Source: Moniliella sp. 'wahieum'
Lineage: Eukaryota
Reading direction: 5' to 3'
Assembly: GCA_003971905.1 (NCBI GenBank)
Contig: RSEE01000064.1
Coordinates: forward strand, 248,001 to 312,000
DNA: 64,000 nucleotides
This document shows, in pieces, positions 1 to 64,000 of the stretch. A program made the position numbers and the translations under genes. Below the pieces are notes generated by a model, which saw only the letters and a program-made list of their open reading frames with translations, did not search any database and had not been told where the DNA came from. Each line of letters begins with the position of its first letter. Within the stretch, counting starts at the first letter, position 1.

Positions 1-1702
1 TTGGGGGCCATGTTTGCCCGTGAAGAAGGGTAACGGGGGGGCATGAATAATGATTGTCCATGTGCTTGACCGAATTGGTCTGATCCAGTAGCTCTCGACG
101 GGTGCACGCCCGTAGCAGGGGCACCAGTGTCCTCGCCCACCAGGCCCGTAGCCATCACTTGCGGGGACATGTTCCAGTTCAGCGAGCCCGTGGGCACCAT
201 GCGACTAAGCGAGGGGCAGTGCCAATCTGGGCCAACATACACACGCACGACGGCACTCTCTGTTTGGTTGGGTGCCGAGACCAATTGGCCATCCAATTGC
301 TGTGTGGCGTGCCTGGCATCGATGCTCCGAGCATAGGTAAAAGAAGCAACGCGATCATGCGACGGATTGTCACCATGAAAGCCAGCGGCAGTCATATGGC
401 CAAACTGGGATCCCAGCTGCCAGAGCATCACCTCGTCAAACCCGAGTGAGTAGAGGCCGTCAATGAATATTGTTTCAGGTTGCTCGACAGGAGGACCATG
501 GTCGTACAAGGGTCAATGGTTTCTTCCCCGGGAATTAAGGACAGACTGGGGCAAGCCGGCCCTGGTGCAACATTGGGATTCAAGCCAGCTGGCATCGACG
601 AAGCAAAGAGATCATGCAGCCAGTTAGAATAGGTTGTGGCGTCCGACGACGAACGGGGACGATCGTGGGCCATCCGTTCACAGAGATAGGCATTCTCTCT
701 GACATTATTGACCGGGTCCGACTCGCGACGGTAGCGAGAATTTTGCATGTGGCCCTCCTGTTGGGCCCAGGCAGGGGCGCGGGTCTCCTTATCGGACGGT
801 GCGACTGATGCGGGGCTGCGCTGGACAATGGCGTACGACACATCCAGTGTGTAACCAGCCCAGACATACTGGTTCAACTTCTTGATCACCTGGCGCGCCT
901 CATCTGGCGTCGCCATATCGATAAACCCGCGACGACGGGCTTGGGCATCAAGCATGGCTAGAATCATGCAGTGGGTCACACGGCCAAACTGAGAAACCAG
1001 CGCTTCGAGGTCCTCAGTGGCCACCTCGATGGGCAAGTTGAGCACATACAGGTTTGTGTCGTGCTCATGGCTGTCAAGATCATGGTTGCAGGTGGCCGTC
1101 GAGGAAGAAAGCAGTAGTGGCAGCTGGAGTATAGTTCGTCTTGGACCGGGCATCGAGAGTGTGAGAAGAGGCAGGTGGTGGGCGTTGGTGCGGCTTGCTC
1201 GCGTGGCCCGGAGATGAAGAGGAGGTAGAAGAGAGGGGGGGTGGGGGGGTGCCAACAAGCTCGACCGACATGGGCTCGCCAAACATGACCAAGCCCGAGA
1301 GACGGCGGGTAGCAGCGAGGGCTTCGTCGGCTGTGGCGAAGCCAATCTCGGCCACGGAGGAGGTGGCGGGGGAGCGGGGTCCTGGGGAGAGTGGATGAAC
1401 TGGAACGAGACAACCTGGCCGCACTGGCCAAAGAGGAGGCGGAGCTGCTTCTCGCATGCTGTGTGTGGGGGAGGGGGGGGGCAGAGGGAGACGGGTCAGC
1501 ATGAGGAAGGCGCATGGGTTGGTCGAAGAGAGGAGGACTGACCACTAGAGCCAATGTGGGAGACGATAACGGTGCGGGGGCGGGCAGGGCGGGGGGTGGC
1601 GGTGGCGATGGAGGGGCGGTGGCGGGGGCGGGGGGCAGTGGGACGGGCAGCGGTGGAGGCGAGGGGCGGCGGGCGCTGCGCAGAGGAGCGGGGGGCGGGC
1701 AT
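1..1702 (-). CDS. Three-RRM RNA-binding protein (3' end beyond window start; frameshifted in assembly)
   Basis: ATG 1702. Intron 1542-1459 (GTCAGT..gctgac..CAG). RRM1 TVIVSHIGSSACEKQLRLLFGQCGQV...EIGFATADEALAATRRLSGLVMFGEPMSVEL; RRM2 TNLYVLNLPIEVATEDLEALVSQFGRV...RRRGFIDMATPDEARQVIKKLNQYVWAGYTLDVSYA; degenerate RRM3 TIFIDGLYSLGFDEVMLWQLGSQFGHM...ARSIDARHATQQLDGQLV in a frame open from about 475 to position 1. Confidence 0.8.
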
Positions 1703-4700
1703 GGTGGGCGTGCTTGGGAGGGGGGTGGCGGGCGGAGAGAGGAGAGAGAGGAGGAGAAGAGAGAGGAGAAGAGAGGACGGCAGAGACAGAGGAGGGAGAG
1801 AGGATGGGTGGATGGATGGATGCGGGGCGGCGGCCGGAGGAAGCGTTATATGCGCGGCTTAAATTGGCGCAGGACGGATGATGGGGGTGGGTGACGCAGG
1901 GCCCATGCACGCGTGCCGCACCAGGGCAGTGTGGCGTGCTGCTCGGGTGGCAATGCTAATGCAGCTGCGTCCCAAGCAAACGCCGCTGCACCCTGGCGGC
2001 GTGCCCGCACCAAGCGAGTGCTGCGTCCTGAGCGGGCGTGCGCTGCGTCCTGGCAGCGCTGGGCGCCGGGTGTTTGTGCGCGGTGCAGTGTGCGTTGTGC
2101 CGCTGCTGCACGGGCACAGCCTGCCGCCGCGGTATTCAGTATGCAGCAGCTAGCAGCCAGCTGCCGCGCTCGCCGACAGCCAGCACGCATTCCACGCGTG
2201 TGTCCTGCGTGCGGCGTGCTGCGTGCTGCGTGTGTGCGCTTGTAGCCGGCAGTCCCCTTGCAGTGCGGTCGTCTGCTCCCTGCAGCCGAAGCGGAGGCCA
2301 GTGGGCCTGGGCCTGCTACGCGCCCCCCAGCCCACGCGCTCTACGTGAGGCACGGCACTGCGTTGCGTTGGGTTGCCCCAGACGCTGCGCGGACGACAGC
2401 GCTGTGCTCGTGCCTGCACCGGCACCCCTCGGTTCGGACCCAGCAGGACCCGCGCGGCAGAGTGCCCCCGTGCGGGGTGCTGCGACAGCGGCCATGCATG
2501 CGGGGGTGCGTGCGTACGTACGCTGGGCTCGGCTGAAAATGACCTCCCGACTGCGGCGGTGTGCTGCCTACGGACCGGCATCATCTATCCTGCGGCCGCC
2601 CTCATGCATCCGCCGCGCCCACCGTGCCTGGCTCTGCAGCGACGGGCAGACGACCGCAAGCAGCCCTCGCAGCCCACGCCTTCTGATTTGCCGCTGCTCC
2701 CTTCTTCGATCATCAGTAACTAGTAACATCAGGCCAGGCCACCCCCCCCCCCGTTTCGTCTGTGTATCTAGATCGAGATCCCACCGCCCCTTCTCCGCCT
2801 GCCCCCCTCAGCTCCTCGCGACTCGATCGCCTGTTTTATATCGAATCGAGCAACCAAAACACCCCTTTCCGGACGGAGAAGACAAAAGTATACACAGGTC
2901 TGCGGGTTACTGCGTGGGTGGCATCATGTGTGGAGCTTCATACAAGTCAAGCTTCAAGAAAGAAAGAAGCAAAGAGAAAAAAGCACGGGGGATGTATAGA
3001 TAGGCAAACTCCTACGCACGCACGGTCCACCGCAACACATATAGTGAGCAATCCCGCCGCACTACTGCCCAACAAACAACTGTTCTATCATAAAATCAAA
3101 CCAACAATGCTCCAGATCAATACGCCCCCCCGCTAGATCTCCGTCTCTCCTGTCCTTGGCGTGCCGCATCGGCCAGGGTTGGGACGAACAGACTGGAGAG
3201 GATAGCAGTTGGAAGACTCGATCAGACACCCCTTCTCCCTCGTTGAAGGGAGGGGCATATTCATTCAGGCTGCATGGAATTATGATGTCATGTAGGTACC
3301 AGAAAGAAGGAGAAGCAATGATCGAAATGATCCCACGATCAGCAACACTGATCAGAGACACAACATACCCTAAGAGGGTCAACAACTAAGGAAGACCAAG
3401 AAACGGCTCATATACGTACAGCCAGTGTATGTGTGTGACCTGTCACTTTTGTCCCTTGTCGCTGCCAAGCAGAACTAGGAGAACGACTACAAAATACTCT
3501 TGGCGTGTGCGTCAACAGCGAGGAAAGTGAGTTATATGCATGGTATTATTCCTCCCATGTGTCTATCTCCCGCGTAACAGGTACTCAAGAGTCTCGCCAT
3601 GACGTCAAACAGGTACCGACCATGGGAACACTACAGTAGTAGTTTTCTCTTTGTGGGCCAGAAGCCGAAGAGATATGACACACGATCTTGGCTTTGAATT
3701 AACATGGTCAGTTTCGCCTCATTAGTGCCCTTACTGCCTAAGAGGAGGGCGCATAATATAGAGGAAGATTAGTCGAAGGTTTACTAGTACCGTCCTCGCC
3801 CGAGCGGGAAAACTAGTGTGGCGCCAGCGCGCTCAGTCTCCAGGGCTTGACTGTCAGCGCGAGTGACGAAGATGGCTATCGCGATTGCGATTGCGATGAT
3901 GATTGCGGGGATGATGTGTCGGACGACGGTTTTTGTTATTGCGGAAAATAGATATCAGTCAAGTGCTTCGAAGTCTCGGCGGGCTCAACTTACATTCGCT
4001 GCGTCTATAGCGTGCAGGCTGTGCCATATGTACACACCCGGTAGGGCTATTGTAACCCTCGTCCCCTGTTGCTCGCTTGACGTTCTGCGGACGGTAGGCC
4101 GTACCTACACCAACGGCTAATAGGGGGGGGGGGGGACGACAGCGCGTGCGTTCACAGAAAGAGATTCATGAGATGGTGTGATACTGAAATAGGAACGGCA
4201 GAAGTGGATGGGTGAACAGCACGAACGCTGGCAGGCAGGCCAGCGGAGCTCGTACTCTCCCCCAAGTCTCAGAGGAGGCGAGCATTGGCCGGCGGGGGCC
4301 AACAGCGCCTCTACCCCACCTGTTTTCCTGCTCTCAAGATGACTTCGAATCGTACCCCCACGTTCAAAGGAAGGAGGGCGTGCCAAGTATCCAAGTACCC
4401 AGTCCTCGTTTTAAGTGTTGTTTGGTCGGAGCAGGAAGGAGTTTTACCCCGATCGTATGCCCAAAGTCGGAAGGAGAAAAGGGCATACCTCGCGATTACT
4501 TTCCCGTGGGAAAGGAGAGATGTGCGCACGGGTAAGCGTACACTCCTTTCCTCTCTCCCCGTTGTCGGGAGGGAGAGAAGCCCATCCATGGAAGGCGTGC
4601 GGACACGCCTTGTGAAGGGGAGCGTAATGTCACGGGCTGCGGCGGACCCGAGATGGTCCGACTCAAGCTATTAAGGCCCGTCTGCTCACCGCACATGCCC

Positions 4701-4959
4701 AGTAGAGCGTGCACCGCAGGCCAACCAAGTGTGATGATGGTTGGCAACTTAGGCGCCGTGGCCCGAGGGGCCATGCATCTGCGCGACAATAGTCGCCTCC
4801 CGCCCAAGCCCAAGTCGGCTGGCCTAAATAAGGCCATCGAGCTTCCAGTGTCGTTGCGACGACTGTCGCCTCTGTCCCCGTTTCCTTTTTCTTTCTCGGT
4901 CGCGCCTGCGGCTACCAACCCCACATTTGACGTCTCTTCCTTTCTACACCCCTTCTTGT

Positions 4960-5340
4960 ATCCGTTTTCCTTTTGATCTTGCCTGTATCCATGGTTGATG
5001 GAATCCTTTCCCCACCTTCCATTCTCGTCCACCCTCTACTCTCGTTCTTTCCCCCTACTCCTGCCCGTTTTCCAGCCAATTGATCCAGTACAGGCAGCTT
5101 CCTCTTGTTAGCGTCCAACTTCTCCCCCGACCTCTCGTCCTCCAGCAATCCGTCAGTCCAGTCGCGCGAGAGCCCTCCTCTGGTCGCGTCGATTTCCAGT
5201 CTCTGTTGAGGCAGTGTTGTCCCCCTCTGCCTCCTCCCGTCCCTAAATCCTGGAGGCTTCAGACACGTTACTACGACCCAAGCCGGTGCAGACGCAGCCT
5301 TGCCACACGAGCAGCCGTCCCATCAAAGGCCTCTCCTCGT
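4960..5340 (+). repeat. Dispersed degenerate repeat, copy A (probable transposon relic)
   Basis: Shares GCCTGTATCC.TGGTTG, TTCCCCACCTTC.ATTCTCGTC and GCCAATTGAT(C/T)CAGTACAGGCA with 15240-15460. Shares CCTCCCGTCCCT...AGGCTTCAGACACG.TACTAC with the reverse complement of 13850-13960. Confidence 0.75.
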
Positions 5341-5593
5341 CCCTAGCTTCTCTCGGATCCACCAACCAGCCCAAGCCCGAAACTATCGTGAGTCGACCTA
5401 CCGTCGCCTAAGGTATTGTACCCCAAAACCCCAGGGCAGGCCCCGTGGCGGCGCCCACCGGTGACAATGGTTAGTTGGATGTGGATATATATGGGAGAGA
5501 GAGAGAATTGAGGATAGGTTCACCCCACGTCTCATATCAGCCCCAGCGCCGAAACGAGTGAGTACCCCCAATACAAGCTCAAGCCGTGCCATC

Positions 5594-6511
5594 TCAGAGC
5601 TTTTGCATGGCGGCAATGTCAGTTGACTGGACATAGTCCTCGCCATCTGTTTCGATACTCTCCTGCACGTCGTCCAGCGATACCTTGTCATCCTCAACGA
5701 CGAGCGTGATCTGGAGCTTGTGCACACCATAGCCAACAGGAACAAGCCTGGAGGATCCCCAGATCAGCCCATCACGCTCAACAGAGCGCACCGTCTTCTC
5801 CAGCTCTGCCATCGGTCTCGTCGTCCCATGGCTTGACCTCGAGAGTGACAACCGACTTGGCCGGGCCCTTGGGGCCCTTAGCTGCCTTCTTCTTTTCGTA
5901 TTCGGCTACACGCTCGGCCTTGATCCGCTCCGCTTCAGGGTCCACCTCCTCGTCCGAGCCAAAGAGGTCAATCTCATCCTCCCCTTCCTCAGCAGGTGCA
6001 GACGCAGCAGCAACACCACCTGTTGCAGCACTAGATGCAGACAGGGCTGTAGCTGCAGCGGCCTTGTCGCCCTTGAGGGATGGGTGCTCAGCCTCGTACG
6101 AGCCAATGTGGGCAAACCAGCGGCCGACGTGGGGGTACTGGGCAAACACACCTGCGGCGAGAGCTTCGTAGGCCGCCATCAGCCTGAGAAAGCTCAGTTC
6201 TGTCAACAGAGTCACGGTGTCAGCCACACTGGTACAAACACAAACTGGTACAAACACAAGGCAGAGGAGGAGGGGTGGGATATCCGAGTGCCATAGAAGT
6301 GGTTGTCTTCACAGCGTAAAAAAGTCGCGAGGTCTTAATCCGCTGTGGGCTCGAAAACATGCACCATAGAGCGCGTTATGTTCAGCAGAGAGAGGGGGAG
6401 AGGAAAAGGGAAGGGCGACAAGGCCACGTACCCGGTAATGTAGGGCTTCTCGGCAAGGGCCTTGTCAAGACCAGCAAGGGCAGCCGTGTTGCGGAAGTCG
6501 GGGAGAGACAT
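5594..6511 (-). CDS. EFB1: Translation elongation factor 1-beta (eEF1B-alpha/beta)
   Basis: [27 protein letters not shown] | intron 6431-6200 | TELSQAD..AAYEAL...[11 protein letters not shown]...[12 protein letters not shown]...[16 protein letters not shown]...[37 protein letters not shown]...[14 protein letters not shown]. Two apparent small deletions near 6177 and 5811. Confidence 0.97.
6215..6350 (-). ncRNA. Candidate intronic H/ACA-box snoRNA in EFB1 intron
   Basis: Minus strand: hairpin CACAGCG/CGCTGTG (6347-6310), H-box-like AGACAA (6308-6303), second hairpin CCAC..GGCAC/GTGTT..GTGG, then ACA (6220-6218). No target identified. Confidence 0.35.
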
Positions 6512-7065
6512 TGGTCGTGAGAGATGGAGGGACGTAGGTTCGAAGGCGAGGATGGATGGAATGGACGGCTTAAATATTTTTGCAAGTGGCTTCCACATTT
6601 TTTTGTGTTGATTCGTTGCAGAGGCACCACGATGACGAAGAAAGTGACCGAAGGAGCAGGAGAGGGGGGTGGGTGGCGCAGAGGCCGACGGTGCTGAGGC
6701 TGCCATTTCCACGGTGTGCCGCTCCATATGCCACCTCGAATGCCAGAAGAATCTGACTGATACTAAAACTTGACGCTTGATGTGAATCTTGAAGGAAGCT
6801 GAGAGGGTGCTCGGAGGTGTACTCGAATACTTCTCCAAGTTTGGTTTCATCTTTTATCGATCATCGGTTGGATTGATCATCCAGGACGAGTCAGGTGACT
6901 TGTGACAGGCGACATCACATGTGACATGTCACATCCCACTGCCAACCGCGCCAGGAGGTGAGCACGGACCTGCACCAGGAAGGTCGAAGCGGCTGCGGAA
7001 CCTTCTCAGTGACGGGTGGGGTAAATACATTCCCCAGCCCCCACCACCTCCATCTCCTCCGCGCC

Positions 7066-8682
7066 ATGCTTGCTGCGCGCAGCCTGCGTTGTGCGCCGCG
7101 GGGTAGCCTGCGTGCTCCCTCTCTCCCACTTGCTCTCCCACCCGCTCTCGCACGCGCCGCCGCCACACACCGCACCCTCACCACCGCCGCCTCTCCACCC
7201 GCCGCGCTCGCCTCGGGGCTCGCGGAGCTGCGCGCACGCGGGCTGGTGCAGGACGTGTCCTCCCGAGCCGTCGACCCCCACATGGCCACCGCCGCCCGCA
7301 CAATCTACGTCGGCGTCGACCCTACCGCCGCGTCGCTGCATGTCGGCCACTTGATTCCCATCTTGTGCCTCGCCCACCTCGCCCGCGCCGGGCACCGAGG
7401 CATCGTCGTCATTGGCAGCGCAACCGGCTCGATCGGCGATCCCTCGGGCCGCAACACCGAACGCAACCAACTCGACAGTGAAACTCTTAATCGCAACTCA
7501 CGTGCACTGCGTGCCCAGGTCGATGAGCTCCTGCTACGTATCCAGGATCGGACCAACGCCCTGTTTGGACCTACTCCGCTCGCCATTGACGTTACCGACA
7601 ATACCGAATGGACCGCCGGGGAGCCTGCTGGAGTTTCTCAGAGACGTGGGCAAGCACGCTCGCATGTCCGATATGCTCGCCAGGGAGTCGGTCGCCTCAC
7701 GCCTGAGTCGCAGTGATGGTGGACAGGCGGCTGGGATGAGCTTTACCGAATTCACCTACCAGCTCTTGCAGGCCTTTGATTTCTACCACCTCCACGCCCA
7801 CCGCGGCTGTACTATCCAGTTGGGTGGGTCGGACCAGATGGGCAACATCATGGCTGGTGTAGAGCTCATTTTGCGCAAACGGGCATCGTCTTCGAATGAG
7901 TCGGCGTCCAACGCCGGGCATGAGCCGGCCTATGGCATTACCCTTCCCCTCCTCCTTACCTCGTCCGGGCAAAAGATTGGCAAGTCGGCCGGGAATGCGC
8001 TCTGGCTGACTCCTACCCTTTTGCCGCACGTGGACTTTTATCAATACTTTTATCGCTTGGGTGACGTGGATGCGGGCAAGGCGTTGCGTGCTTTGACCTT
8101 ACTCCAGAGACTGCCATTCGCGCTGCGGAAGAAGAACATCTATCCCACGGTAAGGCTAAGGCGTCCGAACGAGGACTACAGCGCCTGTTGGCGGACGAGG
8201 CGACACGCCTTGTGCGTGGAGACAAGGCGGTGGAAGATGTGCGACTGGCGGAAGAGTTGCTGGGAGGCGAAGCGTGGCGCACCGCATCTCGCCAAGACAT
8301 CGAAGCTGTCCTGGCCCCAGCTGTTGACCCCTCTAAAACCACTGATCCTGAAGCGGCCAGGCGCGCTGCCAAGCTAGTCCACGTACCTGAAGCCACACTT
8401 GCATCTTGGACTCTGACCGACTTGGTCGTCCAAGTGGGTAATGCAAAGTCTAAAGGTACGTATCTTCTTCTGGTCTCTCCTATGCTCCCACGACTGACCT
8501 TGTATGTTTATGATCACCCACTAGCCGAGGCCCAGCGCTTGATCAAGAACGGCGGCGTGACGCTCAATGGGGAGCGACAGGCTGACGCACGTCGTACTCT
8601 TTCTCTTGCTGATACGGCCGGTCCCCGCGCGCTACACCTGCGGATCGGGAAGCAAGAGCCGCGCATTGTGTTGGTCGAATAA
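7066..8682 (+). CDS. MSY1: Mitochondrial tyrosyl-tRNA synthetase
   Basis: Arg/Ala/Leu-rich presequence MLAARSLRCAPRGSLR; IYVGVDPTAASLHVGH (HIGH); ATGSIGDPSGRNTER; FTYQLLQAFDF; IQLGGSDQMGNI; KIGKS (KMSKS-like); C-terminal S4-like AEAQRLIKNGGVTLNG. In-frame intron 8456-8524; frameshifts near 7618 and 8100-8160. Confidence 0.96.
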
Positions 8683-8719
8683 AGAACGCATGCATTTCCA
8701 GGGAGTTTCGGCAGGGCTA

Positions 8720-11700
8720 ATAGGTAGCTGGAGGCATGAGAGACTACGATTGCCCGAAAGTGAAAGTGCGGGGCGTTTGCGGCGCGAACCAGGGAGTGGG
8801 GCGGGAGGGGTTGGAGGGCGAATCTTTTTCCCTTCGGACCGAGGGAAGGATGGGGCTGAGCACGATAAATGGGTATGGTAATGGAAAAAGAGTCCTAAGG
8901 CGGTCTAATGCGGATGATAAAGTAGGAACTGGGCTGTGGATGGTTGATCTGTGGGGGTAGTAGAGGTAAGACACGGCACCGGAACCTGGATCTCCTTGAT
9001 GGAAAATACGCGAAAACATCTGAAGTGTGTATGCGGGATAACACTGTGCCTGACCTAGACCGGTTCCAGAGGGAACTTCTTTGCACACTAGCAAACCCGA
9101 GATATCCTCATCCCATGCATGAACCAGGTGTCGTCTTCAGAAGGTACTAGGCTATTGGAATCTGCCCGATCGGTCACCTTGTTAGGCGCCTTTTAGGTAG
9201 GCATGCCCAAAGGGTCTGGGTCTTGACCTTGCCACGGTACAGCGGTCCTGATCAAAGAGGCCAAATCGTATCCGGATTCGAGCTTGATCACATCGGCCAA
9301 GATACAGGGCGTATTCTCTTACACTTCTGCCTGTGGGCAGCAGTAGTATAGTCAAGTAAAATCCAATCTCATCTATCGAGTCTCGCCTGCATAAAAACCC
9401 CTCTCTCATTTCCTCCTCTTGTCCTTTTCACCAAACACCGTCGTCTCCTCTTAACCCTCCTCTTCTTAGCCCACAAAATTCCCGTCCAACCGCAAACCAT
9501 GTACCTCTCTGTGAGTCATGGCGTGAGACGTAAGACAAAACATCGTTAGAGCAAATGAGCACATGGGGCTCTGGGATACAAGGCGTTAAGGATAAGGCAA
9601 GGAAACCGTAATAAGGGAGGTCGGACGACGTATCTCCTTCAGTTCCTAAGAAGCCAATTTCGACATGAGACTGTTCCCAACAGCGTCCCATGTCCGAGAA
9701 ACCACAGCGGCGTAACCCCGCTGTTCTTGCTTGCCTTACGTTGCCTTTAATTATAGAAGACGAATGGCCGAGAATGAATTGAAGACTGTGAATCGTGCGT
9801 AAGAGAATGTCTTGTCAGGATACAGCAGAGCTAAACATCAAGCGTATAAACAAGAGTGCGAATGGGTAAATGATGTATGTGGAGGAATTGGGGGCTATCC
9901 TGCTGATATGCGATGTGCCATCAGTGTCGGCGCAGTTTCTGTTTTTTCCACATCAAGGGAGCACCGCGGCCCTGCCACCCTGGTTAGGTTAGGTTGCCAC
10001 TGGCATTTCAGCGTTCTGTATCCCGCCGTTATATAGTCCACTGTTCGACGTTTCTATCATTTCATGATGTATTGCCCTAGTATGTTCAATCGTTACATCG
10101 GGGATTATTCACGGCCATTGAATGGTCAGTAGTTGCGCAGAAACGATCAGGCCTCAATTGTCACCCGGAGAGTACTTTTCCACGCTCGATACATGGCGAC
10201 ATAGACCTATTTCCTAGAAGGGACACTTGAGCTGCTGGCGGCTACCTAACTTCATCTTTTGGCTCCAACAGGTCCCACCAGTTCCCTAGGTTCCCTGCAT
10301 TATTTTCATCGCTTTCGGAAACAGTGCTTTAAGCTCTGTAAATGTCATGGATTCAAGATGGCGTAGATATTTCCGTCTTTCCGCTTGGAACATAGGTATC
10401 AGGCTCTGGGCAACGTGTGAGATGATCTGACCTGAGTAGCACCTTGCTATCTTCATATTGTATCCGATTGTTCCAGGCCGAGAGGAGCGCGTTGCTGCGG
10501 CTATATAGAAATCAATAGCAACACGAGCTTAGCACTCTATCTTACATCTGTTGGAAATGACTCAATTGGCGTGATACCTGTTGAAAGTGGGGCCGTCAAT
10601 AGGAAAGTCAATTTGATTTGACCACTATATCCTCATCTCTGCTAATCCATTGAACTTCATAATGTTAAGCGGTCTCCACTCGTCGGAGGCATGCCTCTTA
10701 TTTGTGAATGACCACAGACTCATCTCTACGCGTAGGTTGCACAAGCATTCATTTCGGTGTTGCATCGAATTTTACTGATTTTGCGGAAAACAGCAATAGA
10801 AGGAGTTGTTGGAGTTGTGCCCTGAAGGAAGAAGGGTTCCCGTCCGTTTATGCTTATTGAACAAAGTCATCTTCCCCCCTTTTGTTTTGGCGCACATCTG
10901 TTACTGATTATATTTTGAATGCAGTCCTTCAGGCTTTTTCATCACTGCGATTTATTCATTCCTTGATCAATTCATGATTAGATTTCCTACATCTGTTCGT
11001 CCTGGAGGTACGTATGGATCCTTTAAGCTCCGCCTTTCTTAATTGTTGCCATCCATTCTGCCTACTGTCTTTCGGGGTGCTCATTTGGAGGTGATGGAGT
11101 GCTTTATGTCCAATTGGTGTACCCATTATCGAAGTCGATAAGCGATAATGCATAATGATTCAACCGATGGTCGGTGCATTAACAAACCGAATGATCTGAA
11201 AACAACGGTAGGAAAGACTGCTCTGGCAAGGCCCGTAGGTGTGCCCCCCTTCACATTGCACAGTGCTGCCATCTGAATGGGAAGTAGCATCTCAGATTGT
11301 GTCGCTTTTTATCGGGCGTATATATATGACTCATGGCTGGCTTGCACGAACCAGATGGGCTGATGAAAGCGGGGATAACACCAGGCAGTATCTTTACCAC
11401 ATCGGAGCCCTGCAAGTTCGTTTGTCTACAGTTAACAGAAAAATCAATTATCCCATACCGGAATTTGGCGTCTGTTCTTAGTTCATACCGACCCCACCGG
11501 AAAGTCAGTTCTGTTGCCAGTAGATCAGGACCGGCGACTCCATTCTCCAACCATGAAATGGTTTTCGCAGGGACAAGTGAGCGTGGTGGAAAACATTTCT
11601 AATATGCATACAGTTGCCATTAATTCGGGCATCGCGCGATTTCGGATGTGGGTGGCTAGCTGCAGTCGTTTGGCGAAAGGAGCAAAGCCTTGAGAAGGTC

Positions 11701-13600
11701 ATAGGTACCATCATTGCTCCTCACTAAATTTTGACGCCAACACTGTGGACAACCTGCATGGAACGAGCAATACGATCTCAGGTCTGCTTTATATTCATGT
11801 GGCGCCTTAGGAAGGTGGAGACAGTTCACAGAGTTAACAAGGGCGGTGGACGGATCTGCATGGTGAATCTGTGAGTGAGTGTGCCGTAAATACACCAAGT
11901 GACGAGGGTGCCTGATCTGGTCTTGTTGCAAGTGAAAAGACTCTCCCGTTCCGATAACATAGTGACATCATCAGTCCAGGTGGACAAAATGCAACGGGTG
12001 TCTTTCTCGTACGTCCAATTGTCTGGTTTCTCCCCCGGGCCTAGAATTAGGGTAACCGCGCTGTCATCATTTCTCCACAAGATGGCTCAAATATATTGGG
12101 AAAATGAGCGATATGTGTGTTGTGCGGTGAACTGTGGATGGATGTAGTAAAATGATAACCCTCCCGAATAGCTCCCACCGCAAGAACCATGTTCCCATTC
12201 GCAGTAACGGACAAGGATAATGACATTCTGGGTGAATTATTTATCTTCTTTACCGTCCGCCCGCAGTTCAGGGGCCGAAGTTATTTGGGAAGAGGGGTTG
12301 AATAATTCTGAGACAAACTGTTATGGATCGTCCTTGGTCTGGCGGAGATATGACAGTACACTGGATGCGATAGTGCCGATTCCGCATGCCTATTTTTCGG
12401 GTGCATCCTTGAGGCAGTCAGTACTATTATCTTTCGCAGGGCAAGTTTGCACACTATTGCCACCGACGTATGGCTCAGATGCACGCAATGCAATTCATTA
12501 CGAGTTGTTCCCTCTCTGGTGAGTCGAGGTAGTAAATATGGGGCTCTGGGCGAGCGAATGTTCCAATGCGTGCCGTCTCGGTCTCTCTCTGCCAGTAATC
12601 ACCCTTGAATCTAGCTGCCGAGTGCGGCATCCTCCTGTAATGTGTTGCATGCGTGCAATGAACGCTATCTGAACTCCCTCCGGATGTACAACGTAGCGCC
12701 AATAGCACTAGCTCACTCCGCTTGTCTGCGGAGCATCCTAACTCTATCGCACATTGAATTGAAGAGAGTTTCGGTACTTTGAAGCCTCTAATGGTTTTGC
12801 GTGTTGACACCATTTCCCGACACGTTTTTTATTTGATTCATCATTCTGTGTTCCGACTATTATGCCCCAACTCCCCTCACTGTGCATTGCTGATTTCGTC
12901 ACAAGGCAAATAGAGTGTGCCGCACTGATTTCATCATTGGAACAGGGGTTTATCTCCTGGTCTGCCCCCATCGCGTGGGATCAGATTCGTCAGATACATC
13001 GCCCATGGCACGTCAATGACGTTTCTGACGTTCAAGGGATTGACGTCGGCGACTAACTGACCTGCAGGGGGATGACATCGAGGACATATCTGACGTTCAG
13101 GGTGGTGACATCGACGACGTAACTGACCTGCAGCGCGCTGGCAGAATTGCCTCACCCACGGCAAATTACTTCTCTGACATTTTTGAAGGTATTTTATATC
13201 TTAAACATAAATGATGTCTTTTCGGGATTCGCTGTGCTAGTAGCGCATAAGATCGATCATCTCGCCAGGTATGTGTATACTTATTTCATTCCGAACACCG
13301 ACATTCTCATTAAGTCGGCTGCACGGAAGAAGAAGAAGCCGCTTGGCCGCGGACTTGTGTTGGGGGTAGAGAAGGTCAAGGATATACACCACCGCTACTA
13401 ACGTCGGGAAGAGGGGGAACGTTTCATACTTCAAAAGAACTACGTGGACCACACCTTTCATAATAGGCAGGCGACAAGGTGACAGGACATGGAGATGGGG
13501 AAAGGACGAGGATCATATCCATTGAGTGGAAAGAGGGCGAGCTATACATGCCTCAGAGAAGAAGAGATCATGCGAGCTGAATCATACGAAGGAAGAAGGG
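8720..13600. other. Lower-GC, ORF-poor island, possibly a decayed element or pseudogene of unknown type
   Basis: Visibly more AT-rich than flanking genes (sample lines 37-53% GC). No microsatellites and no ORF above about 116 aa. Minus-strand frames read as protein-like stretches broken by stops; no family recognised. Confidence 0.55.
13010..13135. repeat. Degenerate 33-bp tandem repeat x4
   Basis: GACGTTTCTGACGTTCAAGGGATTGACGTCGGC / GACTAACTGACCTGCAGGGGGATGACATCGAG / GACATATCTGACGTTCAGGGTGGTGACATCGAC / GACGTAACTGACCTGCAGCG, in an alternating A-B-A-B pattern. Confidence 0.85.
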
Positions 13601-13829
13601 AAGCACCTTCACTGAGTCCTAGGACCGCGTGGACCCTGAGTCACGTGAGTCAGTTTTCATTCCTCCGGAGCTCGCACCAGTCTTCTATAGACGATTTAGT
13701 CGCAGAAGCTCCTTAGTCCAATAGAACGTTCAGTGCTCACATGTGGTAGTAGCGAGGCCGACACGTAGTCAAAGGGAGAAACTAGAACAAATCAGGGACC
13801 AGGCAACTTTGGTGATCAAACGGTGATCA

Positions 13830-14290
13830 AGTGGGTCTGATCCCAACAAGAGGCGACTGCAGATGCGACAAGCCTTCGTATGCACCAGCGTCGGTTGTAG
13901 TACCGTGTCTGAAGCCTTCGGCGTTCAGGGACGGGAGGTGGCAGTGTGAAACAGAAAACACTGCCAGAGCCAGTGTGACTATATGCGGAGGTGTTGCTGT
14001 TGGAACAGAAAGGCCCATGCGGCTTGACTGAGACTTCGCGAGGGGACCACGCGACTGTGCTAGCGATCTGAGAGCGGGAAGACGGGAGCTGGAAGACGAC
14101 TGAGGGTGTGGCTAGCGAGGTAACGAGGAGGCGGCTACGTAAGAGCGAACGAAATTGCCTGTGCACTGGATCAACTGGCGACGACAGCCGAGAGGAAGAA
14201 AAGCCAATGGACCGTGTGTGGGGGCACCCAAGAGCCACCCAAGAACCATTGCTTACAAACAAGAACGAAAAGGGAAACCATGCAATAGAG
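13830..14290 (-). repeat. Dispersed degenerate repeat, copy B (inverted relative to copy A)
   Basis: Reverse complement contains GCCAGTTGATCCAGTGCACAGGCA and CTGCCACCTCCCGTCCCTGAACGCCGAAGGCTTCAGACACGGTACTAC, matching 5075-5096 and 5227-5275. Confidence 0.75.
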
Positions 14291-15239
14291 GAAGAACAGG
14301 GTACAAGGAACAACAGCGGGGGGGGGGGGGGGGGTTACCGCACGCGCAATCTATAGAAAGGTAAACACGGGCAAGGGGCGACCATCGTCGCAGAATACCG
14401 ACAATTCCGTTGCACGATTGCAGCCATCAACTCTTCCGCTTGATCATCATGGAGCGATTATGATTGCTGCGTGTGACGGGGTGGCTGGCTTCCCAGGCGG
14501 AGACCTTCCCTGCCCATCGGAGACGGTACTCACGGAGGACTGAACGCGTTTCAGATCCAAAGTCCAAGGCTCACTGGCGTGAACGAAGGAGGGTCGTGAG
14601 TGGTGCCTTGCGGTGCGTCGAGCAGAGCCTGAGCAGCGGTCTGCAAGCAGAGGTTGCGAAAGGTGCAGCGGTCCACGAGCAGTTTGCGTGTGTAGGGGCT
14701 GACGCGAAGGCGGTGTGCTCCGATGGGCGAGGGAGGGCGAGCGAGCTGAGCGAGAGGTGTTCCTTCTAGAAGCGGAGAGTCTAGAAGAAAGGGTGAAAGG
14801 GGAAAGAATGGTCGGCGGCTTGGGTCATCATCATTGGATCTAAGAACAGGCACGTTTTATAGAAGAGAAAGGGAACAAGGCAAGACCAAGAGGTCTACAG
14901 AGTAAAGGGGAAACGAGTCAAAGGGAAGAAAAGAGGACCAATCGCGAGAGGGACGAGGCGAGAGACGAGAAGAGGGTCAAGGGCAAAATGGACCCGAGAC
15001 GAGAAACGAGGCGAGAAAACGAGTCAAGAAACCGTGTGTTGTGTTTTGGATTTTAGACGAGCGCGAGCGGAGAAACCAAGATAGTTGTGGGTTTTGTTGA
15101 TAGGAAGACGATCCGAGTCAAGATAGCGAACGAGAAGAGAAAACGAGTCGAGATAGACGAAATAGGGAAAAAAAGCCGAGAAGCGATAGAGTCGATAAGG
15201 AAGTGGAGGCGGCTGTGCAACGCGGTTCAGACGTCGCCC

Positions 15240-15460
15240 CGGCCTGTATCCCTGGTTGGTGCTGGGTTCAATTTTCCCCACCTTCTATTCTCGTCTCTTC
15301 CCGCCTTTCTGTCCAACTCCCGCCCGTTTACGGCCAATTGATTCAGTACAGGCAACCTCGTCTCTACTTATAGCTGCCTCCACGCCTTCCAACCTCGTTC
15401 CCCAACTTTCCATTCGCCCACAGTCGGTGAGCCTCCTTTCATTCAGCGGCGATGAGTCCC
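15240..15460 (+). repeat. Dispersed degenerate repeat, copy C
   Basis: GCCTGTATCCCTGGTTGG...TTCCCCACCTTCTATTCTCGTC...ACTCCCGCCCGTTTACGGCCAATTGATTCAGTACAGGCA, collinear with 4981-5096. Confidence 0.8.
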
Positions 15461-15871
15461 CGTACCACAGCTAAGGAGGCCAACATAGTGATGAGCTTCC
15501 CCAGTATTTGGATCTTGAGTGCTGTAGTCCGGCACCTCATTAGCCTCTCACGAAACGGGGGAAGCGGCTCCAGTCTACTTACAAAGAATCCAATAATTAC
15601 CGGTTACCCAAATCCCAGTTGTGGCTGGACGTGAATTTCATGAATACAGTACGCTACGAGTCTGGCATGAATACAGTCAATCACGAGTCACGCACGAGCC
15701 ACGTATACCTATACCGTACGTTGGAACGACTTTCAAGTATACCAACTTCACGCTTCATTCATATCTACGAGCAGCGCGAGAAAGCGACTGATACACCAAA
15801 ATCCTGCTGGTCAACGGTCAATATTAAGGGGGTAGATGTATTCAGATCAATATGGAAGGCAGGGACCATTT

Positions 15872-15985
15872 GGAGGGGAATCGAAGGGAGTGGAGGGGAA
15901 CCGAGGGGAACCGAAGGGAGTCGAGGGGAGCCGAGGGGAGTCGAGGGGAGCCGAGGGAAGTTGAGGGGAGCCGAGGGGAGCCGAG
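15872..15985 (+). repeat. 10-bp minisatellite (consensus CCGAGGGGAG) x~11
   Basis: Direct tandem units tcgaagggag, tggaggggaa, ccgaggggaa, ccgaagggag, tcgaggggag, ccgaggggag and so on. Confidence 0.9.
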
Positions 15986-16592
15986 CCTACTATGTATACT
16001 AGGCAGTGCAGTGGCCGAGGGGCACAACGGAACTGCCGGGCCCACGGCGACTGGGGAAGAATAACAAGGGAGTTCAACTTGAACACTGAGTCTCAGCAGT
16101 ACTGAGTGAGTATTGAACGTTCAAGCCTCCGGTGTCGGGCAGGTGGAGATACTGGATCGACGTCGCGCTACAGGAGGTCGAGGGGTAAGGGGACAAGCGG
16201 GTAAGAGGGGCAAGGCGGCAAGAGGGGCAAAGCGTGGTTGGAGGTACAGATCTCAGAGGGGGTAGAATTCAGATCTCATATATCTCATGGCAATCTCAAG
16301 TGGTGACAGAAAAAAAGGGAGCAACATAGGACAGAGAGACACGAGGGCCGGCTGCCAAAACGCAAATCGCAATCGCAAATCGCATTCGCAAATCGCAATC
16401 GCAATCGCACCAGGACCCAACGAGTCGTACAGTTGTGGGAAAGAAGGAAGGGGGCGGGGGCGGTGGACTCGACGTTCCGCCGTGACCGTGACCGTGACCG
16501 TTCACCTTCAGCCTGAACGATCAGAAGGCCAACAGCGGGGAGCCAAGAAGGGTACCCGGTACTCAGTACCCGGTCCCCAGTCCCGACAGATC

Positions 16593-19500
16593 TTAGACGA
16601 TGGACCAGTGGGACGAGCCAGAAGAGCTACGGGAATGGCAGCTGGCGGGACGACTGCTGCGTTGTTGGGTGTTGTGCGTCTCACCCTCTCCTCCACCATT
16701 ACCGTCATCGTAACCTTGATCTTCACCCTCACCCTTATCCTCACCCTCACCCTTACCCTCACCCTCACGCTCACGCTCGCCTTCGACCTCGGCCTCGGTC
16801 TCGGCTTGGCTCTTAGTCTCTCCTTCCCCATTAGCGGGGACGCGTGAGACCGGCAGAGGCTCAGCGTAGGGCTGTTGCGCCGTGACGAGCGGACCGAGCA
16901 GACCAGGAGGCGGGGGAGCCACCTCGCCGTCATAGCCCGGGAGCGGGGTAGCATACAACGGAGCAACTTCCTGACAGGCCGGAACGTTCGGAGAGCCGAC
17001 AGGAGCATCGGCAGGCACAGGGGCAGGGGAAGCGCGGTGCGTAGAGGCCTGGGGGGGTAGGCTGACGTTGTGGCCCGGGTGGGATCAGGCTGGTGGAGGG
17101 GCGCCTTCGCGTCGTAGCGGTAGCGGTAGCGGTAGCGGTGGCGTGGCTGTGGCGGGTGGTGGTGGGCCGATCGGACGGGGCAAAGGACGGTACCAACGAG
17201 CGGGCATAGGCCATTTCGCGATAAATAGCCTGGACTGCAACGTGAGTACCGCGTTCGGAACGAATCCGTTCGCCCAACTTGGCCGCGCGGGCGATTTGGG
17301 CTGGGTCGGTGGTAGCGCGTACGAGAGCTTTAGCCAGTTCGGGAGGGGTGGCAGATCGAACGTGGGTACCGACGCCTAGTGCTTCCACTTGGTTCGCCCA
17401 AAAGAATTGGTCGCCAAAGTAAGGTTTGATCACGGTCGGGATGCCCGCGCGAAGTGAGGCGCCTACCGTGCCCGATCCGCCGTGGTGGCACGCCGCGTCG
17501 AGGTGCGGGAAGAGCCAGTCGTGCGGGACAGCGTCGACGCGGAAAATGTCAGTGGAGCTGGCCAAGGGCGAGACTGCGTCGTGGGCAGCGCTGGAAGTAG
17601 AAGTAGAAGTGGAAGTGGAAGCCAGACGGTCGGACCAGCCACGGGAGACGATAGCGCGCACGCCACTGATACGTACGGCCTCGGCGACGCAACGGTCCAT
17701 AGCCTGAGCGTCCTGGACGACGATGGACCCCCAACCAATGTAAACGACCTTCTTCTTTTGCTGTCGTGCGCGAGCAAGGAAGGCGACCAAGTCGGATGGC
17801 GGGTGCCAGGTGGGCGGGTTGTCCAAGAACCAGTAGCCGGTGACGTGGATCCATTCGGGCCAATCCAGTGGTTTGGGCACGAGGGCCGGGGAGAAGTTGT
17901 ACAGAACGGGGTGCGGTGAGCGGCGAGTTGGTCGTACGAAGTAGGAGGAATGTGGAGCACGTCTTGCCGCCACTGGTTGATCTGGGATGCCGAGGCACGC
18001 CAGAACACTTGGTCAAAGATGACGTGGGTCAAGTAATTGTAGCTCCCGCCGGCGCGGTGGCCTGGGACGGCAAATGCGTGAGGGTAGGCACGGGTGCGGG
18101 ACCAGGGCATGGTAAAGGCGCGGTAGTAGGGTACCTGTAGTGCGGCAGCAATGTGAATTCCAGCAATGGCCGAAGGAGCCTCGATGATCACGTCGGTACC
18201 TTGGCAAGCTTGCCAAGCCGAGACGAGGAGGTCGTCGAGCCATCCGCGGAACTTGGTGACGCCTTCGCGCAAAAATCCAGGGAAAAAGTACCGTTATCGA
18301 CGCAGACGCGCATCAGTTCGGCCGGGTCACCACCGACAGCATAAAAGCCAATGTCCAAGCTCTCGATCCAGGGTCCAAACTCGGCATGGGTAGCGATCCG
18401 GACCTGGTGTCCGTCCTGCTGCAACGCCTTGGCCAGCGAAATGTACGGCTGCACGTCGCCGCGCGATCCAATGGTGAGCAGGGTAAAGTGCAGCGGCACC
18501 GGAGGTTGGAACTGGAGCATGGCCGAGGAGTGAAAGGAGATGCCACTGAGCATACCGCTGCTGGCAGCCGAGTCGAGTCCCGATCCCGATCCCGATCCCG
18601 AACGGGAGTGGGAGCGGGATCCGGATCCTGATCCCGATCCCGATCGTGCCGAAGGGTCTGCCTCGGAAGCAGCGAGGGACGCGAGAGTTGGCGAGCGACG
18701 ACGATTCGTATTCCGGTTGGGTGGCAGCGGCGAATTCGGCAGTCAAAGCATCCAGTTGCAACGTCTCCCCCGTCGTGGTGGAAGAGGCATCCGTATCACC
18801 GCGTCCTCCTTTCCGCGCTTGAGCTTGAGCTTGAGTTTGGGTTTGGGTTTGGGCTTGCACCGCGGCCAGTTGCTCGTCCTGCACGGCCTCCAACAACGGT
18901 TGGATGGTCTGTACGGCGGCTTCACGCGCGCCGACGGTGGCAAACTCGAGGAAGATCTCTTCGTGACCGCGGACGACGACGATGAGGCCGTGGGTGTTGG
19001 GCTGCAAGGCGTGGTGGCGGGTAACGCTGATCACGTCCGTTAGGGGCAACTGCATCAAGGTACGTCCGAGGGTGGAGGTGGCGAGAGCCGAAGACTGGAA
19101 ACAGAGGTGACGATTGGTGATCCACAGTCGGCCACGGGTAGGAATGACGCGGTAGAGGTAGCACCGTACAGTCAATTGGATGGACTCTTTCCTTGCAAAG
19201 GGGAAAGCGCGACGGAACGCATCAGCCTTGTCGGCCGGGACGGGGTCGTGGGCTTGACCGGGAGCTGGCGGGCTCATGACGGCGTACATTTCGCTTGACG
19301 AATCGGACCATGCATCAGATAGGTCCTGCTGTGTACCTTCCCCCCCCTGGAGCGAAGCTAATGCCGGGCCGATCTGGTCCGAGGGGAGAGACAGATGAGG
19401 CGTAGCCCACGGGCCCGGGTGGTCCCATACTTCGTGCACCTTGCGTGCTTGCCGTTCGGTTTCGGACAAGGTTCCGAGGACCAAGGCGCTCAAGCGAGTG

Positions 19501-21865
19501 CGTGGGCCTTGCATCGCTGCCTGGGCCGCCGAGGGGGCACGGCGCAGCAACCGCTTGGCGCTGGAGGAAGAGCGAGAGACCCAGCGGGACACTTTGCCCG
19601 CGGTGGACCATTGGGTACTGGCCATGCTGCTGCCCGTGGTCGTGGTCGTGCCTGTGGCCGTGCCCATGCCCGCGGGTGGGGTTCCAGCGCCCCATGGGCT
19701 GGAAGGTGCCGAGAGGAGGGAAGGAGGTGGGCGGAAGATGGTAGACTGGCGAGGGGTGACCGAGTAGGACAGGTGGCTACCGCCACTACCGTCAAGAGGT
19801 TCCGAGGTAGCAGCGGCGACTGCGGGGGATGTTGATGGGCTGAGTGCCGGGGAGCAGGAGGGGATCCGACACGTGAGCTGGGTCGGAGCTGACCTCTTCC
19901 TGCTCCACCAAGCCCAACGGCAACGGTACCGGCGCAGGCTTGGGTGGTTGGGCATACTATCCAGAGCCTGGAGCAGCGATCGACGAGGTGGTCACGTTGG
20001 GAGGCAAAATGGAGAAAGTAAAACTCGTCCAGCGCATACTCATTCTCGCCTTCGGCCACTTGAATTGCCAGTACGTCAGATAAGCCCATGTCGAGGGGAG
20101 AGGTGGTGGAGCGAGCACGGGGACCACGAGGGGGCGCTGGCACCACCGTCTCCGTTCCCGGGAGGAGCGTGTTGGCCTCGACATCCAAAATTGTTTCGAG
20201 CGGTATGGTGATCCGCACGCTCTCGCCCGTCTTGGCACGGAAGACAGCTTTGGTTAAGGCGTCGACCCAGCGTCGCGCGAAACGGGGCTGGGGGCACAAA
20301 ACAAGTAGTGCGACCGGGGACATCGATAATGAACTCGCTGGTTTCGGGGCCGGCGGTCTGGTTCTGGCTCTGGCCCTGGCTCTGGCTTGGCTCTGGCTTT
20401 GGCTTGGCTCGGACCCTGGTTGGCTTGTTCGGTGGTGGCTGTGCTGCGGGTTGTGGGTGTGACGGGGCCAACGTAGCTGACGACGCGGAGGTCGAGATGG
20501 TTTTGTGGAAAGTAAGGGTCCTGGGCCGACTCGAACCAGGCCAAGGACGTGTCACGCAGCACGACCCAATGCCGGGTCCAGCGATGAGTGTGACGGGTGC
20601 GTTTGAGCAACGAGCCAGCGTGGCGGGTTGGGCCGGTATCTGCAATGGCGCGGTGGTGTTGCCCGAGGCGCCGGTGGCGAGGACAGGGGTCTTGGGTAAT
20701 GGCGCGTAGAAGCAGAGGTAGGAAGAGGTGAGGTAAGCGTACCCCTTGAGGAACAGCGTGGCGCGGTACATCCAGCAACCATGGTACGACTGTAGTTGTT
20801 CCGATTCGGGCAAGTTGAAGACGCGGCGGACCTTTTGGGCCAACTTGTCGCGCAAAGGTTGTGCACTGTCTTGTACGTCGCCACTGGACGATAGCACGTC
20901 CTCAGTTGTCCCGCCACGCACATCCTCCGACAGCGACGAGGCAGCCGCCGGCGCAGGGGAGGCAGGGGAGGCAGGGGCGGCGACGAGGGCTCGGTCCTAG
21001 GCAGCAGTTGGGACTCTTCCCGGCTGGTTCGAGGGCGATCTTGGGCTCGAGCGTGGTACCGCTGCCGATGGACATGCTGCTGGTGGGAAGATCACTGAGC
21101 TGGGACGAGCTCAACACGGGAAACAAGGTCGGCGAACCTAAGGAGGCAGAAAGCGGGATGTGAGTCAGTCCAGTCCATCCAGGGATCACGCCAACAGTGC
21201 AAAACTGGGGCAGGGGGGGGGGGGGCGCAGACATACCGAGTTGCCGGTGTGGCGTTTGGGGCCAAGCGGATGGGTTGGTGGCCGGCTCAGGAGGGAGATA
21301 AGCGAGTGCATCGAGGACCTCCTTCTCTGGGCTTTCGTCGAGGTCTGGCTCCTGTTCTGGATCGAGGTCGGGGACGGCCGCGGGGGGGAGATGGGATGGT
21401 GCGGGGGACAGGCTAGGAGGCAGCGGGAGGCAGCGGGCGCGGGGCAGCGGGGCCTGAGGCGGGGGGGCAGGGAGCGCGGCGAGGGGGGCGAGGGGGCGAA
21501 GGGGGCGAAGGGGGCAGAGAGTGGGAGAGGGAGGGGGAGCGGCAGCAGGCCGTTGCGGTCGGCAGTGAGGAGGGTGGAGCCGACCATGGCGAGGACCTGG
21601 ACGAGGGTCTGGGTGGGTGCCTGGGCCGAGGGGTCGTCGAGGGACTGGTAGTCGGGCACGGCGCCCGAGAAGGGATCGACATCGGAGGACGGGGGGCGTG
21701 GGCGTGGGCGGGGGTGGTGATGAAGGGGTCCAGGCCGTCGTCGTGCTCGTGTGGCGGGTGTGGGTGGGTGTGAGGCGAGGGCGGGTGGGCGCAGGAGAGG
21801 AGACGGGGGGCGGGCGGGAGGAAGGCCGGGGCGAAGGCCGGGGCGAAGGGGCGGGAGGCGGGCAT
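16593..21865 (-). CDS. ATG26: Sterol 3-beta-glucosyltransferase (GRAM-PH-GRAM-GT28-UDPGT)
   Basis: [102 protein letters not shown]2 [120 protein letters not shown]. Intron 21236-21138. Start uncertain; multiple frameshifts. Confidence 0.95.
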
Positions 21866-22124
21866 GCTGGCGGTGGTGGTGGTCGTCGTTCACAGCGTCG
21901 CACGCAGGGGCATCGCCGGCGGAGGCAGCGGCAGCGGGGGGCAGACGAGGGGCAGACGAGGGCAGACAGACGGGGCAGACGAGGAGCGCAGCAAAGCCAG
22001 CCAGCATGGCCTGTCGAGTATTAGTAGCCACACTGGTGGTTGGAGGGCAGAAGATTGTGCGTGTCGGCCGATCCAGTCCCCCAATCAGCAATCCATATCT
22101 ACGCTTCGTATCATAATCATCATC

Positions 22125-22290
22125 ATCCATCCATCCATCCATCCATCCATCCATCCACCATCCATCCATCCATCCATCCATCCATTCTATTCCATTACAT
22201 ATCATCCCATCCTATCCCATTCCATCCCTCTCCTCCCCTCCCCTCCCATCCCATCCCATCCTATCGCATCCCATCCCACCCACCATCGCC
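22125..22290. repeat. (CATC)n and (CCCAT)n microsatellites
   Basis: Directly visible tandem repeats between ATG26 and the BRCT gene. Confidence 0.9.
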
Positions 22291-22476
22291 ATCCCCTGCC
22301 CGATCGCCCCCACCAAGCCACGGCGAACAGGGGTGGCCAACCCTACGTCTATCGACTTGGATGGTCATCCATGGGCGATCGATGAGCAAAGCCAATGAGC
22401 TCATCCTCCAACATTGCTGTCTATCACGTGACGCTATGGGATGTGATTTGAGTGTGATGCACCAGTCACTCCGTGC

Positions 22477-23365
22477 TTACTTAGGCGGTGGAGCCAACCA
22501 GGCCAGGACACTCGTCTGTGCCTTGTGCCTGTGGTGGTCTTCCCCCACGCCCACGCCCCTCAGCGCGCCCTCCTCCACCGCATAGTCCGCCTCGGGCAAG
22601 CGCATAGCGCGCGCCGCCGAGTCCAGCACCCACGCCGGCCGTACCAGCTGGCCCACACACTGCGCACCTCGTCCGCGGCCCGAGCGCAGCGCGTGCATCT
22701 TGCTCCCTGCCAAGCCCATCGACGATACGGTGTGGGTGACGTGCTTGTTGGCGTGCAGCTCCACCTGTCCGCCATGCAGATGCAGTACACGTGCCAGTTC
22801 CCGGTGCGTCGTGTCCGCAGTGTAGCCTGTAATGTACGCGCGCACGCCCTTGAACACATCTGATGTCTGCACCCACAAATCCCACAAAACACGTCCGTCC
22901 GTCCACACCCAGCGCCGCCCCTCTCGTCAGCCTCACTTGCACCCACCCAAGCCCCCTCCGCTCCCTCAAACTCCACCTCACTCAAAACTCCGGTCGGAGG
23001 GTTGCAACGTACCGCACGATCCGCCTGAGCACGCAACTTGGTCGAGCGTGCTTGCATCCAAGACGTGTGAGAGACGCAGATCCAGACGCCGAGGCAGACG
23101 CCGATCCAGACGAAGCGGCGGGCCCAGCCTCGGCGCCCGAACCCACCCCGAACTTTCCTGGCCCACGACTGGCGGTAGTGTAGAGCTGGGAGCGGTGGAC
23201 AATGTCGGAAGCGTGATGGCATTGTGCTCGGCGGCCAAGCCGGTGCGGGAAGTGAGTCGACGGAGGTGGGTGCGCGCACGGGGCGAGAAGGCCGGTGCAG
23301 TAGGTGGGTCAGTGCTGCGGGCAAACAAGCCCGAGTATCCACGGATGTGCCTGATGCTGATGGGT

Positions 23366-23401
<36 letters not shown>

Positions 23402-23927
23402 AGTCGAGCGCGTTTGGTCCGATGCTGCGCCGTAGCGGGATCAGAATCAGAACCCAAGGACCAGAGAGAAGAAGAAGATGGAGGAGGATGGGTGGGCGGA
23501 TGGGCGCGTGCCAAGGGCAGAAGCAGACGGGGAACGCGATGGGATGGGATCGTTGCGTGCGCGGAGCCACATTGAGCAGCAGAACGCGGGAAGGGGGCAG
23601 GTTCATGTGGGTGCGCCAGTGGAGGCGGTAAGAGCCGCCTGGCCTTGTGGGGGAACGACTCGGCGGGCGGATCTGTCGGGTAGATGCAGATGCAGAGGCA
23701 GAGGCAGAGACTGAGGATGAGGCTGGGGCAGAGGCAGAGGAGATCTGCTGGCAAGTGCGGTGGTAGGCTTCGGCTGGGCGCGGTCGAGGTTGCTGAGGAT
23801 GGCGACGCTCTTTGCAAACGCGTTTCCACTTGCCGCGGGGCGGCTGGAAGACGGCGGTGGGGCCGGCGGGCCGAGACAAATCGGCTGCCTCGAGGGTTTG
23901 TTGTGCGCGTGGGGGCGGTGGTGGCAT
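22477..23927 (-). CDS. Single-BRCT-domain protein (REV1-type BRCT, low-complexity N-terminus)
   Basis: ATG 23927 (MPPPPPRAQQTLEAADL). SWMQARSTKLRAQADRA | intron 23012-22867 | TSDVFKGVRAYITGYTADTTHRELARVLHLHGGQVELHANKHVTHTVSSMGLAGSKMH...LVRPAWVLDSAARAMRLPEADYAV, which carries the BRCT signature F.G...I.G / GG / VTH / V.P.WV.DS. Confidence 0.85.
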
Positions 23928-23928
23928 G

Positions 23929-24072
23929 GGATGGAGGATGGGGATGGAGGATGGAGGATGGAGGAGGGAGGATGGAGGATGGAGGATGGAGGATGGAGGA
24001 TGGAGGAGGAGGATGGAGGATGGAGGATGGAGGATGGAGGATGGAGGAGGATAGGGGAATGGAGGATGGAGA
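23929..24072. repeat. (GGAGGAT)n heptamer microsatellite
   Basis: About 18-20 near-perfect units immediately upstream of the BRCT gene ATG. Confidence 0.95.
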
Positions 24073-24678
24073 TGGAAGTTAAATTGCATTCCCAGTGGAA
24101 TGTTGATGTTTGTTGTGTTGGCACAGGGCGAGCGAGGCAAGGCGGCGCGCATCACCTGCATCATGCATCCGCATCACCCTGCTGAGGCCTCATCGATCAT
24201 CGTGGACGTCATCCACGTCATGCACCATGGATGATTGGTGACTGAATTGTGATGGCTAGATAGACGATCTGAGATCCAGCGCAGACCGCCCGGCCCACGG
24301 CGTGGTTCTGTCCGGCAGCCGGGTTGGGGTTATTATTGGGGGGGGATTCCATCTTGGCTTGGGCGACGCTGACGCTCAATCTGGCACCCAGCACGCTCCC
24401 GTTCCCATTCCCGTTCCCGTTTCCGTTTCCGTTTCCGTTCCCGTTCCCGTTGACTTTTCGCGTGGCTGGAGCGGACGCGCGACGGGACTGAGTACTGAGT
24501 ACTGACGGTGCTGATTCGCGACTGGCTGAGCTGAGCGACGAATGATGTTCCCGCGGCTGCTCCCTTCTGTCGCCCGCGCACCCGACTACGCGCCGCAACT
24601 TGCTTCTCCCTCGGCCCCAGCCGGACAGGTGCCTACCGTTCTCCCACCACCCGCGTCGCTCGCACACCACGTACCACC

Positions 24679-26658
24679 ATGCCACCCAACACCTCCCACA
24701 CCTCGCCCGCCTCGCCTGCGCCTCTCGTCCCGGCCGCCGCACCGGGCCACCGCCGCGCCGCCTCGGCCATTGTCCTCGTCCCCCCTGTCTCTGCCTCTGC
24801 CTCAGACTCGCATCAGACTTACCTCTGCTTCGGCCACTGTCTCTGCATCGGGCACGACGATAAGCGAATACAACCTTCTGCTCCTGCAACGTTCTGCCCG
24901 CGGCAAGTTCCGCAACGCGCTCGTCTTTCCTGGTGGTAAAGTCGACCCGGCCGATTTGGCCACCGCTCAGCACCTCCTTCACCTAGCCCATCCCCACACG
25001 CACCCCATCAGCAGCAAGGTCAAAATCAACAGCAAGGTCAACATCAAGATCCAGAGCACCGTTCTACCCTTTGGTCCTCCGGCTGCGGATCGTTGGACTG
25101 TAGCTCTAGCCGAGCGGACGCTGGCAGTGCAAGAACTGGGGGTACGCGTGGCGGCGCTGCGGGAGACGTTGGAAGAGACAGGTTTGCTACTGGTTCCAAC
25201 GGCGATCGTGGAAACCAGCTTGACGCCCACGGGGGGAAACGCACGAGGAAAAGGAGGAGAAGTAAGAGGAGAAAAAGGAGGAGAAGGAGGAGACCCAACG
25301 GGGCACCCAGTGGGGCATTTAGGTGGGCACCCAACGGGAGTGATGGTCCCGCCCCTGTTTTCTCCGCTGCTACCGTCAGATTGGGGTTACAGCGAGGCGA
25401 GTGGCACGAGCTGATTGACCATGTGCACACGAACCCCGAAGCATTCGGTGCGTTGCTTTTCCGCCATGCCGCGACCGTGGTACCGCATCATCACCATCAT
25501 CATCACCATCTACTTCTTCCGCTTCACTTCCACTTCCACTTCCATTTCTCCTTCTTCTTCGTGGCCTTGTTCAACGTCTTACTCTGCGCCACTGACCGCG
25601 ACGGTCCGCGAGTCGGCGGTGACAGCTCTGCTCGACGGTTGGCCGCAGTACATGCGCTGGTGCGCGCCCATTGGCCTGGCGGGCCAAGCGTCCCCCAAAC
25701 ATAAATTCGACACATCGTTTTACTTGCTCTACCTCGATCGGCCCATCGGTACGGGTCCCGCTTACGTCGCCCCTCACCAGTACTTCACCCAGTACTGCAC
25801 CCAACACACACCCAGTACTTCACCAGTGGCGAGCGCACCACCGCCCCCAACCCCTGGCCGAAGGCACTCCCATCGCGCGTCCGGACGGGGCGGAACTTAC
25901 GGCGCTAGAGCTCTGTCGGGCGGGGGAAACGGTAGCCAGTGCGTTGGCAGGCCACAAGACGCTCTACCCCCTCAGTTGTACATTCTTTCTGAGCTTGCGC
26001 AGTGGCAAGACGACGCTGCTACTACTACTTCTTCTTCTGCTGCTGCTGCTGTTGGAGAAGCACTAAATGGTGAAAGGGGAGGAAGGGGAGGAAAGGAGGT
26101 CTTCCCTCTCTCGATTCATCCCATCCCATTTGTCCCCCTCGTCCAATCCACCAGCAGCACACCACCAGCAGCAGCATATCCGGTAGCGATGCCGATGCCA
26201 ATGGTATCCGCAGCACTGACCTTGTTCCCCCTGTTCCCCCTGCCGTGATGGGGGTGATGTTACTTGGGCAAGACGATGGGTACGGTCTTGCGGCGCAAGA
26301 TCCCAAGGCCGCTCTTGCGCGGTCCACCCTCGTTGGGGTGGTGCGGGCGGATGGGACGTACACCGCTCCTGAATCGACGGATGGGACGTACCTCTCTCCC
26401 GAACTGACGGGTGGGACGTACGTCAATCCCGAATGCGGGCGCGATACTGTGCCCTCGGGCACGGAGCCGAGTGTGCATCGGATTTATGTGAGGCCCACGG
26501 CGACGGGGTTTGTGCCGGTGGCAATTCGACGGACCAACGTGCGCGGCAGGAAGGATTTGTGTGTGGGTCGGCTGGATGCGGTGCATGGCGGGGGCGCGGC
26601 GGATGCCGTGGATGGTGCGAGTGGGCAAATGGGTGGTATAAGGGCAAGTCGATTGTAA
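24679..26658 (+). CDS. NUDT19-like Nudix hydrolase (putative acyl-CoA diphosphatase) with C-terminal PTS1
   Basis: RRAASAIVLVP; YNLLLLQRSARGKFRNALVFPGGKVDPAD; VAALRETLEETGLLL (split Nudix box); RWCAP...KFDTSFYL; PDGAELT; PPQLYILSELA; HRIYV; ends GIRASRL*. Several frameshifts. Confidence 0.85.
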
Positions 26659-28645
26659 TGCATCGAAGGAGAAATGCGGTGGCGGGGATAGGGGGGTCAG
26701 GCGGCCAGCGTCAGTGGTCGGGGATCGGTTGGGTCTGGAGTGGGTTGCGGTCCATGTTCCATGTCTATATCCTGCATGCTAGGCATCGATGCTCTCTCTT
26801 GCACCTACCGTCGCCAGTATATTCCCACCATGCATGCCCACCATACGCCAGTATATCCCCATCATACGCCAGTATATCCCCACCATGCTCACCACCATGC
26901 CATCATGCCCACCATACACACGATGCACGCCATAACGCCCGGCCGACTGGGTCGGGTGTACGCACGGCGATGCTCCTCGACTCGGTACTAGGTACCCATA
27001 CCCCTCCTGCTCCCGCGCTCGAAAAATGGGTCGATTCAATTCAATGGTTCAACGGGTCGCGGATTCAGGATCTCGGATTCAGGATCGCGGATTCGACGGA
27101 CCGGTGGATCACGAATGGTCGAGAGCAGTGGAACGGGGCGAAGAGGGAGCGAAGGAGAAGAAGAAGGAGGAGAAGAAGAAGGAGAAGGAGAAGGAGGAAC
27201 CGATACGAAGAGGGTGGGGCGGTTCATAGACCCCAAGCGGCCTGAGAAAGAAAAGACCAAAGAGAACCGAGTCAAACGAGAAAAGGGGCAAAGACAAAGG
27301 AGAAACAAAGCGAAAAGCGAAAAGCGAAAAGCGAAAAAAGACAAGTGGAACAGGGGGAAGTGATGTGAAGGGCAGGGAAAGTGAACTCTGAACTGAACTG
27401 AACTAATATGGGGGTGGAGTAGAGAGGAGAGACGAGAAGGGGAGGGGAGGGGAGTGTAGCGTGGGCAACGGCGAGTACTGAGTACTGAGGCGAGAATCCA
27501 GGACCGTGGAGGAAAGGCGAGGGATGGAGCAGGGTTACCATGTTGCATGTTACAAGGCAAGGGGAACGAAGGGAAACGGCGCGAGGAAACAGAGAGGAAG
27601 AGACTGAGGAAAACGAAAGCAAAACCGAGAGGAAAGCGAAACAGGGGCCGAACAACGAGGCGAACGGAAACACATCATATTGTGGCATGTGGCATGCGAG
27701 GTGTGGCATGTAGCATGCGACGTGTGACATGCGAGGCATATGAGATGTGACATTGCGACATGGCAGGAGGAGACAAACTGACGTCGGCGTGTCCTGGAAA
27801 CTTTTTGCAGTCGCAAGCCAAGCCCAACCAAGCCCAACCAAGCCCAACCGAGCCCGACCGAGCCTGAGCCCGACCGACCGCCCGACCAACAGGAGTGCGT
27901 GGACCGAGCGCACCAGCAGGATTTATCGATTCTCCATTCTCCATTCTCAATGAAGCGCAGCTAAACGTTAACAACACGTTGCCGGTAACCCGTAACCCGT
28001 AACCGCGCCAAGAAACGCCACCGCGCACGCACAACCAATCCCACGCATAGTCTCCCACCAACGAAAAAAACGAAGCCAAAACGCAGCAGAAAAAAAGAAA
28101 GAAAGAAAGAAAGAGATCATCGATCATTTAAAGATTAATCTTTGAACAGTGAAACGGTGAACGTGAACAGTAGTGAAGCTTGAAGCTAGGGAAGCTAGGG
28201 AACCTAGGGAAGCGTGAAGCTAATGGAGCTTCCGTGAAACTCTAGTGGAGCTAGTTGAGCTTGAAGCTAATGACTAGCTTGACTAGCGTGAAACGTCCAA
28301 GTGAATCCAGTGGTCATGGAACATGGAACATGGAACGGCCATGGAACGGCCAAGGGCCGAGCCCGAGCCTGGCCACCAGAACCACCACGGCCACCAGGTC
28401 ACACAAAAAAAACAGAACATAAAGGGGCCAGAGCGCGGAAAGTGAGGAGCTAAGGTGCTGCGGGAAGGAAGGAGAGCGGGAGCGGAAGGAGAGGGGAGGG
28501 AGAGACAAGGGAGGCAAGGAAGGTAAAAGGTTGAGTGTTGACGATTCACGTGAATATTGAGGAGTTTAATATTGAGGGGTTGAAGGGTTGAGGCCTGAGG
28601 GTGGGGGGGGGGTTGAGGGAAACAGAAACGGGCATGGAGACACGC

Positions 28646-30879
28646 TTACGGGTAAATGCGATCAATGTCCTTCTTATACTTGGCCTCGACCTTCTTACGT
28701 TCGATTTTCTGAGCGGCAGTCATGTCCAGTTCGTCCGGGACAAGCAAGACAGTTTGGAGCAACTGGAGCGGGGCAAAGCGAGCGCCTTACCCGTGGCAGT
28801 GAGGGAAGCCAAGACGTACTGAGCAACCGGTTTCGAGTCGCACAACTTGTGCAAGTCCCAGTCCGGTTCGACGCCAGGCACGTCACCAGCTTCAATGCGG
28901 GTGCGCAAGTTGGCTTCGTTGGGGAAGACGACGCCCATGGCCTTGTTAGCGTCCGAGTTGGCAACAACACAAATGTTACCGACCAAAACGTTGCTCTTGT
29001 ACGTGCTCTCCAACGCTTCCAGACCAATGTACTCCCCGCCCGCCAACTTGACCAAATTCTTCTTACGGTCAATCAACGACAGTGTGCCGTCCTTGTTGAA
29101 TTGGCCCACGTCGCCCGTCATGAGCCAGCCCTCGTCGTTGATCGTTTCCTTGGTCAACTCGGGCTGCTTGTAGTACCCGGCACACACGGCCGGACCACGG
29201 ATCCACACCTCGCCCTGCGGTGGGTTGTTGGTCGCCTTGTACCCAGCCTCGGGCACATCCACCAACTTGACTTCGATCGCAGGCGAGATGACGCCGACGC
29301 TCGACATGGAGTTGAACTCCGGGGTGCAAATGGCGCACATGGCCGACGACTCGGTCATACCGTACCCCTGCAGAATCTGGACCAGGGTGGTATCGATAAA
29401 GGTTTGGGTGGCGTGCGAAATGGGTGCGCCGCCCGACAAGGACAAGCGCAGTCGGCCGCCCGTCTGCGCCCGCACTTGGCCAAACACCAAATCGGCCACA
29501 TTCTTAACCAGGGGCAAGCCGCTCGATTTGAGCGCGAGCGCCGTGTTGAACACTGTCTTTTTCAGTGCACCGCCTTGGTTCACCTTGGCCAAAATGCCCT
29601 TGCGGATCGTCTCAAACACCGTCGGCACGCCCACCAACAAGGTAGGTCGGAACTCTTGCAGATCGCCCTTGCAGTTGCGCACGCTGGCATTGGTCAACGT
29701 CTTGACCCGGCCATAGCCCAACGTCAAGCCCAGGTGGATCAACGAACATTCCGCCACAAATTCAAGAATGTGCGCCAGGGGCAGGTAGGCCAACAAGGTA
29801 TCGTCCGCAGCAAAGTACGGGCCGAGGAGCAAGGTCACCGTACCCACCGATGACACGACATTCTTGTGCAACAGCAACACACCCTTGGGCTGGCCCGTGC
29901 TGCCCGAGGTGTACATGATGCAGGCCAACGAGTCGGGTGAGGGCAAGGTGGGTTCCCGGTCCACCGTCTTGCCCAGCTCAATGAGCTCGTCGAGTGTCAA
30001 GGTTTTGCCGCCGCGTTCGGTCAGCACGGCATCGAGCGCGGCAGCCTTGCCCGCCTCGTCCTTGCCATCGTAAATGACATACTTGAGGTGGGGCGTGTTG
30101 GCCACCACCTTGGCCAACATGGGCAGCAGATTGGCATTGGTAAACATGCCGACCACTTCGGGTTCGTCGAGGGAAAAGGTCAGACCATCTTCGCCCAGCG
30201 TGTCGTACGCCGTGCAAAAGACGATGCTCTGGCGGAAGCAGGCGTGGGCGACAAGCTGCCAGTTGAGGCTGTTGGAGGGTTGGGAAGCAAGCAGCAAGTC
30301 AGTCCACCCACTCGAAAATCAGAGCGGTGAGATAGCGAGCAACACGTACCAGGTCTGGGAGTAGATGTTGAAGTGGGTGTCCTTGTTGAGGCCGAGGGCC
30401 AAGAGACCGTTGGAGATGGCCTTGACCTGCTCCAGCATTTCCGTGTAGGAGATGTACTGCGGGGGTCGGGGTCAGAAGAAAAGAAACAAGAATGGGGAGG
30501 GGAGGAGAACATACGTGGTAGTGGGACAGTTCGTAGAACTGCCAGTTCTTGGTCTCCTTGATCTCCTTGCCGCCGACAGTCTTGGTGACCTCCTTGGCTT
30601 CGTGTGCACCTTGATCACGTCGCGCCACCCGGCGGCATGCTTGGAGCCAAACTCTGCGGGGGGGGGGGGGGGGGGGGAGGGGGTCAGGAGTCCGAGGCAC
30701 GCGGGGAGGAAGGAGAGGAGACGTACTTTTGGCGGCGGCGGGCAGGAGGTCGGCCATGGTGTTGATGCCGTCGGCGGGGCGCTCGACGAGGTGGTCGGGG
30801 CTGAGGAAGGCGCGGTGGACGCGGGTCTCGCCGGGGCGGGCAGGGCCGCCGACGGGCGACGGGAGTGGGAGCGGGCCAT
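28646..30879 (-). CDS. FAA1: Long-chain fatty acyl-CoA synthetase (Faa1/Faa4/Lcf1 family)
   Basis: GETRVHRAF; EAKEVTKTVGGKEIKETKNWQFYELSHY; TAYDTLGEDGL; CIMYTSGSTGQPKGV; LAYLPLAHILE; LSGGAPIS; QGYGMTES; GWLMTGDVG; IDRKKNLVKLAGGEYIGLEALES; TAAQKIERKK...IDRIYP*. Introns 30726-30654, 30514-30457 and 30349-30269. Confidence 0.96.
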
Positions 30880-31189
30880 GGGTGGAGTGGCGGTGGAGGT
30901 GGTGGTGGCGGGAGAGGGAGCGGCGGCGGCTGAATGCTGGGGAGGCGTCGGCCCAAAGCTCCCAACGCGTCGAAGCGCAACCGCAGAACCACAAACCACC
31001 AACCCCAGCGCGCTGCCGCCGCCCGCACCACGCGCCAGTGCATCGCGCAGGCGCCGTCGCGTGATTGGTGTCGGCGACGTCATCGCGCGTGTGTTCCGCG
31101 CCGGGGCGGAACGCGCATCGAACTGGCAATCAATGTCCATCGAACTGGCTGCGGCGCTGTCTGAATGGTCCGCGGGGCAATATCAGCAT

Positions 31190-31252
31190 CAATAGCAATA
31201 GCAATAGCAATAGCAATAGCAATAGCAATAGCAATAGCAATAGCAATAGCAC
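31190..31252. repeat. (AATAGC)n microsatellite in FAA1/MFS divergent promoter
   Basis: About 10 perfect hexamer units. Confidence 0.95.
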
Positions 31253-31552
31253 TAACCCCTCCCGAGCACGCCCAAGCGCGTGGAGGGCATCGCGTGGAGG
31301 GTGACGGTGATGGCGCGTGGACGCTCTGCGAAGGCACTCACGCGTCATGCCAGGGGCTCGCCGCTGCCCAACACCGCCGCCCTTGCGCCCACCCGCCGCC
31401 CTGCCCGCGCAGGGGCAGTGTCCTGCGCCGCCGCCCTCGCGTCTCTGCGCCGCATCCCACGCACACAAGTCGATAAAGACCGCAAAGCACATAACACCCT
31501 CCCGTCCCATCCCCATCCCCATCCCCATCCCCATCCCACCCCCTCCCCCACC

Positions 31553-33488
31553 ATGACCAACCAACCAACCCCGACACGGCGCCCGCGGCCACCCCCTCCG
31601 CCCGCGGCCCTTCTTCTACCTCGTCGTGCTCTTTTCACGCTCAGCTCCTTCTCCTATGGCTACGGCATTGCCGAGCTCAATGCCCCAGGGCGCACTGACC
31701 TGCTACCCCACCGCCTCCTCCTCCGACGCCCCCCCGCTCGACTGCCTCGGCCTGACCGACACCCAGTTCGGCCTCGTCACCGCCCTCTTCACCGTCGGAG
31801 GCCTGGTCGGCTCCGCCACCCTGCCCTGGTCCAGCGCGCCCTCCGCCTCGGCTTGCGCGGCTCCCTCTTTGCTGCCCTCACCCTCAATGCCCTGGGCAAC
31901 GTGCTGATTGCCGTGGCCCAGTCGGGTGCCGTGGCGGGTCTCGGGCGCCTGGTCACTGGTCTCGGCTCGGGCTTTTCCTTGGTCGCCGTGCCCGTCTACC
32001 TCAAGTACGTCTTTGCCTGCCTTAATTGGCTTCCCTTGCCTCTCTCCCTGCTCAGATGCCTGCATACGCCCTAGCCCTAACCCGCCTTTCTTTTCTTTTC
32101 TGTGATTTCCCTCCCTTTCCTTTCGCTTCGCTTCCACAGCGACATCTCCCCGCCCTCGATCAAGGGCTCGATCGGCGTGCTGAACCAAGTGGGCAACGTG
32201 GTGGGCATCGTGGTTGCCCAAAGTGTTGGCGTTGCCCTGGCCTCGTACGCGACCAGCCCAGGCGGAGGCGAGCAGAGGAGCAGTGCCTGGCGGTTGGTCC
32301 CCCTGATGAGTACAGCCATGTCCTTGGCCCAATTGATCTGGGGCGTGGTGCTGGCTGTCGATGGACCCGTGTCGACGGAAACCAGCGGCGGCGCACAAGC
32401 CAAGGCGCAAGCCGATCACATTCGGGACTTGTTGTGGGTGGCCGAGCCTACTTCCGTCTCGGTCGGTGCTGTGGAAGCTTCCCCGTCCCCACCAGTCCCT
32501 CCCACCGCGACAACCACTGCCACTGCCACTGCCACTGCTACTGCCACCGCCGCCGCAGCCAGCCCCTCGGCCCCTGACACGACCGACGAACGTCAACCGC
32601 TCCTTTCCTCCCGCCCGCCCGCGCCGTCTTCGACGCCTGCCGCGCTTGCCGATGACCAGCTGCCCGCCGGCCCATCACGGTCAAAGCTCTGTTTACCGAC
32701 CCGGCCTTGCGTCCGGGAATGTGGATGATCGTAGTGACCCAAGTGGGCCAACAATTGTCGGGGCTGAATGCGATTCTGTACTACTCGTCGGGCATCTTGA
32801 GCGACCTGTTTGCCGATCATGCCAACAAGGATGAGATTGTTCGGACCTTGTCGGTCACCATCACGGTGGTCAATGCGCTGATGACGTACGTCCCCCCCCC
32901 CCCCCTGTCCCTGTCCCCCCTTTCCTTGTGCAAACGACCTACGATGAGTAGGGTCGACTTCTGGGTGTATCCCGAGTGCCCGCATCCTGACCTCCTCCCC
33001 CCTCCCCCCCCCCCTTCACCTTGCTCTCCTGATGGTTGGTATTTCCACCTCCGAACCAGGTTCCCGCCGATTCTGCTCGTGTCGGAGAAGGTGTTTGGGC
33101 GGAAACGGCTGCTGCTACTCTCGACGATGGTCTCTGTGATCGCGACATCAGTGCTGGGCTTGAGTTTGGAGCTGACCCTGCCTGGCTGGCTGGCGGCACT
33201 GATGATCTTAGTATTTGTGACGGGGTTCGCGGTAGGTCTGGGACCTGTACCATTTTGATTTTGCCCGAACTTGTACCGCCGCAAGCTGCGTCGTTGGCTG
33301 GTTCCGTCGGCTTGAGCATCAATTGGCTCAGCAACATTACGCTTGCCTCGACGTTTTTGCCCCTTCGTCGTGCGCTGTCGTACCTCGATGGCGGGAAAGG
33401 CGGGTTGGTCTACTGCGTGTTTGCTGCGATCAACTTGCTCACTTTCCACCTCGTTCGCAAGTACTATGTCTACCGTGGACCCGAGTAA
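31553..33488 (+). CDS. MFS sugar-porter family transporter (Vps73/YBR241C-like)
   Basis: LSSFSYGYGIAELNAP..LTC; CLGLTDTQFGLVTALFTVGGLVGS; GRLVTGLGSGFSLVAVPVYL|DISPPSIKGSIGVLNQ; QVGQQLSGLNAILYYS; FGRKRLLLLS; FAVGLGPVPF..LPELVP; GLSINWLSN. Introns 32005-32139 and 32886-33059. Confidence 0.92.
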
Positions 33489-34646
33489 AAACAAACCCAA
33501 ACGCGTACCGTTTTCGCCTTCACCTTTTACGCTTTAAGCTTTATCCTTCACCCTTCACCCTTCACCTTCACCCTTCACCCTTTACGCGTTCGCCGTATCC
33601 TTTACGCTTCAAGCTCCAAGCTCCATGTTCCCCTTCCGGTTCCTGCCATTCACGTTCCACTTGACTTCCTGCACATGCATTTCCTGCCCTTTGTCTTTTA
33701 CTCTTTGCTCATTTCCTCCTTTCCGCCTCAATCAACTTCTCTACCTAGGAAATAAGGAAATAGTCAAAATCAACTTTTCTCGCTAGGCCCCAGCCACCCG
33801 TGCACCCGAGAAGCGAGAAACGAGAAGAGAACCCCCGCCCATGCCATCATCCATCCTGCCCTCCCTGGAAGACGGGGAGGGGGGGAAGCAATAAGCAGTA
33901 CAGCAGAGACACGTGGCCAATGGCGGGGAAACAATCAAGCCACGAAGTAATCAAGAGTAGGCGGGAAGGGCGGGGGGAGGGGGGGGATTGCTCTATATGC
34001 TCGATCCGTTCGATCCGTTCCATATATGCTCGCTACGCTCGGTATGCGCGGTACGCAAGCGGAGTAACCAACGCAAGTCAGATCAGTCAGAGGAAGAGAA
34101 AAAAGAGAGAGAACAAGAGAAAGAAAAAAGAAGAAAGAAAAGAGACGAGCTCAGCAGAGAGTAGAATAACATCACAAGCGCGTTCTCGTTGCATTTGCCT
34201 ATCGCCTATCGGCTATCACCTATCGCCCCGCCCCTATTGCCTATTGCCTATTGCCTATTGCCTATTGCCTCTTGTGGGTTACAAGTTACAGGCAGACGCT
34301 GAAGCGACCAACCATCAAATCGAATCGCCTCGGATCGAATCGCCTCGGATCGAATCGCCTCGGGTCGAGGGAGAGGAAAGAGAGGGGAAATAGTGGCAGG
34401 GTACGACGTGCCGGGGTAGTAGGGGCCAGACAAGGAGAACGTCCGGGAAGCGCAGACGCAGGTGGCGCAGAGCGGGGCGCAGAGCGGGGCGCAGAGCTGC
34501 TGTTGTGATGTGATAGGGACACAAAGGAACCGAAGGGGTAGCGAAGATGATCGATGAGGGGAGATAACAGAGAGGATAGAGAGAGGATAGAGATGAGGAT
34601 CAGGCACGATCCAGATCCCGATCCCGATCCCGATCCTGATCCCAAA

Positions 34647-37399
34647 TCACGAGTAATCCTCCTCTTCGTCCGTCAACTCCTCTACGGCCTCGATCCCGCC
34701 ATGACGACCGCCCAGTCCGCGGCGTTTGGCCCAGTGCCATCCGTCGGAATAGGGAGCAACGCGGATAGGGAGCAAGATCGATGCCCATCCCCTTGCGTCT
34801 CGGTGGGGCCGGCACGCCGAGGCCAACGCGGAAGTGGAAGTAGAAGTGGAAGAGGCAGAGGCAGATGCAGAAGCAGAGCAGAGGCAGAAGAAGAAGAACG
34901 AAGGTGCTGCGGGAGGGAGCTTAGCCCCAGCCCCAGACCCAGGCGCAGTAGCAAAGCCTCGGTCCCCCCTCGAAGCTCTGGTTGACCTCTCCAGTCCACT
35001 CGAGCCACTGGGTGCACATGTACTGGGATTCCGCCTGACGACGCTGGTCCCGCCGGGTCAGCCAGGCCGACATGGAAGAGCAGGCGCAAATTCTGTACCG
35101 CGCCGAGATCGTAGACGTTGACGAACCGTTGACCGCGTCGGCGTGCGAGCATATCGTAATGCTGTTATCGTGTGACTCGACGGAGGTTTCCCCCCGCGCG
35201 ACGAGCAAGATTTGCCATGCAGCCATGACGGCGACTCCTAAGCCAATGACCAAGGCTAAGGTCCACGTGAGCAGTACGCACACGCGGGGCGTGTAAGTAT
35301 GCGTCCAAGTGTGAGGCGCAGTAAAAGCTTGTCGTGCCACGGGGAAGCCCGTGGCACTGATAATGATACAGGCTACGCCTAGCCACGCCATGAACAAGAC
35401 AAAGTACCGCTCGTTGCCCAGGCCAACACATTGGTTCAGCCAGGGACAGTGGTGGTCCTACGCCCAAGTGCCCGGGAAAGCAAAAGTAACAAAACCGAAA
35501 CGAAAACGAAAACGGTCAGTTCCATCTCGTGCTGCATTCTCCCTTGAGAGGGGGGACGAAGCGGATGCAGGCGAAGCAAGCGCAGCCAAAGGGGCAAGCA
35601 GGGGGGCAGGGGGGGGGGGGGCACGTACGTATTTCAAGATACACGTCTTGCACACTGAGCAGTGATGCGTACGTTCCGGTTTGGGAGGGGGTACAAGTAC
35701 CCAAGCCTCCTCCTCTCCTAACCAAGCACGAATATCGTCCTCGGTTTCGTCCTGTGCTAATGCTACGCCTGTGTCGTCAGGGGGCGCCAGCGCAGCAGAC
35801 GTATCTTCATCACTTGCGCTGCTGTGGTGGGCCAAGCCAGCCGATCGTGGTGGCCACGCATGTTTGCTCCGCATTGCCCGTTCCATCGAACGAATCTCAG
35901 GCGGCAACGCGGCCAACGCTTTGAACAGCGGTACCTTGGGACACTTGTGGCACATCTTTGTCACGGGGAACAGATCGTCCGAATCAATGTCTTCCAGCAC
36001 TGGGTCGGCACCTACTGCGCCCCGTGCGCCACTTGTGCCAGCCACCAACGCCGCGCTCGGCATGTCGAGCGAGCTGCGTGAGCTCGAGGCGAAGCCAGCG
36101 CCACTCCCCCCGGCAACGGGGTAGGAAGGCGATACATTCTGACCCATCGGTCCCATCGGCCCCATCGATCCGCCGGGGGGGAACTGGAAGCCTTGGGTCA
36201 TCGGCATTGTGGGCATGTGGTGGATAGCACCAGCGCGCGGCGTGGGGCAATCAAGACGTCGGCGTTTCGAGCGGATAAGGAACCAAGGCTAGCGCCGGTG
36301 CGGTGGCCTGCACGGCTGCTGAGGCCAATGAGATCGTCTGGGCGACCTGGGGTGGGTGCAGTGGGTGCGGCGGATGTCGCGGATGTCGCGGAGGTGTGGG
36401 GAGCATACAGGTCCTGTTCCAGCGCAGCGTCGGGCGTGTGGGCGCGGCGAGGTTCGGGGGAACGGGTGGGGAGGCGAGCGCGTGCGCCACGGGGTTATAG
36501 TGCGACGTACCAGGAGAAGAGGAAGGAGGCGCCGGGCTGCTACTTTCCGCTCCTGGTACCGGTACCGGCGCCGGCACGTGCGTGGCGGGACCAACCAAAC
36601 CAGGGTCCGGAGCGGTGTGGGATCCCGATCCGGCCGTCCTCGCATTCCCTCCGCCGGCAGGGCCAAGGGAGAGACGAGAGGGGTGGTTCGCGGCATTGGC
36701 ATTGGCATTGACATTGGCATTGACATTGACACTGGCCTTGGCATTGTGTTCTTGTCGTGCGCGTGCGCGTGCGAGCCGCTCACTAGATTCGCTAGCTTTG
36801 AGTAGCTTGATCGGCTTGGAAGGCACGACGACCAAGTCGGAATGGGCGCGGAGCGAGACGGGCGAAGCGCGAGCAACACGTTTGCGCATGGTGAGCCACC
36901 AGTGTGTGCTGCCTGGTCCGATGCGGTGTTCGTGGAGGGAAGGAGCGAGGCCTGTCATCACGCCCCCGGGAGGCTCGGTGGTGGCCATGTAGTAGTGGAA
37001 AAAGACACTGTAGCCGATAAACATACACGCCGCCAGCGTTGCCCAAAAGCGCGCCAGCAGCAGTGGTTCAGCGACGAGGGCGTGGCAGGTGAGCCGCGGG
37101 AGGGCGAGGACGGATGCGTGGGCGTCCCAGAGCGGGGCATAGGACGCCGGGAAGGGAGTCAAGACGGCGAACATGGTCGTGACTGGGAATCAAGACGGGT
37201 CAGCAGGGTGGCGGCGCTGGTCACGGAGGAGGGCAAGGCAAGACGCACAGTAGGACCAGGCGCCCATGGCGACCAGGGCCCAGCAGAGCACGATGAAGAC
37301 GGGTCCGGCGGCGCCGGTGAGCCAGTCGGCAAACGCCTCGAAGCGGCGGAAGGCGCGGTGGACGAAGGTGGCGCTGAAGCGCAGCAGGCGGCCCAGCAT
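34647..37399 (-). CDS. DHHC palmitoyltransferase, ZDHHC16-like
   Basis: FADWLTGAAGPVFIVLCWAL; FFHYYMATTEPPG; CHKC...KPERTHHCSVCKTCILKY | intron 35628-35458 | DHHCPWLNQCVGLGNERYFVLFM; GETSVESHDN; FVNVYDLG; C-terminus EELTDEEEDYS*. Additional intron 37248-37183. Confidence 0.93.
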
Positions 37400-37539
37400 G
37401 GCGCCTGGGATGCGGGGCGGCGAGGAGAAGCGGCGGCGAGGCGAGACGAGGAGGCGAGATGTAAGCGCTAAGCGGCACACCAATCCAAGTCAATTCAATT
37501 AATTCAATTCAATTTAATTCCACCGACGCGCTTGCTCCG

Positions 37540-37550
37540 TAGGGTTAGGG
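37540..37550. promoter_or_regulatory. Telomere-like TAGGGTTAGGG motif in short divergent promoter
   Basis: Lies in the roughly 260-bp gap between the DHHC ATG (37399) and the INO80F-like ATG (37662). Confidence 0.35.
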
Positions 37551-37661
37551 TGGAAAGCCAGCGCAACGAACGCGACCCGCTTCCGACATCTCACTTGAGC
37601 TTGGCTCTTGCCCGCGCCATCTCACAGCACCTTGTCCCCCGAACCCCATCTGCCGCCCGCC

Positions 37662-38584
37662 ATGGGCTCCTCTGCGCCTGCCCCCCCCGCGCCCGACAAG
37701 GACAAGGAGAAGGACAAGGACAAGGCCAATCTCGGTGGCGGCGGCGTCGGCGCCGGCAAGCACAAGAGCAAAGCCTACAACACCACCCTTGCCCTCCGCT
37801 CCGACGCAGCCAAGTACCGCGCCAAGTACAAGGACCTCAAGCGCCAAGTCCTCCTCATCGAAAGCCAGAACGACCAGATGCACAACAACGTTGCAGCTTA
37901 AGCGCAACATCCAGCGTATGCGTCTGGAACGTGCGTACGTACCTTTCCTCGCCTCCCTGCCCCGCGTCAACGTCAACGTCAACGTCCATGTCAACGTCGA
38001 CGTCGATGGCGACCCACAACCCCTATCCCCGCATTTCACACCAACTGACCCACTGCCTTACCCACGCCCACGCCGCATGTGGCCCACAGCTTGCTGTATG
38101 AGAAGATGGAGGCGGAGGTTCTGGCCATGGAACAGCTCGAGATGGAGCTCGACCCGACCGCGCACCCTGCCGACACGGGTCTGGACAAGAGCTTGACCAC
38201 TGGAAATGGCACGAGCACTGCCCACCCCGATGAAGCGGGTGATCATACTACTGCCACTGCCACTGCCACTGCCACATCCAACCCGGCCCTGCAGGCAGAA
38301 CAAGCGGGCACTTCGCGTTCCCCTCGTTCTTCACGGCGCGAACGCGAGCAGGACCGAGACCTGCCACGAGGCCGAAGCTACTCTTCTTCCCCTGAGTCGG
38401 ACCGACGTCACGGGCGCGACATTAGTCGTTCTCGTTCTCCTTCTGCGTACCGGCACCGCAGTGGTGCGGACTACTCTCCCCCGATGCCGATGTCGATGCC
38501 GATGGGCCAGGGGAGGAAGCCTTGGATCCCTCTCCGGCCCGGCGAACTGTGCGGGACTACTCGTCGTCCGAAGAAGAGTTCTAG
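37662..38584 (+). CDS. Small coiled-coil protein with INO80 complex subunit F (TFPT/Nhp10-N)-like domain
   Basis: KYRAKYKDLKRQVLLIESQNDQMHNNV..LKRNIQRMRLERA | intron 37935-38089 | LLYEKMEAE, followed by an RS-rich low-complexity tail. Stop uncertain (38584 or 38792). Confidence 0.7.
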
Positions 38585-39076
38585 TTGGTGTACCTCTAAC
38601 CTAAACCTACGAGGGCGTGCGCCGGGGCGGGGGCGCGTTTCCGCATCGCATGGGGGTAGTCTCAGCGTGTCAGCGGCCAGAACAGTGGAGTTGTATCGTC
38701 TTTGTATCCTATCGATCCAACAGAATCCAACGCAGGGTGCGCCAGGGAGAGGGGTACAGAATTCAGAGGGTGGGGTGACGGAGATGGGGTGAGAAAAGGT
38801 CCGAAGTCCAGCATGCCGCCGTGTGGGGACGGGGAAGACATGCAGGTAAAGGAAAACCTCTCGCAAAGGGAACTGAAGCAAGGGATGACAAAAGACAAAA
38901 GGGGTAGATGATCCCAGTGTAGGAGCGGAGAGGGGGAGGGGGCTGATATATCTGTGGGAGCAGATGTGCTGACTTTTCCGATGGGCAGCGTAGTAGGTTT
39001 GGTGGGGAGGGGGGAAAGGGGGAGGGGGAGGGGGAGGGGGAGGGGGGAAGCTGTCCACATGGTGCACTTCTCAAGT

Positions 39077-40528
39077 TTAGAGCAACGCCATCCCCGCTCC
39101 TAGCGCAGCGACCACAGCCACTGCGGCCCCTACGACCGTCTTGACGGCTGCGGACTTTTTAGGTTGTGCCGACGAGCCAATCAAGCTGCTTGCGACGCTG
39201 GCCGAGGTGGCCTGGGCTGCGGCGGAAGCCGAGGGTGAGGCAGAGAGGTGGGTAGTGGCAAGGTGGCGGCGGTGGTAGGGAGAGAAGAAAGGGCCGCAGG
39301 CTCTGTGGACGAAGGCACAGGGAGTACACTGTTCTTGTCTACATACCCAATGCGAGCAAGCCATTGCTAATTGTCGACACGGCCGAGCAAGAGCTTGGAG
39401 TCGGGTACGAGTACGCAGCGGACGGGGTTACCTGGTCCTCCTGTGCGTTCTGGTACGAGTAGGCGGTGGCGCCTACAGTGTAGATACCCGAAAAGTACTG
39501 TTGGAAAGTGGAGGTGGAGCCGTCGGGTTGCGGGTACAGGCCAGGCGGGTAAGCCGAGTCGGCCTCGCACGATTCAAACGTCCCGTTGGTAAGGGGAAGT
39601 TGGGCCATGACGAACTGGCATCCCATTTCGTCGAGGGTGTGCTGACATTCGGTCGTTGGCGTTGCCTCGTCCGAACCGGCAATGCACACACGGAAACACA
39701 TTTCGGACGAAGAGATGTAGTTCATCCACTCTTCGTAAAACACATCCGTCTTGCCATCTTGGATGTTGGAGGTGACATTGCCGCCCACAGGATTGCCCAT
39801 GTTGGTCGCACCGTGAGGATCCAACTCTCCTCCCGAGTCACCGGGAGCGACATTGATGTTGGTAAAGTCGCCGAGCGTGGCGTAGAGCTGGAGGTACAGC
39901 GTCTTGACGAACTGGACCGCAGTGACGGTACCATCGGGCTAGAGGAGAGAAAAAACAGAGAAAGCAGACGTCAGCCCATGGGCTCGGGGATCCAGCAAAG
40001 AAAGAAAGGACAAGAAGCACAGAGGGCAGGACGGTCAGAGAACGTACGATGACACGGGCATTGTTGCGAGGCTTGGTACAGTAAGCGACCGTCGTTTGTT
40101 CCAAATCTCCTAGGGTGTCGGTATTGTTAAGGGGAGAAGGGGCAAACGTGCACCAGTCATCGATGGAGTTGACACTGGCCAAGCGGGAGTCCGAAGTCTG
40201 GTTGATAGCCGTGTTGAGTTGGGGTTCGTCGGGGTTGGTGGGACCGTTCTTGCCGCGGCCGGTGACGCCCCAGTAGGTAGGACTGGGGGAGCCGTACGAG
40301 AAGGGGGCGGGGCTGGCAACGGACCAGACACCTACATCAGTAGCAAGCGTCGTGGTAATTGGCATGGTGGTGACCACCGACACGGACGACGTTTTGGTCA
40401 CTGCCCGCTTGTCGACCATTGCGTTGGGGGGCTGGGCTGCGGGCCTCGGGACGGTAGAGGATGGCGCGTGCGGACACGCTGCTGGCCGCAGCCAGAGCAG
40501 CAACAAGAGACGATCCCACGACGTGCAT
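39077..40528 (-). CDS. Secreted GPI-anchored mannoprotein, MP88/macrophage-activating glycoprotein family
   Basis: Signal peptide MHVVGSSLVAALAAASSVSA; KR site; SRLASVNSIDDWCTFAP; VAYCTKPRNNARVI | intron 40047-39939 | PDGTVTAVQFVKT; ELDPHGATNMGNPVGGNV; EWMNYISSSEMCFRVC; CQHTLDEMGCQFVM; FESCEAD; S/A-rich stalk and hydrophobic tail VVGAAVAVVAALGAGMALL*. Confidence 0.9.
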
Positions 40529-43500
40529 CGGTGGTCTGGAAGCAGGGAAAGAGGGACGAAGAGGGTAGCTGTTGCTGGCTGGTCGGCGGTGGGGGTTGGG
40601 GACGGCCATCTCCCTTTATACCCCGTCCGTGGACAGCAACGGATAGCCGCCCGCAGCAGAGGGCGTCCCAGTGGGCAGCATGTACCATGTATGTCATGGC
40701 GCCCAGCTGCGCCCCGAGGCTGGCGCCGTGCTCGTCAGCGCGTCAAGTCACTAGGGACTAGGGGTACGAGAGTCGCAGGCCTACTACTAGGATGATCGAG
40801 ATAATCACCATCGATCATCGACCACTTCTCCCATGTTCATGACCATGGCACCGCGGTCACGCGGTCACGTTCAGCGTGCAAGTGAACGAGCCCATGTCAC
40901 ACGTCCTGTTGGTGGCCATCCAGCCGCACCCGCAAGCGGCTGGCCTGGCCTGGGCTTGGACGGCGACAGTGCAGTGCTCCGACCTGTGGTATAGGACTGC
41001 TAGGACGTGCGCCGGACGAACCTAGGCGACCTAGGCGACCCACAAGGCGACTCAGTACTCATGACGCTTGAAGCTACCCACGCCTGTGGCCCACAAGCAG
41101 GTGGTGCGGATCAACCCAGCGAGACTGGCGGTGTACAGTGGGGGGTGAGATAGCAGCTAGATCGGCCAGTGCGATCAGAAATCACAGATCGGTGTAGATC
41201 GCACCGACGCCGGCCGTGTGCCCATCACATGTCATGTCACATGCTCCCACCGCCCTCACACAGGCCTCAGGCTCAGGCCTCACAACCCCGTCTTTTGGCC
41301 GATCGCTAGCACAGGGCAGGTGTAAAGGCAGTGAGGCCGTGAGGCCTGAGGATTGGGTGCCGTTTGCGTCTCGTGGGGAGAGGGTGATGGTCAGCCTGAT
41401 CGCTGAGCCTCAGCAGCTCGGCCCGTTTCTATCATCCACATTATCCCCTCTTTGCACCCGGCAGTTCTGCGTGTGGCGGTCAGAAGAAGACTGGCAGATA
41501 ATGTTGGGGCCCTGAAGCCTGAGATGCTGAGGGCGTTGAGCCTGTGTGTGCATGTGATCGATGATCTGAGGCGGGTGTGCTATACACATTGGGCAAATGG
41601 TGGCACAAAATGGACACCCTCGGCACACGGCGTATACTATTACTTTGCGGACGCGTCCTGTTTCCTCCTATCTGCCAAACTAGATCATGTTGGAGGATGA
41701 TCTCGATGCTCCCTCAGCACTCTCGGGCTGACACTGAGTACTACCTGAGGCCTGAGCGAGCGCTCAGGCCGCTCAGGCTGAGCGCTGATCGATTGTCCTG
41801 AGTTTGATGTTGAGTGTATCAGTGATGGTCCTGCTGATGCTCTAGAAGCTGCTCAGGCTGAGCGCTGAAGTGAACCTGAACGTCTAAACGCCTAAAGGCA
41901 TCTCGTCATCATGATCGATGATGTCGCTGATGCCAGGATGGAAGAAAGTCTCTGTCGGCGCCTAATGTACCTCTACTCCGATCGACGAACAAGGCGGTGG
42001 CGACACAAGCATGGTCTTCACCGGGGCTCACATATGTTCATCGGCATCGGTTCTATCTATGCAATCAACAAGAAAAGCCCCAAATCTATCCCTCCGTCTT
42101 GCTGAAATGGCTCATTCTCTCTCACCTTGCCGCTGCTGCCAATGCATACGGTCCTGGCTGCCTCTCTGGTTATCCATGCGTGGTTGCGAAGTTAGGCCGG
42201 TGTTTTGGCGGATGCTTACTAGTTGGAGCATGATGCATGATGCATGGGATGAAACGTGTGTGAGGGCCTTGAAGTCAAGCGTCAACGCGTCAAAGCTTCA
42301 AGCTTCAAGCTTCAATGTCTTCAACAGGAAGGTCAGTGGATGAAGACCATCTACGGTCTAGCTTGCCGCACAGAGACACCTACCTACTCTCACTCAGTAC
42401 TCATCGATCATCGTCCATGCATGGTTACTACTAAGGCTTAGTACTAATCGACGTACACCCCCGAAGAACTTCATCGATGCCAATAATTTACCTTGCACTA
42501 CACACACAATCCAAACGAAACCGAAACCCGGCCAAAATGTGGTTCTCTCTTCGAGCGTACGCGAATCCATGTCACAACCCTTTTCTTGTCACTTTGGCGA
42601 GACGGACATACAACAGACTCGATGGCGATGCGATCCATGATCCATGTTCCATCGCGGTTTCTCACCGGCGCACGAGTGGTGCTTCTCCCGCATCGCAACA
42701 TTAACCTCGGCAGTGAAGTGTGACGATGAGAACGTACATGAACCTATAGCAGGGTTCTCAACCGGAGAGATAGATGCTTTCAACGTGCGTGTTTGCTTCA
42801 GGTCTCCGAACCTGCCAGAGATTTCACTTAATTTGCGCGCGTGAGGCCCTCAATAGACCCGAAGTCTGATGGTCGATGCGATGGCGAAGGTGGTCGAGTC
42901 CGTATCTGGAGAAGTCGTACTACCAATGGAAGAGGAAGAGAGCGGTCTGGGGGGGAAAGGGTACACTCCGGTGACAACAAACAGTATGTTGTGCCCAAAT
43001 CCACTGCAACATCAACACCAATCATCGGCCCGTTGATCCATATTGGGGCTTTTGGGCACGAGATGCGGATCTATGCCAGTGATGCTAGGAGGATGCATGA
43101 TGCAGGTATAATGAGGGATACATATACCATGGTTTATCGTATCGGATGGTCTTGGCAGCCTTAGGTGGCCTGCTTGTGGCAAGCCGCCAAAACCCGCAAA
43201 CTGCACAGTCCGTTTTGCCCCAAACAAGACTCGACGGATGGGGTCCAATCCGCAAGAACCAAGAACTTTACTAGTTACTGCCATGGAAGAACCAACAACA
43301 ACAGCGTTGCATGTCGATGTGTATGCCAGCGGGGCATCCGGTGTCCATGAGGGAGGGTTGTGTTGACATGTCAAGTTGACCGGCCTGGAAGATCTCCGAG
43401 CAGGCTGCTCTCTCGGCCGCCCATTCCAAGATCGACCCTATTAACCCGCCGACATACAAAGTTGGACCACCGACGTTGAAATTGAAATTGCACCGTGCGG

Positions 43501-43686
43501 GAATGCGCAGCCTCGGGCGGAAGCACGCATTCCGCCCGGTTGGGGACTCCGCACCGAGGCGCGAAGAACGGGGCGCGAGGCCACTGGTACGCTCGAAGGG
43601 GACAGCGAATAATCCAGTCGAGAGCCGCCGATCCACCAACGCCAACTCGTCCCTCTTTGCGCTCCCTCCGTGGCTCCCCTTCTTCC

Positions 43687-45073
43687 ATGGCGCAGTTGGG
43701 TGGCCTGTCTCTGGGCGTCGGCTGCGTCCGCTGTTATGCGCCGGGCGCATGGCGTGGCTGCTCCCGTCGCTCGGGCCGGCGTGGCCGGTATTCGCGCGTT
43801 CTGCGGCCTGGCCTGGGCGTGGGCCTGTTCCCGCGCTGACTGCGGCGTGTCACCGCTGTTCCACCACGCCTTCTCTTCCACCGCCCGCGCCGCCTGGACC
43901 CTTCGCCCATTTCGCCCGCCAAAACGTCTCGGACAGTCAAACCCCGCCCTGCCCCTCCTGGCCCTGCCAAGCGCGCCCCTCCTGCCGCGGAGGCACCTAC
44001 CAAACGGACCCCGGCTCCTTCGGCTACGCCTACGCCTACGCCTGCCTCCACGCATGCTCCCTACTCCTCTGCGGACCGATCCACCATCACCGAGTCGGTG
44101 GTGGGCGCGAAATTGTCCGATGACCCCGTGGTGATCTACCGTGGCGGGGCAGCGTCTGCGACGCTGTTCAATGATGTGGTGGGCCTACTGTTTCTGCTTG
44201 TGGGCGGTACGTTTTCGTATATGATTTTGAACTACTTGCCCTGGCCGTTACCCTTTTTTTGGGTTTGATGCGTCGGATCCGGAAAAGTCTCAACCTGCTC
44301 CGCTTTGGTTGCGGGTGGTGGCGTCGGTGTTTGTAGCGCTGCTCGGGGTGGGGGTACGTTGTACTTTATTGGACTCCAAGCTCGAGCGATCACGCGCATG
44401 ACGCTCCACCTCAAGTCGGGCTTGGTCGCGGTCCGCACGGTCAAACCGACACTGTGGTGGTACGTTCCGAGCCGGTGGTGTGACTCGGCCAAGCACGGCG
44501 TACGCCATCCGTTGTGCACGACCGATGGTCGGATCGGCAGCCCAGTGGACAAACACGTGCGCGTCTTCTCCCTCGAAAGGGTGTTTATGCACATCAATCG
44601 TTCGTCCATCCAGTACCATCTGCGCAACGACTTGATGCCGATGGAAGTCGCGCAGCTGTTCCAGGTACTTCCCAAGCCGCAGACACGTCAACTCAAGAAC
44701 GGCAAGTACACCTCGAAAGAATCGGCCGACCGAGAAGATATGACCCTTCATGCTTGTGCGTCCGTAAGGTGCTGTTTGGCTTGCGTGCCAGTGGCGGTCG
44801 GCCCGAAGCCAAAACGGGGTACTGGTTAACCCGCGCTTGGCGGGAACTGATGCTGCCCCGTTGCGACTGGGCCGATGGTCTGCGGCGGAGGCCAAGGCGA
44901 TTCGCGCCGAGGGCGACGCCTACCTCAACCGGCTGATCGAGCTACAGGCCAAGCAATCCAGAATGGATCCAGCGCAGCTGCACAGCAAGATCATGCCCGA
45001 CGGCTTGGCTGAGCGGCAAGTGTGGTTCCGCAACCGCAAGGACTTTGATGACTTGTTCCCCGAAGCCATGTGA
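43687..45073 (+). CDS. Putative mitochondrial two-TM inner-membrane protein (TMEM223/Mrx15-like)
   Basis: Presequence-like RAGVAGIRAF...FSSTARAAW; VVIYRG; TM1 VVGLLFLLVGGTFSYMIL; APLWLRVVASVFVALLGVG (TM2); RAITRMTLHL; C-terminal WFRNRKDFDDLFP. Family assignment is by motif resemblance only; frameshifted. Confidence 0.55.
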
Positions 45074-45686
45074 GCTGCCAAAGCACGCGCTGGGTGCATG
45101 CGGGTGCATGCGTGCTGGACGTGTGGCGATGGGTGCCAGCAACACTCTGTCGATCCATACGCGATCCAATCCATTCCCATGCGAGAGGATGTGTTGAGGA
45201 CGAGAGAGTTAGACGTCGGCGTGGGTCGGATGGCGGTCGCATGTGATGTGACATGGGACTGAGGTAGCAGTGGTCGCGTCACAGTGACAGGCCAGTGGAA
45301 GTGGGTCACGCGGTCACGTGCGATCCTCACGTGTCGCATGTGCTGCACGTGACGCTTCCATCACTACGAGAGGCTGCCATTTCACATTTCAATCTGACCC
45401 CGAGACTTGAGGCATCACACATCACACACGCATCACATCGGACAGCATGCCATGCCGCATGGGGCGATAGGGTTACCCAGGCGAGGGGGCAGACGGGCGT
45501 AGGGTTGCACCATGCTCGGGCGCAATGAAAAGGGAGCCGCAGCGGGGGGGTGGGGAGCCGGCAGGGGCACAGGCGCTGTGTCCCACGCAGTGCGACTGGG
45601 TGGGCGCTGGCCCAGGCTGGGCTTGCCGTGCCTTGTCTTCCGCCGGCTCTGCTCTACCAAGCCAACGCCCGCCTGGAGTGGTCCCA

Positions 45687-46225
45687 AGTGAGTACCTTGC
45701 CCAATCCGAATCCTACGCGTCGCTCAACCCGGCGCGTGCTCCTCCCCTCCCATGCCTACGCCCCCCCCCCCCCCGCGGGCCGGACGCGCACCGACGCGGG
45801 CGACGTGCGCGTGAGAGATGGCATATGGGGGATGGGAAACGGTGAACAGCAGATGGGAGATGGGAGATGGGAATTGAGAATTGGGACCAAGTTGGCTAAC
45901 GTTAGGTTCTTTGTGTGCAGTGCCTCCGAAGAAATCGGCGATCCTGGCTTCGGCCACCAAGAGCGCGAAGAAAAAGAAGTGGAGCAAGGGCAAGGTGAAG
46001 GACAAGGCGCAAAACAATGTGGTGTTGGACAAGGCGACGTACGACCGGATCATCAAGGAGGTGCCGACGTTTAAGTTTATTTCGCAGTCGACGTTGATTG
46101 ACCGGTTGAAGATCAATGGTTCCCTTGCCCGTCGCGCCATTCGCCACTTGGAACAGGAAGGCCAGATTAAGCGCGTGGTGCACCACCATGCCCAGTTGGT
46201 CTACACGCGCGCCACGTCGGACTAG
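45687..46225 (+). CDS. RPS25: 40S ribosomal protein S25 (eS25)
   Basis: A(45687) | intron 45688-45920 (GTGAGT..gctaac..GCAG) | TG CCT CCG AAG gives MPPKKSAILASATKSAKKKKWSKGKVKDKAQNNVVLDKATYDRIIKEVPTFKFISQSTLIDRLKINGSLARRAIRHL...QLVYTRATSD*. Confidence 0.97.
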
Positions 46226-47506
46226 GCAGAGGCTGGTGGTTTGCCGGTGGGTCGTGCTGTGAACTCGTGACTCGTGCTCGTACGCTGCTCATCTTGATGA
46301 TGATGGCTTCACCTTACCCCCCGCACCTCCCCTCACCACAAAACACAAAAACGCATGCCATCCTATCCCTCTTGGCACTGCTCGCTGTGGCTGGGCCCAG
46401 GCTCAGAAAGAAGTACGGTGATGGCACGTAGCATAAAGCGCACCCTCGCACATTAGCACATTAGCACATAGATGTCCGTGCGCAACCCCTTCTACCAACC
46501 CCATGCGTCACATACTATGCGCAATGCACTATGCATCGTCCGCAGCATTCTTATGGGACCGGGGAAACCCAATGTGGCCAGTACAGTGTACAAACAAATG
46601 CACGTGGTGCAACCGGCCAAAAAGCCAAGGGAGTTTTACCTACAAGTACTTATTTTTACTTTGCTACTCCTATCAGTACCTACCGTACCGTTCGTACCGT
46701 CCCTATCCTCCAGGTCGCACATCGATAGAGAGTGCGGCCACGACACCACACCGCGCCTTGCAGTCCGGTGCCCACGTGCCAAACTAGACTGTACCTGAAT
46801 CATGACGCGCACGATGGCACGAACCCTTGATGGAAATGAAGCGGAAGGAGTGGACAAAGCGGTCGAGAAGCGGACAAAGTGGCGACATGGGATTGGAGAG
46901 AGTGGACAAAACGACGAAATGAACCTAGGATGGGAAGAGGAGAGGAGGGGAGTGGGGGCGAGGAAAGGAGGAGACGGGGAGAGGGGGGAGAGGAGAACCG
47001 AAGAGGAGAACAGAAGAGGAGATGAGAGGAGGAGAAGACCAAGACGACCGCTGGCGCTGCGCGCAACTAATATTTAGCCACGGTGCGATCCCGACTTTTA
47101 GTGGATCTTGGGGCCGGCAGCTCTCAGTTCTCCATCTCTCAGTTCTCAGTTCTCAGTTCTCAGCTTTCAGCGCTGAGAGCGCTTGTGAACACAATAGGAG
47201 AGCGTGTTTTGGGCCCGCAAAAAAGGGGGTTGGAGGACCTTTCAGGACCTCTGAAGAGTGTCCCTTCGGGGGAGGATTTTGACCACCCGCGCCGCGCAAT
47301 ACTAAGAGCTTGGGACGAACTAGCGGAGGGGGGTGTGGCGAGGTTCCCGTACGGAGGAGTGTACCAAATACGAAGTGTACCAAGTACACGTGTACCGCGT
47401 CACATTCCTTGACGCGGAAAGACTTTGCTCTTTGGAACCTGCACTTGCTTACGCTTGATGCCAGTAGAACAGATCGTATCGTGCGGAAAAGGGAAGGAGA
47501 AGAACA

Positions 47507-47550
<44 letters not shown>

Positions 47551-47817
47551 GTGCGAATAGTGCGGATGGGCAAGGTCAAAAAGAAAGAGAAGTAGGGGCA
47601 AAGGATCAGAGGGAGGATAGAGCGAGGAGCAGCAACCGATCGAGACCTCAACAGAAACATAAGCAAGCGGGAAGCACAGCGCGATCCCCATCGCACAACT
47701 GGAATTTAATGTATTGTGGCGTTACGTTGGGCGATGGTCCTTGGTCGGTGTGCGAAGCGTCGCCCGTCGTCGGTTACCCGTCGTCGACCGTTAATCAATG
47801 GGGTAACGCCCTCGCCT

Positions 47818-47856
<39 letters not shown>

Positions 47857-47944
47857 CTCGCCCTCACCCTCACCCTCACCCTCCAACGCAAGGGTACCAG
47901 AACCCCCACTTCGGAACCCCCACTTCGCACAGCCGAGTAAGGCC

Positions 47945-50510
47945 CTAGGTATGAGGTATTATGTATTGGTGACGAACAAGGCGCGTACGGGGGTTGCATT
48001 GGTACTCTGGGGTGCCCGTGCGAGCCGAGGGGGGAGGAGGCGGGGTAGGCGATCCACCCGTCGGGACGTAGTGGTAAAGGGTTAGGTGGACGCGTGTACC
48101 ATGTGAACGACGGGTGACGCTGATGCCGACGGGTGATGCTGATGGTGATGGTGATGGTGATGCCGACGGGGCCTGTACCACCTCTGAACTCCCAGCAGCA
48201 GTAACCGAGACGGGAAACCGATCCTCGGCCTTGTCAACGTCCCACCACCGTCAGCGTTAACGTCAACGCAACCGTCAACACCACCATCGTTGCCGTCATT
48301 GTCGTTGTCGTTGTCGTCCAAAGTTTCCTGGGTATCAGCGAGGCACATGTCGTGGCATGCCCAACCGAGTGGGTGAGATGAGCCTGGGTATCAGGGCTGA
48401 GCTTGGCCAAACGGAGGCCAGGCGTGTGCTGGAACGGATCGATACGCGAAGACATGCCGACGGAGCTGGTGGTTAGGCGGTGTGGCTGGCATGGACGAGG
48501 GACGGAACCGAGGGTACTCGGACCAAATCGGCTATCGCTGTCCCCCGTCGCAAGCGCACTAGGAGGCTGAGCGTTCCGGTCCCATTCCATCCCTCGCCCG
48601 TCTCGTTGCCACTTGGGGAAGGTACCGTGACGGCTGATGCCTTCTTAGCTGGTGGGTGGGGCGAAAGGCACATTTAGTCCGGTCGCGCCCGGGGGGTGGC
48701 GAAGGGGGCAGATCAGGGTACGCGATGGAGCTCAAAGGAATGTCGAATGCGAACGGTTGAGTGGTGGATAGGATACATGGCAACAGAACGACCTGAAGAG
48801 GCCCCATCTGCATCCCTGGGCCCCTCTTCGTTCCCCCCGCAGGGTCGGCAACTTTGGGACAAGGCAAGCGGGTTCGGTGGCCAGCAGGCTCGTTCTCGTT
48901 CAGGGTATGTTTGGGCCCCGTGGAGATTCGTCCGGAGAGATATAGGCCGGTAAGGTCTCGATCTTGGCGGGGTGCGAGGTGGTGTGCCGAGGGACGATTT
49001 GGATCGTGACGACGGATTGATGTCGTGGGCCGGCGCTACGTTCAGGGCACTGGCACCTGAGCGAGTTGTATCCGACTTGCTGGTCGTCCGATGTGTATCT
49101 GCCGATCTTGCTGAGAGAGGCGGGGCATCTTGGGCAGGCCAGGATCACTGCCTTCTTCCCCTTGGTACTTGGAGTTAGCCCAAGGGCGGGTTGACAATCG
49201 TGCCTACCAAGGCAGAAAGTCTTTTGCCGCGGCGCAAGGCCAGCGCGGCGGAGCGGCGTCTGCTCCCCCGCGAATAGGCCGGGAGGGAAGCTGCTCCTTG
49301 GGGTGGTCCCACCTCTAGTGTCATTACCAAGCTCATTCGCTGCCATGGAGGAGAATAGGATCACGGGTCGGTCGTCGGGGGGTAACGGGGAAAGGGAGCT
49401 GCTAGGTCGAGACGAGGAGGGTGGAAGAGGCCAGGGCCAGTTGAGCGGACTGGTCAAGCCCATCCCGATCGTGGAAGGGGAAAGGGGGAAGGCCGCTCTA
49501 ATGCGTGGGGCGTCGTCCAGTGCGAAGGCCATGGCGACGAGTGCAGGTTGACCGGGCATTGCGGGCGGTGGGGGTGGAACAGGTGCAGCTGGGGGGGGGG
49601 GGGGATCTCGGGTGTCGCTAAATAGTTCGGTGCGGAGGCCAGACCTGGGGGGAGCTATGAATAGGGGGACTGCATGGCAGGTGAGGGGAGGGGCGGTGTG
49701 TCGGAAGAATCGTAAAAGGGGCGGCGCTTGGATGAGGGACGCAGGGCGGGGGTAGTAGCGGAGGGATGTGTGTTGGGGCGGTGTGGATGGAGGGCGCGTC
49801 TGCGGCAGTGCCAGATACATAGTGTGATGCTGATGGCAACCAAGAGAATGGCCACGACAGCGACGGCGACAAAGGTGCCAATGACGGCAGGATGGTTGCG
49901 GAAGAAAGACGGGGAATGGGTGGGGGACGTGGTCGTGATGATGGAGGAGGTGGCCGGTTTCTGCTGGGGCGAGAGGGAGGGGGGAGTGAGGGCTGCTGGG
50001 TGCTGGCCGCCGAGGAGGCTTGCGATGAGGTCGGACGCGGGTCTGTGGGACTATTACTGTTGGCGAGGAGGGTTAGTATGGGCACGGACCAGGCAGATGA
50101 AGCGTGTATGTGATGGCAGCTGTGTGGCAGACAAGGCGGCGGGTAGGACACGCGTGCCTGGATGGATACATCGATGGAGCGGGAGACGACCCAGGAGGGG
50201 TGAGGAGGGAGAGAGAGACTCACTTGGGGGTTACAAGAAGCAGCGCAGCAGGAAGACGGGCATGGCGGGGCGGTGGAGGAAACGAGCGAAGCAAAGGAGG
50301 GTGCGTGTCGATGGGGCGCGAGCGGAGCGCATGGATGGAGGAGGAGGACAAGAAGAGGATAAGGAAGAGAGGGAGGCGAGAGCGAGAAGGAGGCAGCGAG
50401 GAGAATGCCAGTGCGGGTGCTGCGGCACTGGCCCTCTTGCCCTACCCGGGCCCAAGCCAACCAATACAAGCGAGGCCAACGCGACACCGCTCCACACACT
50501 GGCGCCATGC
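47945..50510 (-). CDS. Hypothetical single-pass membrane protein (S/T-rich ectodomain, TM, long Pro/Ser-rich cytoplasmic tail; Mid2/Wsc-like topology)
   Basis: PATSSIITTTSPTHSPSFFRNHPAVIGTFVAVAVVAILLVAISITLCIWHCRRR (TM plus basic stop-transfer, about 49950-49800). Probable intron about 50223-50057; overlapping minus-strand ORFs down to 47945. Boundaries uncertain. Confidence 0.5.
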
Positions 50511-51377
50511 TGCTAAGGACTATGCCAGCTGCCTCCGTGCAGGCCGACCGGCGCCAAACCTCCGCCGCGCGCGTCTGCGGGTGCGGGGTGGGGCGCGGGG
50601 GCGAGTCGCTATGCATTCGGCCCAGCCGCAGCGCTCCTGCTCTCCTACTCCCTACTCCTTCCCCTCCCCTCATCCCCCTCCGCTACTCGGCCCCTGCCGC
50701 CTCCGCCGCCCAGTTGCAAAGCTCGGCACGTCCGCTGCAATCGTCGTGGCCATGGAGAGGTGCGCGAGCCACGGCTTGACCGCACCCCCGCATCCGATTG
50801 GGTCACCATGCACCACTCGGTCCCCTCTGCCCCCTCCATCACTGCCTCCACACTCGCGTACCGACCGCGCACTTGCTTCGCCCCCCGCCGCCTGCGCTTG
50901 CGCCTGCGCCTGCGCTTCATCCGGCAGCGATACGGGCAGGCTGATCACGAGGAAGGAGCGGTAGCGGGGTTGCAGGGCTCCCTCGCGCTCCCCCCCCGCG
51001 ACTGCTCCAGTCCTCTTCGCTGGCTCCTTCGCTGGCTCCTTTGCTAGTTCCTCCGCCGGTGCCCCGCCGCGAGCCAGGCACGAACTTGCTCCCAATGTGC
51101 TGGTCCTAGAGGCTGTGCGTGAGGGGGCAGGGGAATGGTCATGACGAGTTCGAGAAAGAAGCGTCGCTTGAGAGGCCAGGAAGGTGGTAAGTTAGTCCCC
51201 ACACGTCGGCTTGGAGGGTGCCCTGATGGACAGGCACAGCACTTATGGCCGCCTCGAGGACGTGGATGTAGGCCTGTTCATGCAGCGTGTGGTCGACGAG
51301 TAGACCGCGGTAGAACGTGTCGTACGCTTTCGCGCGAATGGACCTGTCAACAGATGCAGGCGACGCGGATCGTCAGA

Positions 51378-51478
51378 TCAGATGGTCAGACAGTCAGTGG
51401 TCAGATGGTCGATGGTCATGATGTCAGATGGTCAATGGTCAGATGGTCAGATGGTCAGATGGTCAGATGGTTAGATCG
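51378..51478. repeat. (AGATGGTC)n octamer repeat
   Basis: Degenerate tandem cagatggt/gatggtca units. Confidence 0.85.
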
Positions 51479-51947
51479 TTCGTCGTTCGTCCGTTCGTGC
51501 ACCCATAATCAGTCGGTGCGTCAGTCGCACGCTCGCGTATGAGCAGGGCGGAACGAAAGGTATACGGAAGGGGGCGACGCACACTTTGTCTGCCAAACCA
51601 ATCGAAGCGAGTCAGGTCGGGTCGGAAGCCGAAGCCGAAGCAGAAGCCGAAGCAGAAGCAGAAGCAGAAAGAAGCAGAAGCAAAGAGGCAGACGCGGAAA
51701 CGTGATGGGGAGCGCGAGGGTACGAATACGAGGGGAGCGCGTCTTGCGAGGGGAGGTTAGCGCACTGGACTTGGATGGGCGCGGCCTTGGCGGGCGGCCA
51801 GGAGGCGCGGGCTTGCGCGACGAGTTGGCCGGCAGCCAGGACAAGCGAAGCCAACTGCGCGTACTCTCGGGACAGGACGCGGACGAATGTCGATCGCATC
51901 GGCTGCAACAGCGTTGGGCGCAGACAGGTTGCCGTTTGCCGGATATG

Positions 51948-52036
51948 CTTGCCGGGTATGGTTGCCGGGTATGGTTGCCGGTATGGTTGCCGGGTATGGT
52001 TGCCGGATATGGTTGTTGGGTGCCGGGTACGGTTGC
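51948..52036. repeat. 13-bp minisatellite (GGTTGCCGGGTAT) x~6
   Basis: Tandem ttgccgggtatgg units about 150 bp downstream of the tRNA. Confidence 0.85.
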
Positions 52037-52182
52037 TGTTCGTTCCAGTCCAATAGCCGACGCACGCGCGTCAGGCAGGTTGGACGTGTGGGTTACTTGG
52101 GTACTACCGACTACTCGGTCCTTTTTATTGCTGGCGATCACTACCACTCCTATCCGCCACCGGTCACCGCAGACAAAAAGAA

Positions 52183-52251
52183 TGGACGAACAGGGAATTG
52201 AACCCCGGACCTCATGCATGCTAAGCAGCGCTCTACCCCAGCTATCCGCCC
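52183..52251 (-). tRNA. tRNA-Ala(AGC)
   Basis: GGGCGGATAGCTGGGGTAGAGCGCTGCTTAGCATGCATGAGGTCCGGGGTTCAATTCCCTGTTCGTCCA. Acceptor GGGCGGA/TTCGTCC with the G3:U70 Ala determinant, loop TTAGCAT, T arm CGGGG-TTCAATT-CCCTG, followed by TTCTTTTT terminator. D and anticodon arms look a few nt short. Confidence 0.9.
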
Positions 52252-52713
52252 TTTGTTAGTTTAGTCCCTCCCCCCCGTATCCAGACCCGAGTTGGGACGT
52301 ACACTGGAACCCCCGCCAAGCAGCGACCCACGCACGAACTGCTTCCTGTCCTATCCTCCTTACCACCTCTGGCGCTCCCATTGCGCAGACACAGCACAGC
52401 ACCCCATAAAACAGAACAGAACAGCAATTCAGTTTGGAGCCAACCGGGGACAAAACGGGACACGCATTCTGGCATACCGGGGGAGGGGCGATGGGAGAGG
52501 AGGAGGGAGGGGGGGGGGGGGATCAAGAAAAGGAAAAAGGAGAAAGACGAGAAAAAGAAAAGGAGAGAAGGAGAGAAAGGAGAGGAGGGAGAGAAAGGAG
52601 AGAAAGGGAGATCGAGGGGCAAGAGAAGAAAGGGGAACAAAAGGAAAGTAGGGCAAAGATGATGGATGTGGAACGCGAGCGACCCAACCAGCCGCCGCAA
52701 CCGAGTTTTGGTC

Positions 52714-55700
52714 TCAGCTGCTGCTCGCAGTGGCATTCGCATTTTCATTCTCATTCTCATTCTCATTCTCATTCTCCTTGGCGCTCGCCTGGGCCATCTG
52801 GACCAAAGTATCAAACACGCCCGAGTGCTTAGCCATGCGATAAAAGTGACCGTCGGGATTACGCAACAACTTGGCAGGCGTATCGAATTCGACGACCTTG
52901 CCAGCATCCAGGACCATGACACGGGAAAACTCTGCAATGGTAGTTAAGCGATGCGCAATGACCAGCATAATGTTGTCTTTGAACCGGTCACGAATCACCT
53001 GCTGGATAGCCCGGTCCGAACCAAAGTCCACGCTCGCAGTAGCTTCATCAGCAATCACGATTTGGTTGTGGGATAAGAGCGCACGGGCCATAGCGAGTAA
53101 CTGGCGTTGACCTTGCGATAAGTTGCCTCCCGAATCGGCTACCGCCGAGTCGAGCGTCAGTTCCGTTACTTCACCCACGTTGGCCACCGCATCGGGTGCT
53201 GCTGTTGCGTCAGACGGGCGATCTGCCGATGGGGACGGTGGGCGCGTAGGCGCGCGGGAGACAGCTTGGCTCGCAGTGGGGGAGCGACTGAGTCGGACCT
53301 GAGCCAAGACGGTGCGGCACTCTTCATCGGTATGTTCATCAAAGGGATCGAGGTTATCGCGGACGGTACCTTGGAACAGGACGGGGTCTTGAGGGATAAA
53401 TGAGATTGCGGAACGAAGGTCACGTAGTCCGATCGTACGAATATCAATACCTTCAATTGAGATGGTTCCCTTGTCCGGATCGACAAAGCGGAGTAAACTG
53501 CTAGCACAGGTAGATTTGCCACTACCTGTGCGACCTACGATACCTACCTTCTCCCCTGGTCGAATTTCAAATGAGACGCCCTTGAGGACCGGGTCGAAGG
53601 ACGGGTCGTACCGCAACCACACGTCGTCAAACCGGATCGTCGCCTTGTTACTGGGCCAGGCAGCAGGGGGTTCGTGGCCCTCAATTACCTGCGGTGGTTC
53701 TTGAGGCAGCTTCGGTGGGAGGTAATCCACCACGCGCTCAATGGACGTCAACTCCTGTTCCAAGTTGGCCCAGCCGCGCGATAGCCAGTAGCACGACAAG
53801 GTAAAGTTGGCAGCTTGCGTGATAGCAACTGCTGCCATACCAGCTGACATGGCTCCGGACAAGGCAAGGATTTGCGTAGCAAACACACATAGGCCACCGA
53901 CAAAGTCGACACGGAACATGAGCCACCGATTCGTCATCCACCAAAAGAAGTGCGCCGAGGAGAACGAGTCGACCTTGTGGTACACCTCATGCAGCAACCG
54001 CGTCTCGGCCGAGAAGGCACGGATGGTCGCAATGCCCTTGAGAGCTTCGGAATACCCACTAAAGATGGGGGAACGGTGGGCCGACTCGAGCCGACGGAGG
54101 TCGCGCGAGCAAGCAACGTACACCTTGGCGACTGGACAGACAAACAGACAAACAGGCAAACAGAGAGACAAGGTCAGTGAAACTGGTTCCGGTTCCGGCA
54201 CCGAGGCAGTCGGCAGTCGCAAACCAAAACCAAAGCGGATAGTACGTACGTGAGTAGTAGAGCCACATGACTCCAAGTGCTGGGATCATAAAGGCCGGGA
54301 CCAAGACCGAAAGCGTGGCAAACGCAGTGATAAGGGAAAAGACTTGGAACAGCACAGTAGAGGCCGATTGGAGCAACCCGAGTCAAGCGACTCAATGTCC
54401 TTTCCGAACCGATTGAGGATCTGACCTGAAGGGGTCTTGTCCAACCATCGTGTGGTCGAGTGGCTGACCGAGTTGAGCATCCGCACAAACAGTGCACGCG
54501 AAGCACGGAGCGATGCAATGCACATCAGCACGTTAGCCATGACCGAGGCGATGCATGAAAAGAATTCAATCAGGGCAAAAATGAGCATGTAGGGAAGGGG
54601 AGCCGTCTGGGCCGGCGGCAACCAACACCGTTTCTCTGCCACTCCAACGCCATCGCCCGCACCTGAAGGTGGAAGCGCAACAGCACCTTGACGAGCAGGG
54701 GGGTCCAGCGCGAGTGGTACACCATCCCAGACGTTGTCAGGGGGACAATCGGGCCGGCCAAGTCGCCTGTCTGACCACAGTCGCTGCCGCCGGAAGCCCA
54801 GTAAGAGAGCCAAACCGACGAAGACAGTTCCGTCGCATTGGTGACAACCAGGGCCAATCCAACTAGGGCAATCATCCACCACCCCAGCGCACGGAGGTAG
54901 ATGCCGTACACGTGACTCTTGACTCGTCCCACCCGCACCTTCTCCTTCTCCACAATATTGTGGGTCGCCTTACTTCCATCCAGGGGCCCGATTGCTTGGC
55001 TTGTCGCCTTGGGGAGCTTTGTCCTTCCCATGGCTCGTTCCAGTTTCTGGTCCTTCTCCGATTCCGATTCCAATTCCTGATCCTTCTCCTTATCCTGCGG
55101 CGACTCGGACGATTTGCCCTTTCCTTTGGTATCGTGGTTGGAATGCACCTCGATCGCGCCCGAGGCGACCAGCTCGCTGGCCGAGCCCATCGCAGCCACG
55201 GTACCGCGCTCCAACTTGATCACCCGCTTGACATGGGGCAGGACGAGATCAATGTGGTGCGTGACGAGTAAGATACTACGGTTGCATCAGCGGGCCGGTC
55301 AGGCACTCAGTGACGAGCTTTTGTGCCGTATGCGCATCGACGGCCGACAAGACATCGTCAAGCAAAACGGTGCGTGCTTTGGAGTACACGGCGCGTGCCA
55401 AGGCCACCCGAGCCTTTTGTCCGCCCGAGAGGGAGATGCCACCTTCACCAATCTCTTGCAGATCGCCATCGTCAAACAGTTCAATGTCCGGCATCAACGC
55501 ACACGCCTCCAACACGGCCTTGTACCGGTCCATGTCCATTCTCCCCGAACAAAATGTTGTCCCTGACGCTCTTTTGTTGCAGCCAGGGCTGCTGCGCACA
55601 AAATGAGATGCCACCGTGCAAACCGGTGACGGGATCGACAATGCCAGGTTGCTTGTCCAATACCAACTTGCCTGACACCACATCCATCTCGCCAGCAGAC

Positions 55701-58466
55701 CCGACAGCAAACTGCTTACCCGCGCCCGTCGGTCCACACACCAAAGTCAACCTTCATCCACGGTAAGCGTAATATTGTGCAAGGTAAACTGGGTCTGAGC
55801 CAGGTCGGAAGAGCTGGCAGCCGAGCTGCTCGCCGCGTCCGGAGCGACCGTCTCTTGAGCCGGGGCGGATTTGCGCCAAAAGGCCGCTTTGGCAACCACC
55901 TTGCGGACCGAAGCAAAGCGCGACGGTTTGGCCTTGGGGGTAGGATCGTCAAGGGACTGGGTGTTGTGCCAGCGGAAGGTCGCGTTGGATGCGATGACAT
56001 TGTCGCGCAACGGCATGCTGGCCAAGGTAACTGGCCGGTGAAGTGTACTGACTCCCTCGGGCACCTCGGGGTACTCGAGGAAGCGTTCAATCCGACGCGC
56101 CGAGACAAACATGCTGACTGAATGGTTGATCATCATGGGCAGAACGCCCAACGGCTTGTTAAGTTGCTGGTACAGGTTGAGTGCGGTGAATGCGACGGGG
56201 ACAGTCAAGGTTTCTTGAACCAGAGCGTGTAGGAGGCAAAGCCAATCACCGAGATGGAGGCAGGTGCGAGGGCCGGGACCAAATGAGACCTGTGATAGAG
56301 CCGACAATGTAGCGCAAGAATTGCAAACGAAGTTCTTGGTTGCGGAGCTTGATCACGCGCTCACTAAACTTGCCTTCCCAGTTGATCAGCTTGATCAAGC
56401 GCAAGTTGTTGACCAGCTCGGACAGTGCCGCCATCCGCGAGTCGCGTACGTTGCTCGTGCGCTTGTACAGCTTGATCATCTGGCCCATCACCACCGACTG
56501 GATCGGAATCACAATGGGCACAATGGCAAAGCCTACAAACGCCGACCAGCCCAACTGTGTGTAGAGCATGATGAGACAGATGGTCAAGTCGAGCGGCGCG
56601 CCATACAACAGGTATAGCATCGATAGGAACATTCCCACCCCATTCGCATCCACCGACATGAGGCTTACCGCCCGCCCGACCCCTTGACCATTCTGGTTCT
56701 GCTCTGCCTTTTCATCTCCACGGCTTCCTTGGACGCCTTCTTGTCGTCTTCCTTAGCCTCGGCACTCTTCCCTTCCGACGAGGCAGCCTGCGTCGAGTCG
56801 GTGTCCGATGACGTCTCCGACGTGGCGTCCTTGTCCTTGTTCTCCTTATCCTTATCTTTGGATGCGTCCTCCACAGCGCCCGAGATCCTTGCAGCGCATG
56901 CCCTTGGAGAACATGGCGCTGATCAGCTCGCCACGCGTGCGCACCGCACAACGACGGCCTGCATACAGGTGCAGCAAGTCGGCCTCGGCCCCGCATGCAA
57001 CGAGCAACAGCCCCAGCGCAGCAATCGCATACGCCGTTTCGTGACTGGTGTACGAACCACCTTTGACGAGCGCCATCCATACCTCGTGAACGCCCAAGTT
57101 GGTATCCGAGTTGCGCTTGCCGGATTCGATGCCCTCCAGTACGCGTTTGAGCACAAGTGGCTTGGAATACGAAAGCACAGTGCTTACCACCTAGGGAGAG
57201 GGGGGGGGGAAGTAATAGAGTCAGTTTCCTTCCCTCTTGCATGCATCCCGACAGAAGAAAAAAACAAAAGCAAACAAACGAGAAGCACAACGTACAGTCA
57301 AAGACAAGTCGAGCAACAGATCGCGCGAGTTCATCGTCCAGATGCGCTTTACAATCCCCATGCCCTGCAGCTGACCCCACTTGCGATCCAGCACGCGCGC
57401 TTTCAAGTCGGCGCCCAAGCGCCACACATCTTCCTCGGCAATTTGCCCTTCTTGGACGCCTGGAGCAGCGAGTCGATCCAGCGGAACGTGCACCACTGCC
57501 ACAACGAGCAAAATGCTTCGGGCGAGGTGATTTTCGAAGCGTCCATGTTCGGGTTGGCCGGCGCGGTAAGGCGCGACTTGGGCGCTGCTGTATCCCAACA
57601 CGGCTTGCAACTGTGGTGTGAGCACCGAGAGCGGGAGGGAAAAGACGAGGTAGAGAGCATAGAGCATAGAGAGAAACACGATGCTGCCCGTTGCCGCGAG
57701 GCGTACCAGGCCGGTGAAGCATACAGCCCCGACCCATCGTACCACGTAAGGAAGACCAAGTGCAGGCGTACCACCGAGCTAGCCAGGAGGACCAAGAGCA
57801 ACGCAAGCGTATCGTACGACGGCGTGGGCTGGGGGCAAAAGAGGGTGCGCACCAGCACGTAGGCCCATCCGGCCGAGTCGAGAACAAGGTCGGTAACGAC
57901 TTGCGACCATGGCTCCTCGCCCGCATCCCACATCTGGCCTGCGGCCACATAGCAAAAGCGGGCCAAGAGCACGCCCAGGTGGATGAGACTGACGACGCTG
58001 AGGCCAATGGTGACGCTAGGTGCAGGCCAGCGCGGGGACGCAGCACTAGCGGAGGCAGGCAGAAGCGGGGTGTTTTCGGTAGCGGGGGCGTCTACAGGTC
58101 GGTGCCTTCGTCGTCCGAGTCGGTCTGGCCCCGACTGCGTTTCTCAGCGTCGAGGGAAATGGCAATGTCGTCGACGGAAACAAAGGGCTGGAAAGAGCGG
58201 CAGAGAAAGGCAATGCCAGGCAGGCCGAGGACAAAGTGCTGGACGGGGGCGTAGGACCAGAGGGCGTAGAGGAGGACGAGGAGGCGGGGACGACGTTGGA
58301 CAGGACGGCGAGGAGGGTGCGTTCAGTCCAGTGGGACGAAGGCGGGGGCGCGGCGGCGAGGGCGGCGGGCAGGGTGTTTGGCCTCGGCAGGGCTGGCGAG
58401 GGGGAGGGCGAAGGAGCGCATGAGCCACCGCGCCTCGAGAGGCGAGATGGGCATGGCAGACTCCAT
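52714..58466 (-). CDS. Full-size ABCC (MRP; Ybt1/Bpt1-like) ABC transporter
   Basis: TMD1 [27 protein letters not shown]1 [50 protein letters not shown]2 [36 protein letters not shown]2 [65 protein letters not shown]. Several introns and frameshifts; start approximate. Confidence 0.96.
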
Positions 58467-60133
58467 GGCGGCCAAGCGAGGGGAGGGGGCGGGGGAGGTG
58501 GTGGTGGTGTGGGCAGCGCAGACGACCGGGCAAGAAGACGGGATGCAGGCGGCGGTGGTGATTGAGGTGATTGAGTGATGGCTGATGCTGCCCATCCGGA
58601 CGGGGTGGCGGCGGGGATGGGTGAGGGCGAGTGGCGATGGGTGATGCTGCGGGTGATAAACGATGCATGCTTGTCCACCAATGTCCACGTCCACCTCCCC
58701 TTGCACCCCTCCACCCCGCGGAATTTGGTGGTTGATTGTGACAGGCACACAATCCACACGCCCGGCGTGGTACTGCTGGTCGACCGACGCTGCGTCCGAG
58801 ACGCATCCTCCCTGTGCTGGCTGCTGCGTGCCTGGTTCGCTGCCTGGCAAAAACAACACGTGGTCCATCCGCTGCACAATCGTACTCCTCATCGGCCCAG
58901 GCGGAATCCCCGTCAGCGAGATAACCAGTTGAAACCGACTCGGCGATAACATTCAATATTCACACCGGAGGCCGCATGTGTGTGGCGGCCTGTCGCACGC
59001 ACAACCATCCATCCGCACACACCGCCTGCCCCCGCCCCGCCGTCCCCCGCGCGTCCACACATGTCCACACGCAGTGCCCAGCTTCAAGCTTCTCACGCTG
59101 CTCACGTTCTCAGTTGTCAGGCACTCTGATCCCATTAGTGTGCAGCAGCTGGTGGACTGCCCGTTGGGTTACGCAGAGATGCAGCCTGCGTACAGCTGTG
59201 AACGCCATCCCAATGTCCATGCCACATGTCATGTGGTGCCTCGAGGGCTTTCGGTGTACGGGTTGTCGACGCGTCGCAGTTTGCCAAATAGGATGGGCTC
59301 CAGACAATCAGTACTCGGTAACCAATCAAGCTTCAAGCACTCAAGCCCACACGCCACACGGAGAGCGGCAGGGCGGCTGCGGTGCCACACACACAGGGCC
59401 ATGCTGTTCCGGTACATAGAGTGGCACGCCCAAGCCCCAGCCGGTTGGTTCCCTTTGGTGTTACATGTTGCACGTTACCGGTTACCGCGTTATCGGTACC
59501 AGTTATTGGCTGCTTAAAGCTTAAAGGCTCAAGCTACACGCTACAAGAGCGTTAAGTGACTCCAGTGACTCCCATCAGGCGGTGCCGATCACTGCAGGCC
59601 TGAGCCTCAGGCCAACTAGTGACTCTAGTGACTACTGGTGACATCTGGCCCATCCCTTGCGACCTACAAATCAGTGCACCACGTGTAAGAAACGTCGTCG
59701 ACGTCACCCCCTTGAAGGTCAAGGTCAGGTACATTGTCGACAAGCCATGTGGCCTTAGTACTTAGTAGAGATGGTATTCGTCGGTCTGGCCGGCCAAGGC
59801 ACGTCACACTTGCTTGCTCTATCTGCTGCTGCTTGGCTGTCTTTGGGGCGAGACGACAAGCGGGGTTCGTATTTGGTACAGGTACAATGCGCAAGCAGTG
59901 GATCCGTACCTGTGGGAGAAGGATTGGTTCCATGGCTTGGGTTCTGCCCGGGCGTGCGGATGGGCGGCCTGGACTAGCGGGGGTGCAAGCTCCTGGCAGC
60001 TGGGTGGTGGCGTGCTGCGACGCGGTCCAAGGTGCGCTGATCAAGCGACTTGGAACTGGTAGTACGGAAGCGGGGCATCTGACTGTCTAGTTAAACCATA
60101 GCATTGCGATGGTCATAACGTGGTGTTGACGCC

Positions 60134-60167
<34 letters not shown>

Positions 60168-61167
60168 AGTGAAGTGATTCAACCACGCGCGGGTAAAACG
60201 GCGGGAGTAACCACGGCGGCTCTCTTACGGTAGCCAACTGCGTCGTCATTTCATTCTGACGCACATGAATGGATTCACGAGACTACCACTGTCCATCTCT
60301 GTGGTGGGCGCGTCGCGGTAAGTGGCATAATCGTCACTTCTGATTCCGGCTTGGCGCCCTTGAGGCCAACCCTCCCGAACCACATGCGACAGATTCACAA
60401 AGAAAAAAGAACGGCAACGAAAAGTGAATTCGCAATTTGATCCGCCCCTCCTTTCCCCTGCTGCGTCTCTGCTTCAGAACCTCACTGTAAGTACACCCTC
60501 GGGGGCCACCCGGGCTGGGCCAGGGATGCCCCTCCCACATCAGTACTCAGTGAGTACCCAGTCGAGAGACCAACAATCACATCTAGATGTGACGCTGGAA
60601 CCGTGATGTACAGATATAGGCGCCTGACATCATCCGGATTTTTGCTTATAAGTCTAGGGTCGTGATGCGTAATGCGTAAGTAATGCCCCAGGTAGGCCAG
60701 AATATATGAAGCTGAAGAGAATCGGGCCGCAGGCGCTACGGATCCCAAACCACGGTCGACCGCCAGGTAAAGTTACCGAAGGCATGCCTATGCCTTGCTG
60801 GTCGGGGTAGGCGTCAAGGGGAAGGGGTTGGGGGTGGGGGGAGATTGTCACGGTTTGCAAACCGTTACTCGTTTCCGGTGGAAAAAGATGTGACAGCTAG
60901 AGCTAGAAAAGACCAAGTCAAAGAATTGAGGTATCTCGTCAGGAATGCGCAATCGCGGTTGGAACCCATGGGTCGTGGAAGGACATCCAAATATGAAGGC
61001 AATCGTTATGTCGTGTGTCGTTGCGTCGTCACGCCGTCACGCCTTCACGTCGTCAAAGTGTCAAGGCGCCAAGGCAGGAATCGAGAGAACAGGTGAATCA
61101 CCACAGTACCTGTACGCGGCGAGATCACGGTTGCTCGAGCATCCCTGTCGTAACAGAAGAAAGGAGG

Positions 61168-62500
61168 TCACGGCCTGGAGCGTTTCCCAGCCCAGCTGGA
61201 CTGCGGATAACCTGCAGGGAACGAGAGCGAGATAGGGCTGGACCAGCCCAGACACTGACCAACTGACCAAAGCACATGAACAGACTCAATGGGAAGGAAG
61301 ATTGGTGCTTGTCCCTGCGTGGGGGTGCCGGTGAGCGGCAACCGGCCCCGTTCCATCGGTGGGTTGATTGGATCGAGCGAAGGCGAGGCCTGGTTTCCAC
61401 TTCCGCGGCGGGAAATCTGTTTCGTCAGGGGTTGGGTGCCAGACAGAGTAAAGTGACTGGCCCCTGGTAAGTGGTAAGAGGAACGGTGGAAACGATGTGT
61501 GGCGGCAGATGCAGATCTAGGGGCACGAAATGAATAAGGGGCAGGGTATGTTGTTGGTGATCGGGTTGGTGTTGGTGGACGCCCACGCCCCCGAAGCAAG
61601 TGAACGAATCGTACAGCGAGATAGAGGAGCCACGAACGCCGGAGCGCTTGGGAGAGGGTGTGACGCAGCTGGGGAGAGAGAGTAAGGAGGGAATGCCTAG
61701 AACAATGGGCTACCAACTCAAGAGGGAGCAGGACCAGTAGGACCCATCCTTGGAACCGGGCGAGCTGGTGAGTGCCCCACCTGGGTCCTGAGCAGGAATC
61801 CAATCGAATCATATCTGCACCACGCACCGCGCACCATGCACCACGCACCATGTACCATGCATCAATCAGACGCCCGTCCGAACCAACCACTGCAAGGAAG
61901 AAAGACACCAAGACGTACCGAGCGGACGAGAGCCAGTAGGCTGCTAACGCGAAAAAGGGAGCGCGTATCGGAGAAACTCAGCCCAGGAACAGAGACGACG
62001 CGCATGGTGGTGGCAGGCGGGGTAAGGTGAAACAGACAAAAGCAGAGCCAAGATCCGAGAGCTCATGCTGACCCAAACTAAGCAGCACATCTCTCCCCTG
62101 CCACGAGGCGAGCCAGCCAATTGTGGTGTCGGTCTCCCTCGCTCGCATGGAGGTTATGGGGGCCAAGCTGAATCGCCCCCCCAAGCGCCGAGGAGGTCGG
62201 AAGGGTGGGACGATGGCTAGTTGGGACGCGGGAGGGCAGCAGCTGGTGCCGGGGGGGCGGATAGGTTTGCCGACAGTGCGCTTGGTGCTGATGACGCTAT
62301 GGAGGAGACGGGGAGGGCAGGGGGGCGGCTGTGACGTGGGACGCCGGCGCCTGCCGGCCGGCTGTGCTGACTGTGTCGAGGGCGAGGGAGGGCGGGCGCG
62401 GGAGGGGGAGCGGGCGGAGGAGCCGGAAGAGGGCACGGGGAGTGTTGGCGAAGGTGGTACTGCGGAGGAAGGCGAGGGCGTGTGCTGGCTGGCGGAGCAT
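61168..62500 (-). CDS. Possible multi-exon hypothetical protein or decayed gene
   Basis: Overlapping Pro/Ser/Arg-rich minus ORFs and a GTACGT..ctgat..GCAG intron-like segment at about 61918-61815. No domain recognised. Confidence 0.25.
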
Positions 62501-63329
62501 GGTGGCCAGGACGGGATGTGGCTGGGGTGTTGCGCTCAGCTGAGCGGAGGTCGGCTGATGGCAGCAACGAGCACAGGAGTAACTGCGATGCGACTGTACA
62601 CTGCGCCCCGCAATCATTAATTACTCCAGCCCGGCAGTGGAGGTGGGGGGTCGCGATCAACTGCAATTCAAAATGGGGTGGGTGTGGGGCAGCCAAAAGT
62701 AACTATAGTAAACTAGTAACGGCGCAGCCGCTACACTATGCTTTCCGATTAACACGAATAGCGGCAATCCATCATCATCATAGGCTCCTGCCACCCGTGT
62801 TGGGTACGCGATGGGAATGCTGTGATGTGATCGCGGGTGGGTACACTATAGTAACGAGCTGACGGACAGTACACCCACTAAACGCCCGATGAGCGAGAGC
62901 CCGGTAAGCCAACTGTGTGCCGCATATTCCCTGCTTTGATTCTCTCCTAAAAATGTTATAGGAGTTTTATGGTTCAGCTACTAAATGGGCCGATTGACGT
63001 TTAGCAGTAGGCGCCAGGTTGGTGAATTGGAACAGACGGAAACGGGAGAACGAAACTACAAGGAAACAGCCGAAGGAGAGCAGATCCCTACGACCGCATC
63101 AGGGAAGAGAGCGAAGCCATTAGTAGGAAGGCGGAAAGCGAGGCCATAGAAGGCAGAAGGCGAGGCCATAAGGCAAAAAGAAGAAAGGCAATAATACGGC
63201 AGGGGACAGCGAGGCCGTGAGAAGAGAGGGAAGCGAGGTCATGCGTCAGAGAGCATAACGGCGAAGCTCAATGACAACAAAGCACAGTGTTGAGAGAAGA
63301 AGAAGAAAAGAAGAGCAAAAGGCAGTTGG

Positions 63330-63450
63330 AAGGCCACCGTCTTTGCCTTTGAAGTGGGGGAAGGTGGGGAAGAAAACTAACCCAAGGAGGCCAGGCCGGG
63401 ACACAACTGAGTGTATCCGGGGGAAAGAGGGTGGACGATGGATAGGATAC
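63330..63450 (-). repeat. Possible further fragment of the dispersed repeat family (copy D)
   Basis: Reverse complement has CCCGGCCTG...TGGGTT...TTCCCCACCTTC (cf. 15238-15285) and CGTCCACCCTCT (cf. 5026-5037). Short matches only. Confidence 0.4.
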
Positions 63451-63512
63451 ACTCGTAACATTCCTTGCAGAACGCTGGATCAGAACGTTGATCGTTTGAT
63501 CCGAACGAACGT

Positions 63513-64000
63513 TCAGGCCGAATCATGCTCAGTATCCATATCGTTCCGGCGCCACGCCCCCTGATTCGCCTGATTCGCCGATTCGCCTGGTTGGCCTGGT
63601 TGGCTTGAGTGCTTGACTGGCCTGTTAGCCTGACTGGCAGAAAGGTAAGGGACAGAGACGATGGCGCCTTGGCTAAAAGTGCCCTGTGTGCTCGGAGGAG
63701 CCATGGCGGGGGAGTAATAGTTGTGCCACTGCTGTGCCTGCGCAGGAGGCTGAACAGAAGAAGATGCTTGAGGCGAAGAGGAAGGCGAGGGGCGCCAAGT
63801 GCCAGTGCCAGATACGGCGTACGAATCGTACTTCGTCGCACTACCATCCCAGCCCTCGACAGGTATTTTCCCCCCGAAGAAGAGGAAGAGACTGGAAGGA
63901 GCAGAAACGAGACCGGTAACCAATCGGGTGGATTTGTTCCCAGCTCCAATGTGGTGTCCGTGTCCAGTGACGTCCGCCGAGAGAGAGTACACGGGCGCAC
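63513..64000 (-). CDS. 3' end of an unidentified ORF entering from the right edge
   Basis: Two overlapping minus frames are open from the window end (to 63513 and 63377). No recognisable domain. Confidence 0.3.
   Translation of the reverse strand, partial: APVYSLSADVTGHGHHIGAGNKSTRLVTGLVSAPSSLFLFFGGKIPVEGWDGSATKYDSYAVSGTGTWRPSPSSSPQASSSVQPPAQAQQWHNYYSPAMAPPSTQGTFSQGAIVSVPYLSASQANRPVKHSSQPGQPGESANQANQGAWRRNDMDTEHDSA

Follow-up and report, generated by a model that had tools for sequence, protein, structure and literature searches.

Palindromic units in the window

The window analysed here is a 64,000-nt stretch of Moniliella sp. 'wahieum' (GCA_003971905.1, contig RSEE01000064.1, 248,001-312,000, forward strand), in which 10-mers made of two TSA triplets around a 4-bp palindrome recur. 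The first-pass annotation had listed 33 of them, and all 33 were confirmed by coordinate and spacer: AGCT (2947, 28174, 42298, 42305, 59326), CATG (6915, 6922, 41225, 43364), ACGT (16114), GATC (16269), TGCA (42231), GGCC (24183, 28589, 41273, 41340, 41746), TCGA (24190, 28117, 34548, 41555, 41912, 42401), GTAC (24489, 24496, 27479, 41052, 42394, 60540), ATAT (28551) and GCGC (41779, 41859, 47167). Its nine variants with TWA half-sites are also present, at 2717 (CTAG), 6854, 27962, 28566, 42438, 59475 (CCGG), 59515, 59755 and 62614 (TTAA). Three TSA units had been overlooked, at 10147 (GGCC), 31338 (CGCG) and 58953 (ATAT).

In the densest cluster (41050..42447), a non-coding stretch of 1.4 kb between divergent ORFs contains 16 TNA-palindrome-TNA units. 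Other clusters lie at 27473..28600 (units 27479, 27962, 28117, 28174, 28551, 28566 and 28589) and at 59326..59766 (units 59326, 59475, 59515 and 59755, with a +9 junction at 59618-59633). Neighbouring units may share a triplet, as the mixed-N GGCC unit and the TCGA unit do at 24183..24201, or form heptamer arrays, such as the GTAC array of 2.7 copies at 24487..24505 and the AGCT array at 42296..42314 (units 42298 and 42305). Tandem repeats are abundant in the window (278 rows).

With the overlooked units included, the spacer is palindromic in 36 of the 95 TSA-N4-TSA occurrences in the window. Simulated windows contained 2.6 palindromic TSA units on average under a Markov model of order 2 (maximum 6, n = 25) and 5.5 under order 5 (maximum 15, n = 25), so the palindromic excess is real. 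It survives the collapse of 7-bp arrays (31/81 still palindromic). Enrichment of one or two hexamers fails to explain it, since 15 of the 16 possible spacers are present and 4-bp palindromes alone are not enriched. None of 204 palindromic direct units falls in coding-like DNA, where about 20 would be expected at equal density; the coding-like mask, which stands in for annotated CDSs, is conservative and covers 19.4 kb of 214 kb.

Junction geometry

The palindrome excess of the TSA pattern thus stands, but the pattern was drawn too broadly: the triplets are direct repeats that share their N, and W cores show the excess just as S cores do. Direct repeats account for 27 of the 33 listed units, and the other 6 mix TGA with TCA. 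The narrowed rule is TNA-palindrome-TNA with N identical in both triplets and a palindrome that copies the two adjoining bases on one side. Contrary to the earlier proposal, the spacers are not freely interchangeable; the local sequence fixes each of them. Left-copy units include ag-TAA-CTAG-TAA (2715..2726), ga-TGA-TCGA-TGA (34546..34557) and the overlooked at-TCA-ATAT-TCA (58951..58962), and right-copy units include TCA-AGCT-TCA-ag (2947..2958), TGA-TCGA-TGA-tc (41555..41566) and TCA-GTAC-TCA-gt (60540..60551). Since N is the same and the spacer copies two neighbouring bases, a unit can be written as a 7-base insertion, xyTNAab to xyTNA-ab-b'a'-TNAab.

Among TNA direct repeats with spacers of 1-12 bases, the only large primary excess is at length 4, where 177/393 are palindromic (24.6 expected); the excess at length 11 is the second period of the heptamer arrays. 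ANT, CNG and GNC cores show palindromic spacers at background. In 20 segments of 10 kb each (200 kb), sampled independently from elsewhere in the genome, palindromic spacers occur in 108/236 TCA/TGA and 29/59 TAA/TTA direct pairs, against a background of 0.059. The AATT spacer is absent (0/193, 9 expected), which counts against a transposon footprint. Among 152 collapsed units, one-sided flank copying reaches at least 2 bases in 128 and peaks at exactly 2 bases, with 23 copying only from the left (L2,R0) and 20 only from the right (L0,R2).

The junctions form a wider family. Spacers that fit a prefix of the left overhang plus a suffix of the right overhang are found at TNA in 242/552 cases for 4 bases (ANT 36/288), 36/273 for 5 bases (ANT 5/198) and 31/370 for 6 bases (ANT 2/236). 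Where the full 7-bp duplication is separated by two bases, these are inverted in 36/56 cases at TNA and in 2/17, 4/55 and 1/54 at other cores, and a full duplication with one inverted base fits in 29/37. Such +9 junctions lie at 3317..3332 and 34076..34091, and the full duplication at 41762..41777 carries two bases consistent with the inverted rule. The duplicated target flanks the junction on both sides and covers 5 to 7 bp around TNA.

Replication errors, that is, fold-back template switching and slippage that make palindrome-containing heptamers in a repeat-rich genome, would agree with the wealth of tandem repeats in the window, with the 17 of 53 7-bp indels between homeologs that are formally tandem at TNA, and with a mild enrichment of inverted-N, perfect-palindrome forms (TGA..TCA 15/49, TCA..TGA 6/38). 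However, the excess is confined to TNA cores, although fold-back would also work at ANT, CNG and GNC. The central N, which fold-back would invert, is repeated (138/312 direct units are palindromic), and fold-back would seem unable to prime zero-loop inversions of two bases. Ten exact non-tandem +7 events between homeologs also argue against replication errors, and we regard this explanation as quite improbable.

Comparison with the homeologous copy

At several sites of the window, precisely these 7 bases are missing from the homeologous contig, as at 2715..2726, at 58951..58962 and at unit 28174. The right-copy unit at 41555..41566 faces an exact empty target, the TGCA array at 42228..42247 has one unit fewer in the homeolog, and two successive GGCC junctions (+8 and +7) at 41330..41351 correspond to a single empty site 15 bases shorter. 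The unit at 2947..2958 is present in both copies. A DNA search with positions 16000-30500 of the window, in which 38 of 163 candidates were scored, did not recover the homeolog. At 6915..6931, where two mixed-N CATG units lie, the middle triplet of the homeolog is TCA; judged by the homeolog, this mixed form is one base away from a direct array.

Clean indels between homeologs peak locally at 7 bp over 192 kb of alignment (24, 41, 53 and 27 indels of 5, 6, 7 and 8 bp). Roughly half of the clean 7-bp indels (27/53) lie at TNA: 10 are exact non-tandem empty/filled pairs and 17 more are tandem; the pairs, compared between the two copies only, may be gains or losses, and the 5-bp repeat allows the 7 bases to be lost once more. 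For 6,750 substitutions there are 34 lineage-specific scars (about 0.5%), with 22 of the 34 calls inexact and at least one (41746) poorly aligned. Units common to both homeologs have diverged about as much as their flanks (0.055 vs 0.048; 0.045 vs 0.055).

These comparisons bear on a selected DNA-binding grammar, in which an origin, boundary or nucleosome-exclusion element would be read by symmetry or shape. The non-coding, clustered distribution, with 16 units in the 1.4 kb between divergent ORFs, would suit such a grammar. On the other hand, the flank dictates the spacer, units are frequently gained or lost as 7-bp indels, the +7/+8/+9 junction family obeys a break-repair logic, and frameshifting would account for the absence from coding DNA. 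Since the units are absent from coding-like DNA and conserved no better than their flanks, we consider a binding grammar highly improbable; later co-option of some arrays as binding elements is possible.

Probable excision footprints and a candidate source

We consider it likely that the units are footprints left by the excision of a cut-and-paste DNA transposon with a 7-bp duplication centred on TNA and hairpins on the flanks. The earlier suggestion of a TNA-targeted cut-and-repair footprint is supported, while the symmetry- or shape-reading binding system and plain fold-back or template switching proposed beside it are not. Insertion at xyTNAab would duplicate the 7-mer, as seen for a terminal inverted repeat (TIR) family with CT-CACTG ends. 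Excision would then close each flank as a flush hairpin whose tip lies at the duplication edge, since the palindrome is even and no base is lost. A host nuclease would open the hairpins mostly 2 nt 3' of the tip, which is the main cut of Artemis, and leave 4-nt palindromic 3' overhangs, ab-b'a' on the left and y'x'-xy on the right. If end joining retains one overhang and loses the other, the products would be xyTNA-abb'a'-TNAab or xyTNA-y'x'xy-TNAab (net +7), both of which are observed, and less trimming would give the +8 and +9 classes, which are also seen.

The target would survive excision, and the new inner site would be symmetric. Heptamer arrays would then arise through repeat visits and slippage and would contain no more than two spacer blocks; slippage probably helps the arrays to grow. 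The two-block chain ac-TCA-GTAC-TCA-TCGA-TCA-tc (42392..42412) is a left-copy event and a right-copy event at one target, and of the 10 chains with two or three blocks, 7 agree with the prediction. Since +7 shifts the frame, scars that are otherwise neutral would be purged from coding DNA.

A similar geometry is known from the P nucleotides of V(D)J coding joints, where Artemis opens flank hairpins made by RAG1/2 or Transib and an even palindrome is also centred at the break. Artemis opens RAG hairpins chiefly at +2 (PMC2175297), and the resulting 4-nt palindromic 3' overhang equals the spacer here, with +1 and longer openings rarer. In contrast to V(D)J joints, the units carry a 7-bp TNA-centred duplication at both ends, are highly uniform and scattered genome-wide, and have no untemplated bases in the main class. 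Flank hairpins are attributed to hAT, Transib, MULE and RAG in an account of such systems (PMC5499845). The same account describes, for the MULE Muta1, a hairpin that comprises the two flank strands in full length (43+43 nt), to which the hairpin proposed here would be analogous, but it gives 8-10-bp duplications and more than 90% precise excision, against 7 bp here. The MULE profile (PF10551) had no match in the genome, with 3 of 14 controls positive.

The footprints of hAT elements (Ac/Ds, Hermes, Ascot-1) resemble the units in their flank hairpins and inverted bases. Their palindromes are odd because the first nick falls one base into the flank, whereas odd symmetric spacers are near background here (3-base 72/257, 64 expected; 5-base 13/151, 9 expected). 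A fungal precedent for a 7-bp duplication is mentioned for hAT7 of Puccinia (PMC12730594). Searches of the genome with the hAT (PF05699) and KDZ (PF18758) profiles gave no match, and control genomes were equally blank. PIF/Harbinger and IS5-type elements prefer TWA/TNA targets and thus share the TNA at the target centre. A Harbinger-type source was rejected on junction geometry, since a 3-bp duplication, the length listed for Harbinger (PMC12730594), cannot place ab left and xy right of the junction in the +7 and +9 classes.

The CT-CACTG family has inverted ends of ~80 bp and perfect 7-bp duplications of the form nnTNAnn. It comprises five copies of ~4.9 kb (C11:228-233 kb, C23:154.5-159.5 kb, C29:72-77 kb, C34:500-505 kb and C35:44-49 kb) and several partial ones, which are known here from their ends and duplications. 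Among the 17 ends listed with at most one TIR mismatch, 13 are flanked by nnTNAnn and 4 lack TNA. Perfect 7-bp duplications are found on four end pairs (C34, C35, C23 and C20), but those of C34 and C35 have their target in common and probably go back to a single insertion. In the C11 copy, the two flanks are unequal. The family resembles CACTA/EnSpm elements in its CACTG near both ends, its inverted ends and its subterminal repeats (7-mers repeated 4-5 times within 284 bases in both orientations, at one end only), and the genome contains remnants of Tnp2-type transposases (PF02992), for which the Atlas lists RAG1 among the look-alikes (0.92). It differs in that two extra bases precede CACTG, instead of 5'-CA..TG-3' termini, and in its 7-bp (2+3+2) duplication, outside the 2-5 bp given for Transib/CMCT elements (PMC12730594). 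CNIRT6 of Cryptococcus neoformans, of the CMC(T) clade, is described with a TIR starting CACTG and a 3-bp duplication (PMC12810828), and the footprints of CACTA elements in Arabidopsis are said to vary (PMC6379663).

PF02992 matched only at C17 and at C34:514.9 kb, both outside the candidate copies, and the best match is a pseudogene that carries frameshifts and lacks inverted ends. As a domesticated cutter, the C17/C62 Tnp2 gene was rejected; it is decayed in both syntenic copies, with indels of 1-2 bp and with 107 non-synonymous against 30 synonymous codon changes, and inverted ends were absent from the 11 kb scanned. Scans of 454 kb and 840 kb for TIRs with 7-bp duplications gave no convincing element, and the 192-kb homeolog alignment contained no element at a locus whose other copy is empty or scarred; its large insertions are LTR-like (5-6-bp duplications) or lack a duplication. 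Metagenome scans gave no match to the TIR sequence and, for a window protein, only three distant (24-29%) relatives, whose loci were palindromic in 3/11, 0/0 and 0/27 cases.

Surviving copies lie almost all in S-W-TNA-W-S, while one-sided scars are unbiased (14/217, background 7.7%) with a flat logo. Arrays are richer than single units in family-target spacers (25/41 vs 118/321, p = 0.004); the target spectra of element and scars thus agree for arrays and differ for single scars. Scars, estimated at ~36,000 runs genome-wide, exceed elements about a thousandfold, which counts against a transposon footprint. On balance, a CACTA/EnSpm-like (CMCT-clade) family, CT-CACTG or its kin, is the likeliest agent, and we lean slightly towards its having made most of the scars.

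The excess of scars over the roughly five full-length copies would also fit a cutter that acts without a resident transposon. Such an element-free cutter might be a transposase-like enzyme, either orphan or domesticated, or a host nuclease; it would cut genomic TNA sites with a 7-nt stagger and turn the filled-in ends into hairpins. Scar targets wider than those of the element would fit it too, as would lineage-specific scars that exist though the C34/C35 copy is older than the split of the genome copies. Against such a cutter, elements with exactly the predicted nnTNAnn duplication are present, the only syntenic Tnp2 pair is decayed and leaves no domesticated candidate, and a few mobile copies could supply the lineage-specific scar rate. 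We judge an element-free cutter unlikely; if it were true, the scars would be a standing mutational signature.

A Helitron-like family of 1.0-1.35 kb, with asymmetric ends and insertion between A and T, might make units through its nicking enzyme, and several copies sit within heptamer arrays (L097, L104, L113, L128, L137). However, it makes no target duplication, and its distance from the centre of the palindrome, read by eye, varies between copies (0, 1 or 2 bases), which points to an element merely needing an AT dinucleotide; we give this source almost no credence. The L013 family, first read as a TIR element, was rejected as a source, with asymmetric ends and most copies lacking a duplication.

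Returning to excision footprints, a CACTA-derived lineage whose cutting positions have shifted outward by two bases, on the donor as well as on the target (CT-CACTG ends in place of CACTG, a 7-bp in place of a 3-bp duplication around an unchanged TNA core), and which constant hit-and-run hopping keeps at few copies, could have left the ~36,000 RAG-like joints, a proposal we hold to be plausible at somewhat below even chances. In its boldest form, the enzyme would now cut TNA sites with the element unneeded. If true, such a shifted cut would define a new transposon lineage and a genome-wide natural read-out of flush-hairpin opening.

Palindromic-base footprints are already known from single loci and reporter assays, and searches of the open-access literature yielded no description of this pattern. 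The '10-bp repeats' of a smut genome, that of Ustilago maydis, are likewise small and scattered and have been suggested as transposon footprints; the passages on them mention neither a palindrome nor a TNA rule (PMC4081816). Here, one stereotyped junction is estimated to recur about 36,000 times. The top non-coding 'motif' of this genome is probably a scar, which is a caution for motif finders. If our reading is true, the units would be thousands of natural records of how a fungus opens hairpins and joins ends, would point to a CACTA-like lineage whose 7-bp duplication lies beyond the 2-5 bp reported for the clade, and would give the small repeats of Ustilago maydis, so far unexplained, an interpretation that can be tested. 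They would also reveal a route to new heptamer microsatellites that starts independently of slippage.

Sequence rule and abundance of the palindromic units

All 33 units of the form TSA-[4-bp palindrome]-TSA listed in the first-pass annotation were found at their positions, and three more had been overlooked; the spacer is palindromic in 36 of the 95 TSA-N4-TSA 10-mers of the window. Markov simulations gave mean counts of 2.6 (order 2) and 5.5 (order 5), with at most 15 in 25 runs. The pattern is thus real, and its excess survived the collapsing of arrays (31 of 81 left). Neither one or two hexamers nor 4-bp palindromes by themselves explain it, since 15 of the 16 possible spacers are present and such palindromes are not enriched. 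Density in coding DNA is not equal: uniform density would put about 20 of 204 units in the 19.4 kb classed as coding-like by a conservative mask, which takes in only some of the genes, and none lay there. We also sampled 20 stretches of 10 kb on other contigs, with coordinates fixed beforehand; 108/236 direct TCA/TGA pairs and 29/59 TAA/TTA pairs were palindromic, against a background of 0.059. At 188 runs per 360 kb (36 such stretches), the 69.5-Mb assembly would hold about 36,000 runs, small contigs having been left out of the sample.

While the palindromic N4 of the proposed rule was confirmed, its restriction to S was not, since the triplets are direct repeats with any N (TCA, TGA, TAA, TTA). 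Cores of the ANT, CNG and GNC types remain at background, and a spacer length of 4 alone stands out (177/393 palindromic vs 24.6 expected). Twenty-seven of the 33 units carry the same N in both triplets and six are mixed; the mixed units at 6915-6931 have the direct form in the homeolog, the second genome copy on contig C90. The spacers, described earlier as interchangeable, are instead copied from the flank. At least two bases are copied on one side in 128/152 collapsed units and on neither side in 13/152; exactly two are copied from the left and none from the right in 23/152, with 20/152 in the mirror case, and a flank copy is present in 32/40 direct units of the window. Because of this two-base copy, the unit is xyTNA-ab-b'a'-TNAab or xyTNA-y'x'-xy-TNAab (primes, complements), namely the 7-mer xyTNAab plus 7 bases. 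AATT spacers are missing. In the genome-wide sample, AA was never and TA rarely on the kept side; GA, TC and AG tended to be kept, and CG and CC to be lost. A preference for certain sequences when hairpins are opened or joined may explain this pattern, as may CpG decay.

Comparison of the two genome copies

The window encodes, among others, an Atg26-type sterol glucosyltransferase, whose best named relatives are from Ustilaginomycotina (62-64% identity), a tRNA synthetase, an ABC transporter and an AMP-binding enzyme (28645-30460). Contigs C8 and C77 carry paralogs of the last at their ends (71-72% identity), and the span of the glucosyltransferase locus holds long CATC/CCATC and GGATGGA tandem arrays (22124-22295, 23929-24076). 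Given a collinear copy of the window's contig on C90 (reverse strand, opposite window 3629-64000; alignment over 192 kb, identity 84-96% within long blocks), the assembly looks like a hybrid or phased diploid, and we used C90 as a natural control.

Clean indels between the copies show a local peak at 7 bp (24, 41, 53, 27 and 18 indels of 5, 6, 7, 8 and 9 bp). At TNA, the 53 of 7 bp include 10 exact empty/filled pairs that are not tandem and 17 tandem cases; four more follow the inverted rule at other cores, and 22 are of other kinds. The homeolog is 7 bases shorter at units 2717, 28174, 41555, 42231 and 58953, and 15 bases shorter at 41340. For 139 clean units with alignable flanks (another 32 were unaligned), the other copy was exactly empty in 12, empty-like in 22, shared in 101 and unclear in 4. 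In these two genome copies, shared units showed no extra conservation over their flanks (divergence per base 0.055 and 0.045 vs 0.048 and 0.055). In this unpolarised comparison of two copies, the units are insertions or reversals of insertions. A binding grammar, the symmetry- or shape-reading system suggested earlier, does not explain the units: it leaves unaccounted for their flank-copied spacers, their gain and loss, and the junction classes with net gains of 8 and 9 bases.

Junction family and hairpin model

In the proposed mechanism, both ends of a 7-bp duplication would be sealed as flush hairpins and then reopened, and the spacer would then combine a prefix of the left overhang with a suffix of the right one. 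This fits 242/552 four-base, 36/273 five-base and 31/370 six-base spacers at TNA, and 36/288, 5/198 and 2/236, respectively, at ANT. Where a full duplication carries a 2-base insert, the insert is inverted in 36/56 cases at TNA and in 2/17, 4/55 and 1/54 at other cores. Each array would hold at most two spacer blocks, one matching the left flank and one the right; among 10 mixed all-palindromic chains, seven fit fully, two fit one-sidedly and one has three blocks. A further 32 arrays are homogeneous, 76 contain a non-palindromic spacer, and arrays probably lengthen by slippage.

Template switching, the fold-back alternative raised earlier, would invert N and should occur at any symmetric core; N is direct and ANT, CNG and GNC are at background, so it does not make the main class. 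TNA-targeted cut-and-repair is supported by the TNA-only cores and the junction family. We infer a hairpin, an activity that opens it and a route of end joining from the products alone. The main site at which Artemis opens RAG hairpins is +2 (PMC2175297), and the resulting 4-nt overhang equals the spacer; hAT, Transib, RAG and MULE enzymes form hairpins on the flanking DNA (PMC5499845).

Candidate transposon and other repeat families

Scans for terminal inverted repeats (TIRs) with 7-bp duplications (454 kb, 840 kb) and large insertions between homeologs yielded no convincing element. One TIR end was found in another piece of the genome (L144), and a census of ends was taken. Among 100 of 139 matches listed, 17 ends agreed with the first 15 TIR bases with no more than one mismatch, and 13 of these 17 had an nnTNAnn flank; the search pattern favours TNA among poorer matches. 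At least four end pairs among the matches listed have perfect 7-bp duplications (on C34, C35, C23 and a 0.4-kb copy on C20), and the pair on C11 has unequal flanks. Five copies span approximately 4.9 kb, with inverted ends of approximately 80 bp, and the element has subterminal repeats. In a single case, the TIR end at C8:478687, the flank reads TGA-AG plus two inverted bases, which looks like an opened flank hairpin joined back to the end of the element.

The element ends start two bases outside a CACTG motif. CNIRT6 of Cryptococcus starts with CACTG at its very end and makes a 3-bp duplication (PMC12810828), and the CMCT clade (Transib, RAG1 included) makes duplications of 2-5 bp, whereas hAT7 of Puccinia, like the candidate element, duplicates 7 bp (PMC12730594). 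Since the shift is symmetric (ends +2, duplication 2+3+2), a shifted cutting register is suggested. PF02992 matches fall outside the 4.9-kb copies. The best is a Tnp2 transposase pseudogene in both genome copies (C17:556-559 kb, L140; C62:280.5-284 kb), at which no inverted ends were found in the 11 kb scanned; a second, weak match lies at C34:514.9 kb.

Surviving element copies lie nearly all in S-W-TNA-W-S targets, whereas single scars lack this bias (14/217 vs a background of 7.7%); arrays do lean to it (25/41 vs 118/321 single units). This mismatch therefore points to either further families, preferential survival of the copies in such sites, or a cutter that works without the candidate element. 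At no locus in the 192 kb of aligned copies were element and scar alternative alleles.

A Helitron-like non-autonomous family of 1.0-1.35 kb (L013:5655-6917, L095-L139; 132 end matches, asymmetric ends) often lands within the heptamer arrays, but it inserts between A and T without target duplication and was rejected as the source of the units. It has an AT-rich flank with a T seven bases from one end, and three copies carry the same end twice. Other repeats are a 770-bp LTR-like repeat (14472-15241; at least 25 places, with pairs separated by approximately 5.8 kb on C75 and C46), an LTR-like repeat at 4625-5467 common to L022 and L044, and a 260-bp piece with an internal 33-bp repeat (12978-13238), which is absent from the homeolog and part of a longer interspersed family. 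Three insertions of 250-400 bp on C90 (opposite 42719-42739 and at two other sites) share a GC-rich hairpin at the end and resemble a further Helitron- or SINE-like family.

In the open-access literature that we searched, no paper described a genome-scale flush-hairpin footprint of 7 bp centred on TNA. Small repeats of Ustilago maydis have been suggested as footprints (PMC4081816), and P-nucleotide footprints are a known kind of scar. We consider it fairly probable that the units are transposon excision scars.
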